Assembly: GCF_963921235.1 (NCBI RefSeq)
Contig: NC_086097.1
Coordinates: 92,258,001 to 92,322,000, forward strand
DNA: 64,000 bases
Source: Mobula hypostoma
Lineage: Eukaryota
Reading direction: 5' to 3'
Shown: positions 1 to 64,000 of the stretch, piece after piece
How positions within the stretch are numbered: position 1 is the first letter of the stretch
Layout: every line of letters starts with the position of its first letter
Position numbers and translations under genes: made by a program
Notes under the pieces: model-generated
What the model was told of the DNA's origin: nothing
What the model saw: only the letters and a program-made list of their open reading frames with translations
Database searches by the model: none

Positions 1-690
1 ATAAATAGTCTTTGTGTTCATTTAGAAGAAAGGTTTCCTGAAGATGAGGTTCAAGAATGGTCAGCTTTTGATTCCTCCGCAATTGCAGATTGTGACTTCA
101 CATTTGGTGATGAGCAAGTTAATGTCTTATGTCTAAAATATCATGATTTTCTAGCTGAAAATACTGTAATAGTTACACAGTTTAATGATTTCAAATTTCC
201 TGTGCAAGAAAAAATTAAATCCAAACTGATTTCAAACTTTGCTCAAATGGTGGCATTTGTACTTCAAAATGAACAGTTTGCGACCTTGCACAGTTGATAG
301 ATATTGGGGGAACCTTTCTTGCGTCTAGTGCGGACTGTGAACGAGGTTTTAGCCTAATGAATCAACTCAAAAACAAGCTGAGAAACCGTTTAGGTGAATG
401 TCATTTGGATATGTTAATGAGAATTAAAAGCTATCAATTGGATGGAAGGATTAGCTTAGAAAGAATGAGTAAATGCCAAAGAGAGGAGAGAGAAAAAAAT
501 AACTGAGTGACTTAAATATGTATGTTATTTTGTTGTTATTCTGTGCAGTTTTATGTCAAATATTTTGTAGACCTACATAAACTGTGCCATGTGTGCATTC
601 AGTGCGCACATACTTTTGTCACAGGAAAAAAAACTTGCACAACATAAGATTTTTACACACACTGACTACTAAAAATTAGAGGGAACATTG
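1..690 (+). mobile_element. 3' end of a decayed hAT-superfamily DNA transposon (transposase C-terminal dimerisation region plus right terminus)
   Basis: ORF 294-506 has SSADCERGFSLMNQLKNKLRNRL, the hATC motif (S-x-x-x-ER-x-FS...RNRL). The element ends in AATTAGAGGGAACATTG (674-690), resembling a hAT TIR. Confidence 0.8.
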
Positions 691-828
691 GACTCCCAAC
701 CTCTGGAATTCTCTGACTGAACTCTTCCTCTCCTACCTTCTGAATAGATCTCAAGGAGAAATTTAAATTATTAATATTTAGTTGTCTTCTGGGAACTAGA
801 GAACAAAGCAGCACAAGAAATAGAAGCA

Positions 829-1030
829 GGATGGCACTGCAGGGCAGGCCGCTGACTCTGTGCTCTTGTAACCTGGGTTCAATCCAGACTTCCAGCGTTC
901 TGTGTGTGGAGTCTGCCTGTGTTTCCCTCGTATGCTCCACTTCCATCCCACATCCCAAAGGTGTGTGGATTGGTGAGCTAATTGACCCCTGTAAATTGTC
1001 CCCGCTCTTTAGGTGAGTGATAGAATCAGG
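829..1030 (+). mobile_element. tRNA-derived V-SINE (HE1-like)
   Basis: B-box-like GGTTCAATCC followed by V-domain-like TGTGTGGAGT...CCCACATCCCAAAG...TAAATTGTCCC. Confidence 0.7.
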
Positions 1031-1084
1031 GATGGGAGTGAGGGTGTTGTTTGTTTATCTACTTGACTATCTATCTATCAAGAC

Positions 1085-1226
1085 AGTACAGAACAGACCC
1101 TCCCGGCCCTTTGAGCCACGCCGTCCAGCAACCCCTGACTTAACCCTAGCCTAATCACAGGACAATTACAACGACCAATTAACCTACCAACCAGTACCTC
1201 CTTGGACTGTGGGAGGAAACCAGAGC
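1085..1226 (-). mobile_element. V-SINE fragment
   Basis: Reverse complement of the same V-domain (TTGGACTGTGGGAGGAAACCAGAGC, AATTAACCTACCAACC). Confidence 0.6.
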
Positions 1227-1384
1227 TTGTTGGTCAGCAGGAATTTGCAGGGTTAAAGGGCTTGTTTCTGCACTGTATGACTCTATGACAATGGGAGGAA
1301 GCTATTCATTCAATGAGTCCAACTGGCTATCAGAGCAATTCAATAAATCCCATTCGCCTAATTCTGTCACTTAACCTGCTCTCC

Positions 1385-1880
1385 AAAAGCAGCACCTCTG
1401 TTCCTTAGAAGCTTGCAAACATTTGGCATGACATCTAAAGTGTTGACTAACTTTTATAGTTGTATGGTGGAAAGTGTATTGACTGGTTGTATCATGGCCT
1501 GCTATGGAAACACCAATGCCCTTGAATGAAAATCCTACAAATAGTGGATACTGCATAGTGCATCACGGGTAAAGCCCTCCCCAGCTCTGAGCACACCTAC
1601 ACGAGCATTGTTGCATTGGTGCATCCATCATCAGGGTACCCTACCACCCTGATCATGCTCTCTTCTCGCTCCCTGCCATTGGAAAGACAGGAGCCTCAGG
1701 ACCAAGATCACCAGGTCCAGGAACAGTTATTGGCCCTCAATCATCAGGCGTCTGAACCAAAGCAGTTATCTTCACTTGGCCGATCACTGAACTGTTCTAT
1801 AACCTATAGACTTACTTTTAAGGACTCTTCATCTCATGTGCTCGATATTCATTGCTCATTTATTTATTGTTATTACTTCT
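1385..1880 (+). mobile_element. Rex1/Babar-like LINE 3' fragment
   Basis: Decayed C-terminal ORF (FLRSLQTFGM...LTNFYSCMVESVLTGCIMACYG) homologous to the 30219-30881 ORF, plus 3' UTR. Confidence 0.7.
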
Positions 1881-3039
1881 TTCTCCCCCTGCCTCTGCAA
1901 CTAATGGGCTCCTAGATTGGGTGAGGCCATGGAGTCACTTCCATGAAATTCCGTTTTGAATGTTATTTGCTTACTTTTATTGTCTACATTAATTGTTTTT
2001 TTTTTCTCTGCACGTTGGGTGTTTGACAGTCTTTTTTAAAAATGGGGTTCTTTGTTTTGTGTCTGCCTGTAAGGAGACGGATCTCAAGCCTGGACATAGT
2101 ACACGTACTTTGACAGTAAATGGACCTTGAACACAGTTTGTTATCCTTTGCACATTGGTTGTCCACCCCGTTGGTGCAGTCAATTAACCAGCCAAACTAT
2201 GGTGCGTTCAGAAGATGGGAAGAAACTGGAGCACCCAGAATCCACTGAGGACACATAAACTCCACATCTGTTCCAATAGCTCATTCTCTGACCGATTCTC
2301 AAATGATATTTGATATCATCACTATTGAGAGATTATGTGAAAGGTTCTGCATGAGGGCACGTCACTGTTATAACGAGGATTATCGTTGACAATGGCCATT
2401 TGTGCTGCCATGGCCTGAATGAAATGTCCACCAGCAAAAGGATACTGACGGCTGATGATACTGAAACCCATCCCGTAGTTTATCAATGTTGTACTTGTTG
2501 CAAACACATTGCCTCTGGCCATTAAAAAGTCACCCAGTCTAGTAGGCACCTAACAGACTGATGTGTTTTCTTTAATGTAATTTTGATACACAAGTAACTC
2601 AGCAACAAAACTGGACTTTGTGTTTTCCATGAAGTGTGGGGGTGGGGGAGGGTGGGGGGTGAAAAATACTGGGCACATCAGTGCATTTGAGAAAGATAAA
2701 GCCCAAAGAAACAGGATATGCTTTCCAAGTGTCAATATTCAAACAGAAACACATTCAGGAAAGAAATCCTCGAATAATCTGCTGGGTTAAAATATACTTG
2801 AGGCAAGTGTGAAAACCCTCTCACAACACAAAAGCAGCAGCTAAATAGAGGGCTATTTAAATTAGTTTCCAAGGAATGAGCACCCAATTGTGAGATTTCC
2901 CTTTCAATTTCTTTGTCCTGCTTTTGGCCCTATCTCAGGATAACTTGCCAATTTGGTCACTCAAAGTGATAGTGCAGCTGTAATGCGTTTGGTAGTATTC
3001 CCACCTTCGCTTCCGAAAGACGCAAGTTCAAATCCAGCT

Positions 3040-3256
3040 ACCCTGGCACAGTAGCATAGTGGTTAGGACAATACTTTGTAGTACTGGTGACTGGGGTTCA
3101 ATTCCCACAGCTGCCTGTAAGGAGTTTGAATTTGAACCCCGTAACTGCGTGGGTTTCCTCCCTCAGTCCAAAGACATACCGGCTGGTAGGTTAATTGGTC
3201 GCTGTATATTGTCCCAGGATTGTTGCTCAATGGGCCGGAAGGGTCATACTATCTAA
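3040..3256 (+). mobile_element. V-SINE
   Basis: A box TAGCATAGTGG, B box GGTTCAATTCC, V-domain (TCCTCCCTCAGTCCAAAGAC...GGTTAATTGG). Confidence 0.7.
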
Positions 3257-3835
3257 AAACCAAGTTGATTTCAATGCTGCACTGAGTGTGCCAAGGCCAA
3301 TTTAATCCATAGCCTGGTCTCCCTTCCCAGGGGATAGCCTTCCCCAGTGAAATGTTATGGTGTTGGTGCCATAGGGAGCTGAATGCATGGAGTTTGCATG
3401 TTCTTCTATAAATTCACCTCCGATACCATCGCTGGTGAGCAAAGCACTGGTGATGAAATAGTACACAGGAGTGTAATAGCAGACCTGCTTGAGTGATGCC
3501 AGAAAACAACCTCTCACTCAGCATTAGTAAAGGTGAACATGTGCTTCTCCACATTGGGAGAATCGGCAATGGAGAGGCTCAGCAACATGAAATTCCTGGG
3601 TATCAACCTATCAGATGTTCGGTTCTGAGCCCAGCACAAAGTAGCAATCACAAGGAAGATGAGCCAGCATCTTTACTTTCTTAGAAGGTTTAACTTATCA
3701 AAGTCCAAAGAACATTTATTATCAAAGTATGTATACTATATACAACCTTGAGATTCATCTCAAGAATCCACAAGACAATGAAATCCAATAGAACCCATTA
3801 AAAGAAGACCGTCAAACACCCAATTTCTACAGCCA

Positions 3836-4470
3836 TGTCATGAGCTGTTTTTATTTTAGCAGTTTTCTGTAAAAGCAGTGCGTCCTGCTAGTAAGAGTGT
3901 TTTGGCTCTGGCTAAAGTTAAGGAGCCATGCTGCCCAGTTTAGGAATGCTGTGTCAGCAATCAGGACTGTATGGGTAGGTGCTGTAACTTTCTGCCCAGT
4001 GAGATGTGAGAGAAGATTCTAGCGAGCTGGGTGGGATGAGATTTCTGAAGGACAGTCGTCTGGTTTGGTGTTTTTTGGGCGGGAGCCGCTAGGCAGGGCA
4101 CAAGAGAAGATGCCACAGAATGCCGCTTGAAGGAGAGACCCTATTACACGGAGCACTTCACAAGATGAAGGATTCCAAGAAGAGTGGTTCTACCTGTATT
4201 GATGATGGGAATTCAATGCCGTGAGTAAAGTGCCACACCCAGCTACTACAGAAATGAGCTCCAATGTTTATGTGCATATTGGACTGGTTTAATTGTCATG
4301 GGCCCTTTTCTTATTAACTGATAAAGTTGAAAATTGATAAATATACTTCCTTTGTAATTTCATGCTGGTATATGATCTGTCATTTCTTGGTGACTGATAA
4401 TTGTGTATGGGCAGTGTATACACAGCATTCACTGAAATCAACATTCCTTAATCAGAACACCCTAACTTTC
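3836..4470. mobile_element. Possible degraded solo LTR
   Basis: Begins TGTCATG and has LTR-like composition. No partner LTR, clear CA end or TSD was found. Confidence 0.3.
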
Positions 4471-7400
4471 CAGTAGAGGCAGATACATTAGCGAGTTTTA
4501 AATACATGTAGATATATAAAAAATTGTTACTGTTGGTTTAAAGGGTCAGTGGGGGGGGGTGGATTCTATTAAAAGGTTTTACAATGAGGATGGAAATGTC
4601 AGAAAATGCTACATTGGGGTGTCTTGGAATGTATGCGGGATGGTTTTTTGAACGAACATGTCGAGGAACCAACCAGAGAGCAGGCTATTCCAGACTGGGT
4701 ATTGAGCAATGAGGAACGGTTAATTAGCAATCTTGTCTTGGGTAAGAGTGACCATAATATAGTGGAATTCTTCATTAAGATAGAGAGTGACATAGTTAAT
4801 TCAGAAACAAAGGTTCTGGACTTAAAGAAGGGTAACTTTTAAGGTATGAGACATGAACTAGGTAAGATAGACTGGCAAATGACACATAAAGGGTTGACGG
4901 TGGATATGCAATGGCAAGCATTTAAAGATCACACGGATGAACTACAACAATTGTTCATCCCAGATTGGCAAAAGAATAAATCAGGGAAGATAGTGTACCC
5001 GTGGCTGACAAGGGAAATTAGGGATAGTATCAATTCCAAAGAAGAAGCATACAAATTAGCCAGAAAAAGTGGCTCACCTGAGGACTGGGAGAAATTCAGA
5101 GTCCAGCAGAGGAGGACAAAGGGCTTAATTAGGAAAGGGAAAAAGGATTATGAGAGAAAACTGGCAGGGAACATAAAAACTGACTGTAAAAGCTTTTATA
5201 GATATGTGAAAAGAAAAAGATTGGTTAAGACAAATGTAGGTCCCCTACAGACAGAAACAGATTAATTGATTATGGGGAGCAAGGACATGGCAGACCAATT
5301 GAATAACTACTTTGGTTCTGTCTTCACTGAGGAGGACATAAATAATCTTCCGGAAATAGTAGGGGACAGAGGGTCCAGTGAGATGGAGGAACTGAGGGAA
5401 ATATATGTTAGTAGGGAAGTGGTGTTAGGTAAATTGAAGGGATTAAACACAGATAAATCCCCAGGGCCAGATGGTCTGCATCCCAGAGTGCGTAAGAAAG
5501 TAGCCAAGAAATAGTGGATGCATTAGTGATAATTTTTCAAATCTCTTTAGATTCTGGACTAGTTCCTGAGGATTGGAGGGTGGCTAATGTAACCCCACTT
5601 TTTAAAAAAGGAGGGAGAGAGAAACCGGGGAATTATAGACCGGTTAGCCTAACATCGGTGGTGGGGAAAATGCTAGAGTCAGTTATCGTATATATAGGAA
5701 AAATAACGTGAGTACATCCAAGTAACAACACTTACAATGCCTTAAGAAAAACCATCATCTTAAAGATTGAAAACAAAATTTTGTGATAACAAAAAAAAAT
5801 CTACTGAGCAGAAAAGTGAGAAAAAAAAGAGAACCCATTAGGTGTACAACCCCATAGTCATGCGTCATACAAAAAGCTTCTAAAAATAAACATCAAACCG
5901 CCAGCAAGGAAAGAAAATATACTAAAAAAATTTACAATTAGATCGTGGAAAAATTATATCAATTAACTCAAATGATAATAACGAGCAAATGAGCCCCATC
6001 TTTTCTCAAAATCAAATAAAGGTTCAAAGGTTCGACTTCTAATTTTCTCCAAACTAAGACATAGCATCACTTGAGAGAACCATTGTGACGAAATGGGAGC
6101 TGATGTATCCTTCCACTTCAACAAAATGGCCCTCCTATCTATCAATGTAACAAATGCAATAACATGTTGGTCAGACACAGAAATACCATGAATATTTTGA
6201 GGAACTATTCCAAAAAGCACAGTTAATTTATTAGGTTGTAAATTAATTTTAAGTGCTTTAGAAATTGTTGAGAAAACCGACTTCCAGAACTGTTCCAATA
6301 TAGAACAAGACCAAAACATATGTGTCAGTGTAGCTATCTCAGTTTTACATCTATCACAATGACTATCAACATTAGGAAAGATTTTAGAAAGTCTCTCCTT
6401 TGTCAAATAATAACGATGTACAATTTTAAATTGAATCAATGAATGGCTAGCACAAATTGAAGAAGAGTTAACCAACTTCAATATCCGCATCCAATCCTCT
6501 GTCATAAGAGTCAAATTATGTTCCTTTTCCCAATCCTGTTTAATCTTAGACAAAGGACGCTTATCCCATTGTAATAGTAAATTATAAATTCTTCCAATAG
6601 AACCCTTAATCAAAGGATTCATACTCATAATAGTATCTAACAGATCAGCCTCCAATATGTAAGGGAAATTACCTAAATATTTTTGTAAAAAATGTCTAAC
6701 TTGAAGGTATTGCAGAAAGTGTGAATATGAAAGAGAATATTTATCAATTAATTGTTCAAAGGACATCAATCTATCTTCTTTAAATAAATCCAAAAAAGAA
6801 TTAACACCTTTATTTTTCCAAAGTAGAAAAATTGGATCACTCAAAGAAGGCTTAAAAAAGTAATTTCGGTAAATTAAACTACAAAGTTTAAATTTTTTAA
6901 GATTAAAAAAATTGTGGAACTGGAGCCAAATTTGTAAAGAATACTTAATCACAGGATATAGGTTTAAATTAACAACTTTACCTAATTGCATAGGTAAAGG
7001 AGCCCCCAATAACGAGGTTAAATAAAACTGTTTTACAACTTTTAGTTCCAGGTCTACCCAAATTGGCCGATCACTCTTATCAACCCAGTATAACCAAAAA
7101 GACATATATCGCAGATTAACAGCCCAATGATACATTCTAAAATTAGGCAAAGCAAGACCTCCATCCTTTTTCAATTTTTGTAAATGACATTTACTAATTC
7201 TTGGTCTTTTATTATTCCAAATAAAAGATAAGATAATAGAATCAATCCGATCAAAAAACTTCCTAGTCAAAAAAACAGGAATATTCTGAAATAAATATAA
7301 AAATTTCAGTAGACTCATCATTTTAACTACATGAATATTACCAACAAGTGAAAATGTAAGTGGACTCCATCTACTAAATAAATACTTCATAGAGTCTACT

Positions 7401-8549
7401 AAGGGAACACAATTAGCTTTATAAAGATCCTTATATTTTTTAGTAATTATAATACCTAAATATCTAAAAGAGTCTGAAACTTTAAAAGGAGTATTATCAT
7501 ATATAGAGACAGAATCATTTAAAGGAAACAATTCACTTTTACTAAAATTTATTTAATATCCTGAAAAACCTCCAAATTTATTAAATAATTTTAGCAAGGC
7601 AGGAATGGATTCGTCAGGGTTAGATATATAAACCAATAAATCATCGGCATAAAGAGAGGCCTTATGCATGGTCTCATTTACAAAGATTCCATGGATATTT
7701 TTAGCCTCACGAAGAGCAACAGCAAGGGGTTCTAATATTAAATTAAACAACAAAGGACTTAATGGACAGCCTTGCCTTGTCCCCCATGAAAGCTGAAAAA
7801 AAGGAGACCTACAATTGTTAGTGACAACAGTAACAATAGGGGCTTTATATATCATTTTAATCCAATTATTAAAATTAACACTAAAGCCAAATTTCTCTAA
7901 AACATTGAATAAATATTTCCATTCGACTCAGTCGAACGCTTTTTCAACATCCAAAGATACAACACATTGTGGAATTTTAGAAGAGGATGAATATATAATG
8001 TTAAATAGTCTCTGAACATTTGAAAAGGAATAGCGACCCTTTATAAAGCTTGTTTGATCTTTACAAATAATTTTACCCAAAATATTCTCCAACCGATTGG
8101 CCATTATCTTTGACAAAATCTTAGCGTCAACATTCAGTAATGAAATAGTTCTATTTGAAGCACAGTCAGTAGGGTCTTTATCTTTTTTAAGAATTAAAGA
8201 AATAGAGGCCTCAAAAAGTAGAGGGTAATTCACCTTTCACAAAAGAATCCTTAAACATTTCCAACATATACGGAGAGAGTAACTTTCCAAATTTTTTATA
8301 AAATTCTACGGGATAGCCATCAAGTCCTGAGGACTTACCAGATTGCATTGAAAAAAATAGCTTTATGAATTTCAGCTTCAGTAATTTGAGCATCGAGAAT
8401 CTTTTGATCCTCAGCCGAGATTTTAGGAAAAACAATCTTTCATAAAAAAGCAAACAACAGGAATTCTGCAGACGCTGGAAATTCAAGCAACACACATCAA
8501 AGTTGCTGGTGAACGCAGCAGGCCAAGCAGCATCTATAGGAAGAGGCGC

Positions 8550-8585
8550 AGTCGACGTTTCAGGCCGAGACCCTTCGTCAGGACT
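8550..8585 (-). ncRNA. Minimal type-I hammerhead ribozyme motif (antisense arm)
   Basis: Reverse complement reads AGTC-CTGACGA-AGGGTCTCGGCCT-GAAAC-GTC-GACT. Confidence 0.75.
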
Positions 8586-8621
8586 AGTCCTGACGAAGGG
8601 TCTCGGCCTGAAACGTCGACT
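8586..8621 (+). ncRNA. Minimal type-I hammerhead ribozyme motif
   Basis: Stem I AGTC/GACT, core CTGACGA, stem II GGGT-CTCG-GCCT, GAAAC, GTC cleavage triplet. Confidence 0.75.
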
Positions 8622-10705
8622 GCACCTCTTCCTACAGATGCTGCTTGGCCTGCTGCGTTCACCAGCAACTTTCGTAAAAAAGCATTCATTTTAGAGGAAT
8701 CTAACGGACATTGAGATTTATACAGCTCAGCATAAAAGTCTTGAAAAATCTTATTAATTTCTTCATATTCCTGAGCTAAGGTACCATCTTTCCTACGAAT
8801 TTTCATGATTTGCCTTTTGGCTGCAGCCATTTTTAATTGAGATGCAAGCAGTTTATTATTTTTAACTCCAGACATATAAAATTGGCTCTTTAACTTAAGC
8901 AAATAACCTTCAATGGGATGAGTTAATAACAGGTTATATTGTGATTGAACTTCCACCCTTTGTTTAAATAAATCAGTATTGGGGGAAATTGCATAAATAT
9001 TATCTAAATCTTTAATTTGTTTTGAAATTCTATCTAATTCTGCTTTAGTTTTTTTTTAAGTTTAGCTGAATAAGAAATAATCTGACTGCGTAAAAATGCT
9101 TTAAATGTATCCCATATAACTAATTTAGACATACCCCCTATGTCATTAAAAAGAAAAAATTCTTTTATCTGGGTTTCAATGAAAGTGACAAAGTCAGAGT
9201 TTTGCAATAATGTCTGAGACATGCGCCAAGGTGGGCGGGCAAGAGTGACATCATCAAATTCAAAAGACAAACTCAGAGGTGCATGATCAGATATAGCAAT
9301 AGCGTCATATTCGCAGGTTTTAACACTAGACAAGAAGCGGGGATCGACGATAATAAAATCGATCCTCGAATATTTTTTATAAACGTGTGAGAAGAAAGAA
9401 TATTCTCTATTGTCGGGAAGAAGATACCTCCACAAATCAATCAACCCAAAATCAATCAAAAAGGAATTAATAAATGACACGGATCGATTTGGAAGTCGCT
9501 GATTGGTTGAGCTCTTATCAATCATAGGATTTAAACAACAATTAAAATCCCCACCCATTATGAGCATATATTCATTTAAGTCAGGCAGTAAAGCAAATAC
9601 CTTTTTAAAAAAAGAAGGATCATCTAAGTTAGGACCATACAAATTAACCAAAACAACTTTTCTGTTACAGATTGTTCCTTTAACAATTAAAAATTTACCA
9701 TTAGAATCTGACTCAATATCCTCTTGAATAAATATATTAGGTTTAATGAAAATAGACACGCCTTTTGTTTTACTCTGAGAAGTAGAGTGGAATTGCAAAC
9801 CATTCCACCATCTAAAAAATCTGTTTTGATCTCCTGCCCTGATATGTGTCTCTTGAGCAAAAATTATGTCAGGTTGGAATCAGTTAATAATTTTAAAAGT
9901 CTTTTTTCGTTTAATAGGATGATTCCAACCACATACATTCCAACTTATTATATTAATCCGTTTGAACAGCATACTATAATTTCATTCTACTTTATACATG
10001 CACAAAGCACATACCAATGCAGGATAATCAAAGATGGTGGTGATGAAGAATACAACCAAATAAAAAACACACATGCTCCGAACCACCCAATGGGAAAAAA
10101 CTAACTCTAAACCCACCCACCCACACCCAGAAACCCGAAAAAGGCAAGCGATCTACGATAGAATTCAAAGCTGCTGACTGCTCTGTCTGTGTTTTCTTTC
10201 CCTCCCCCCAATTAGTAAAAAAGTAGAGTGACCTTGTGAAAAAGACAATAAAGTCTCAGGAAAAAAAGGTATTTACATTCCATCGACCGATAAACAAGAA
10301 AGAACCAAAATAATGTTATCTCTTAGAGAGAAAAACCAGTGCCATGTTTAAGTTTAATATTAATTCCCTAAAAAAGCTTTAAATTCAATTATAAAATGTT
10401 ATAAAAGAACAGAAAAATATATAAAAAGCCCTATTAGTAGGAAAAACTACCAATTAGCTTCAAAGTATTAAATTAAAGGAACAAATCGCCTTATCTTCTT
10501 CCCTCAGTCATAAAATGTCCAGAGATCATTTGAGCAGAGATACTTAAACCATAAATCTTTCCAAAGGAAAACCGATAATATGCAACAAAGAACAACTCCC
10601 TATGTTCTTTAATTAGTCTCTTGATGAAATATACAAGTGACCTTCATAAATCTTCTTTCCAAAATGCGAATAATATACAAATAGCCAAACAGCCTTTCAG
10701 ATGGA

Positions 10706-11527
10706 TCATTCAACAGCAGTGTCGGTGACAGCAGCAGGGAAAGCCTGAACAAAATCCACTGCAGCTTTTGGATCAAAAGAAGTACGAGGAGGAGAATTAG
10801 GAGGGAAAATTTTAAGTCTTGTCGGATACCTCAGAGATGCGAAAAGATTCTTATCATGTGCTTGTTTCATTACCAGGGCAAATTTTGATCTCTCTTGGAT
10901 AATCTTCGTAGAAGCGGAGCTCAGATTCCATAAATCTAAAAACTCTCTGTTTTCTTGCCTGTCGTATTATTTGTTCTTTAATTTTAAAGTGATGGAAGCA
11001 AACCAGAACAGATCTTGGTTTACTAGAGTCCTTCGATTTCGAGATAAACGCCCTGTGTGCCCTTTCTATAGCAGGCGGCTTTGATAGAATGGTAGGAAAT
11101 AAAGTGTGGAAAAGCCTACCAAAGTAAGCCATTAGATCTCCACCTTCAGCTCTTTCCTGCAGCCCAACAATTCTTATATTCCTTTGTCGAGACCTAGTTT
11201 CCAGTCTATAATCTTATTTTGATATCTTTCCAAACGAGTTGTAGCTTCAGACAGCTTTTGCTTAGTTATCTTCAATTCCTCTTCGTGTGAAGTAACTTGA
11301 GTTTCCAGGTCTTTAAGTTTTCCCAGAAATGACTTCATTTCATTACTATTCTTTTCCAGTTGGTCTTTAATTGATCCATTCTGATCCTTAATTGAATTCA
11401 GTGTCCGAACAATATCTTCAGCCCACGATGGCATTTCATCAGATCTTTCCTTTTGCACCTTTCCTTTCCCATTACCTTTATCACCAGGTTCAGGTAAATT
11501 CTTCCCATTTCTTGTAGACATAGACAT
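10706..11527 (-). pseudogene. L1 ORF1 (coiled coil plus RRM, Transposase_22-like), frameshifted
   Basis: Heptad-rich N-terminus (LKDLETQV...LERYQNKIID), then NIRIVGL-like segment and IERAHR...KPRSVLVCFHHFKIKEQI...FYEDY. Confidence 0.85.
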
Positions 11528-12464
11528 ATTGGTCACCCTCAAGAGACAACAAGTAAAAATTTTAAATTCAAAGCTTAAAGTAGGGGGAAAGAAAGAAAAC
11601 TAAGAGCAGCAGAAAAATACTGCTACTTCATTGTTATCAAAGATGTGATAACAGCACATTTGGAAAGCGGTGAAATTATCGGACAAAGTCAGCATGGATT
11701 TGTGAAAGGAAAATCATGTCTGACAAATCTCATAGAATTTTTTTGAGCATGTAACTAGTAGAGTGGATAGGGGAGAACCAGTGGATGTGGTATATTTGGA
11801 TTTTCAAAAGGTTTTTGACAAGGTCCCACACAGGAGATTAGTGTGCAAACTTAAAGCACACAGTATTGGGGGTAAGGTATTGATGTGGATAGAGTTGGCA
11901 GACAGGAAGCAAAGAGTGGGAATAAATGGGACCTTTTCAGAATGGCAGGCAGTGACTAGTGGGGTACTGCAAGGCTCAGTGCTGGGACCCCAGTTGTTTA
12001 CAATATATATTAATGACTTAGATGAGGGAATTAAATGCAGCATCTCCAAGTCTGCGGATGATATGAAGCTGGGCGGCAGTGTTAGCTGTGAGGAGGATGC
12101 TAAGAGGATGCAGGGTGACTTGGATAGGTTAGGTGAGTGGGCAAATTCATGGCAGATGCAATTTAATGTGGATAAATGTGAGGTTATCCACTTTGGTGGC
12201 AAAATCAGGAAAACAGATTATTATTTGAATGGTGGCCGATCAGGAAAAGGGGAGGTGCAACGAGACCTGGGTGTCATTGTACACCAGTCATTGAAAGTGG
12301 GCATGCAGGTACAGCAGGCGGTGAAAAAGGCAAATGGTATGCTGGCATTTATAGCAAGAGGATTTGAGTACAGGAGCAGGGAGGTACTACTGCAGTTGTA
12401 CAAGGCCTTGGTGAGACCACAACTGGAGTACTGTGTGCAATTTTGGTCCCCTAATCTGAGGAAA

Positions 12465-12588
12465 ACACAAAATAATCTGCAGATGCTGGGGTCAAAGCAA
12501 CACTCACAACACGCTGGAGGAACTCAGCAGGTCGGGCAGCATTCCACAGATGCTGCCCGACCTGCTGCGTTCCTCCAGTGTGTTGTGA
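12465..12588. mobile_element. 124-bp Penelope-tail hairpin insertion in CR1
   Basis: Inverted arms of about 39 bp (about 12504-12542 and 12550-12588) with a 7-nt spacer. TSD CTGAGGAAA at 12456-12464 and 12589-12597. Confidence 0.85.
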
Positions 12589-13659
12589 CTGAGGAAAGAC
12601 ATCCCTGCCATAGAGGGAGTGCAAAGAAGGTTCACCAGATTGATTCCTGGGATGACAGGACTTTCATATGATGAAAGACTGGATTGACTAGGCTTATACT
12701 CGTTGGAATTTAGAAGATTGAGGGGGGATCTTATTGAAACATATAAAATCCTAAAAGGATTGGACAGGCTAGATGCAGGAAGATTGTTCCCGATGTTGGG
12801 GAAGTCCAGAACAAGGGGTCACAGTTTGAGGATTAAGGGGAAGCCTTTTAGGACCGAGATTAGGAAAAACTTCTTCACACAAAGAGTGGTGAATCTATGG
12901 AATTCTCTGCCACAGGAAACAGTTGAGGCCAGTTCATTGGCCATATTTAAGAGGGAGTTAGATATGGCCCTTGTGGCTAAAGGGATCAGGGGATATGGAG
13001 AGAAGGCTGGTACAGGGTTCTGAGTTGGATGATCAGCCATGATCATACTGAATGGCGGTGCAGCCTCGAAGGGCCGAATGGCCTACTCCTACACCTATTT
13101 TCTATGTTTCTATGTCAAAACATTCCAGAACTGTGAAGTTTTATCTGTTGCACCAAGAGTCAAAGGCTTCATCTAGGGGGAAGATGGGGAGGGTGAGGGG
13201 TGGGGGGTGGAGGGGTTGGAGCGAGGAGGCTCTGAATTTAAATGAAGAAAATTATGAATGGAACGTTGTTCATTGAGATTGGAGAACTTAATTTAAAGAG
13301 TTGATTGGGTAATTAATTCCAAGCCTTCTCCCCATCATCAATTCAGTCAAGATTGATGGGGAAAATGCCAGAGTCTGTGTTACTGAGCATTTGGAGGAGA
13401 GTGGTCACATCAGGCAATATCAACGGGGATTCATGCTTGACAAAGCTGTTGGAATTTCCTGAGCATGTAACTCTGTAGTATTGATGAGGGTGAGCTAGTG
13501 AATGTTGCGTTCCTTCTGAACCTGCTTGACGCTTCAGAAAACTTCTGATAAATTCCCTGTGGGATTAGAGGTAATTTATTGATATTGCTAGAGAGCTGGA
13601 AAACAGTAAGAGGTAAAAGGCCAGACTGAATAGAAAAGGAGAGAGAGAGGGATTTTTTC

Positions 13660-14008
13660 TATTATAACCGGAAGGAGAAATTGATATTCATGCCATGAGG
13701 TTGGATTCCTATGGTCTCACCTGCCTATCACTTCCCCAGGTTCCCCTCCTCCTTCCCTTTCTTCTATGGTCTGCTCTCCTCTCCTATCAGATTCCTTCTT
13801 CTCCAGCACTTCACATTTTCCATACACTTGGCTTCACCTATCACCTTCCAGCTAGCCTCCTTCCCCTCTCCCCCCCCCCACCTTTTTAATTCTGGCGACT
13901 TCTCCCTTCCTTTTCAGTCCTGAAGAAGGGTCTCAGCCCGAAACGTCGACTACTTATTTATTTTCATAGATGCTGCCTGACCTGCTGAGTTCCTCCAGCA
14001 TTTTGTTG
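13660..14008 (+). mobile_element. Older Penelope-like 3' tail with a short inverted GIY-YIG-end fragment at its left side
   Basis: Pyrimidine-rich UTR, hammerhead motif, GATGCTGCCTGACCTGCTGAGTTCCTCCAGC tail. 13665-13705 is the reverse complement of the endonuclease end (QPHGMNINFS). Confidence 0.7.
13916..13951 (+). ncRNA. Minimal type-I hammerhead ribozyme motif
   Basis: AGTC-CTGAAGA-AGGGTCTCAGCCC-GAAAC-GTC-GACT. Confidence 0.7.
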
Positions 14009-14129
14009 TTGAATAGGATTAAGTGCTTTATTCCCCTCCCACCAAGTCTCAGACAACAACTAGGGTGGAAAATAGAATGGAATTTATAGCAAAATGACAG
14101 AAGTAACTTTAAATAGTATTATATCCAAC

Positions 14130-14725
14130 ATGAAGTATAAAAAGTCCAGCTGAAGCGGTAAACCCTGAAATTGACAGCAGATTGGAGTACAGGAAAAGAA
14201 GATGAAGGGATCGTTTAGAAAGGAGAAAATTGGGAATGAGAGTAAGCTTGTAGAGAATGTAAAAACTGAGTTTAAAAGTTTCCGTAGGTATGTGAAGAGA
14301 AAAAAAAGATTAGTGTCGGTCTTCACAGTCAAAAGCTTGGAAATTTATAGTAGGCAACAAAAAGGTAGAACAATTAAATACATATTGACAATATAAATAA
14401 CATTTCTGAGAGGTTTAGGAACACAGTCTAGTGAGTTGGAGGAAGTAAATGAAATCAGTATTAGCAGGGAAATATGTTGAGTAAATTAAAAGGATTACAG
14501 ACCAATAAGCGCCAAGGCCCAAGAGCTTGTATTTCAGAATATCCAGTTAACACTGAACACCCCAGATACAGTAAATGCTTTGATGATCATTTTCCTACAT
14601 TCTTTATACTCTGGAGCCATCATTGGATTGAAACCCCAATAGTTAAAAAATGAGGTGGGAAGAAAGCCAGGAATTATGGATCAATTCACCTGAGATTAGT
14701 GATGGGAAAATGGCAGAGTCCATGT
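14130..14725 (+). mobile_element. Old CR1 ORF2 fragment
   Basis: KLVENVKTEFKSFRRYVKRKK, homologous to the 4846-5265 CR1 region. Confidence 0.65.
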
Positions 14726-14989
14726 AAAAGAGCACTTCATCATCCCCTTGGAAGTGATGAATTACTGATTAAGTCCCCAGAACTAGACCCCAATACCTCA
14801 TCGTGCAAATAGATCCCTGATTTTCTCACTTGCAGATGTCAGTCAGTTCAGATTGGCAACATTTCCTACACAGTCATCATCAGCACCGATGCACCACAAG
14901 GCTGGGAGCCTAGCCCCTGCTCTACTTTGCTTTATACTAATGATTGCAAGTACTGTTCCAATGCCATATTTAAGTTTGCTGGTGTTGTT

Positions 14990-16520
14990 TCATATGACAG
15001 GTGTTTTTCTCTTCGCACTTCTAGTTGTTGTTTGCCAAGCCACTCCTCCAACTTGTGGCTGCATCGATGGGCCGTCTCTCAGCAAAGCCGTCTCAGGTCT
15101 TGGTGACAGGGCATGTTTGGACCAGAAGGAGGATGTCCTGGGTTGGGGCACCACAGGGGCAAGCTGGGGTTTGTTGGGCCTCCCCATCGGTGTAGTGTTT
15201 ACGCTGTTTTGTCATGTCAACATCTGAGTCAATTTGCACCTGTCCAGTTTTTTTTCTAGTAGCTGTAGCAAAGCTCGGGAGGAAGGAGGTGGGGTCATCG
15301 ATCAGATCTCTGCTGGGGGTGTGGGGGGGGTGAAGACACATATTGGTGTGCCAGTATTGGCGCTATTCAGTTTGTTCATCATAGGAATCAAGGTTTTTCA
15401 AGTCGTAGAAAGGTTTTCAAGATCTGAGTTGGGAAATTTGAGGAGTATTTTCGATGAGTTTATGAACTGGAACATTATTGAGCATATTTTGGATACACTT
15501 GTAAGTTTTCCTGAAGCTACTCTTCTACAGATCTCCGGGGGTACTATTCCACTCATTGTTGGGAGACAATGGACAGGTGTGGATCTTAGGGCTGCTGAGA
15601 TTATCTTCATAGAAGTATGGAACAGTGTATCGATGATGCTTGTGTGAACACTTCTCTCCCAGGTGGGTGCGCAATATTCAGTGACTGAGAAACACAGCGC
15701 CAGGCTAGATGTTCATAGGACTGACTGGTTAGCACCCCATTTGGTTCCTTGTATCTTCCTAATCATGGTCTTTCTGAATTTTAGTTTCTTTGCAACATTT
15801 TGAAGATGGACCTTGAAGAGAGTTTGATTTAGTGTGACTCCTAAGTATGTTGGGTGTGGATCGTTGGGTAGTTGTTTGTCATTTAATTTGATATCAAGTT
15901 TAAGTTTGATTAGTCGGTTCGCCAGATGAAATATGGAAGTTACTTTGTTGTTGATGTTCATATTTAGGTACCACTTTGAGAAGTAATTGGACAGAGAGTT
16001 GATATCTTGGGTAAGGTTTTTTCAATGGATTTGACATAGTTCGATTGGAAGGCAATGGCCCAGTCATCAGCATATCCAAATTAAGCAGATTTGGTTTCAG
16101 GGAGGTCACTGACGTACAGACTGACCAAGGTTGAAACCAGAACTGACTTTTGCAGGACGCCATTGCAGAGTTTCATAGTGAGACTAGTGTCACTTTCTAG
16201 GCAGGTGAAGAAAGGACAAGTGCCTGCCATTCTGGGGAGGAGACATAGGATCTTTTTACATGGGATGATTCGGGCTAGTTTTAACATTAAGCCTTATTTT
16301 TAATATTTAATATTTGAAATCCAGGGAGTGGGAACGCAGAATCAAATATCGCTGTGACGATTGTACATTCTAGTACCAATTGTTTGGCGACAATAAAGTA
16401 AAGTATAGTTCCAAATGGTGTCGTATGCAGCAGAAAAGTTGCTCCAGTTTTCTTTTTTAGTTCAAAGCCTGATTCGATGTATGATGTGAGTGCGGGAACT
16501 TGATCATTGGTATTGTGGTG
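14990..16520 (-). mobile_element. 5'-truncated Vingi/Ingi-like (I-group) LINE, decayed RT and C-terminus
   Basis: AAYDTIW, YVSDLPET..FGYADD, PTYLGVTL, WGANQSVL.TSSLALCFSVTEYCAPTW, LRSTP..LP..SGIVPP, terminal CPCG...CP. Confidence 0.65.
16296..16407 (+). mobile_element. Short Rex1/Babar 3'-UTR insertion inside the Vingi-like element
   Basis: Matches the reverse complement of the 3' end of the 29962-31540 element (TTCTAGTACCAATTGTTTGG..ACAATAAAGTA). Confidence 0.75.
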
Positions 16521-16529
16521 TTGTTTGAA

Positions 16530-17790
16530 ATAATCTTGCTCACTTCACTGGTATTGGCCAAATCAAAGGTGGTATTGAATCGGCTTATAAGAGGGAGATT
16601 GAAAATCTGGTGAAATGATACCACAACCTTTCAGTCAACATTGGCATTAGGGGATTAGATGTAGAGTGGGTCAGTAACTTTAAATTCCTTGCCATTATCA
16701 TTTCAGAGGATCTGTCCTGGGACCAGCACACAAGTGCCATCACAAAGGCATGGCAGCACCTCTACATCCTTAGAAGGTTGTGCAAATTGAGCATGTTATC
16801 TAAAACTTTGAAAAACTTATATAGGTACACAGTGGGGAGTATCCTAACTGGTTGCATCATGGCTTGGTATGGAAAGCCCAAGAATGGAAAGTCTTACAAA
16901 AACTAGTGGATAAAGCCCTCCCCACCACTGAGCAGATGTATAAGGAGCACTGCCACAAGAAAGCAACATCCATCATCAATGACCCCCACCATCCAGGCCA
17001 TGCTCTCTTCTCAGTCCTACCATCAGGAAGAAGGTATAGGAGCCTTAGGTCCCACACCAGGTTCAGGAACAATTATTACCCTTCGGCCATCAGGGTCCTG
17101 AACCAGCGAGGATAACTTCATTCACCTCAACACTGAAATGACCTCACGACCTATGGCCACACTTTCAAGGACTCTACATCTCAAGTTCACGTCACCATCA
17201 TCATGTGCTGTGTTGTATGACATGAGTGATCATGGTCTTTCCATGACCGTGATTGTTCTTGGCAAATTTTTCTACGCAAGTGGTTTGCCATTGCCTTCTT
17301 CTGGGCAGTGTCTTTACAAGATGGGTGACCCCAGCCGTTATCAATACTCTTCAGAGATTACCTGCTTGGCGTCAGTGGTCAGTGGTCGCATAACCAGGAC
17401 TTGTGATATGCACCAGCTGCTCCCATAGCTTCATGTGACCCTGACTGTGCAATTGGGGGTGGGGGAGGGGAACAGTTGGACTAATCAGGTGCTACACCTT
17501 GCCCAAGGGTGACCCGCAGGCTAGCAGAGGGAAGTAGCACCTCACACCTCCTTTGGTAGAGACGTATCTCCACCCCGCTACCCTCATGTTCACGGTATTA
17601 CTTTTTTTTTGTATTTGCATAGTTTGTCTTCTTTTGCATGTTTATTGTTTGTCAGTCTTTGTGTGTAGTTTTCCCATTGATTCTGTTACGTTCCTTTGTT
17701 GCCTTGTGAATGCCTTCAAGGAAATTATTCTCAGGGTAGTATATGGAGGTATATACACAATTTGATGATAAATTTACTTTGAACTTTGAG
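16530..17790 (+). mobile_element. Rex1/Babar-like LINE 3' portion (interrupted at 17192-17583)
   Basis: FKFL..IISEDLSW, SIINDPHHPGHALFSVLPSGRRYRSL, tail (TTGAACT)n. Confidence 0.75.
17192..17583 (-). mobile_element. Non-autonomous RTE-related short element (BovB/Bov-A-like 3' tail)
   Basis: Minus strand has AGAAGGCAATGGCAAACCACT and a (TGA)n-like tail. TSD TCA(A/T)GTTCACG at 17181-17191 and 17584-17594. Confidence 0.7.
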
Positions 17791-18508
17791 TATTCAGAAA
17801 ACATTTGATAAAATCTATATAGTATTAGGGGTAATTTACTGAAATAAATAGAGAATTGGTTGTGTCATTAGAAAAACAGTACGAATAAAAGTGGTTTTCT
17901 CCCCACAGACCCCAGACCAGAATGGAGTTGGTTCTGCACTGTACACAATATATATTACTGGTTTTTGACCAAGGAACTAAATGTAATATCTCAAGGGGTG
18001 TAAACAGCGCAAAGTCAGATGGGAGGATGAGCCTTGAGGTTGCAGAGAACTCTATGTCAGACAGTACAGTGTGGATAAATGGGAGGTTATCCACTTTTGG
18101 TGGCGACATCAGGAAGGCGGGTTATCTGTCAGGTGATAGATTGGGAATGGGGAAGTGCAACAAGACCGATGTACTTGTAAACCCGTCGCTGAAGTGTGCA
18201 AATGCAGCAGGCAGATAAAGCAGAAGATGATATGCCAGTTTTCATAGCAAGAAAATTCAAATTCATTGTTGTTATAGATATACAGATGTATAAATACCAT
18301 GAAAATTGACTACTTACAGCAAGACAGTATATTACATGGACAAACACAAGTTAACAAAGTTGATTTAACATATTTGAATGGGTATCCATCATTAAAGACC
18401 CCCATCACCCAGGTCACTTTTCTCATTGCTACCATCAGGAAGGAGATACAGAAGCCTGAAGGCACACACTCAATGATTCAGTAACAGCTTCTTCCCCTCT
18501 GCCATCTG

Positions 18509-18732
18509 GGCACGTGGCTAAGTGGTTAAGGTGTTCGTCTGGTTACCTCAAGGTTGCTAGTTCGAACCTCAGCTGTGGCAGCATGTTTGTGTCCTTCAGC
18601 AAGGCACTTAATCACACATTGCTCTAGTCTGTGCGAGGAGTGGTGCCCCACACAGACTTCCAATCTGCGCCTTGTAAGGCATGAAAATGCCTGACGCAGG
18701 CCTCTCATGGTCTGAGTCGACGTTCCCTCCCC
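18509..18732 (+). mobile_element. tRNA-derived SINE with CORE-like segment
   Basis: A box TGGCTAAGTGG, B box GTTCGAACC, TGTGTCCTTCAGCAAGGCACTTAA, (TCCCC)n tail. 16-bp TSD TCCCCTCTGCCATCTG at 18493-18508 and 18733-18748. Confidence 0.85.
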
Positions 18733-19437
18733 TCCCCTCTGCCATCTGATTTCTGAATGGACATTGAACCCATGAACACTACCTCACTACTCTACTTTTG
18801 TATCTCTTTTTGCAGTACACACACACACACACACACACTGAGTGCTAACATAGCACAAACACAACTTACCAACCCTAACCCGCACCCCTTCAGAATGTGG
18901 GAGGAAACCAGAGCATCCAAAGGAAGGGATAGATATCATTCTTCAGGTTAGAGGAAGAAGGGATATGAGAAGTATTTTGGGTACTGAATTTGGTTGAGCT
19001 GCTATGCTCACATGCAGTAATGGAACAGACTTGAAAGGGCTGAATGGCTTACTCCTGCTATTTTCCTGTTTTATTAATTTCTATGTTTGGAGACATCAGA
19101 AAGTGCTATACTGTGAAGGATAGGGAAAATTTTAATGGCCCTGTCAGGAATGTGTTATGGTCAGATGTGTGGCATTTATCAAGGTGCAATACTGTATACG
19201 TATATAAGACTTTAACAAGGAGATGCAAGTCTGTATAGTATGTTCGTGTTTTCATATTTTCTTTGCATTTGGCTCATCAAGTCCATGCCAGCTCAGAGCA
19301 ATCACTTCCCAAATTAATTCTGCCTGTAACCCGTTCTCCCCACATTCACGTCAAGTCTCTCACAGGGACATTATATACCGGCCAATTAACTTACTAACCT
19401 GCAGGTCTTTGGGAAATGGGAGGAAATTGGATCATCG

Positions 19438-21630
19438 ATTTTTACATTATCATGGAAAAGGATAGAATCAGAGAGGACAGGAAAATTTTTAATTGGGGAA
19501 GGACAAATTATAAGACTATAAGGCTAGAACTTGCAGGTGTGAATTGGGATGATGTTTTTGCAGGGGAATGTACTATGGCCATGTGGTCAATGTTTAGGGA
19601 TCTCTCGCTGGATGTTAGGGATAAATTTGTCCCGGTGAGGAAGATAAAGAATGGTAGGGTGAAGGAACCATGGGTGACTAGTGAGGTGGAAAATCTAGTC
19701 AGGTGGAAGAAAGCAGCATACATGAGGTTTAGGAAGCAAGGATCAGATGGGTCTATTGAGGAATATAGGGAAGCAAGAAAGGAGCTAAAGAAGGGGCTGA
19801 GAAGAGCAAGAAGGGGGCATGAGAAGGCCTTGGCGAGTAGGGTAAAGGAAAACCCCAAGGCATTCTTCAATTATGTGAAGAACAAAATGATAACAGGAGT
19901 GAAGGTAGGACCAATTAGAGATAAAGGTGGGAAGATGTGCCTGGAGGCAGTGGAAGTGAGTAAGGTCCTCAATGAATACTTCTCTTTGGTACTCACCAAT
20001 GAGAGGGAACTTGATGAAGGTGAGGACAATATGAGTGAGGTTGATGTTCTGGAGCATGTTGATATTAAGGGAGAGGAGGTGTTGGAGTTCTTAAAATACA
20101 TTAGGACGGATAATTCCCCAGGGCCTGAATGAATATTCACCAGGCTGCTCCACGAGGCGAGGGAAGAGATTGCTGTGCCTCTGGCTAGGATCTTTATGTC
20201 CTCGTTGTCCACAGGAATAGTACCGGAGGATTGGAGGGAGGTGAATGTTGTCCCCTTGTTCAAAAAAGGTAGTAGGAATAGTCCGGGTAATTATATACCA
20301 GTGAACCTTGCATCCGTGGGGGGAAAGCTGTAGGAAAAGATTCTTAGAGATAGGACCTATGGGCATTTAGAGAATCATGGTCTGATCAGGGGCGGTCAGC
20401 ATGGCTTTGTGAAGGGCAGATCATGTCTAACAAGCCTGACAGAGTTCTTTGAGGAGGTGACCAGGCATATAGATGAGGGTAGTGCAGTGGATGTGATCTA
20501 CATGGATTTTAGTAAGGCATTTGACAAGGTTCCACACAGTAGGCTTATTCAGAAAGTCAGAAGGTATGGGATCCAGGGAAGTTTGGCCAGGTGGATTCTG
20601 AATTGGCTTGCCTGCAGAAGGCGGAGGGTCATGGTGGAGGGAGTACATTCGGATTGGAGGGTTGTGACTAGTGGTGTCCACTACTTTTCATGATTTTTAT
20701 TAACGACCTGGATGTGGGGTTAGAAGGGTGGGTTGGCAAGTTTGCAGACGACACAAAGTTTGGTGGTGTTGCAGATAGTGTAGAGGATTCTCGAAGATTG
20801 CAGAGAGACATTGATAGGTTGTAGAAGTGGCCTGAAAAGTGGCAGATGGAGTTCAATCCGGAGAAATGTGAGGTGGTACACTTTGGAAGGACAAACTCCA
20901 AGGCAGAGTACAAAGTAAATGGCAAGATACTTGGTGGAGTGGAGGAGCAGAGGGATCTGGGGGTACATGTCCATAGATCCCTAAAAGTTGCCTCACAGGT
21001 GGATAGGGTAGTTAAGAAAGCTTCTGGGGTGTTAGCTTTCATAAGTCGAGGGATAGAGTTTAAGAGTCATAGGGAATGATGCAGCTCTATAAAACTCTGG
21101 TTAGGCCACACTTGGAGTATTGTGTCCAGTTCTGGTCACCTCACTATAGGAAGGATGTGGAAGCATTGGAAAGGGTACAGAGGAGATTTACCAGGATGCT
21201 GCCTGGTTTAGAGAGTATGCATTATGATCAGAGATTAAGGGAGCTAGGGCTTTACTCTTTGGAGAGAAGGAGGATGAGAGGAGACATGATAGAGGTGTAC
21301 AAGATATTAAGTGGAATAGATAGAGTGGACAGTCAACACCTCTTCCCCAGGGCACCACTGCTCAGTACAAGAGGACATGGCTTTAAGGTAAGGGGTGGGA
21401 AGTTCAAGGGAGATATTAGAGGAAGGTTTTTTACTCAGAGAGTGGTTGGTGCGTGGAATGCACTGCCTGAGTCAGTGGTGGAGGCAGATACACTAGTGAA
21501 GTTTAAGAGACTACTAGACAGGTATATGGAGGAATTTAAGGTGGGGGGGGTATATGGGAGGTAGAGTTTGAGGGTTGGCACAACATTGTGGGCCGAAGGG
21601 CCTGTACTGAGCTGTACTATTCTGTTCTAT
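19438..21630 (+). mobile_element. 5'-truncated CR1 LINE inserted into a minus-strand V-SINE
   Basis: ENPKAFFNYVK, YMDFSKAFDKVPH, FADD, LEYCVQFWSP, FFTQRVVGAWNALP. Small deletion at about 20680 removes QGSVLG. V-SINE halves at about 19270-19435 and 21631-21715. Confidence 0.9.
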
Positions 21631-22069
21631 TGAGAAAAGCCACAAGTCACAGGGAGAACTCCACACAGACAGCAAAAGTCAGGATTGAACTTGGTACCTG
21701 GCAGTGACTCTACCTCACGAGCTCTGGTTTGCCGTATCCCTAACCTTCCCGTGTGGTCGGTCAGTCAACTGGATGCTGCAGTGTGCATGAGTGATCAAAT
21801 CTTGGGGTGGGAGAGGGAGTTCATCAGAATGCAAAGAGACTAAACAACAGCATTAAAGTAGAATTAGTGTAAATGGACAGATTGCCAGTGTGGACTGAAT
21901 TTTTTTCATGTTGATTCTATGTTGGCCTTTCAGTTTGACTCCATGAATCAAACCAGTTTTGTTTTACAAAGGACCGCTGGTGAATGATCTTCTCCACAGT
22001 GATCCTGAGCAAGACTGCTCTCCGCTGACTCTTCCACATGAACGAAGCTTTAACAAAGAGCATCTTTAA

Positions 22070-22262
22070 GGGTGGAACAGTCTCACAGCTCCAGTGACCT
22101 GGGTTCAATCCTGACCGTGGGTGCTGTGAGGCTTGAGTTTGTATGATCATGTGGGTTTTCACATTTGTTTTGGTCTCCTCCCATAGACAAAAGATGTGTG
22201 GGTTGGGAGGTCCATTGGCGCTGTAAATTGCCTGTGCTGTATGGTTGAGTGGTAGAATCTGG
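22070..22262 (+). mobile_element. V-SINE
   Basis: GGTTCAATCC B box and V-domain (CTCCTCCCATAGACAAAAGATGTG...TAAATTGCC). Confidence 0.65.
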
Positions 22263-22296
22263 AGTGGGGGGAATTGATGAGAAAGTGGAAAGAATA

Positions 22297-22831
22297 CATT
22301 CGGAGGCCACATTTTATTAGGCATATTCATTGTCTTTTGCTGCTGTAACACATCCACTTCAAGGTTTGATAATGTTGAGCGTTCAGGAATATTCTTCTGC
22401 ACACCGCCGTTGTAATGTCTGTTGAGTTACTATAACCTTCCTTGAACCCGTCTGGCCATTCTCCTCTGACCTCTCATTAACACTGCATTTTTGCCCACAG
22501 AACCACTGCTTATTGGATGTTTTTTGTTTTTTTTTGCTTTTTGCACCATTTTCTCTAAACTCTAGAGACCGTTAAGCATGAAAATCCCAGATCAGCAGTT
22601 TCTAAAATACTCAAACCACCCCATCAGGCACCAACATGGTCAAGTCACTTAGTAGAACAATCATTCCACAGTAAAAGTCACATTTATTTCCCATGCTGAT
22701 ATTTGGTCTAAACAACTGAATGTCTTCACCACAACTGCCTTGCTTTCATGCATTGAGTTGCTGCCACATGACTGGCTGACGAGATATTTGCATTAACAAA
22801 CAGGTGTACCTAATAAAGTGGACTCTGTGTG
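22297..22831. mobile_element. Non-autonomous Tc1/mariner-type element
   Basis: Imperfect TIRs (GGCCACATTTTATTAGG ... CCTAATAAAGTGGAC), flanked by TA on both sides. Confidence 0.65.
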
Positions 22832-23969
22832 TAGGTCAGAGAGAAAATTAGAGGGGATAGGTGTGCTCTTCAGTCTGCCAAAAACACAGTCGGCTGACTG
22901 GTCTCTCCAAATCCATAGATTCAGCGTTACAGAGCACAGAAACAGCCCTTTTGGCCTTCCTCAACCAAGCCAATCAAAATTCCTATGCTAATTTGATTGG
23001 CCTCTGTTTGACCCATATCCCTTTAAACCATTCCTGTTCAATGTCATAAGGAATTATGGAAATAAAAGTCTCCTAGCCAAATGGTGTGCGAATGTTTCTA
23101 AACATGCTATAAGATGAAGACCAAATAGTCAATTATGAAGTCTACGATTAGGTGTTCCTTTGATGTTGCTCACATTCTGCACCTCATGGCAGTGAAAGGA
23201 AAGCATTCAGACTCCTTGCCTTTGGCAAAGGTTAAATAGTAATAATCCTGAAATGGAATTTTAGCTCAAGTCTTGGCACAGTGATCTGCGGAATACCAGC
23301 GCAAGTGCCTGCAGCGTGCATAACAGATGCAAACCCAGGCTATCCTAAAGTTCCTGATGCCAAGGAAGTACCTTTGAATTCTTACAGTCTCTTGCACTTT
23401 GGTAAACAGAACAGTCACTTTTAGCAGCCCAGGGTCCTTCAGCCAGCAATGTACAATAACCAGGTAACCTGTTTTTGGGAAGTTAATACAGAAGTAATAC
23501 ATTGGCCTGGACACTGGCAAGAACTCCCACTGATCAAGTAGTTTATTTATTGTTGATCTGATGTAAATATTATTAAGAGATTTGCATTTATTGACCATCC
23601 ATAAATGCTCCTTCATGAAAGGAGACAGCTAAGCCAACCACACTGTGGGGACTGAAGGCACATACAATTTTGACTGGGTAAGAGTTCTTTTCCTGCAGAA
23701 AATTAGTGAAAAGAAATAGGTTTTTACAATAACCCAGTAATTTCATGCTCACCCTTCATATTAGCTTAATTAATTTGAATTTATATTCTATCAATTTCCA
23801 ACGTGGGATTCCAACTCATGTGCTTAGATTGACAAGATCCTGGGTACATTTCCAGTTACCCTACTGCTTGTCTATACCACAATTAGATCTGTATATTCAA
23901 TTGATAAAGGAGACACTGGAGGTCTCACTGGAAGGAATGGCCGACAGTGCAGCATTCTTTTCACAAGTA

Positions 23970-24392
23970 TAGGAAGTGCTGCAAACACTCAAGTCAGGCA
24001 GCATCTGTGGACAGGAGAATTTGGTACTGAGTCTTGAAGGCTTCTTATAGCTCTCTTGAGATATCATAATTGGCCAATTTGACATTGGCTTTTGTTTAAA
24101 TCTTCCCTAGCACACCCTGATCTGCTATTTGCAACACATTCTTTGTCGCAAGTCATCTCCTCAGCAGCCCTGGCTCCAAAATACCACAGGAAAGTTAGTC
24201 CATCCATCCCCTCCCTAATATCTTCAACTTCCAATGAACTTGTTTGTCCTCTGTCCCCGTTCTGATGGAAGGTCTTGGAGCTCCTATGTTAGCCAGCTCT
24301 CCCCTTCTGTCTATAGATGCTAGCTCACCTGTGGAGTTTTAAGCTACTTTGTTTTATTTTCTTTTAGATTTCCAGCATCTGCAGCCTTTTGT
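23970..24392. mobile_element. Old pair of inverted Penelope-like tails
   Basis: CAGGCAGCATCTGTGGA at left; ATAGATGCTAGCTCACCTG...AGATTTCCAGCATCTGCAG at right. Confidence 0.5.
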
Positions 24393-26365
24393 AATTTTCA
24401 TAACTCGCATTCCGCTGGTTTTTTCAATATGGATTATTCACTTGAACTCAATGCTCTTACAAGAACACAACCAGTAACCGATGACAGGTACTTGGAAGAA
24501 CTAACACTGTGGATGCAAGGTATTAGTATTCATTTTTTAAACTGCTTTATTGTGCATGGGATGGTATTGCAGAGCTTTCCTGGAAAATACATTGATCTTC
24601 CACAGCTGCTTTTGTAAAAGCCATTCATTATTGACATTGCAGTTGATTTCCTGAATAGCAATTGTTAAAATAAGAACTGGGACACACTGGAATGGTTCTG
24701 TAAAAAAATGGGAATCCTCAACAGAAACAAAAGCTTGGATTGTCAAAATTAGGAAGTTACAATAAACCTTTATCACTTACTGCTTAACTTCAGCTTGCAC
24801 TTAACCGACTGCGGGCATCAATCTGTAGAAGGTATAGCAAAGCTTTGGAGGGTGCAGAATAAGTTTATCAAAATAGTGCTGGGGATGAGGGATTTCAGTT
24901 AGTCTAGTGAATCCAGAACTATTATGGTGACGGCAAAGAAGATTAATTATGATTTTATAAAGGAAGGAGTTTGAGGGATTTTTCACAGTAGAAAAGATTA
25001 AGTATATGACAATAAAAATGGATTGGCCAAGATCTTAATTCTATGAGTTGTTATAATCTGGAATCCATTAATGGGTGTGGTAGCAAAAGTTTCAAAAGGG
25101 AATTGGACAAGTTCTTGGAAATGAACGTTGTGAACTATGAACAGAGAACAGGGCATAGGAATAAATTTTTAAAGTTCAGGGACAGACTGCTGAAACCAAT
25201 AACAAAAGAAATCCTTGGCTCCTCGACTGTGCAAGCTAAAAGAAAGTACAAAGGACATTTAAAGTACAATTATTGGCTAATTAATCACACCTCACATTCC
25301 ATCTTAAATGGTGAAATCTTCAGAATGGTCATTTTCAATCCAGAAAAGCAAAATGTACAGGAATGCAAGAGGCTGCAGAAATTTGTGGACTCAGCCAACT
25401 CCAGCACAGGTATAATCCTTGCTTCCATCGAAGACATCTTCAAAAGGCAGTACCTCAAGAAGATGACATCCATCATTAAGGGCATTCACCATACAGAACA
25501 TATTTGCTGCTCATTACTACCATTAGGGGGTGGTACAAGAGCCTGAATACACACAATTATTTTAGGAACAGTTTCTTCCTCTCTGCCATCATATCTCTGA
25601 ATGGTCCTTGTACCCATGAATACTACCTCATTATTCCATTTTTTTTTTGCAACTTATAGTAATTTAATATCTTTGCATTGTGCTGCTGCCCAAAACAACA
25701 GATTTTACATTATACACATCAGTAATAATAAATCCGATTCACCATTGACATTACAGCCACATTCCCCATTTCACTTCCAAATATTTTCATTTCTAGAGCC
25801 AAAGTCTCCTTCAATAGCCAAAAATATTTAGATAAATTTATTCTTGCAGGGAAGATTCCTGCCTGCAGCCAGTCTTGAAAGGACACAAGAAAGAGATGCC
25901 TTGAGCAGAAAGCCTGGCTCAGTAAAACATTGAATAAAGCTTCCTTTCATATTTATTATTGGGAACTCGTTTGAAGGCGAACTCTAAATAAACAGAAACA
26001 GCACCATGTTTTAGGTGGATGTACAAAGGTCCGGTGCAATTCATTTTATTTTGGATTATTCTGGGCTCCAAGTTCTTCTGAAAATTATTAATAAGTTTTT
26101 ACTCACAAATACTTTAAAAAAATTAATGATTGCATAATTTGCCATTTGAGGAAAGTGGTTCCAAGCATGGCATTTATCACAATGTATGACAGCACTTCCT
26201 GACTTTACCGCCAAAGGACCTGGAACTTCATCAACAAACAATCCGCTGGAAGAACTCAGAAGTCAAGCAGTATCGGTTGATCTGGATCTTAAGCTGGATT
26301 TTATAACCGCAGCCCCCATTAACAAAACAAAATACAACCTGATACTGTTCTTTATCTAACCAGAG

Positions 26366-28590
26366 GAGTCAGAATCAGGTTTATTATCACTAATATATGT
26401 CAGAAGTCTGTTGTTTTGTGGCAGATGTACAGTGCAATACATAAAAAATTACAATGTACGACATATAAAATATAAATACAAAATAAGCAGTGCAAAATGT
26501 CCATGGACCATTCCATCATTAGCAGTGATCACTCGTAGTTGGGTATGATTCTTCTCCTGGTGGTTGATCTGGTCCCTTTGGGACTTCAGAGGTTGATCCA
26601 TGATCTACAAGTCCTATTGCAATGTTGGCACGTGTAGGTCATTGAAGCGGTAGTGGATTATTCTGGTTGGGCCTTTCCCAGTCTCTCCTTACACTGAAGC
26701 TATCTAGTCTCAGTGGCAGAGTGGAGATATTCTTTGAACTGTGAATTGCCTCATAGATGGTCTCGCTCCAGCTTTCCCTAACCGGCGCTAATTTCTCCCA
26801 CACATTCAGGTTGATGTGGCACTTCCTCAGGTGGGTCCTGAACTGCTTTTTCTGCCCTCCAAGAGTGTGCGTTGTATCCTTGAGTTGGCCGAACAGGAGT
26901 TGTTTAGTGAGGTGGGAGTCAGGCATATGGATAATGTGGCCGACCCATCGCAATTGGTGTTGAAATCACGATTGTGGAATATGGAGTTAATGTTAGCTTC
27001 CTCTAGGATGCTGGAGTTCATACACCTATTCTTCCAGCTAACTCTCAGAATCTTTCAAAAGCATCTTTGATGGTAAGTTTCTAGGGATTTTATGTTCCTA
27101 CTGTATGTTGTCCATTACTCCGCTCCATATAGCAAGCAGGGGAGGACTATAGCTTTATAGACCATAAGCTTAGTGTTGGTCTGATACTCCGATCTTCAAA
27201 AACCCTCTTTCTCAGCCTGGCAAAATCGCCACTCGCAAGCCTATTCTGCAATTTATTTCAAGGTCAACGTTGGCTCTTGAAGAAAGACGGCCGCCAAGAT
27301 ATAGGAAATGATCAGTTCTCTCCGCTGAAGGAGGACACTAATAAACCTCATAGTATCAAAGATGGCTTGCAAGAAATTGAGGAACAGCAAGGTCACTAGG
27401 CCTGATGGAATTCCAGCAGAAATCCTCAAGGAAGGTGGCACTGAACTTTTAGACCATATTCAGTACCTATTTGTCAAGACCTGGGACCAGCAGAAGATTC
27501 CAGCTGAACTCAGGGATGTCCTGACTGTCACACTCTTCACAAAGGGGTGACAAAGCTGACTGCAGAAATTATAGCGGCATCTCTCGCCGCTCCAAAACAG
27601 GAAAGGTACTCACCCGAATTTTATGTCACCATCTTTCACCTCTGGCAGAAGATCTCCTGCCTGAGTCTCAGTGTGGCTTCCATTCAGGCAGAGGAGCATC
27701 TGACATGATTGTTTTCCTCAAGTCAATTGCAGGAGAAAGCCCAGGAACAAAATCTCCCATTTTATGTAGCCTTCGTAGACCTTGCAAAAGCACATGACTC
27801 TGCAAATCATCCCACCCTTTGGCAGGTACTATCCAAATTTGGTGTGCAGAGAAATACCTCAAGATCCTTCAGCTCTAACACGATGATATGAGTGCAACAG
27901 CACCTTTCAAGGTTGCGAACAGGGTCAACCAGGGTGCATCATTGCCCCAACTCTGTTTGCTGTTTTCATTGCAACTATTCTTCATCTCACAGATCAAGAC
28001 CTCCCACAATGAGTTCAGATTCCCTATAGGACAGATGGGGGATTCTTTAACCTTAACAGGTTCAGGGCAAAGAGTAAGGTGTCAACTACTTCCATCATGG
28101 AGCTCCAATATGCAGACGACCATTCAGAAATCTGATGACAGAAGGGAAGAAGCTGTTCCTAAAACATTGAGTGTGCATCTTCAGGCTCCTGTAATTCTTC
28201 CCTGATGGTAGTAATACAAAGATGGCATCTCCTGGATGGTGAGGGTCCTTAATGATAGATGCCATCTTCTTGAGGCATGGCTATTTGAAAATGTTTTCTA
28301 TGCTGGGAAGGCTAGTGCCCATGATGGAGCTGGCTGAGTTTATGACCCTCTGCAGCTTTTTCTGATCCTGTGCATTGGTGCTTCCATCCCAGATGAAGAT
28401 GCAATCAGTCAGAAATCTGCTGTCTTTGGTGCCATGATACATCTTCAGAGATGTTGATACCCAGGAACTTGAAGCTGCTCACCCTTTTCACTGATGATCC
28501 TTCAATGATGACTGATGTGTGTTCCCTTGATATCCCCTCCTGAAGTCCACACTTAGTCTTACTGACCTGGTACGGTTGTTACAATACCAC
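26366..28590 (-). mobile_element. Rex1/Babar-like LINE 3' portion, split by the RTE insertion
   Basis: (TCAGAA)n tail at 26366. The antisense C-terminal ORF resumes at 28126 after the TSD. Confidence 0.65.
26514..28117 (-). mobile_element. RTE-clade LINE with inverted 5' segment
   Basis: Minus 26514-27260: LLYGAE.W, QLRWVGH..MPD..KQLLFGQL. Plus 27265-28117: PDGIPAEILKEGG, LPESQCGF, AFVDLAKA.D, LQYADD. TSD GACCATTC at 26506-26513 and 28118-28125. Confidence 0.85.
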
Positions 28591-29961
28591 TCAGCCACTG
28601 TGAGCTATCCTGATTCATGAGCCAGCCTTCATTATGGGAGCAGAGGCGGTGAGGCTCAGTAGCTATGTGTTCCTTGGTGTTAACATACCAGAGGATCTGA
28701 TCTAGAATCAGCAACAAGGGCCATCACAAAGGTGGCACGACAGCACCTCTGCTTTCTTAGGTTTGCATAGTTTCCACATGTCGCCAAAAATGTTCACAAA
28801 CTTCTGTAGATGCACAGTGGAGAGCACCCCAACTGGCTGCATCATGGCCTGGTATGGGAAGACCAAAGCCCATGATGGATGCTATGTGAGGTGGTGGATA
28901 CAGCCCAGTGCATCACAGGTGAAGCCTCCTCCCTATCACTGAGCATATGAAATGCTGCCACAAGAAAGCAGTGTCCAAAGACACCCCCCCCCACCACGCC
29001 CGACGACTTTTGGGCAGAAGGAATAGAAACCTTAGGTGCTACACCACCAGGTTCAGGAACATTTATTACCCTACAAACAACAGAATCGTGAACTGGTGTG
29101 GATAACTTAATTCCCCACTATTCTGGACCGATTCCATGACCTACACCCTCACCTCCAGGGACCCTTTATAATTCATACTCTCAGTATGACATTTTATTTG
29201 CAGTTTGTTTTTTGCATATTGGTTGCTTGTCAATCTTTGTATGTTTTTTGTAAAATTCTATTGACCATGAGACATGGGGCATTGGCCCACTGAGTCTGCT
29301 CTGCCATCATGGCAGACTTATCATCCCTCTCAGCCCCATTCTTCTACTTTCTCCTCATAACATTTGTTGCTCTGACTAATCAAGAACCTATCCAACCTCT
29401 GCTTTAAACTCATCCGATGACTCGACCTCCACAGCCATTTTATGGCAATGAATTCCACAGATTCACCACCCTCTAACTAACAAAATTACTTCTCATCTCT
29501 GTACTAAATGAACATTCCTCTATTTCGAGGCTGTGCCCTCCAGTCCTAGACTCCCCCAAAACTGGAAATATCCACTCCATCTAGGCCTTTCAATAGGTTA
29601 CAATGAGGTACCCCTTCATTCTTGGAAACCCCAGCAAGGACAGGCTCAGAGTCATAAAATGCTCCTCAATAATTAACACTTTCATTCCCAGAATCATTTT
29701 CGTGAACCTCCTATATACGCTGTTCAGCACGACTTTTCTTAGCCAAGGGGCCCAAAACTGCTCACACTTCTCCAGATGCAGTCAGAGTAATGGCTCATAA
29801 AGCCTCCGCATTACGTCCTTGTTTTTATATTCTAGTCCTCTCGATATGAATGCTAACATTCAATCTACTTTCCTTATCACCAACTCAATGCTGGAAGTTG
29901 ACTTTTAGGGAATCCTGCATGAAGACTCCCAAGACCCTTTGCACAGCTGATTTTTGAATTT

Positions 29962-31540
29962 ATACTTTTATACTTTATTGTCACCAAACAATTGGTACTA
30001 GAACATACAATCATCACAGTGATATTTAATTCTGAGCTTCCCGCTCCCTGGATTACAAATATTAAATATTTAAAATGTATTAAAAATTGTAAAAATTAGT
30101 AAATATTAAGAATTTAAGTTATAAATCATAAATAGAAAATAGAAAAATGGGAAGTAAGGTACTGCAAAAAAACCAAGAGGCAGGTCTGGATATTTGGAGG
30201 GTACGGCCCAGATCTGGGTCAGGATCCGTTCAGCAGTCTTATCACAGTTGGAAAGAAGCTGTTCCCAAATCTGGCCGTATGAGTCTCCAAGCTCCTGAGC
30301 CTTCTCCCGGAGGGAAGAGGGACGAAAAGTGTGTTGGCTGGGTGGGTCGTGCCCTTGATTACCCTGGCAGCACTGCTTCGACAGCGTACGGTGTAAAGTG
30401 AGTCCACGGACAGAAGATTAGTTTGTGTGATGTGCTGCGCTGTGGTCACGATCTTCTGCAGCTTCTTTCGGTCTTGGACAGGACAACTTCCATACCAGGT
30501 TGTGATGCACCCTAGAAGAATGCTTTCTACGGTGCATCTATAAAAATTAGTGAGGGTTTTAGGGGACAGGCCAAATTTCTTTAGTTTTCTCAGGAAGTAA
30601 AGGCGCTGGTGGGCCTTCTTGGCAGTGAACTCTGCTTGGTTGGACCAAGTCAGGTCATTTGTGATACTGACCCCGAGGAACTTAAAGCTTTTGACCTGTT
30701 CCACTTGCGCACCACCAATGTAAATTGGGTCGTGTGGTCCGCTACTCCTTCTGAAGTCAACAACCAAATTCCTTGTCTTGCCGACATTGAGGGATAGGTT
30801 ATTGTCTTCACACCATGCCACCAGGTTCTTAATTTCCTCTCTGTACTCAAACTCATCATTACCCGAGATACGGCCCACCATTGTTGTGTCATCAGCAAAC
30901 TTATATATTGAGCTTGATGGAAACTTGGCTACACAATCATGGGTGTACAGTGAGTACAGCAGAGGCTGAGTACACAGCCTTGTGGGGCACCAGTGCTCAG
31001 AGTGATTGTAGAGGAGAGCTTGTCCCCTATTTTTACAGCCTAGGTCCTGTCTGTGAGGAAGTTGAAGATCCAGCTGCAGATCTGAGTGCTAAGGCCCAGG
31101 TTCCGGAGCTTAGGAATCAGTTTATTTGGAATGATTGTATTAAAGGCAGAGCTGTAGTCAATGAAAAGGAGCCTTACATATGTGTCTTTATTCTCCAGTG
31201 TTCTAAGGAGGAATGTAGGGCCAGAGAGATGGCATCTGCCGTTGATCTGTTGCTCTGGTAGGCAAATTGCAAAGCGTCAAGATTGACTGGTAGACTGTGG
31301 TTGATGTGTGCCATAACCAACCTCTCGAAGCACTTCATAGCAATTGATGTCAGAGCCACAGGTCGATAGTCATTCAGGCATGCCATCTTGCTCTTCTTCA
31401 GCACTGCGATTATCATTGCCTTCTTAAAACACGAGGGGATCTTGGACTGAAGCAAGGAGCAGTTGAAGATGTCAGCAAACACTCCAGCTAGCTCGCTTGC
31501 ATAGGCCCGGAGAACCCGTCCCGGGACGCCATCCTGGGAC
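29962..31540 (-). mobile_element. Young 5'-truncated Rex1/Babar-like LINE
   Basis: CLNDYRPVALTSIAMKCFERL, KFADD, FKFLGVSITNDLTWS, KKAHQRLYFLRKL. Tail (TAAAGTA)n. GAATTT duplicated at 29956-29961 and 31541-31546. Confidence 0.88.
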
Positions 31541-31925
31541 GAATTTTCTCCCTGTTTAGAAAATAATCTATGCCTTTAATCTTGGGATCCAACGCTAAAC
31601 TGATTTTCCCAATCTACCTGCATATTGAAATCCTCCATGACTATCATAACATTGCCCTTTTTACATACCTTTTTTACCTCCCATTGTAATTTGTATCCCA
31701 TACCTTGGCTACTGTTTGAAGGCCTGTATAACTCCCATCAGGGTCTTTTTACTCCTGCAGTTTCTTAGCCCAACCCACAAGGATTCTACATCTCCTGATC
31801 CAATGTCATCCCTTTCTAAAGATTTGATTTCTTTTTTTTAAACTAAAAAAGTCACTCCACAACCTCTGCCCACCCGCCTGTCCTTTTGATACAATATACA
31901 TCCTTGGATGTTAAGCTCCCAACTA

Positions 31926-33527
31926 CAAACCCCATTTCCAGAAAAGTTGGGATATTTTCCAACATGCAATAAAAACAAAAATCTGTGATATGTTAATTCA
32001 CGTGAACTTTTATTTATCTGACAAAAGTACAAAGAAAAGATTTTCGATAGTTTTACTGACCAACTTAATTGTATTTTGTAAATATACAGAAATTTAGAAT
32101 TTGATGGCTGCAACACACTCAACAAAAGTTGGGACAGAGTTAAAATAAGATTGAAAAGTGTACAGAATATTCAAGTAACACCAGTTTGGAAGACTCCACA
32201 TTAAGCAGGCTAATTGGTAGCAGGTGAGGTATCATGACTGGGTATAAAAGTAGCATCCATCAAAGGCTAAGTCTTTGCAAGCAAGGATGGGTCATGGCTC
32301 ACCCCTTTGTGCCAAAATTCATGAGAGAATTGTTAGTCAGTTCAAAAGGAACATTTCTCAACGCAAGATTGCAGAGATTTTAGGTCTTTCAACATCTACA
32401 GTACATAATATTGTAAAAAGATTCAGAGAATTAGAGACATCTCAGTGCATAAAGGGCAAGGTCGGAAACCACCGGTGAATGCGAGTGATCTTCGAGCCCT
32501 CAGGCGGCACTGCCTAAGAAACCATCATGTTACTGTGACAATTATAGCCACCTGGGCTCGGGAATACTTCTGAAAACCATTGTTACTCAACACAGTCTGT
32601 CGCTGCATCCAGAAATGCAACTTGAAGCTGTATTATGCAAGGAGAAGCCATACATCAACTCTATGCAGAAACGCCAGTGAGTTCTCTGGGCCCGAGCTCA
32701 TCTCAGATGGACTGAAAGACTGTGGAACAGTGTACTGTGGTCAGATGAGTCCACATTTCAGCTAGTTTTTGGAAAAAATGGGCGTCGAGTTCTCCATGCC
32801 AAAGATGAAAATGACCATCCAGATTGTTATCAGCGAAAGGTGCAAAAGCCAGCATCTGTGATGGTATGGGGGTGCATCAGTGCCCACGGCATGGGTGAGT
32901 TGCATGTATGTGAAGGTACAATTGACTCTGAGGTGTATATTAGGATTTTAGAGAGACATATGTTGCCATCAAGGCGACGTCTCTTCCCAGGACGTCCATG
33001 CTTATTTCAGCTGGACAATGCCAGACCACATTCTGCACGGGCTACAACAGCGTGGCTTTGTAGACACAGAGTGCGTGTGCTTGACTGGCCTGCTGCCAGT
33101 CCAGATCTATCTCCTATTGAAAATGTATGGCGCATCATGAAGAGAAGAATCAGACAACGGAGACCACAGACTGTTGAGCAGCTGAAGTCTTATATCAAGC
33201 AAGAATGGACAAAATTTCCAATTGCAAATCTACTACAATTAGTATCCTCAGTTCCAAAACAATTAAAAACTGTTATTAAAAGGAAAGGTGATGTAACACA
33301 ATGGTAAACATGCCTCTGTCCCAACTTTTGTTGAATGTGTTACAGCCATCAAATTCTAAATTTGTGTATGTTTACAAAATACAATTAAGTTGGTCAGTAA
33401 AACTATTGAAAATCTTTTCTTTGTACTTTTGTCAGTTAAATAAAGGTTCACGTGAAGTAACATATCACAGATTTTTGTCTTTATTGCATTTTGGAAAATA
33501 TCCCAACTTTTCTGGAAATGGGGTTTG
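31926..33527 (+). mobile_element. Full-length Tc1 DNA transposon (about 1.6 kb) with about 210-bp IR/DR-type TIRs
   Basis: TA-CAAACCCCATTTCCAGAAAAGTTGGGA ... TCCCAACTTTTCTGGAAATGGGGTTTG-TA. Inner repeat AAAAGTTGGGAC. Confidence 0.95.
32287..33307 (+). pseudogene. Tc1 transposase (DD34E), disrupted by frameshifts and a stop
   Basis: HTH (SQRKIAEILGLSTSTVHNIVKRF), WSDES, VMVWGCI, FQLDNARPH, SPDLSPIENVW. 34 residues counted between the second D and E. Confidence 0.9.
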
Positions 33528-34600
33528 TATAATCTCCTTTCAGTCATGACTCAGTGATGCTCATAACATCGTACCTGCCGCTCTCTAACTGCGCTACAAG
33601 ATCATCTACCTTATTCCATATACTATGTGCATTCAAATATAACACCTGCAATCCTGTGTTCATCACCCTTTTCGATTTTGCCCCATGTTATATTTCAACT
33701 CATCCCAGTGAATTCAACTTTGTCCTTTCATCCACCTGTCCTTCCTCACAGTCTCACTACACACTGCATCTGTTGCACACCAACTGCTTCATCCTCAGCC
33801 CTATCAACTCGGTTCCCAACCCTGGCCGAATTAGTTTAAACCATCCCAGCAGCTCTAGTGAACCTGCCACAATGACATTGGTCCCCTTCGGGTTCAGGTG
33901 GAACCTGTCCTTGTTGTGCAGGTCAGGCCTTCTCCACAGGAAATCCCAATGATCCGGAAATCAGCCCCACATTCAACTGCCAAATCATCCTATTCTTATT
34001 CTCACAGGCATGTCCAGAGACTATTACCCCAGAGGTCCTGCTTTTCAAATTTCTACTTAACTCACTATATTCTTTCTTCAGGACCTCATCCCTTTTCATA
34101 CCCATGTTGTTGGTACCAGTATGTACCACGACTTCTCGCTGTTCCACTCCCTCTTTGGAATGCTGTGGACCCAGTCAGACACATCTCGGACCCTGCCACC
34201 TGGGAGGCAACATACCATCCAGGTGTCTCTTTCACGTCCACAGATTCTCCTGTCTGCTCCTCAGCTATGGAATCCCCTATCACTACTGCACTCCTCTTCT
34301 CCCCCTTCCTTTCTGAGCATCAGAACTAGGCTGAGTACCAGAGACCCAGTCGCTGTGGCTTCCCCCAGTAGGTCGGCCCTCCTACAGTATTCAAAGTGTT
34401 ATTATTATTATTGTTATTAAGGGGAACTTGCTCCAGGGGTACTCTTCTCTGGCTGTCCACCTACCTGCCTCCTGCTACTCAGGAATTGCTGCATCCCTAT
34501 AGCTCTTATCTATTCTCCCATATGAGTGGAATATCAGCCAGATGCAGCTCGATACACTTCATACAGATGTAGTTATCAGGGAGACTGGAGGTCTCCCAGT

Positions 34601-35205
34601 TAGGATTGCCAACTTATTCACTTCCAAATAAGGGACAAAAGTAGCAGTCAAATATGGGACATTTGTGTTTACCCCGAGAAAGACTACCATGACCATGAAG
34701 CCTTGTGTGGGCACCTGTGTGCACATGTGTGACGTGCGCATACGTGATATGCGCATACGTGACATGCGCATACGTGACATGCGCATACGTGACGTGCGCA
34801 TGTGTGTACATGCTGTTTTATTTCTACAAATCAGTTTTGGCTTAACCTTCCTGATTCTGTGAAGTGAAACTACACTGTACATACATTATTTCTACTTTAT
34901 ATAGGCTGTGTATTTATCACATCATTCTTGCTTTTACTATATGTTAGTGTGATTTTAGGTTTTATGTGTTATTTGGTATGATTTGGTAGGTTATTTTTTG
35001 GGTCTGGGAACACTCAAAAATTTTTCCCATATAAATTAATGGTAATTGCTTCTTCGCTTTATGCCATTTTGGCTTACGAACAGTTTCATAGGAACGCTCT
35101 ACCTTAGCAGGGGAAATACGGGACAAGGGCGGTCCCGTATAGGACAAACCAATTTAGCCCAATATACGGGATGTCCCGGCTAATACAGGACAGTTGGCAA
35201 CCCTG
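34601..35205. mobile_element. hAT-type MITE (605 bp)
   Basis: TIRs TAGGATTGCCAACT / AGTTGGCAACCCTG. 8-bp TSD CTCCCAGT at 34593-34600 and 35206-35213. Confidence 0.9.
34728..34802. repeat. 15-bp tandem repeat (GTGACRTGCGCATAC) x about 5
   Basis: Directly visible; it generates the spurious MRIRD/YAHVT repeat ORFs. Confidence 0.9.
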
Positions 35206-36285
35206 CTCCCAGTGTTCCCACCTCTGACATGAAGAACATACCACTAACCCTGGATACATTCTCAATGCATTAGCTATGTCCTAATAGACAAAAAAAAGAG
35301 AAAAAAAACTTACTTCAGACCTCCGCCTGTTCTCCCAAATCCTGCCACTCCGGCAACATCTGTTTCCACGACGGCTACTCTGTTGTCACCTTGCATTTTC
35401 TCCCCCATTTGGTCCTTGCTAAGTTACTAACAACCCAAGCAACCACCTGCTCCGCACTCAAGTTGTGACAGGCCTTGTTCGCTTTTGAAAACTGGCACGT
35501 AAACTCCACGAGGAACTGTCACCAACCCTCTCTGCCAAAAGAAATTGTAGTTCTTTTTCCCTCTGTAAATAGCTGAAAGAAAAGGAATATCAAGTGTGTA
35601 TATGCCAGCAAATTTGTTAATTGATTTACTTTGAAACTTTCAGTCAGCCTCCTTGTAACTTGTTTAGAATTAAGCAATATCTGCGTTATTTCCGGTTTAA
35701 GGTGTATGCTTGGAACCACTACTGCGTTGGTGCTCCAAAGATGTTTGCAAAGTGACAGCATAACTTCTACCTATTTGCATCCAGGTAGAACAGTAGCATT
35801 CCAGAAGTTTATTTAAGTGCAAGTAATGAGTATAAGATATGGTAATGTCTTTTAATACAATGGTGTACCAGGCACTGCTTGAGATTTACTACCTTCAATA
35901 AGCGAGGCTCTACCTTAATTTTGCCCTTGCAAACAACAACACAGAAGAACCTATAAACACAACTCTTTTAGCCTTTTTCCTATTACTTGCATCCCTCCAT
36001 GTTACTTTAGCAACCCATCGACCTCAATCCCTAGCTGTCTTGGCATTGCCACTGTCTTACCAATTCCCACCTTATAAAAGGAAAGTATTATTTCCTTTAC
36101 AAATCCAAAATGGACGATCTCCCATTTGCCCGCACCGAAATCTATTTATCATAGTTTTCCCTATTTGTTTAATCAGTTGATAACTGTTCAAAATTTAATG
36201 CTCTCGCCTACATTGCTTTTTTTGCAACATCAACCAACTTGAGTATGCAACTTTCTACTCAATTATCTATATCATATATAAATAC

Positions 36286-36456
36286 GTTACATTGTTCGTC
36301 CATCATTGACGTCGATGAGGACCTCGACACCATTATGATGGTGTCGAGACTAGGGCGTGATTTGGATTTAAGTGAGGGAGAGTTGCGCAGCGTCAGCCTC
36401 ACTCTCTCTTCCCAATTCCCATCTGGGTCCAGTGGCAAGACAGAGTCTAGACGGTG
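36286..36456 (-). mobile_element. RTE-type 3' tail fragment with 11-bp stem-loop
   Basis: CTCGACACCAT-TATG-ATGGTGTCGAG hairpin. AATAC duplicated on both sides within an old antisense LINE. Confidence 0.55.
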
Positions 36457-37191
36457 AATACAGTGAACAATTGAAACCCCGGTTCAGATCCATGCAGGAC
36501 ATTATGTTCATATCTTACCACAGCTGTTATCCCTATCTACCTATAAACCTTAAACATCTCCTGGTGCTTAGCAAATTTCTTAAATGAACCAGCAATCTGC
36601 TTTCAGTTCCATGAGTTTTAACTTTTGGTAGCTCCATTACACAAGACTTAATCAAACACCTTCTGAAAATATGCTCCAAATATCCACAGGCAGCCACCAT
36701 TGAAAATGAAAGAAGTGCAGATGCTGGAAATCTGAAAGGAGAAATGACGTGAAGCTCCTCAGCAACGAATGTGTGTGGAAAGACAAACAGAGTTAACGTA
36801 ACTTTGAGTTACACAAACTAAATGCTTCATCAGCATCTCAGCTCGGAACATCAACTTTCCACGATGCTGCCTGACATGCTGAGTTCTTCCAGCATTTTGT
36901 ATGTGTTACTCCAGATATCCAGTATCTACAAAATCTCTTGTGTTTACATAACCTCTGTTCTTCAGACTGCAGTGTTGACACTGTTGCTCTTTCTACAGAT
37001 GCCCGAACTGTTGAGTGTTTTCAACATTTTGTATTATTACCCCTGTCCACTCCTTTAGTCTGCTCCAAAAAGAGTGTGTATATAATGGTACGCAAACACG
37101 AGGAATTCTGCAGATGCTGGAAATTCAAGCAACACACATCAAACTTGCTGGTGAACGCAGCAGGTCGGGCAGCATCTCTAGGAAGAGGTAC

Positions 37192-37227
37192 AGTCGACGT
37201 TTCAGGCCAGGACCCTTCGTCAGGACT
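37192..37227 (-). ncRNA. Minimal type-I hammerhead ribozyme motif (left arm)
   Basis: Reverse complement reads AGTC-CTGACGA-AGGGTCCTGGCCT-GAAAC-GTC-GACT. Confidence 0.72.
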
Positions 37228-37522
37228 AACTGAAAGAAGAGCTAGTAAGAGATTTGAAAGTGGGAGGGGGAGGGAGAGATCCAAAATGATAGGAGAAGAC
37301 AGGACGGGGAGGGATGGAGCCAAGAGCTGGACAGGTGATTGGCAAAGGGGAAGGGGATATGAGAGGATCATGGGACAGGAGGCCCAGGCAGAAGGAAAAG
37401 AGGGAGGGGGGGAAACCCAGAGGATGGGCAAGGGGTATAGTCAGAGGGACAGAGGGAGAGAAAGGAGAGTGAGAGAAAGAACATGCGTAATAACGCACGG
37501 GGTAAGAGGGGGAGTTGGGGCA

Positions 37523-38946
37523 TTAGCGGAAGTTAGAGAAGTCGATGTTCATGCCATCAGGTTGGAGGCTACCCAGACGGAATATAAGGTGTTGTTCCTC
37601 CAACCTGAGTGTGGCTTCATCTTTACAGTAGAGGAGGCCGTGGATAGACATATCAGAATGGGAATGGGATGTGGAATTAAAATACGTGGCCACTGGGAGA
37701 TCCTGCTTTCTCTAGCGGACAGAGCGTAGATATTCAGCAAAACGATCTGCCAGTCTGCATCGGGTCTCACCAATATATAGAAGGCCACATCGGGAGGACC
37801 AGATGCAGTATATCACCCCAGCCGACTCACAAGTGAAGTGACACCTCACCTGGAAGGACTGTTTGGGGCCCTGAATGGTGGTAAGGGAGGAAGTGTAAGG
37901 GCATGTGTAGCACTTGTTCCGCTTACAAGGATAAGTGCCAGGAGGGAGATCAGTGGGGAGGGATGGGGGGGACGAATGGACAAGGGAGTCGTGTTGGGAG
38001 CGATCCCTGTGGAAAGCGGGGGGGGGGAAGGGGGGGAGGGAAAGATGTGCTTAGTGGTGGAATCCCGTTGGAGGTGGCGGAAGTTACGGAAAATAATATG
38101 TTGGACCCGGAGGCTGGTGGGGTGGTAGGTGAGGACCAGGGGAACCCTATTCCTAGTGGGGTGGCGGGAGGGTGGAGTGAGAGCAGATGTGCGTGAAATG
38201 GGGGAGATGTGTTTGAGAGCAGAGTTGATAGTGGAGGAAGGGAAGCCCCTTTCTTTAAAAAAGGAGGACATCTCCCTCGTCCTGGAATGAAAAGCCTCAT
38301 CCTGAGAGCAGATGCGGCGGAGAACGAGGAATTGCGAGAAGGGGATAGCATTTTTGCAAGAGACAGGGTGAGAAGAGGAATAGTCCAGATAGCTGTGAGA
38401 GTCAGTAGGCTTATAGTAGACATCAGTAGATAAGCTGTCTCCAGAAATAGAGACAGAAAGATCTAGAAAGGGGAGGGAGGTGTCGGAAATGGACCAGGTA
38501 AACTTGAGGGCAGGGTGAAAGTTGGAGGCAAAGTTAATAAAGTCAACGAGCTCAGCATGCGTGCAGGAAGCAGCGCCAATGCAGTTGTCGATGCAGCGAA
38601 GGAAAAGTGGGGGACAGATACCAGAATAGGTTCGGAACATGGATTGTTCCACAAAGCCAACAAAAAGACTGGTATAGCTAGGACCCATTCAGGTGCCCAT
38701 AGCTACACCTTTAGTTTGGAGGAAGTGGGAGGAGCCAAAGGAGAAATTATTAAGAGTAAGGACTAATTCCGCTAGGCGGAGTAGAGTGGTGGTAGAGGGG
38801 AACTGATTAGGTCTGGAATCCAAAAAGAAGCGGAGAGCTTTGAGACCTTCCTGGTGGGGGATGGAAGTATATTGGGACTGGACATCCATTGTGAAAATAA
38901 ATCGGTGGGGGCCAGGGAACTTAAAATCATCAAAATGTTTAAGAGC
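37523..38946 (-). pseudogene. Penelope-like RT plus GIY-YIG endonuclease, left arm (catalytic YIDD mutated to CIDN; frameshifts)
   Basis: FTMDVQSQYTSI, GVAMGT, FLRCIDNC, PLVLTYHP. Confidence 0.88.
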
Positions 38947-40364
38947 GCTCTTAAACTTTTCGATGACTTTAAATTCCCTGGCCCCCACCGCTTTATTTTC
39001 ACCATGGATGTCCAGTCCCAATATACTTCCATTCCCCATCTGGAAGGTCTCAAAGCTCTCCGCTTCTTTTTGGATTCCAGACCTAACCAGTTCCCCTCTA
39101 CCACTACTCTACTCCGCCTAGCGGAATTAGTCCTTACTCTTAATAATTTCTCCTTTGGCTCCTCCCACTTCCTCCAAACTAAAGGTGTAGCTATGGGCAC
39201 CCGTATGGGTCCTAGCTATGCCTGCCTTTTTGTTGGCTTTGTAGAACAATCTAAGTTCCAAACCTATTCTGGTATCTGCCCCCCACTTTTCCTTCGCTAC
39301 ATCGACGACTGCATTGGCGCTGCTTCCTGCACGCATGCTGAGCTCGTTGACTTTATTAACTTTGCCTCCAACTTTCACCCTGCCCTCAAGTTTACCTGGT
39401 CCATTTCCGACACCTCCCTCCCCTTTCTAGATCTTTCTGTCTCTATTTCTGGAGACAGCTTATCTACTGACGTCTACTGTAAGCCTACTGACTCTCACAG
39501 CTATCTGGACTATTCCTCTTCTCACCCTGTCTCTTGCAAAAATGCCATCCCCTTCTCGCAATTCCTCCATCTCCGCCTCATCTGCTCTCAGGATGAGGCT
39601 TTTCATTCCAGGACGAGGGAGATGTCCTCCTTCTTTAAAGAAAGGGGCTTCCCTTCCTCCACCATCAACTCTGCTCTCAAACGTATCTCCCCCATTTCAC
39701 GCACATCTGCTCTCAAATCCTCCCGCCACCCCACTAGGAATAGGGTTCCCCTGGTCCTCACCTACCACCCCACCAGCCTCCGGGTCCAACTTATTATTCT
39801 CCGTAACTTCCGCCACCTCCAACGGGATCCCACCACTAAGCACATCTTTCCCTCCCCCTCCCCTCTGCTTTCCGCAGGGATCGCTCCCTACACGACTCCC
39901 TTGTCCATTCGTCACCCCCCCTATCCCTCCCCACTGATCTCCCTCCTGGCACTTATCCTTGTAAGCGGAACAAGTGCTACACATGCCCTTACACTTCCTC
40001 CCTTACCACCATTCAGGGCCCCAGACAGTCCTTCCAGGTGAGGCGACACTTCACCTGTGAGTCGGCTGGGGTGATATACTGCGTCCGGTGCTCCCGATGT
40101 GGCCTTCTATATATTGGCGAGATCCGACGCAGACTGGGAGAGTGTTTTGCTGAACACCTACGCTCTGTCCGCCAGAGAAAGCAGGATCTCCTAATGGCCA
40201 CACATTTTAATTTCACATCCCATTCCCATTCTGACATGTCTATCCACGGCCTCCTCTACTGTAAAGATGAAGGCACACTCAGGTTGGAGGAACAACACCT
40301 TATATTCCGTCTGGGTAGCCTCCAATCTGATGGCATGAACATTGACTTCTCTAACTTCCGCTAA
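38947..40364 (+). pseudogene. Penelope-like RT, Cys linker and GIY-YIG endonuclease, right arm (5'-truncated, one frameshift near 39860)
   Basis: FTMDV, GVAMGTRMGPSYA, FLRYIDD, PFLDL, PCKRNKCYTC linker, GVIYCVRCSRCGLLYIGE, HF...H, GMN. Confidence 0.92.
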
Positions 40365-40634
40365 TGCCCCACCGCCCCCTCGTACCCCATCTTTTATATA
40401 CACACATTCTTTCTCTCAGTCTCCTTTTTCTCCCTCTGTCCCTCTGACTATATTCCCTGCCCATCCTCTGGGTTTTCCCCCCGGGCCTCCTGTCCCATGA
40501 TCCTCTCATATCCCCTTTGCCTATCACCTGTCCAGCTCTTGGCTCCATCCCTTCCCCTCCTGTCTTCTCCTATCATTTTGGATCTCCCCCTCCCCCTCCC
40601 ACTCTTAAATCTCTTACTAGCTCTTCCTTCAGTT

Positions 40635-40670
40635 AGTCCTGACGAAGGGTCTCGGCCTGAAACGTCGACT
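40635..40670 (+). ncRNA. Minimal type-I hammerhead ribozyme motif (right arm); predicted cut after 40666
   Basis: AGTC-CTGACGA-AGGGTCTCGGCCT-GAAAC-GTC-GACT. Confidence 0.75.
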
Positions 40671-42279
40671 GTACATCTTCCTAGAGATGCTGCCTGACCT
40701 GCTGCGTTCACCAGCAACTTTGATGTGTGTTGCTTGTATATAATGGTAGCTGATCTGAAATCTCCCTCATTCTACCACTCTTGAAAGAAACTGTCGATCC
40801 CACAGGGTCATTAATATAGAAAGTTTTTCCATCACCTCTTTACTAACCCAGTTCTTCCTGCGTGAATCTTTAGGAATGTTTGCAGGAGTTATTAGAAGAA
40901 CATCAACCTAACTCTTAGCACAACCAGCATTCAATAGCACAAGCTCATCTAGAATTCTGTGCAGCCTTTTGTGCACTGTAAACCTAATCATTCAGAATGC
41001 GCTGAACAGATGTTTTTAAAAAAAGGGTTTCAGTAACTTAACATTAGAGATGGCCATGTAATTTAAACTGAAAGCATTTCTGAAATGAAGGAATTAGTGA
41101 TAAATTGATTTGAATGGATTGGGACATAGACTTGGCCTATGGAAATTTTGCCCTTCAGACTGTAAGCCATTTACTTGTAGGCTATAATTAACCAAATGAA
41201 TTGTAGCTCTGTAAATATCAGTCAAGCAGAACAATGCTGCTATAAGTTCCACAGAGACATCTTAACATGGTTCACTTTTGGTGAGAGTTGCTGCATCTCC
41301 CTAGATGAGTTTAAAACCAAAGAGAAAATCACTTCTTGTTGCTTGACTGCACCCCTCTAAATATTGATTCAATGTGCCATTGTGAAAGCTCTGTGCTCAA
41401 TACAGTCATCTTGGATATCCAATAGTCAGAGAAGACAACGCTAAATAACATACTTTCATATCTGGGTCTCCCCGAATTTCTTTCCATAAAACCATTCATT
41501 GGTCCAACACTTAGTCCTCTTTTAAACAAATTTTGTTGAATTCCACTTCAACCAGACTTGATTATGACACAGAAGCCGGCCATTTAACCAGGTCAATTTT
41601 ACCGCCTGCACGGCCACATTGTCAATCCCATTTCCCTGAACCATTGCAATTTATTTTCTTTCACCTGCTTGTCAACTCTTGTTTGATTCTTTTTGCTATT
41701 TACCTGCACAAGGCTGTCATTTACAGTGCCCAGTTAACTTTTTCCAGGGAAGGGGATTAAAGGGAGTTAAAAGAGTGAGGGTGTATGTTTAAGGCGACAG
41801 GTGAAAGATTTAAAAGGGGCCTGAGGGGCATCTTCTTCACACAGAGGACGGTGTATGCATCAAATGAGTTGTCAGAGAAAGTGATGCAACAATTAAAATG
41901 CATTAGGATAGGTACATGGTAAGGGGGGGGCGGATTTAGAGGGATACGGGCCAAATAGGGCTATAGCACCATTGCCAGCATTACGATGGGGTCTGTTTCT
42001 GTGCTGTATTGCTCAAAGACTCTACGACACCACGTCCTTGTGATGCGAGAGGAAGCTGGAGCACCCGAGGGTAACTCATGCGAGCTTGGCACTAACTTTA
42101 CCAGAGGTCAGGGTTGAACCTAGATGGCTGGAGTTGCGATACAGCAGCTCCACTAACTGTACCACTGTGCCTCCTGTGAGAAATTGCCCAATTCTGCGAA
42201 TCTGCCATTTTCATCCTTGGCATTCGCCTTCTACAGAGCCATCTGGAAAGCACCAAGCTTGCAAAGCCCTTCCTTACAG

Positions 42280-44400
42280 AGGCGTAATGACCCACATTTA
42301 TGACATTTCGGGAGCTGTGCCTGGGATCCAAAACATCCATCATTCTGATCAGATAGGTATAGAACAGATTGTGTCCTTAGATCCTGTGTAAGTGAGCTGG
42401 AAGGTGTATTTGCAGACATCTTTAACCATTCCATGCTTCAATCTGAGGTTCCACCTGTTCTAAAAAGACCACCATCATCTTAGTACCTAAGTAAAAGATA
42501 ACACGCCTTAACAACTACTTCCCAGTGGCTCTGACATCTACCATCACAAAGTGCTTCGAGAGGCTGTCATGGTCATAGTCATACTTTATTGATCCTGGGG
42601 GAAATTGGTTTTCGTTACAGTTGCACCATAGATAATAAATAGTAATAAAACCATAAATAGTCAAATAGTAATATGTAAATTATGCCAGTAAATTATGAAA
42701 TAAGTCCAGAACCAGCCTATTGGCTCAGGGTGTCTGACCCTCCAAGGGAGGAGTTGTAAAGTTTGATGGCCACAGGCAGGATTGACTTCCTATGACGCTC
42801 TGTGTTGCATCTCGGTGGAATGAGTCTCTGGCTGAATGTACTCCTGTGCCCACCCAGTACATTATGTAGTGGATGGGAGACATTGTCCAAGATGGCATGC
42901 AACTTAGACAGCATCCTCTTTTCAGACACCATCGTGAGAGAGTCCAGTTCCACCCCCACAACATCACTGGCCTTATGAATGAGTTTGTTGATTCTGTTGG
43001 TGTCTGCTACCCTCAGCCTGCTGCCCCAGCACACAACAGCAAACATGATAGCACTGGCCACCACAGACTCGTAGAACATGCTCAGCATCGTCCGGCAGAT
43101 GTTAAAGGACCTCAGTCTCCTCAGGAAATAGAGTCGGCTCTGACCCTTCTTGTAGATAGCCTCAAGTGTTCTTAGACCAGTCCAGTTTATTGTCAATTCA
43201 TATCCCCAGGTATTTATAATCCTGGGGATACAAATTGGCACACATTAACTCCAGCCTTCCAGACAGCCTTGACCCACTGCAATTTACCCATCACTGAAAC
43301 AGCTCTCCCTGGCCCCACACTTGTACCTGGAGCTTCTGATAGTAAAGACATCTACATCAGCCTATAGTTTATTGACTGCAGCTCCATCTTCAATACTACA
43401 ATTCCCAGAAAACCCATCACCAAATCCTGGGAGTCAAGGCCTCCCTTTGCAACTGGATCCTTGACATTCTGACCACAACCAGTAAGGATCAGCAGCAACA
43501 GCTCCACCATAATTATTCTAAGTACTGGTGCTGTACAATACTGCTTCCTCAGCCCCTTTTACACTCCCTGTACACTGATGACTGTGTGGTCAGACTCTGC
43601 TCTAACTCCATTTCCAAGTTTGCAGGCTGTATCTCAAATATGATGAGTCGGAAGGAGACAGAGAACTTAGTAACATGATGTCAAGACCACAATTTTTACC
43701 ATAAAATTAGCAAAACAAAAGAGACAGGCAATATCTTCAGGAGGGAGGTGCACATGCTCCAGTCTACATCGATGGTACTGAGGTTTAGAGGATTGATTGC
43801 TTCAAGTTCCTAGGAGTGAAACTAGCTTACCCTGATCCAGACACCCAGACACCATGGCCAAGAAAGCTCACCAGTACCTCGACTTCCTTGGGAGGCTAAA
43901 GAAATTTGATATGCTGCTGCCAACCCTCACCAATCCCTATTCAATGCACTAAAGGAAGAACCCTGTTTGGATGCAGCTGCTTTGCATGTGACGCAAGAAA
44001 CAACAGAGAGTTGTGAACACAGCTCAGCACATCACGAAAACCAGCATCCCCTCTGTGCACCTCTGTCTACACTTCTCAATACTCAGCAAAGGAGCATAAT
44101 TAAAGACCCCACCCACCCTGAACATTTGCTCTTCTCCCCTCTTCCATCTGACAGAGGATACAAATGCCTGAAAACAAGTATCATCAATTCAAGGACAGCT
44201 CCTACCCCATTGTAATGAGTATTGAATGATTCCTAGTACAGTAAGATGGGTTTATGATCTCACAATCTACTTTGTTATGACCTTGCACATCATTTACCTG
44301 CTCTGCACTTTCACTGTAGCAGTTACACTTCATTCTGCATTCTGCACAGTGAACAGACACAAGACAAGCTTTTCACTGTATCTCACTAATAAACCAACAC
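42280..44400 (+). mobile_element. Old Rex1/Babar-like LINE (interrupted at about 42574-43235)
   Basis: Decayed ADIFN, PVALTS..KCFERL, FKFLGV, SIIKDPTHP...PLPSDR. Confidence 0.65.
42574..43235 (-). mobile_element. Young 5'-truncated Rex1/Babar-like LINE
   Basis: KKGQSRLYFLRRLRSFNIC..ML.MFYESVVASAIMFAVVCWG, HPLH. Tail (TATGAC)n. Confidence 0.85.
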
Positions 44401-45440
44401 CAATATCAGATGCCAAAGCATTATCTGGAAGCCTTGAGGAGTTAGTATTGCAAATGGAAAAATCAAGTTTCTCTCTTGAAGTGGTAACAGAATCCTTGTA
44501 AAGTGTTCTTCAAGTCAGGAAGAGAGAGGTGAGCAGAAATCCTGGGTGAGTAGAGCGTGCAAAGGATGGCAACGTACATGGACATCGTTCATTAGGGGAA
44601 AGTGCCAGCCAAGCAGAGGTTAAAGGATGAAAGGCGATTTGAGATAACTTTATTAATTAAATTCAAAAAGATTATTCTGAGGACAATGAACCCATTTGAA
44701 CAGAGAGTGAAGGGAGCAGGAAAGTATACTCAACGAGAGGATGAAAAGATTGCACAAATTACCTCTGAACACACTAAAGCCTCCACTTCCTCAGAAGGTT
44801 AAGGAAATTTGATGACTCAGTTTTTACAGATGCACAATAAAGGGCATCCTATCCAGATGTTTGGCAGCTTTGTATGGCAACTGCTCCACCCCAGACCCCA
44901 AGAAATTACAGAGAGTTGTGGACATAGCCTTGTGAATCACACAAACCAACCTCCCATCCATCGAGTATGTCTACTTCCTGCTGCCTCAGGCAAATAGTCA
45001 ACATAATCAAGCACCCACCCCAATCATTCTCTCTTTTCTCATCGGGTAGAATGTTGAAAGCATCTGACAGCAGACCCCATCCTGTTGTTAGGAGACTCTG
45101 GAATGGACCCCTCATACGGCAAAGATGAGTTCTTGATCTTCTAATCTTCCTTGTCATGGCACTTGCACTTATTGATCTACACTTTCTCTGCACCTGTTAG
45201 ACCATATTCTACATTCTGTTTCCTTTTCACTGCCTCAATGTGTTTGTGTGTAGCAAAGTGTGACTGAATGGCCTGCAAACAGAAACATTTTTCTACTGCA
45301 CCTTGGTACGTATCACAATAATAAACCAGGACCATTGCTGATGAAAAGTTACAGTCCAAGACAAACACTAGAAGACTCCATAAAGATGGAAGCCTGAGTA
45401 AGAATAGTACAGGAAAGAGATAGAGAGTCTAGTTGTATGG

Positions 45441-47925
45441 TCAAGTCAAGTGGTTTATTGTCATTTAACTGCATACATGTATATAAAGTATATAACCATA
45501 TAACATATATAGAAATGAGACAATGTTTCTCCATACCTGGACGTAAAGCACAATAGTACACAACACACACACACACACACACACACGATAACTAATGAAG
45601 GTAAGGATAAAATCTACAGATGAATCACCCATAAATAACAAACTAAAGTGCATTAATATTAAACATGGTAAGGTACGGAACAGATTAGCCAGTGACACTT
45701 TGAATACGACTAAGAACAGTCAACATGGATTTGTGCATGAAAGGTCATGTTTGACAAATCTTATTGAATTTTTTTGAAGAGGTTACTAGGAAAGTTGATG
45801 AGGGTAAAACGGTGGATGTTGTCTATATGGACTTCAGTAAGGCCTTTGACAAGGTTCCACACGGAAGGTTAGTTAGGAAGGTTCAATTGTTAGGTATTAA
45901 TATTGAAGTAGTAAAATGGATTCAGCAGTGGCTGGATGGGAGACGCCAGAGAGTAGTGGTGGATAACTGTTTGTCAGAATGGAAGCCAGTGACTAATGGT
46001 CTGCCTCAGGGATCTGTACTGGGTCCAGTGTTGTTTGTCATATACATTAATGATCTGGATGATGGGGTGGTAAATTGCATTAGTAAGTATGCAGATGATG
46101 CTAAGATAGGTGGTGTTGTGGATAATGAAGTAGGTTTTCAAAGCTTGCAGAGAGATTTAGGCCAGTTAGAAGAGTGGGCTGAAAGATGGTAGATGGAGTT
46201 TAATGCTGATAAATGTGAGGTGCTACATTTTGGTAGGACTGATCAAAATAGGACATACATGGTAAATGGTAGGGCATTGAAGAATGCAGTAGAACAGAGG
46301 GATCTAGGAATAATGGTGCATAGTTCCCTGAAGGTGGAATCTCATGTGGATAGGGTGGTGAAGAAAGCTTTTGGTATGCCAGCCTTTATAAATCAGAGCA
46401 TTGAGTATAAGAGTTGGGATGTAATGTTTTGTACAAGGCATTGGTAAGGCCAAATTTGGAGTATTGTGTACAGTTCTGGTCACCGAATTACAGGAAAGAT
46501 GTCAACAAAATAGAGAGAGTACAGAGAAGATTTACTAGAATGTTACCTAGGTTTCATCTCCTAAGTTACAGAGAAAGGTTGAACAAGTTGGGTCTTTATT
46601 CTTTGGAACATAGAAGGTTGAGGGGGGACTTGATAGAGGTATTTAAAATTATGAGGAGGATAGATAGAGTTGACGTGGATAGATTTTTTCCATTGAGAGT
46701 GGGGGGGATTCAAACAAGAGGACATGAGTTGAGGGTTAAAGGGCAAAAGTTGAGGGGCAACATGAAGGGGAACTTCTTTACTCAGAGAGTGGTGGCTGTG
46801 TGGAACGAGCTTCCAGCATAAGTGGTTGAAGCAGGTTCAATGTTGTCATTTAAAGTTAAATTGGATAGATATATGGACAGGAAAGGAATGGAGGGTTATG
46901 GGCTGAGTGCAGGTCAGTGGGACTAAGTGAGAGTAAGAGTTTGGCATGGACTAGGAGGGCCGAGATGGCCTGTTTCCGTGCTGTAATTGTTATATGGTTT
47001 ATATGGTTATACGATGTGGCAGGGAGCTCAGAAATCTAATGGCCTGGGGGAAAAATCCGTTTATGTTTTTATGCATCAGAGTCTTGTTCCTCATGGTAGA
47101 AAGTCCAAGAGGATGCTGGATGGATGGGTGGGATCCTTGATAATACTAAGGGCCCTGTGTATGCAATGCTCCTGATAAATGTCCCTGATGGATGGTAGGG
47201 AGACCCCTATGATCATCTCAGCTGTTCTCACAGTCCTTTATAGGGACTTCAGGTCTGATGCACAACTTCTCCCATACCAGATGGAAATGCAGCTTGTCAG
47301 GATGTTCTCAATGGTGCTCCTGTAAAATGCACTTAAGATGAGGTAGGGGGGTGTGCAGCCTTGCTTGCATTATTCTTCTTAGGAAGTGGAGGCATTCCTG
47401 TGCCTTCTTGTCCAGGGGGGTGTTATTAAAGAACCAGGAGACTGCTGTTCATAGACTTCAGTTTGGCATTCAACACCATCATGCCCCAGAAACTGGTGGG
47501 GAAAATGTCCTCACTGGGTCTCAACACCTCCCTCCATGTGGGCGGCAACGTCCCTTGTCCCATTACGCTGAGCACTGGCACTCCCCAAGGCTATGTGCTC
47601 AGCCACGGTTGTTCACACTGCTGACGCACAACTGTGTCGCAGGATCCAGCTCAAACTGTGTCATCAAGTTTGCAGATTGCACAACAATGGCTGGCCTCAT
47701 CGAGAACGATGACGAGATAGAGTACGGCGGGGAAGTGGAGCAGCTGGTGGATTGGTGTGAGAAGAACAAACTAAGGCTGAACGTGGAGAAGACGAAGAAA
47801 ATCACTGTGGCCTTCAGGAAGGTGCAGATGAACCATTCCCCTCTGTGGATACATGGCTCCTCCGTGGAGAGCATTATGTGATCTGGGAGTTCACATCACA
47901 GATGACCTCACCTGGTTCCTTAACA
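45441..47925. mobile_element. Rex1/Babar-like LINE pieces (minus 45441-47437, plus 47438-47925), interrupted by a CR1
   Basis: (TCAAG)n tail at 45441. Plus part has [17 protein letters not shown] and LNVEKTK. Confidence 0.65.
45710..47008 (+). mobile_element. 5'-truncated CR1 LINE
   Basis: YMDFSKAFDKVPH, PQGSVLGP, KYADD, LEYCVQFWSP. Tail (TTATATGG)n. TSD ATACGA at 45704-45709 and 47009-47014. Confidence 0.92.
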
Positions 47926-49240
47926 TGACAAGACAGTGTCGATAACTTCACTCACCTCAACAATGAACTGACTCCACAATCTACAGACTCACTTTCAGTG
48001 ATTCTACAACTTACGTCCTCAGTATAATTTATTTACTTTTATTTATTATTGCCATGATTTGAGCTATTGGATGTTTGTCAATCTTCATGTATAGTTTTTC
48101 ATAAATTCTATTGTATCTATTTATTTTCCTGTAAATGCCTGCAAGAAAATGAACCTCAGGGTAGTACATGGTGACAGATGCGTACTTTGAAATTTGAACC
48201 TTTCCCCATGGTGAGCAGAGCTGGTCATTGGCTTCAGAAAGTGGGGTAGAGTATACATTCCTGTCTGTATCAATGGCACTGAGATGGAGATAGTTGTGAG
48301 ATTCACGTTCCTGGGTGTAAGTGCCATCAACAATTTATCCTGATCCAACCTTGTGGGATACTATGGCCACAAAACACAGTAACGCTTCAACACACTCTTC
48401 TACGTGACAAAAATAAACCAAATCAACAGGATAAGGGAAAAAATAAGTCAGATAGATTGAGAAATATTAGTGTGAAGAGGAGAGCATGTTCATTCTTGTT
48501 TAGGTAGGGCTTTGACAGAGGTGTTCAGTATAGTACTGCTCACCAGGAATACTTTACTGGAGCAAATTCCATGCTATTCAGAGCAAAACAAGCAATTCAG
48601 AATGCCTCCCCAAACCAAATATGTATCTTTGTATAACACATGAAAATTGGTATACCAGTAGCTCTCGCAAACAGGAAAACAATGGTGAGCAGATAAAGTA
48701 GTTTAAGAATGTTTATTGAGGGATAAATATCAGTCAGCACAATGAGAAGAATCTACCTGCTCATTTAAATAGCTTCAAAGAACCTTGAACTTAAGTTGTA
48801 ATGTACTATATTTGGGATTCACTTTTCAGGATGTGGTTGCTGCCAAGATCCACATCCCTGATTGTGCATTCATAATTATCCTTGAGAACACGGTAACAAG
48901 CTGCTCTCTGAATCATCACATTCTTTCTGGTGATGGTACTCCCAGAGCACTGCTGTGGAAGAAGTTCCGAGATTTAAAGCAAAAAAAAACCTAAATCAGG
49001 ACAGAGAGTGCAGAGGGGTGATGGCTGCTATGTAGAAGCGAGGGGAAGGGGGATACACAGGGTGTGCGTGTGCGTGCTAGACGATGGGCATTATCAGCCA
49101 GGTGCCCAACAACGGTGAAGCTGAAGGACAGCAATACATTTTCAAAATCAGGATGGTAGGCTATTTGAAAGGGAACCTGCAAGTGGCTCGCTCAAACACC
49201 TGCTACCCTTGCTCTTGGCGGTAGAAGCTGAAAGGTTTGG

Positions 49241-50006
49241 TCCCCAGACAGTCCTTCCAGGTGAGGCGACACTTCACCTGTGAGTCGGCTGGGGTGATAT
49301 ACTGCATCCGGTGCTCCCAGTGCAGCCTTCTATATATTGAGGAGACCCGATGCAGACTGGGAAACCGTTTCGCTGAACAGCTACGCTCTGTCTGCCAGAG
49401 AAAGCAGGATCTCCCAGTGGCCACACATTTTAATTCCACATCCCATTCCCATTCTGATATGTCTATCCACAGCCTCCTCTACTGTCAAGATGAAGCCACA
49501 TTCAGGTTGGAGGAACAACACCTTATGTTCCGTCTGGGTAGCCTCCAACCTGATGGCATGAATATTAACTTCTCTAACTTCCATTAATGCCCCACCTCCC
49601 CTTCGTACTCCATCCCTTATTTATTTATTTATTTTTCTCTCTTTTTTCTCCCTCTACCCCCTCTCACTATAACTCCTTGGGACCATCCTCTGGGCTCCCC
49701 TCCCCCTTTCTTTCTCCCTAGGCTTCCCGTCCCATGATCCTCTCCTTTCTCCAGCCTCGTATCCCTTTTGCCAATCAACTTTCCAGCTCTTGGCTCCATC
49801 CCTCCCCCTCTTGTCTTCTCCTATCATTTTGGATCTCCCCCTCCCCGTCCCACTTTCAAATCTCTTACTAGTTAGTCCTGATGAAGGGTGTCGGCCCGAA
49901 ACGTCAACTGTACCTCTTCCTAGAGATGCTGCCTGGCCTGCTGCGTTCACCAGCAACTTTTGAGTGTGTTGCTTGAATTTCCAGCATCTGCAGATCTCCT
50001 CGTGTT
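49241..50006 (+). mobile_element. 5'-truncated single (non-palindromic) Penelope-like insertion: GIY-YIG domain plus 3' tail
   Basis: ORF GVIYCIRCSQCSLLYIEE...HF...H...GMN. TSD AAGGTTTGG at 49232-49240 and 50007-50015. Confidence 0.92.
49874..49909 (+). ncRNA. Minimal type-I hammerhead ribozyme motif (one stem-I mismatch)
   Basis: AGTC-CTGATGA-AGGGTGTCGGCCC-GAAAC-GTC-AACT. Confidence 0.65.
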
Positions 50007-51124
50007 AAGGTTTGGAAGATGCTGTCGAGTAGCCTGAGCAAGTACTGCAAAGCACTTTCTGTGAGAGACATTGATACAAGTCCTCCCGAGCTTTCGAACC
50101 CCAGACACGTACAGCCTGTACATACAAAGGAGGATTTGGAGGACCAGGGGGATGGATTTGTCAGCTGGGTTATGTTGAGTCTTCTGATGGAATTACGAGC
50201 AGTTCACAGAATGGAATAGAACTCTGTCATAACCTGGGGAGATCAACCTGAAATGGGACCGAAGTTGTAGAGTGGGAGATACATTCTTGAACCACTACCA
50301 TATTCTAGATTACAAGGCATGCAACCAGATATACCATACAATCCGACTCAAGTTACTAGCTACAACATCCCTAAAGTATGACTTTCAAGTGCATCAATAG
50401 GGTTATTTTAGGATCGGATAGGCTTTGCATACAAGGTAACTAATACCTATTCCACAACAAGCTGTCTGTGAAAAAGGGAAGGAATTTGTAAAAAGAGTTG
50501 AACAACATTGGATTTTAACTGATGAGCTGAAGGAGCATAAAATTAAGTATGAATAAACAGGTATAACAGCAACAAGAAGGGTAAATTGCCCTGCAATATA
50601 TCGATCATGATAAAGTGCCAGTAATTCAGCAAGGAGCCTCTGCCAATTCCTTGCATATGTGCCTCCAAGCTCCAAACGATCTCCATGTTCTTTTCTGGGC
50701 TTTTTCCCATTATCACTCTCATCATCTCCTCATAGGGTCGAGGTATGGTTACAGTTACTCCCCAGCACTTCCAATCCAACACATCAGCGATCCTAACTGT
50801 TTGAACAGTTGCAAGGGGAACAAGGTTTTAGATTCACTTTTAAGCGCCCCTTAAGTTCAGTTGAATGTTTTCGGTTCATTTTAATGCACATATGTTTTAA
50901 GAGTATTATCCTGGGCATTGAAAAATTTTTGATTGTTCACAGTTGTTGAATGCCCCCCGGCAACTGTTGGGGTTATGCCCTTGCTTGCTGTTACACTTTC
51001 TCCCGATGCTTCTTGAAGTCTGCTCTGAATGCCCCTGGCACCAATAGGCTCAAACTTCAACATCACCACTGAAGAGGAGCTTGCCAATTTGCAGGAGGTA
51101 AGTTCCAGGGGATCCTGAAGCCAG

Positions 51125-51480
51125 ACTCCTCATGTAGGTCAGCAGAAAATTCAGGGTGATCGCTTCCTTATAGATTTGATAGAGGTATACAACATTATGA
51201 GGGGTAAGTGCCAGCAGGCTTTTTATCACTGGAGTTGGATGAGACAAGAACTAGGGGTTATAGGTTAAGAGTGAAAGGTGAAATGTTTAGAGGAATATGA
51301 GGAAGAACTTTGCTCTGAGGGTGGTGAGAGTGTAGAACGAGCTGCCAGCAGAAGTGGTGGCTGCAGGTTTGATTGCAAAATTTAAGAGTTTGGATTATGA
51401 CGTGGATGGGGGGGCTATGGTCCAGGTGCAAGTCGACGGGAGCAGGCAGAATAATACTTTTGACACTTTCTGTGTTCTGT
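51125..51480 (+). mobile_element. Old CR1 3' fragment
   Basis: DLIEVY.IMRG, RTRGYRLRVKG, RVVRV.NELP. Confidence 0.7.
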
Positions 51481-52155
51481 CTCTATATATTGAATCACTT
51501 CCAGATTAGCTCTCTCCACTCCCTGTCGCAGTCTATTTACCATTTCCCAATTTTTAACCTTTCACTCTAACTTCATGTCTATCTTCTTATTTATTACATT
51601 CTGCTGCTTTGGTAAATTGGTTAAAAATAAGTTTTATTACTGTAACATGTACTTGGATACAGTGAACAATTTGTTTTGCATATTATCCATGCAAATCCTT
51701 CCATCGTATCAGTACACTGTTGTTATACAAGGGAAAAGCAGTAACAGAATGCAGAATAAAGTGTTACAGTTACAGAGAGAGTGCCGTGCAGCCAGACAAT
51801 ACGATGCAAGGCCACGACGAAGTAGATTGTTAGGTCAAGAGCCCATCTTATCATACTCCAGAACCATTCAATAGTGGGGTTGAGCATGATGGTAAGTGCT
51901 TTTAGGCTTTTGTATCTTCAGCATGTTGGGAGGGAGCTGAAGAGAGAGTGACCAGGTTGGGTGGCACCTTTGATTATATTAGCTGCTTTAATGAGTCTGG
52001 AAGAAGTGTAGACGGAGTCCATGGAGGTGCGGCTAGATTTCTTTGTGCTGAGTTGTATCTGCAACTCTTTGCAGCTTCTTGCGGTCTCAGATAGAGCAGT
52101 TGCCATACCGTGCTCGATGCGTCTGCAAGGACTCTTTCTGCCACTGCTTAATTAA

Positions 52156-52710
52156 TGTCCTAATGTCTAATGACTACTTAATGTCTTGATGGAGACAGAC
52201 GTGAGAAGCAGAGGAACGTCTGGAGAAATTTCTGAAATGCCCGGTTCACTGCCATTGCTACGGTGCGATCGAGAATCTCCGGAGGGTAGGCCCCAAAATC
52301 CCTGGCTTTGCCTGCTGCTGGTGACCAAGGCTGAGGTCGAAGCGTTCGGATAGAAATGGTGCTCGGTACTCGGTGTCGGAGGGCTGATCAGAGCTCGAAG
52401 TTTTCGGACAACTCAGAGTCGGACTGTGGTCGGGCATGGCAGGAAGAGTTTTTCTTCCTTCTCCCGTCAGCGTGAGATGTGGGACTTTCGAGAGACTTTG
52501 AACTTTTTTACTGTGCCATGGACTGTTCTTCAAGTTATGGTATTGTTGCATTTTTGTAACTATATGTTATAATTATGTGGTTTTGTTAGTTTTTCAGTCT
52601 CGGTTTGTCCTGTTTCTGTGATATCACACCGCTGGAATATTGTATCATTTCTTAATGCATGCATTACTAAATGACAATAAAATAAGGCTGCATGTCCTCG
52701 TAATCAAATC
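52156..52710 (+). mobile_element. CpG-rich non-coding retroposon 3' portion (family unassigned)
   Basis: Ends AAATGACAATAAA...AATCAAATC like the Rex1-type UTRs in this window. TAATTAA duplicated at 52149-52155 and 52711-52717. Confidence 0.5.
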
Positions 52711-55674
52711 TAATTAAGTTCTATCTCACTTTAGTCATGTGGCTCACTGGAACCATGACCGAAATCATTTACCTGATAATGTGGTACTGCTCGTGGAACC
52801 TAGAAGATATGTATACCCAGAAGTTTTCTCACCAAGACTCACTTTGTCACTTAATAACTTCCTGCCAATCACTTTAACAGATACTCCACCTCATTTCACT
52901 TTATGTACATAAGCAAATCTTGTGTGTATATACAGCCGCACTCAAGCAGTTACTTGTGTTTTTGTAGAATTGCTTTATCTTTATATTGTGTTTTTTTATT
53001 GTGTTTTTTTTTAAATGCTTCTTTGGATCCAGAGTAACAATCATTTCATTCCCCTTTACACTCGTGTACTGAAGACTGGCAATAAACAGTCTTGAATCTG
53101 AAAGCATTTGCCATGTTTTCTACAATTGTGAATAACCCTCAGTAGTATTTTGTGTGTTGTGAAGCACTTTGAAAGGTCAGAGGTCATGATAATGCTAGAG
53201 AAATGTAAATTTTATAGAGCCCTACAATGTGGAAGCAGAGCCTTTAGCCAATCAGCGTCCATGCTTTTCATTTGCATTAACCCAGTTTCATTCCTTCCGC
53301 ATTCTTACCATCACCACCCCTAGATTCCACAGTGGCCAATTAACCTGCCAACTCACACATCTTTGGGATGTGGGAGGAGACCCACACAGTCACAAGCAGA
53401 TCCTGCAAACTCCACACAGACAGCACCAGAGGCCAGGATTCAGCTGACGTCACTTGACCTGTGAGGCAGCAGCTCTGCTGGTTGTATCACTGTGCTGACC
53501 TGCCACATTGTCTTTTACCATTTTATGTTTGGGCATACAAATTCTACAAGGGGAAAAAAAACTAAGTGATGTTTTAAAAATGTTCATGGGAGCAACCTTT
53601 GATTCATAAACTGCAATTGTCTGGCTAGAGAAAGCTAAATAAACATCTCTAGGCCTAGATAAGAGACAGCACTGCCCCACTATTTGATAGACCTCTGTCT
53701 CTGTCGTCTATGTGAAGCTTCAGTAATAGAAGTAGTCATGCCTTTGAGGAGGATGCAGCAAGCAGAGGGATTTATCTCACAAGTTACTTCGGGGCAAAGG
53801 GAGCATAAGCATTTTTAAAATTCCAGATGTAATTGTGCTTGTGAGTAGCAGAGATGTTTAGATCCCAAAATTAGCATTGACTAGTTAGTTACTATAGCAT
53901 GATGTCTTCACCACCTCAGTAACATCTCCTTGATCATGCAACTAATAAAAATATATCGGAGTTCTGGAACGTTCAGCTGGCCCGATATCCCTGCATAGCA
54001 CATACAAAATGCTGGAGGAACTCAGCAGATCAGGCAGCATCTATGGAGGGGAATAAACGGTCAATAATTTGGGCTAAGACACTTCATGTCATCTCAGCTA
54101 TATGTGTATCTAGCACTAGTCAGGCCTCAACAACTTTTCAGGGAGTGTGTTCAAAGTTCCTCAAAGGAAGGCTTGCTTTCTGACATCGGAATCAGGTTTA
54201 ACATCACCAGTATATGTCATGAAATGTGTTGCTTTACAGCAGCAATGGATTGCAACACATAGTAATAAACACTATCAATTGCAATACGTGTGTGTCTATA
54301 GTGCAAAAAGAGGGGAAAATACTGAACAAGTGCTCATGGGTTTATTGTCCATTCAGAAATCTGATGGGGAGGAAGAAGCTGTTTCTGAAATGATGAGTGT
54401 GTGTCTTCAAGCTCCTGTATCTCCACTTTGGTGGAAATAAGAAGAGGGCACATCCTGGTTGATTGGGGGGAGGGGTCCTTAATGATGGATGCTGCCTTTT
54501 GAGGTATTGCCTTTAAAGGCGTCCAGGATGCAGGGGAGGCTGGTGCCCATGATGGAGCTGGCTGAGTTTACAACTTTCTGCAGCTTTTGCTGATCCCATG
54601 AGTGGCCCCTCCATACCCGGTGGTGATGCAACCAGTTAGCATGCTCTCCAATGTACATCTGTAGAAATTTACAATTGCCTTTGGTGATATACCAAACTCC
54701 TGATGAAATATACCCACTGCTGAGCTGCCTTTGTAATTGCCTCAATATGTTGGGCCTAGGATAGATCCCCAGTGAGAAATCCTCCATCATCTACAAGTAA
54801 TATAAATTTCCATGGAAATTATTCCACACCCCCAACCCTGTTCTCAATTTCCCCACTAGAGTGGAGAGCCTCTCTGCCTTTTACCTGCTCAAATCGCAGC
54901 ACCGTCTTAACTATCTCAACTGCTTGCCCCTTCCAAACTCCTATATGCAAGGGAATTTATTTTGGACTGTGCATGGGTTTCCACAAAAGATGGTTTACAT
55001 TTTTACTTTTCTTTTCTAATCCAGTCTTAACATAAATTTGCCTGGAAGGATTGTTGTCAAATTACCAAAGCCCCTACATCAGTAAACAATATTGTATGCA
55101 GGTTTAATGGATGGATGAATTTGGCTAAAGAAATGTTCTCAGCATTGATTGTCTTGATGACAGCATAGAAGGGTGCAACTTTATTCAATTTCCCATGCTC
55201 TTTAAAAAACTATCCGATTAACTCTACTCTCTGGTCTTCTACCATAGTCCCACAACTTGTTTTCCCTTGTAAGTTGATTTTTGTTTGAGTTCTGCTGTTG
55301 AATCTGTTTCTACAAATATATTTCATGGAGTTCAACCACATCACAACAACCCACTGCATGCAAAATAATTCTCCCCTTTCCTCTAGTTCTTTATGGAGGC
55401 AGATATTTTAAGTATAACACATAGTGATTTCTAGCTACATGCTGATAGCAACTATAATTATGTAGACACTTCATTGTGTGCAGTATTTTGAGATCTGTCA
55501 AAGTGATAAGGTATTATATAGATGCAAGTATAGTATCACAAGACACTAGTATCTGTTCAACCAATGCTGTTTTGCGTCATATCATATGAATTAAAATAGG
55601 CAGGAAAGCTAACTTGTCATTTCCTACACTGGGAAAACACAGCAACATGATCATTAAAATGTGTCACTGATCAG

Positions 55675-55945
55675 AAGTACAGTAGTATAGTGGTTAGCAC
55701 ATTTTACAGTACAGCCAACCCCAGTTCAATTCCCATCACTGCCTGTAAGGAACTTGTACATTCTCCCCTACACTGCAAGAGCTTCCAGGTGCTCTGGTTT
55801 CCTCCCACAGTCCAAAGGTGTACCGGTATTGTGCTGTAGGATTTCTATGTTTCTAAATTGTCCCGTGATTAGGCTAGGGGAAATCAGGGATCGTTGGGAG
55901 TTGTAGCTCAAAGGATCTATTCCGCGCTGTATCTCAGTAAAATGA
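55675..55945 (+). mobile_element. V-SINE
   Basis: TAGTATAGTGG, GTTCAATTCC, CTCTGGTTTCCTCCCACAGTCCAAAG. Confidence 0.65.
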
Positions 55946-56234
55946 AAAAAAAGCGACTATTACATGTAACCTCCCATCAATTTGGTCACTGAGTATAAAA
56001 GCTGGGAAATCATGTTTGGTTAGGCCACATTAGGAGTATTGTGGGAAGTTCTTGTTGCCTCACTAGTTAAAGAATGAGGAGTCAGAAAAATTTTTACCAG
56101 GACCTTCCCTGGATTGGAGTGTATTCACTATAAAGTGAGTTTGGACAAACTTGGATTACTTTTCTGGAGTGTTGGATGCTGAGGAGGACCCTGTATAAAT
56201 ATGTAAATTATGAGAGGCATAGATGGGACAGATA

Positions 56235-56771
56235 AAACATAGAAATTTACAGCGCATTACAGGCCCTTCGGCCCACAATGTTGGCCGACCATGTAAGCTA
56301 CTCTACAGACTGCCTACAATTTCCCTACCGCAGAGCCCACTATTTCTCCAAGGCCCATGTACCTATCTAAGAGTCTCTTAAAAGACCCTATTGTATCTCC
56401 CTCTACCACCTTCGCTGGCAGTGTATTCCACACACCCACCACTCTGTGTGTGAGAAACTTACCCTGACATCCCCTAAGTACCTATTTCCAAGCATCTTAA
56501 AACTACACACCCTCGAGTTAGCCATTTCAACCCTGGGAAAAAGCCTCTGGCCATCCACACAATCAATGCCTCTCATCATCTTATACACCTCTATCAGGTC
56601 GCTTCTCATCCTCCTTCCGCCAAGTTCACTCAACCTATTCTCATCAGGCATGCTCCCCAATCCAGGCAACATCCTTGTAAATCTCCTCTGCACTCTCTCT
56701 ATAGTATCCCACATCCTTCCTGTAGTGAGGTGACCAGAACTGAGCACAGTACTCCAAGTGGGGTCTGACCA
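56235..56771 (-). mobile_element. CR1 3' fragment nested in an older plus-strand CR1 (about 55960-57080)
   Basis: ERVQRRFTRMLPGL, DLIEVYKMMRGID. AGATA on both sides. Confidence 0.8.
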
Positions 56772-58084
56772 AGATAGTCAATCCTCTGCCCCCCCCACCC
56801 CCCAATGTCAAAAACCAGAGAGCATAGCTTTAAGGGAGAGGGGGGAAAGTTTAAAAAGGATATGCAAGGCAAGTGCTTTTTACACTTAGATTGGGGGATG
56901 CTTGGAATGTGCTGCCAGAAGTGGAAGAATCAGATGCAATAGTGATGGTTAACAGGTTTTTGGACAGACACACGAGCAGGAAACTGACAGAGGAATGCTG
57001 GCTATGTGCAGGTAAAGGGGATTAGTTAGATTTGCATCATGATTGGCACCAACACTGAGGGCTGAAGGGCCCATTCCTACCACAACATTGCGTTTAATGG
57101 TTGCACTGACCCGCGGCTCCATATACAAGTTAGACAATAAACAAAATGAGTGTGCAGCAAGCAAACTGGATTTCTGATGCCCTTCCTCCACCTGGTCTTC
57201 AACCAATGACTTCTCCTCTGCCCATTACCCAGCTATGAACACCACTCAGCATGTTACAGATATCAGCCTTCCCTCCATGGATCTCCTCTACACTTCTTGC
57301 AGCCAGCATAATCAAAGACCCCACCCACCCTGAACAACCCTTTGCCCCTCCAAACAGGCAGAATATTAAAAGACCTAAAAGGATGCACCACCAGCTACAA
57401 AGAGGACAGCTTCTACCCCACTGTTTGAACAGTTCCGTAGTATGATAAGTGATAAGCTGGGAGTCTGACCTCAAAATCTACCTCACTGTGACCTTGTATC
57501 TTATTGCCTGCCTGCACTGCACTTCCTCAGTCATTGTAACACTTTATTCTGCATTGCTATTGCTTTCCCTTGTACTACCTCAATGCACTGTTGTAATGAA
57601 TGATCTGTATGGATGACAAAGTTTTTTTGCTGTAACTCAGTACGTGACAATAATAAACCAATTTACAGCCTCACTGAATAACCCTCTTTCCTTCCTCTGT
57701 AATTACTTGGCCACAGCTTAAAGGTGCCTTGAGTTACTTGTCTCAACAACTTAATATTAAAATGCTTTCCAGGTCATACCTTTCCACACTAAAGAATGTT
57801 ATCCAGAATTCCTAACCGGATTTATACATACTTTATATTGTTTTGAAGTATTTTCTGTACATTCACCCTACAGCACTCTAAGTTTGAGTCAAACATCTCA
57901 CAGCGTTCCCTGTTCTAAAGATCTGCAGCCTGGCCAATATTTCCTGGTAACTGAAGGACTACTACATGTCATACATTTTCCAGGTTTTGGATGGATATTG
58001 ATTTTAGGTGGAGCTGAACAAGAGAGAGGAGAGAGAGAGAAATTGCCTTTAAACTCATGAGAGAGCATAGACCATCAACTTTTT

Positions 58085-58250
58085 GCTGTTGATGTTTCTG
58101 TAGCAGGCAATTTCTTTTTTACGAGGTCCAGTTGCCAGCTCAACACTCAACCCAGCACGGATGGAAAGTGTGCTTGGGAGCCAGCTGGATTCGAACTCAG
58201 GACCTTCCGCCCCAAAGTCCAGCACTGATGTCTCTACACCACCAGCTGGA
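58085..58250 (-). mobile_element. tRNA-derived SINE (second copy at about 59005-59140)
   Basis: Minus strand TGGTGTAG...GAGTTCGAATCC. The two copies share CTCAACCCAGCAC and GCCAGCTG. Confidence 0.65.
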
Positions 58251-59683
58251 TCATTAATTTTGTTCGGTCTGCATGATCATCTGTAATTGTTCATTAGAAC
58301 CAGATTCCAAAGGCTTCTTTGGGACTCAGACCCATCAACATGAGCTGTCTTTCTGAAATGCGCTCCGTGCTGTGAAATCCACAAGGATGCATTTCCTGTA
58401 CTAATGTTACCCTCTACTTCCTTGCCCTCCTCATCTGCTGAGCAGACATGCTGTGATGATTTGTGCAACAGTTCGCTATTGGCGGAGGGTAGGAGAACTT
58501 CCCCTCGGGGGACCTGGGGTGGTGTGTGTTTCACTGAGCAGGGTTGTACAGCATGGTTTACGAGGTCACTTGCCATTTCCATGGCCCTCAAGTTCATGAA
58601 AAGCTGCAGCCCTCTGAGTATTCAGAGGGGCTGCTTCTCAAGTTCTGATTGCACCAACCCTACTCTTCTGATCTTTAATCCACATGATCTTTATGTACAA
58701 AACTTAATTTCTGTGCATTTCACTATTGAGTCCAATCTCTCAGACTCCTTGGGACACACCCTATCACTTAGCACCGCAGAATCCATTCATTATCAACAAT
58801 ACCCTTATGGAAAATATCCCTCCCTCCACCCCCCACCAACACCTTCCTCTGAATATCTGCAAGCATGTGTCATGTACACACTGTCCCTGGGTTAGGAATG
58901 CCCAATGCATGAACACCAGTACATAGAATAATCTCCCATAATATTATTGTTGGTCCTTTCCACGCTTTGTGGTGTATTGGGCAGCAACCGAGCCCTTTCA
59001 TTAGCATTTGTGTGTGTGTTTTTTGAGGCTGAGTTGCTAGCTCAACCCTCAACCCAGCACAGATGTAAAGCGTGCAAGCAGCCAGCTGAATTCAAACCCG
59101 CGACCACTTGCTCCAAAGCCACTACACCACTGGCCAGCTACAATATTATTACATTCAAATTAATTATTTCTTATCAGGCTTTTGTGGAGGTAGTCACCAC
59201 ATTCTGTATTTTCAGATTTGTGGACAAAAGTGATGAATGTCTGTAAAAATGAAACCCATTCATTACACAACAGTGCCCTGCATGACTATGACTCATTCAT
59301 GGTTGACGCGTAACACGACCAGGATAACAGAGCGGATGAGCTGATGGGAGGGGTTGTGAGGGGTTTTGGTGGGGTGGGAAGAGAAGCTATAAAAAATGTT
59401 TTCTTTTAACTTGACGATGGTCTAAGCACAATAGAGGGAGATGCTCCGGAAACCAAGACGCAGGAGCAATTTGGGCAGAAAGAAGATTGCATTCGTAGGA
59501 GTGGTGTACAGAATTCCCAACAGACACAGATGGACCAAGCACAGATCAGAAGAGAACGATGATGGTCATGGGGGAGTTCTAATCTACACAGAAGTCTGAT
59601 TGATTGCCGAGCTTGGCAAAATGTTTGCAGATGTTTTGACTCTAATGGAGAAACCAACATCAATGCGCAGTTGAGGGTGCTGT

Positions 59684-60545
59684 TGTTACGTACCCCATAA
59701 CTGGGTTGCCAAACCAGCAGAAATGGATCACTCAGTTGGAGTCTGGATTGCTAGAACTAAGAAAGTTTTATTAAAGAAACAAGCAACACAGTACTCTAAT
59801 CAAAAGGATAATAAATGCAATAGTTCAGCAATGATAAACATACATGTACACAGAATTAAGATAACAGGATCAATCAAGCTCTATCGTTGTCTAGGGGTAA
59901 ATGACCAGTTTCAAAGTGACGCACAGTTCAGTTCAGTTCGCAGTAATCGCTGCCGTGGCGATGGACAGTGGGGGGGAAGGAGAGAGAGAGCAAAACGAAT
60001 GAATATTCAAAACGGCTTCCACACAGACCTTTGCAGTCAGCTTTCGGGCGAGTCCTTTGTGATGTCATCTGAAGTCACCGACCGTGACCCCTCCGTTTCC
60101 AGATACGATCGTTTCTCTGCGGTGAACCCGGCACCCAGGCAAGAGTGGACACACACCAGGTTCCCGCCGATCGTGCCTTTCCACCCTGTGCATCTATGGC
60201 TTGGTCCCGCAACTGGCCTTCCAAAAACTTCCCACCGACTTGTGAGAGACGCACCGCTTCCAGGGTCTCGTTACCTCCGGTGTCGTGTGTGTTGCCTTAG
60301 CGAACCTGTCCCTTTTTATCCCCCTGCTGGGGTATCGCCTTGTCCATCACTTCAAACAGTTCAGGGTTCAAAGGGGGAGCCGATCTTGACAGCTCTCCTT
60401 CCCCTTCATTAACATCTCCAAATGCTGCTCCATTGTTTTCCTTATCTCTCTCTCTCTCCTGAAGACAGGTGGCAGACCAACTGCTGATTCCACTGGTGCC
60501 AGCACAGGACAGCTAACATCTTAATCTATGTGTATTCTCGTCACA
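59684..60545 (-). repeat. 3' LTR (862 bp, TG...CA)
   Basis: TGTTACG...CGTCACA. Its first about 300 bp match 63698-64000 with 6 transitions and one 1-bp indel by manual count. Confidence 0.95.
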
Positions 60546-60560
60546 CTTCCCCCCTTTAAG
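60546..60560 (-). promoter_or_regulatory. Polypurine tract
   Basis: Minus strand CTTAAAGGGGGGAAG directly abutting the 3' LTR. Confidence 0.9.
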
Positions 60561-60654
60561 GATTTTTACCGGGGGTAAAAATTACAAACATGAATACATT
60601 ATTCGATACACTCAAATATACATCTTTATCAGCTATTTGGCTAATACAGCGAAT

Positions 60655-61661
60655 TTGAAGTTGTCAACACCTGACAGACAGTCAGCTATCACATTTTCTG
60701 TTCCTTTTATATGTGTTATTAATAATCCCTTAGACCAGGCTCCAACTTAGCAAACTTTATAGTGGCCAAAAACACTGATGAATTGTGATCAATGTAACCT
60801 CTCATTTGGTCTCGTCCCGGACCACAATAACAAGGGTCGTCCCATTCCGACTTAGTTTTCTCTCGCAAGGGCTTAGCAGGAGGGGGAGGGGTAGTAACCG
60901 CAGAGTTATTGCAAAACTTCCTACAGTACCCCACCATCTCCAAGAGCCTTCTGAGGGCCCTCTTGTCTGTCGGGGTTGGGATGTCAGAGATAGCCCGCAC
61001 TTTAGCTTGCATCGCTGCCAGCTGCTCCTGTGTCACCACAATTCCCAGGTAAGTGACCTTTGTATGGCCAAACTCATTTTTTTCAAGGTTCACTATCAAG
61101 CTGGCTTCAGACAGCCGTATTACATCGCCAATACACACACCTGTGTTCGTCAGCCCTTTAGTCACTGAATTACTCATTCTATAGGGTTGTTGCTCGCTCG
61201 GCTGACCTAGTGTAACAAGCACCACCCAACGTCCCAGTTCTTTGCATTGCCTCGGGACAATCAAACATACGCGTGCGAGTCGTTTAATTACTTCTCCTAA
61301 AGAGTCGCTTTTTTCGGGGATTAAGGGAGAGACCTTATCAGCAGAGCTGGCCAAAACAATAGCCTTCTCCCATCTGGTCAATACCATACTCATCTTTTCA
61401 AAATGTTTTTTTTTCTCTTACCGGGGGGCCCCTAGCTTCATTGATTTCCGCGCTAACACCGACTAGGTTTGTTAGCATATCAAAAGCCTGTGACCGTCTC
61501 AGTTCGCGTCGGCCATAATCAATAACATCCTTCCTCCTGGGCAGCCGGTAAACCTCTTTCATGATTCCACCAACTGTTTCCTCCAACACCGCAAAATGTC
61601 CACCGGGGGGTACCTCGTGGGCCAGGTTAAAAACCTCATCCCCATAACTCTTTTGCACCAC
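60655..61661 (-). pseudogene. Heavily deleted pol remnant in integrase-RT-RNaseH order
   Basis: LAHEVPPGGH (integrase Zn-binding remnant), QQPYRM, LIVNLEKNEFGHTKVTYLG, LRRLLEMVGYCRKF, YIDHN, HIKGTENVIADCLS. No YxDD or DDE core. Confidence 0.75.
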
Positions 61662-61664
61662 CCC

Positions 61665-63598
61665 CTATTCCTCATCTGCGGGCACGGTACTTGGTCTCCC
61701 TTTCTTCCTTAGCACTTCCTCCTCCACACAATAGCCTACTAGTTCCCTTGTTAAGTCTGTGTCAGAGAGAGCAGTCTCTGCCAAAATCATCAGCCCCTCG
61801 TCTCGCTTCTGCGCCTGCACAAATTCTTTCCTGGCTAATTCTAAGTCTGTCTCAGCTCCCTCACTACCTCTTGTTTCACTACACTCCTTCTTTTCACTTT
61901 CTACCCCCTTCTCGTACAAGGCTGGCAGAAACGTCTCAGCTAAATTTACTACCGCAGTCCCGTGATGAACCTGTGAGTCCATGGGCAGGGCCTCAATGCT
62001 GGCAGGCTGACCTGTCAATCTCAAGGCTGGGAACACGATTCCCCCGGCGAGGTCATTACCGAGCAAGACTTCCACGCCTTTCATCGGTAATTTGGGCCTC
62101 ACCCCGATCGTGACTAGTCCAGAGACCAGGTTGCTTTGTAAGCGTATCTGGTGCAAAGGGACTGCCTCTGTCCCTTCCCCAATACCTTTGACCTTGACCT
62201 CCCCAGTCTGGGTCTCTGAGCTAAACTCTAATACACTCTTCAGTATCAGTGACTGACACGCTCCCGTGTCTCTCCAGATCTGCACTGGAACTGGTTTTAA
62301 CCCCTCCTTCACTGACACCAATCCGGCCAAGATAAACCTCTCGCGCCCTTCCTGAACTTTGGCAGACCTTTCCTCTCCTAGCGGTTCGTTTACCAGCTCG
62401 ATACAGCCAGTCAAAATCGCCGTTTTTCCTTTTCCCGTCTCCTTCTTTGGGGCAAAGCACCTGGACGCAAAGTGTCCGACTTTCCCGCAATTATAATAGA
62501 CGACCCCAGGAGACTTCCTACCAGACTGCTCCCGGCCTACCTTATCCTTCTCACTAGTCCCCGGCTTACTTTCTGACTTTTCTGGCAGACTCTCCCCACC
62601 ATCCTGACTACCCTTCTGGTAGCCTTTACTTGGGGCAAACTTCATTTTATGCGTCAACGCATACTCATCCGCTAACTTAGCAGTTGCGGCTAACGTGGCT
62701 GCCTCTTTCTCATCTAGGTAGGGTCTCATACCCTCAGGGACACAACCTTTAAACTGCTCAATCAGGATCAGCTGTAGCAGTCTGTCATAATCCCCCTCTA
62801 CCCCCTTCGAGGCGCACCAACGCTCACAATATGTCTGCATCTCACGGGCAAACTCTAAATACGTGCGGTCCCACTGCTTCCTCGCATTCCGGAACCAACT
62901 CATAAATCCTGAGGATGGCCTCCTTCACCACCTCATACCTCTGGGCATCTTCCACGGACAAAGCTGAGTAAGTTTGTTGGGCTTTCCCTTTCAGTACACT
63001 CTGAAGCAAAACATCCCACTTATCCCTCGGCCAGTCCTGACTTGTAGCAACTTTTTCGAAATGGAGAAAGTACCGATCCACGTCGGTATCGTCAAATGGG
63101 GGAACCAGCCTAACCTCCTGGGTCGCCCGGAACCCTCCACCTTGGTTCGGCACGGGCCCCTGCTCTGCCCTCATCTTTAACTTCTCCAGCTCAAATTCCC
63201 TTTCCCTCTGTTTCTCCTCTCGCTCCAACTGTCTCTCTCTCTCTCTCCTGCCTTTCTAACTCTCTCTCCTTCTCTTCTTGCTCCAACTGTCTATCCCTCT
63301 CTTTCTCTTCTCGCTCCAACTGCCGTACCCGGAACTTGTGCTCGAGTCTCAGTTTTTCAAGCTGCACCTGTACCGCGTCTCCAGCAGGTTTTTCAATAGA
63401 CACCACCTCCAGCTCGCCTTGGGGAAACACACCTTTAGATACATAGTGCTCTACGATAGCTCTGTGTATCTCCTCTCTCCTCATTGTCGACTTCCCCTTA
63501 GCAAGATTCAACCGTTTGGCCACAGCTACCAATTCCGATTTCCTGGCATCCTCTAATGCCTCCAAGGTCGGCACCTTTATAATTTCCTCAGCCTCCAT
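61665..63598 (-). pseudogene. Gag (coiled coil, SCAN-like capsid, zinc knuckle) plus aspartic protease, two frameshifts
   Basis: VPPF..DVDRYFLHFEKVA...WP...W, LILIEQF, AKLADEY, YNCGKVGHFASRC, RDTGA, LLGNDL. Confidence 0.88.
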
Positions 63599-63674
63599 TT
63601 CTGCTGTTTGTCTTTTCTTTCTTTCAGGAATTTTGACCCAATCAATTTACTCCGTCCCAAATTTAGCGTTTAAA

Positions 63675-63694
63675 ATCGCGGACGAGAACCCCAC
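63675..63694 (-). promoter_or_regulatory. Primer-binding site, tRNA-Pro-like (imperfect)
   Basis: Minus strand TGGGGTTCTCGTCCGCGAT, a few nt after the 5' LTR, versus the canonical Pro PBS TGGGGGCTCGTCCGGGAT. Confidence 0.75.
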
Positions 63695-63697
63695 TTA

Positions 63698-64000
63698 TGT
63701 TACGTACCCCGTAACTGGGTTGCCAAACCAGCAGAAATGGATCACTCAGTTGGAGTCTGGATTACTAGAACTAAGAAAGTTTTATTAAAGAAACAAGCAA
63801 CACAGTACTCTAATCAAAAGGATAATGAATGCAACAGTTCAGCAATGATAAACATACATGTACACAGAATTAAGATAACAGGATCAATCAAGCTCTATCG
63901 TTGTCTAGGGGTAAATGACCAGTTTCAAAGTGACGCACGGTTCAGTTCAGTTCGCAGTAATCGCTGCCATGGCGATGGACAGTGGGGGGAAGGAGAGAGA
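63698..64000 (-). repeat. 5' LTR (partial)
   Basis: Direct repeat of 59684-59987. Confidence 0.95.

Follow-up and report, generated by a model that had tools for sequence, protein, structure and literature searches.

Penelope-like elements (PLEs) are known to leave inverted and partial-tandem structures, as the original prediction for this locus assumed and as published descriptions confirm in their available sections (PMC8557442; PMC3846280). In these accounts the canonical EN+ PLE unit, e.g. Pen2a_Av, has an inverted 5'-truncated copy, a one-sided 30-40-bp tail, a TSD and a palindrome at the junction. Self-priming on an antisense template has been proposed for the inverted copies (PMC3846280), and the formation of the tandem and inverted structures has been named an open question (PMC8557442). 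In vitro, the protein of PAc, a Poseidon element from Anolis, nicks and extends both strands; two internal reverse transcription start sites bound its tail, and a dimer is predicted. The accessible text of that study draws no link between two-strand extension and inverted insertions, and gives the later steps as unvalidated (PMC11167929). For L1 twin priming, internal duplications are reported in 17% of inverted insertions, with a median of 22 bp (10.1101/2024.08.27.596794, in the part available). Our literature search found no paper with a double-primed model for PLE inverted insertions.

The stretch of Mobula hypostoma DNA analyzed here (64 kb, referred to as the window) contains three fold-back events (n = 3), with inserts of approximately 124, 217 and 3644 bp between their TSDs (Table 1). 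As originally proposed, all three are flanked by TSDs (15, 9 and 14 bp) and have head-to-head arms. Judged from its sequence, each represents one insertion event of a Neptune-type PLE, with both arms from one source. The architecture is not new, since publications on PLEs already describe one-sided 30-40-nt tails, TSDs, palindromes at junctions and inverted arms with 5' truncation, and these structures are ordinary PLE insertions. Like the canonical EN+ PLE unit, as far as its available descriptions go, they combine head-to-head arms and a tail on one arm with a palindromic junction and with TSDs, of 9-15 bp here and 8-10 bp in that unit. They differ in having no direct pseudo-LTR tandem inside, in that each arm consists simply of a 5'-truncated 3' end and nearly matches the other in length, and in their host and clade, here a cartilaginous fish and Neptune-like.

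Table 1. Positions of the fold-backs, their parts and the single copy in the window.
Feature	Position	Strand	Context or basis
Fold-back 1, TSD left copy, 15 bp	8437..8451	+	inside L1-like ORF2
Fold-back 1, TSD right copy	8669..8683	+	
Fold-back 1, long arm: tail and minimal hammerhead-like motif	8452..8586	-	
Fold-back 1, short arm, without 47 nt	8585..8672	+	
Type I minimal hammerhead-like motif	8586..8621	+	pattern and fold
Fold-back 2, TSD left copy, 9 bp	12456..12464	+	inside CR1-like RT remnant
Fold-back 2, TSD right copy	12589..12597	+	
Fold-back 2, long arm with tail, related subfamily	12462/12465-12542	-	
Fold-back 2, short arm, without 39-42 nt of tail	12543..12588	+	
Fold-back 2, spacer TCCACAG, 7 nt unpaired, sense-strand element sequence, part of short arm	12543..12549	+	
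Fold-back 3, TSD left copy, 14 bp exact (16-17 bp with one indel)	37077..37090	+	
Fold-back 3, TSD right copy	40735..40748	+	
Fold-back 3, long arm: tail, hammerhead-like motif (37192-37227), 3' UTR, GIY-YIG, C-terminal RT	37091/37094-38947	-	
Fold-back 3, short arm, without 32-35 nt	38946..40736	+	
PLE RT core and thumb remnant, 5'-truncated	38950..39837	+	69% identity to Chiloscyllium protein, 371 hits
C-x4-C-x2-C linker and GIY-YIG endonuclease with CCHH residues, different frame	39840..40364	+	alignment with GIY-YIG-bearing homologues
Single copy, 5'-truncated, with tail; subfamily older than that of fold-back 3	49241..50006	+	

The RT remnant aligned with most of the top RT proteins at 50-69% identity over nearly its full length, some of these being annotated with GIY-YIG, and its Pfam match to RVT_1 (E 0.0014) fell below the cut-off. 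A direct Pfam search of the piece at 39840..40364 gave no hit. The order expected of an EN+ PLE, with a GIY-YIG endonuclease C-terminal to a PLE-type RT, was recovered by homologue alignment, with weak direct Pfam support. The residues C84, C87, H122 and H128 were invariant in the endonuclease alignment, and a CCHH with two cysteines between GIY and YIG defines the EN+ PLE endonuclease in the available account (PMC8557442). The tail on one arm (32-47 nt), present in 3/3 fold-backs, is a further EN+ PLE feature. The C-x4-C-x2-C ahead of the nuclease fits the CX2-5CxxC linker between RT and EN, described there as common to Neptune and Nematis and absent from Poseidon (PMC8557442); the vertebrate PLEs in the accessible part of one preprint are Neptune and Poseidon only (10.64898/2026.07.22.740005). 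EN+ PLEs carry a hammerhead ribozyme motif in their terminal repeat; hammerhead-like core letters and stems were found here by pattern and fold in five local copies, and Rfam gave no hammerhead match. In EN+ PLEs this repeat also occurs 5' of the ORF as a pseudo-LTR, which would place the tail at an internal site; the window holds no full-length PLE copy. The tail motif matched 0 loci among viral contigs; metagenome contigs gave one bacterial match, attributable to chance, and a bacterial MAG gave one further match. An RT search of viral contigs found no relatives. A miniature inverted-repeat DNA transposon was rejected, as the symmetric ends and fixed length of such elements are not seen and the ends here are offset by 32-47 nt.

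The TSDs read CTTTCATAAAAAAGC / CTTTCGTAAAAAAGC in fold-back 1 (15 bp with one mismatch), CTGAGGAAA in fold-back 2 (9/9) and TGTATATAATGGTA in fold-back 3 (14/14). Among 3000 random boundary pairs from the window, exact repeats of at least 9 bp occurred in 0.10% and of at least 14 bp in none, and one-mismatch repeats of at least 15 bp were likewise absent, so the TSDs lie far above chance. The empty site of fold-back 2, with the insertion and one TSD copy removed, aligned without gaps to a CR1-like copy near 46400; the final 2-3 A of this TSD may be common to the long arm. For the L1-like host of fold-back 1, a search at the protein level found no relative (0/144 candidates), and PDB anchors were therefore used. 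On human L1 ORF2p the empty site had 43 versus 42 residues between anchors, the upstream anchor being weak (E 1-3).

Arms drawn from different subfamilies had been named in advance as evidence against the model; the arms of each pair instead share a source. Arm identity was 86/88 in fold-back 1 and 37/39 in fold-back 2, the latter pair representing a subfamily not shared with fold-backs 1 and 3, and the arms of fold-back 3 had 97 mismatches over 1787 aligned columns (5.4%) with six gaps. When the arms of fold-back 3 were compared with the single copy over 698 three-way columns, 50 letters were common to both arms and 23 and 21 were private. Contigs of four runs were aligned to its long arm, and the right arm shared 3/22 covered sites at which the left arm carries a rare letter. 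These common and rare letters point to one source for both arms.

The statement that the second arm lacks roughly 35-50 nt agrees with the 47, 39-42 and 32-35 nt found missing. That the other arm begins at the complete 3' terminus was partly correct: it does carry the family 3' end, but this '3' terminus' is probably an internal start site and not the RNA end. The single copy, flanked by a 9-bp TSD (AAGGTTTGG, at 49232-49240 and 50007-50015), does not define the terminus as had been supposed, because its end at 50006 is 1-2 nt short of the commonest family end, which lies at 37093/37094 rather than 37091 (among 24 of 8675 loose-end rows listed). The short arms end at three different offsets, and these end positions do not appear among the rows listed; differences in depth along the arm were left out of account. 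Their previously noted overlaps with the TSD, CTTT in fold-back 1 and TG in fold-back 3, were both recovered, and no microhomology (0 nt) was found at the short-arm junction of fold-back 2; a post hoc test of these lengths (4, 2 and 0 nt) against a simple null gave P(sum>=6) of 0.4-1.1%.

At the centres, the self-complementary CTAG and AGCGCT of the original prediction did not hold up, as the element supplies only 2-nt overlaps, TA at 8585-8586 and CG at 38946-38947. The natural centre of fold-back 1 is TA because the sequence is TTAGTCC in the other young local copies (the single copy and the two arms of the 3.6-kb insertion), and that of fold-back 3 is CG because 28 contigs of run X1 crossing 38947 read T where the window reads C. 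The longer palindromes are uninformative, since in any fold-back the absence of a spacer makes the centre self-complementary. Palindromic overlaps of 2 nt can be had at 17% of positions, so two such overlaps out of two are weak evidence. The palindromic microhomology available for joining cDNAs is 2 nt at two centres, with none in fold-back 2. In fold-backs 1 and 3 both arms end on one template base, and in fold-back 2 their ends lie 7 nt apart. The centres fall at three unrelated template positions, namely the edge of the hammerhead-like motif, approximately 20 nt past this motif, and inside the RT. In fold-back 1 the centre is the 5' base of the hammerhead-like stem I, away from the predicted cut site, whose position we take from hammerhead numbering. 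Joining at the hammerhead cut site was rejected, as 0/3 centres lie there. A loose end at 37227 in run X16 (185 contigs), at the hammerhead edge, was not counted as a 5' stop, its consensus resembling another subfamily.

In fold-back 2 the short arm reaches 7 nt further 5' than the long arm; these letters, TCCACAG, recur identically before the shared anchor in the copy at 24005 (-) and similarly in other copies. Neither arm is a plain copy of the other, given that the tail is in the long arm alone and the seven extra 5' sense nucleotides in the short arm alone. Such non-nested arms support priming from both target ends, as a simple cDNA snap-back cannot yield them.

Overall, the junctions modestly favor a process in which both cut DNA ends copied the same RNA and were then joined. 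We lean, with limited confidence, toward two-ended priming on one RNA with reciprocal joining over a snap-back followed by apex deletion. The GIY-YIG nuclease makes a staggered cut 9-15 bp wide, as the TSDs show, and both 3' overhangs would prime reverse transcription. One overhang would prime at the far tail end. The other would start 32-47 nt upstream, either within a predicted GU-rich stem-loop or immediately behind it, and 2-4 nt of pairing with the RNA would often help. Against this, folding of the tail region was no better than that of shuffles (z -1.25 to 0.19). The arm lengths suggest that the two cDNAs share an RNA template, or have templates with a common 5' end, and that they terminate at essentially one position. 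Their 3' ends may then be joined via 0-2 nt of complementarity, each templating the second strand of the other, so that one 3' segment would be present twice, head to head, and only one of the two copies would have the tail. Of the predicted priming by both nicks near the RNA 3' end, the two-ended part fits best, but the priming is probably internal. Because the arms stop at the same base, the model as first stated needs one shared RNA 5' end or copy-back; by rough inference, cDNAs made independently would seldom end at one and the same position of a 1.85-kb arm. The predicted hammerhead cut does not account for a shared 5' end, since it coincides with none of the three centres.

Two-ended priming agrees with the in vitro data for the Poseidon PLE (PMC11167929). 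Both systems have AT-rich targets, and upstream of the tail lies a hammerhead in PAc and a hammerhead-like motif here. The PAc start sites are rich in AC and, as described, have no homology to the target, whereas the fold-back tail is GU-rich, its second site varies over 15 nt and microhomology is present in 2/3 cases. As in the available descriptions of L1 twin priming, microhomology would assist internal priming from the second target end, a TSD is retained and two cDNAs would be linked by end joining (10.1101/2024.08.27.596794; PMC11702581). In L1 the second primer adjoins the first cDNA end (10.1101/2024.08.27.596794), whereas here it would lie 32-47 nt from the first primer, and unlike in L1 nearly the whole insert is duplicated, without poly(A). 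The fold-backs would thus work like L1 twin priming with near-total internal duplication. A standard L1-type product was rejected, as all three pairs duplicate the same 3' segment and the inverted piece is not upstream; the contrast drawn originally is right in this respect (3/3) but is a difference of degree only.

The main alternative, which we consider rather unlikely, is copy-back (snap-back or U-turn), in which a single cDNA started at the tail end would stall and then serve the RT or a host polymerase as template for a return strand. This strand would end 32-47 nt short and anneal to the other target end, with central asymmetry arising by later apex deletion. Equal arm lengths and identical arms come free in this scheme, the zero-spacer centres (2/3) are at least as simply explained by it, and it predicts the same TSD and short-arm microhomology, the latter fitting annealing of a copy-back strand equally well. 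Hairpin-derived fold-backs have also been described for L1-induced ends (PMC11702581, available sections). However, a fold-back loop needs approximately 3 nt, antisense on the tail-bearing strand, and the spacers observed are 0, 0 and 7 nt, the last in sense. Copy-back therefore has to invoke one more deletion step at 12465 and, at the two remaining centres, a turn without a loop.

For rotifer PLEs, palindromes at inverted junctions led to the proposal that an antisense template primes itself at a built-in palindrome and so forms the inverted product, either ahead of integration or in the course of it (PMC3846280). This appears improbable here, as the centres occupy unrelated template positions and the natural palindromes are at most 2 nt.

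Still less probable, in our view, are two RNAs in a dimeric particle, each priming one target end, with the arms later equalised by gene conversion or deletion. Consistent with this are two offset opposite-strand joints in related copies, 37186/37254 (X1) and 37456/38189 (X15), among 15 of 2258 joints listed, as well as two-template insertions made by L1 (PMC11702581, available text). The arms of fold-back 3 differ at 5/14 covered polymorphic sites, and the right arm at 38230 and 38806 has the letter near-fixed in runs X15 and X16, which could reflect two templates or later change. Arm divergence is also higher in the outer part (53/749) than in the inner part (44/1038), but the non-CpG difference is small (36/691 versus 34/970). 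Two RNAs do not predict stop points within 0-7 nt in 3/3 cases, nor rare letters common to both arms. Two separate insertions at one site, known to make TE dimers in Drosophila, or an assembly fold-back artefact are very improbable even though no contig among the rows listed spans a centre of the three loci. After double insertion a copy of the target is expected at the junction (PMC5932611), and none of the fold-backs has one; artefact arms should be near-identical and without TSDs, whereas the large arms show 5.4% divergence, six gaps and as much private change on one side as on the other.

Returning to two-ended priming, it is possible, and offered tentatively, that PLEs routinely prime both target ends on one RNA, head-to-head copies with a one-sided tail being normal completion of the cycle. 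If so, this would link the published two-start-site, two-strand biochemistry to long-unexplained inverted structures. Nesting of the tail-less arm and the strand of the spacer would separate two-ended priming from copy-back, and since the family is highly abundant (in one run, 244,983 contigs aligned to one arm), this junction logic could be applied to many young copies. Three older opposite-strand pairs in the window were not counted: 13608-14009 has no arm-to-arm homology, that of 36716-36945 is not significant, and 23974-24388 is borderline (score 34 versus a null maximum of 33). A joint in run X5 from 38614 to 37128 resembles a partial tandem with a tail-less end (among 15 of 2258 joints listed).

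All three fold-backs (inverted pairs of a Penelope-like element, PLE) claimed in the original prediction are present in the window, each with a target-site duplication (TSD), and all are head-to-head, with 3' ends outward and truncated 5' ends meeting centrally. They are single events, with staggered cuts of 9-15 bp, a shared template, a one-sided tail and near-equal 5' stops. Across 3000 random boundary pairs in the window, exact repeats of at least 9 bp occurred in 0.10% and of at least 14 bp in none. Once the insertion and one TSD copy were subtracted, the host of fold-back 2 gave a gapless alignment with a CR1-like paralogue near 46400. The same subtraction at fold-back 1 left 43 residues between anchors versus 42 in human L1 ORF2p (48 if a second 15-bp copy were native), the upstream L1 ORF2p anchor of this spacing being weak (E 1-3).

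Fold-backs and other mobile elements (window positions; TSD matches in brackets)
Feature	Span	TSD or ends	Arms or repeats	Host or domains
Fold-back 1	8437-8683	8437-8451 / 8669-8683 (14/15)	long (tailed, minus) 8452-8586; short (tail-less, plus) 8585-8672	host L1-like ORF2
Fold-back 2 (the 12465 pair)	12456-12597	12456-12464 / 12589-12597 (9/9)	long to 12542; short 12543-12588	host CR1-like RT
Fold-back 3	37077-40748	37077-37090 / 40735-40748 (14/14)	~1.85 and ~1.79 kb
Tc1/mariner-like transposon	31924-33529	TA both ends	216-nt terminal inverted repeats, 95% alike	DDE_3 match
LTR retroelement	59684-63989		292-nt repeats, 98% alike	gag-like region with SCAN and zinc-knuckle matches

The window, of vertebrate DNA, is rich in repeats. 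In the element's protein remnant, a PLE-type RT is accompanied by a C-x4-C-x2-C linker and by a GIY-YIG domain carrying CCHH residues. Among named relatives, shark proteins come closest to its RT (Chiloscyllium punctatum, 69% across the entire query), so the genome is probably that of a cartilaginous fish. This linker marks Neptune and Nematis and is missing in Penelope/Poseidon (PMC8557442); on the strength of its linker, the element is called putatively Neptune-type. Pattern and fold indicated a minimal hammerhead-like motif upstream of the tail, to which an Rfam search returned no match.

Family ends were assessed with contigs from four public runs (X1, X5, X15 and X16) mapped to the fold-back 3 long arm. 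Among the 24 of 8675 loose-end rows listed, ends with mixed AT-rich flanks concentrated at 37093 and 37094 (350 and 419 contigs in X1, 384 and 427 in X5, 281 at 37094 in X15, and none listed for X16), which sets the usual family end; local copies show slight variation, their ends lying between 37091 and the equivalent of 37095. The second arm, originally described as lacking roughly 35-50 nt, lacks 47 (fold-back 1), 39-42 (fold-back 2) and 32-35 nt (fold-back 3), and the second end is therefore spread over ~15 nt. It falls in or directly after a predicted stem-loop, in a region that folds no better than shuffles. Microhomology between short arm and TSD, claimed for two cases, was found at 4 nt (fold-back 1) and 2 nt (fold-back 3), with 0 in fold-back 2; the summed excess gave P ~0.4-1.1% under a simple, post hoc null. 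In X5, two joints (from 37152 back to 37101, and from 37164 back to 37118) return by ~50 nt inside the tail region, which may reflect re-initiation or short tandem tails.

At the centres, the informative feature is where the arms stop, rather than the self-complementary motifs CTAG and AGCGCT noted originally: the 5' stops fall on the same template base in two fold-backs and 7 nt apart in fold-back 2. The fold-back 2 spacer, TCCACAG, is sense-strand element sequence (the copy at 24005 has identical letters ahead of the anchor), and thus the tail-less arm extends further 5' and the tailed arm further 3'. Fold-back 1 is centred on stem I of the hammerhead, at its 5' base, and none of the three centres is located at the predicted hammerhead cut.

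On balance, we consider it probable, with considerable reservation, that both target overhangs would prime reverse transcription on one RNA at two sites, and that both cDNAs would extend to the same stop, their 3' ends joining via 0-2 nt and each then templating the other. The originally proposed double priming is reasonable and was largely anticipated by 2024 biochemistry. A PLE protein cleaves and extends both strands, initiates at two internal sites bounding the tail and is a predicted dimer (PMC11167929). PLE units are described with a neighbouring 5'-truncated copy in inverted orientation and with a tail of 30-40 bp that is often confined to one end, structures whose origin is called undefined (PMC8557442), and inverted Penelope copies are mentioned without a mechanism in passages of PMC2377424 and PMC3681739. 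In L1, both twin priming that leaves an internal duplication and inverted insertions made from two templates have been described (10.1101/2024.08.27.596794, PMC11702581, PMC10191854). No statement of double priming as a model for PLE fold-backs turned up in our literature search, which covered non-subscription papers. The fold-backs are a real and clean instance of an architecture already known, here in a family newly added to it; what they contribute is the junction test, which one case supports.

Copy-back from one cDNA, which we regard as a less likely alternative, is a simpler account of equal arm lengths, but it predicts antisense loops and nesting of arms; the 12465 pair would have to have undergone a deletion afterwards, and fold-backs 1 and 3 a turn with no loop. 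Outcomes other than equal arms are suggested by 2 of the 15 joints listed, which connect opposite strands at an offset in other copies, and by the inverted piece at 13608-13705, which is not duplicated. Self-priming at built-in palindromes appears improbable. Self-priming on an antisense template has been proposed for PLE inverted pseudo-LTRs, whose features are TSDs of 8-10 bp, junction palindromes and, on one pseudo-LTR, a 31-bp tail (PMC3846280). CTAG and AGCGCT are no evidence in themselves, because a spacer-less fold-back is self-complementary by construction; the element's own contribution is limited to TA at 8585-8586 and CG at 38946-38947, and 2-nt palindromes of this kind occur at 17% of positions. 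In 28 X1 contigs extending past 38947, the family's next base differs from the window's.

Two RNAs with later equalisation seem more doubtful still. The fold-back 3 arms have 97 differences in 1787 columns, and comparison with the single non-inverted copy at 49241-50006 (698 columns) gave 50 letters common to both arms versus 23 and 21 private, so the arms are of the same age and subfamily. At 23 listed sites, the left arm disagrees with at least 88% of X1 depth; the right arm, which covers 22 of these, has the family letter at 19 and shares the rare left-arm letter at the other 3. At 17 polymorphic sites, picked because the left arm departs from part of the family, the arms agree at 9 and differ at 5, with gaps at 3; the 5 count against a single source. 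Of 718 sites in all, 40 were listed. Arms match at 86/88 positions in fold-back 1 and 37/39 in fold-back 2, and in both pairs share letters absent from other local copies. An assembly artefact or double insertion is very unlikely, because the arms have diverged, TSDs are present and the centre lacks a target copy. In fold-back 3 (37126-38947), the arms diverge by 7% over the outer 0.75 kb and by 4% over the inner 1.05 kb; this may reflect partial gene conversion, and the difference is weak after removal of CpG sites.

Other PLE remnants were also observed. At 13608-14009, in a related subfamily, a minus piece with the ORF end (13664-13705, matching 40321-40365) adjoins a plus 3' UTR-hammerhead piece without tail; the two pieces have no mutual homology and no TSD was found there, and the arrangement is a classical twin-priming layout or an old rearrangement. 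An old degenerate head-to-head pair of borderline similarity lies at 23974-24388, its right arm bearing the tail and ~290 nt separating the arms. Older PLE end fragments cluster at 36716-37039, just upstream of fold-back 3, one of them with a full tail ending at 36945.

What the first reader, a model, noticed from the sequence alone, without database searches (positions are those of the whole stretch)
37077..40748. 3.64-kb zero-spacer palindrome of a Neptune-type Penelope element inserted as a single event
Seen: two arms of about 1.8 kb (RT core, Cys linker, GIY-YIG, UTR, hammerhead) diverge from AAGAGC|GCTCTT, bounded by a perfect 14-bp TSD. The arms differ by scattered substitutions and small indels (e.g. 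YIDD vs CIDN), which argues against an assembly mirror artefact and acts as an LTR-like clock. Both arms read SQYTSI where SLY is usual in this RT motif, suggesting one source template or arm-to-arm conversion. Established: long spacerless palindromes are normally unstable (cruciforms). Inference: read-through from either side yields a long dsRNA hairpin with a hammerhead near its 3' end, a potential endo-siRNA or ADAR substrate that could silence the family.
Basis: partly seen in the sequence, partly recalled or inferred. Interest (0 to 1): 0.75.

Follow-up and report, generated by a model that had tools for sequence, protein, structure and literature searches.

The report
Head-to-head Penelope retroelement palindrome
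This 3.6-kb mirror repeat, in what is likely a cartilaginous fish genome, is two front-truncated copies of a very common Penelope-like jumping gene joined head to head with no gap, likely made in one insertion from one RNA; the layout is already known for these elements, and only its long, exactly symmetric arms stand out.

Summary
The palindrome is real. Arms 37091-38946 (-) and 38947-40736 (+) have zero spacer, 97 mismatches in 1786 columns (5.4%) and a 14-bp TSD. Each arm is the 3' half of a Neptune-type Penelope-like element (PLE), and only the left arm has the 35-nt tail. Both arms stop at the same template base and share a central CG. Public contigs support both outer junctions in this species and, by 20 nt, the right junction in a second species. 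No listed contig spans the centre, so that test is open. Both arms share 3 alleles carried by under 1% of family depth, including SQY, which favours one source template. The layout is typical of PLEs (PMC8557442, PMC3846280): a second zero-spacer palindrome of this family lies at 8450-8672, and this scan noted many similar loci elsewhere in this genome. siRNA from inverted Penelope copies is also in print (PMC3681739). Transcription here is untested, and the hammerhead is predicted to be buried in the hairpin. Most likely mechanism (inferred): two cDNAs, primed from the two target nicks on one RNA, joined at the CG. Verdict: new member of a known kind, low interest.

The parts
37077..37090 (.). 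Left copy of the target-site duplication (14 bp)
   Evidence: an organism A contig covers 36887-37115 with 0 differences, 25 nt into the element
37091..37125 (-). 35-nt PLE tail, present on the left arm only
   Evidence: arm alignment; many family copies end at 37090/37094 (198 and 172 contigs with loose ends)
37192..37227 (-). Minimal type-I hammerhead motif, left arm
   Evidence: motif scan
37091..38946 (-). Left arm: 5'-truncated Neptune-type PLE (second half of RT, Cys linker, GIY-YIG, 3' UTR/pLTR). Carries stops, CIDN in place of YIDD, and a frameshift in the C-rich tract
38946..38947 (.). Axis of symmetry: a CG dinucleotide shared by both arms, with no spacer
   Evidence: family contigs match the left arm through 38947, then continue with upstream element sequence (loose ends)
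38947..40736 (+). Right arm: same truncation point (about residue 436 of a ~908-aa ORF), YIDD intact, frameshift in the same phase in the C-rich tract, no tail
39019..39021 (+). CAA (Gln) codon of SQY, mirrored in the left arm at 38872-38874; family reads Leu
   Evidence: row 38873 (99.7% of depth)
39308..39467 (+). Approximate place of the longest identical run between the arms (163 columns; shuffle p=0.007); contains one of the three shared rare alleles
40635..40670 (+). Minimal type-I hammerhead motif, right arm
40735..40748 (.). Right copy of the TSD; its first 2 bases (TG) also match the element end
   Evidence: contigs 40714-41300 (organism A, 0 differences) and 40715-41300 (organism B, 5 differences)

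Best explanation
It is a single insertion of a Neptune-type Penelope-like retroelement in which two 5'-truncated copies meet head to head, likely made when the element's enzyme primed cDNA from both nicked target strands on one RNA and the two cDNA ends paired through a shared CG. Shown: structure, TSD, one-sided tail, identical truncation point, CG overlap, three shared rare alleles, and recurrence of the layout in the window. Inferred: (1) a staggered cut leaves two 3' ends; (2) the left end starts at the tail-bearing start site and the right end 35 nt further in, helped by a 2-base match; (3) both cDNAs run to the same 5' end of a broken RNA, which explains the exact symmetry; (4) they join through self-complementary CG and are filled in. 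The source copy probably already carried the SQY change and was mobilised in trans. The insertion is a dead by-product: neither arm has the N-terminal half of the ORF. It became fixed, has apparently outlasted a species split, and the arms have drifted to 5.4%, which would lower its tendency to form cruciforms.
For: Both outer ends are element 3' ends with a TSD, and the top strand of the left arm and bottom strand of the right arm each have cDNA polarity running from the flank. A purified PLE protein cleaves and extends both strands from two internal start sites that define the tail, and is predicted to be a dimer (PMC11167929). A zero-loop fold-back is not possible: 4-6 central bases cannot pair (PMC7999016). 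The second same-family palindrome also has no spacer and a self-complementary centre (GGACT|AGTCC), a TSD and a one-sided tail. One template: of 15 listed sites where >=90% of family depth differs from the left arm, 3 are shared by the right arm (p=0.003 at an assumed 2% homoplasy, from 40 of 161 rows shown). In 703 columns the arms differ by 7.0%, against 11.5% and 11.0% from the solo copy, with balanced private changes of 24 and 20. Both arms carry the organism A majority allele at 5 of 7 subfamily-type sites.
Against: No direct test separates double priming from fold-back. At 2 of 7 subfamily-type sites (columns 141 and 314) the arms carry different common alleles; 314 is a CpG, 141 is not. 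None of the 5 right-arm majority differences listed is shared, and that call did not list the three shared sites (the tool warned that differences went uncounted). Two of the 3 shared alleles lie in long identical runs (p=0.11), as conversion would give. The third palindrome (related family, ~12464-12588) has a ~7-nt asymmetric centre that suits fold-back. No centre-spanning contig was among the listed pieces (32 per call, out of more than 240,000). The in vitro work is on a Poseidon-clade element, not Neptune.
Confidence: 0.55

Rival explanations
1. Single insertion by fold-back (self-priming): one cDNA folds on its own 3' end, helped by a few untemplated bases or later trimming, is copied back, and jumps to the other target end at the 2-base match.
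For: PMC3846280 reads palindromes at inverted PLE junctions as self-priming. It predicts identical truncation points and shared rare alleles equally well. The ~12.5-kb palindrome has a loop-like asymmetric centre. The short end shows microhomology to the TSD in both same-family palindromes.
Against: The main and mini palindromes have no loop remnant, and the template shows only a 2-base self-complement at the main joint. It needs an extra step to remove the loop. That paper's version assumes an antisense template.
Confidence: 0.28
2. Two different RNAs of the same young subfamily were copied at the two nicks in one event, and later arm-to-arm gene conversion spread some alleles (including SQY) and distorts the clock.
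For: Two discordant subfamily-type sites, a 163-nt identical run (p=0.007), and 2 of 3 shared alleles in long identical runs.
Against: Two independent RNAs should not end at the same base, yet both same-family palindromes in the window are exactly symmetric. One shared allele (column 171) lies between the two discordant sites, so these are not one foreign tract.
Confidence: 0.11
3. The locus acts as a regulatory hairpin: read-through RNA forms long dsRNA that feeds endo-siRNA or ADAR and helps silence the family.
For: If transcribed, the RNA would hold 27 perfect runs of >=21 bp (1156 nt in all, longest 163). siRNAs map to inverted regions of rearranged Penelope copies in transgenic Drosophila (PMC3681739).
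Against: No host exon was identified near the locus: of 40 longer ORFs of the window tested, the clear Pfam hits were transposon-type domains (short exons untested). The joined 5' ends lack the element's promoter, and the sense direction of both arms points outwards (inference). In Drosophila those siRNAs did not silence Penelope efficiently. The hammerhead is predicted to be sequestered and has no same-strand partner for dimer folding (PMC4209133). The family is extremely abundant, so any effect would be collective.
Confidence: 0.1
4. The exact zero-spacer centre is an assembly error (collapsed spacer or mirror chimera).
For: No listed contig spans the centre. PLE inverted units are known to trouble assemblies (PMC8557442).
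Against: 97 substitutions and several indels between the arms, including 6 mismatches within 60 nt of the axis. A TSD is present, and both outer junctions are seen in contigs with outward-facing 3' ends. The same geometry recurs in the 87-nt-arm palindrome.
Confidence: 0.04

Closest known systems
Inverted (head-to-head) insertion units of EN+ Penelope-like elements (PMC8557442 Fig. 2 legend; Pen2a_Av, Pen2, Pen3 of Adineta vaga, PMC3846280)
   Same: [quoted passage not shown]
   Different: In the Adineta examples read, the inverted part is a ~180-210-nt pLTR beside a longer copy. Here both arms are ~1.8 kb and truncated at the same base, so the whole unit is one palindrome.
Neptune clade PLEs
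   Same: C-terminal GIY-YIG with two Cys between GIY and YIG, CX2-5CxxC linker, minimal hammerhead, AT-rich target containing TATATA.
   Different: No tree against named Neptune references was built. The 5' half of the element is missing.
PAc (Poseidon, Anolis carolinensis) in vitro system, PMC11167929
   Same: Two reverse-transcription start sites a tail-length apart just downstream of the hammerhead, AT-rich target, and both strands cleaved and extended.
   Different: Different clade. The passages read do not describe how two cDNAs are joined or palindromic products.
L1 twin priming (mentioned in 10.1101/2024.12.14.628481; details recalled)
   Same: Both target ends prime on one RNA, giving an inverted segment inside one TSD.
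   Different: In L1 the two segments cover different parts of the RNA (recalled). Here both cover the same part, hence the palindrome.
Rearranged Penelope copies with long inverted repeats in Drosophila (PMC3681739)
   Same: Long inverted repeats that could yield dsRNA and siRNA.
   Different: There, siRNAs were observed in transcribed transgenic copies. Here transcription is untested and the arms are 5.4% diverged.

Membership tests
EN+ Penelope-like element | [quoted passage not shown] | tested here: met
   Order seen in both arms, now frameshifted. 112 of 120 homologues analysed carry the EN part C-terminal to the RT. Atlas top hits are GIY-YIG clusters at 0.96, with the family on 13-56% of members. 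Pfam hits are below cut-off.
EN+ Penelope-like element | CCHH motif with two Cys between GIY and YIG | tested here: met
   Right arm VIYCVRCSRCGLLYIG with downstream His residues; partly decayed in the left arm.
EN+ Penelope-like element | Hammerhead motif in the terminal repeat | tested here: met
   Minimal motif with stem I AGUC/GACU, 3-bp stem II and palindromic CG in both arms, as described in PMC4209133. Rfam gave no hammerhead hit. Cleavage untested.
EN+ Penelope-like element | TSD and optional 30-40-nt tail at one end | tested here: met
   12-14-bp TSD; 35-nt tail on the left arm only.
Neptune clade | CX2-5CxxC linker upstream of the EN (absent in Penelope/Poseidon) | tested here: met
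   CKRNKCYTC in both arms; present in 94 of the 97 homologues that match the GIY pattern, out of 120.
Neptune clade | RT phylogeny grouping with named Neptune elements rather than Nematis | not testable with these tools
   No named reference set was on hand. A 2026 preprint lists Neptune and Poseidon as the groups found in its sampled vertebrates.
Naiad/Chlamys | N-terminal endonuclease | tested here: not met
   The EN is C-terminal.
DNA transposon / MITE with terminal inverted repeats | Short TIRs around a unique interior or transposase | tested here: not met
   The whole unit is the inverted repeat and encodes RT/EN fragments.
Endo-siRNA hairpin locus | Transcript across both arms and derived 21-23-nt RNAs | not testable with these tools
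   No holder on record as RNA and only contigs were available.

The most novel reading that the evidence does not exclude
A Neptune family in this fish lineage routinely integrates by two-ended priming on one RNA and joins the cDNAs at self-complementary dinucleotides. This would seed a vertebrate genome with thousands of spacerless palindromes up to kilobases long that survive species splits. They would give a non-LTR element an LTR-like clock, and a large natural series for measuring palindrome tolerance and arm-to-arm conversion in a vertebrate germline.
Probability: 0.35. Interest if true: 0.5.

Novelty: new member of a known kind. Interest (0 to 1): 0.22.

Why it matters
This locus alone is a clean but ordinary dead PLE insertion. 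Its value is as one data point. The exact symmetry and CG overlap constrain the unsolved joining step of PLE integration: PMC11167929 says the steps after priming are yet to be validated. The apparent survival of a once near-perfect 1.8-kb-arm palindrome across a species split also bears on how tolerant vertebrate germlines are of such sequences. Both points need a genome-wide survey, not this single copy.

Tried and rejected
Own-genome search: no genome is held, so there is no copy phylogeny or genome-wide count. Rfam over the window found no hammerhead, only 4 sub-threshold miRNA-like hairpin hits, 3 of which mark the two small palindromes. PDB sequence search: 0 hits. Metagenome scan with a 24-nt element motif: 0 hits. 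Centre-spanning contig: not among the pieces listed in either call; the lists are cut and both calls are used, so the question is open. Left junction in organism B: no cover at 37056 in X5, of which about 84% was read. Organism C: one contig at 37056 lying 34 letters from its end, and almost no right-flank cover at 94% likeness; organism D has no right-flank cover. Filled or empty is undetermined for both. Expression: no RNA holder listed. The RNA-guess run X12 holds the family but not the unique flank bins, which is no evidence either way. The joint 38898->40636 seen in all four runs I read as another, older locus; not followed up. Excess mismatches near the axis: 6 in 60, p=0.11, not significant. 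The first hammerhead duplex calculation used wrong left-arm coordinates and was redone. Look-alike notes in other genomes: none. Rejected: MITE/DNA transposon; two unrelated insertions (one TSD around both, same truncation base); mirror artefact. Passages of 10.1101/2024.12.14.628481 on L1 foldbacks concern chromosome-scale rearrangements and were not used further. No supplementary files were read; figures and inventories there might hold equally long symmetric cases.
Full report
Observation. The feature is present as described. Two arms, 37091-38946 on the minus strand (1856 nt) and 38947-40736 on the plus strand (1790 nt), meet with no spacer. Alignment gives 1689 identities, 97 mismatches (5.4%; K2P 0.057; 69 transitions, 23 of them in CpG context) and 74 gap columns. 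TGTATATAATGGTA occurs only twice in the window, exactly at the two ends. The first two bases of the right copy also match the element, so the TSD is 12-14 bp. Only 10 pairs at the axis are perfect today. The left arm has 35 extra nt at its outer end.

What the arms are. Each is the 3' half of a Penelope-like element. Pfam hits are weak, but a protein search with residues 1-290 of the right arm, limited to longer proteins, returned 149 relatives. The best named hit is a Chiloscyllium punctatum protein at 69% identity, so the host is probably a cartilaginous fish (inference). Of the 120 listed proteins, 112 carry the endonuclease part C-terminal to the RT, 97 match a GIY-C..C-YIG pattern, and 94 of those 97 have an upstream CX2-5CxxC linker, as the arms do. 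PMC8557442 (passages) gives this linker as the mark of Neptune and Nematis against Penelope/Poseidon; I could not build a tree with named references. In the 60 homologues of 850-1000 aa, the arm begins at a median residue 436 of 908, so neither arm can encode a whole enzyme. Both arms are frameshifted in the same phase in a C-rich tract (23 and 17 nt), and the left arm has stops and CIDN. A minimal hammerhead motif lies 133 nt (left) and 98 nt (right) from the outer ends. It fits the dimer-dependent minimal motif of PMC4209133 (passages); Rfam does not call it.

Public contigs. No genome is held, so I laid contigs on each half. In organism A (possibly the source sample, so not independent), a contig with 0 differences covers 36887-37115, 25 nt into the left arm, and another covers 40714-41300. 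Both fall short of the tool's 31-letter bridging rule, but both show element 3' ends facing outwards. In organism B a contig of depth 3.3 covers 40715-41300 with 5 differences and ends 20 nt inside the element, so the site looks filled there; the left junction was not covered in B. No centre-spanning contig is among the 32 pieces listed in either call, out of more than 240,000, so the zero spacer rests on the assembly. Summed depth on the element is 10^4 to 6x10^5 times the flank depth. The tool warns that this is no copy number, but the family is clearly very abundant. Family contigs match the left arm through 38947 and then go on with upstream element sequence (loose ends). Both arms therefore begin at the same template base and overlap in the central CG.

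One template or two. One search showed 40 of 161 difference rows, 19 of them in the left arm. At 15 of these, 90% or more of family depth in organism A differs from the left arm. The right arm shares the rare allele at 3 (columns 74, 171 and 501; family 99.4-99.9% the other letter) and has the family allele at 12 (p=0.003 if homoplasy is 2%). Column 74 is the SQY codon; 116 of 117 aligned homologues have L and one has I. Against the solo copy at 49239-50006, the arms differ from each other by 7.0% and from it by 11.5% and 11.0% over 703 columns, with 24 and 20 private changes. At 7 sites where organism C carries an allele that is a minority in A, both arms have the A-majority allele at 5. Against this reading: the arms disagree at the other 2 (column 314 is a CpG, 141 is not); none of the 5 right-arm majority differences is shared; and that call did not list the three shared sites, under a warning of uncounted differences. 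A 163-column identical run is longer than shuffles give (p=0.007, post hoc), and 2 of the 3 shared alleles lie in runs of 96 or more (p=0.11), so some arm-to-arm conversion is possible.

Age. Flank differences are 36/1557 (2.3%) between A and B, uneven between sides (3.2% left, 0.9% right), and 42/652 (6.4%) between A and C. The arms differ by 5.4%, or 4.1% without CpG transitions. An arm clock predicts an insertion older than the A-B split and younger than the A-C split. That agrees with the filled right junction in B and with the arms carrying alleles that are rare in C. This is a rough bracket, not a calibration; the state of the site in C is undetermined.

It is not unique. A BLAST of the left arm against the window finds three insertions of this family: this one, a solo 5'-truncated copy with a 9-bp TSD at 49239-50006, and a second zero-spacer palindrome at 8450-8672. 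The latter has 87-nt arms, centre GGACT|AGTCC, a 15-16-bp TSD with one mismatch and a tail on one arm. A related family gives a third at about 12464-12588, with a 9-bp TSD and a roughly 7-nt asymmetric centre. So 2 of 3 same-family insertions in 64 kb are symmetric palindromes. The scan's notes list 8 similar loci elsewhere in this genome with like verdicts (unchecked AI notes, not counted as evidence). [quoted passage not shown] PMC3846280 (passages) reports abundant head-to-head inverted structures with palindromes at the junction and proposes self-priming.

Mechanism. Each arm has first-strand cDNA polarity running inwards from its flank (sequence). PMC11167929 (main text parts 1-2 of 4) shows a PLE protein cleaving and extending both strands of AT-rich DNA from two internal start sites that define the tail, and predicts a dimer. 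I infer that the two nicks each primed a cDNA, one from the tail-bearing site and one 35 nt further in, helped by the TG match. Both ran to the same broken 5' end of one RNA (no RNase H in these enzymes is recalled, not checked), and the ends paired through CG and were filled in (0.55). Fold-back explains shared alleles as well and fits the 12.5-kb case, but needs a loop that is absent here, since 4-6 central bases cannot pair (PMC7999016, passages) (0.28). Two RNAs plus conversion explains the discordant sites but not the symmetry (0.11). A wrong centre is unlikely (0.04). Five literature searches on PLE inverted or palindromic structure listed no paper on symmetric kilobase-arm PLE palindromes or on joining at self-complementary dinucleotides, but the library lacks most subscription papers and I read no supplements.

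The RNA inference. If transcribed through, the hairpin would hold 27 perfect runs of 21 bp or more. Such siRNA production is reported for rearranged Penelope copies in Drosophila, where it did not silence the element efficiently (PMC3681739, passages). Here transcription is untested. Of 40 longer ORFs of the window tested (110 listed), the clear Pfam hits were transposon-type domains, and no host exon was identified. The sense hammerhead would pair with the antisense copy at -79.3 kcal/mol, against -4.6 for its own minimal fold, and it has no same-strand partner to dimerise with, so it is predicted to be inactive in such a transcript.

Verdict. This is a real, old, dead head-to-head PLE insertion of a described kind. 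Long equal arms and a clean CG joint make it a good example for a genome-wide study of PLE joining and palindrome survival, but it is not a new kind of element. Interest 0.22.

Noticed in passing
window 8450-8672: Second zero-spacer palindrome of the same family (87-nt arms, 98% complementary, 15-16-bp TSD with one mismatch, tail on the left arm). Its axis sits at the first base of hammerhead stem I.
   Followed up: partly
window 12464-12588: Head-to-head stub of a related PLE family with a ~7-nt asymmetric centre and 9-bp TSD, inserted in an RT-bearing LINE fragment.
   Followed up: partly
window 49239-50006: Solo 5'-truncated copy of the same family, with tail and 9-bp TSD, no inverted arm; 12-nt deletion just before the hammerhead.
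   Followed up: partly
window 5963-11599: AT-rich, apparently long L1/Tx1-like LINE on the minus strand (endonuclease, RT, zf-RVT, coiled-coil ORF upstream), interrupted by the mini palindrome.
   Followed up: no
window 31924-33529: Tc1/mariner-type transposon with 216-bp terminal inverted repeats and a DDE_3 domain.
   Followed up: partly
window 59684-63989: 292-nt direct repeats, 98% alike and 4014 nt apart, around a 419-aa ORF with SCAN and zinc-knuckle hits; possibly an LTR retrotransposon remnant.
   Followed up: no
window 36281-36456: High-copy short repeat present in organisms A and B and skipped by an organism C contig: an insertion marker for the A/B lineage.
   Followed up: no
joint 38898->40636: A single-copy-depth joint between a long antisense arm and a stub starting at the hammerhead, seen in all four organisms laid; probably another, older asymmetric head-to-head locus.
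   Followed up: no
window 36856-37032: Older PLE-end-like fragments lie just left of the insertion.
   Followed up: no
window 34720-34806: 15-nt tandem repeat made of short self-complementary units.
   Followed up: no
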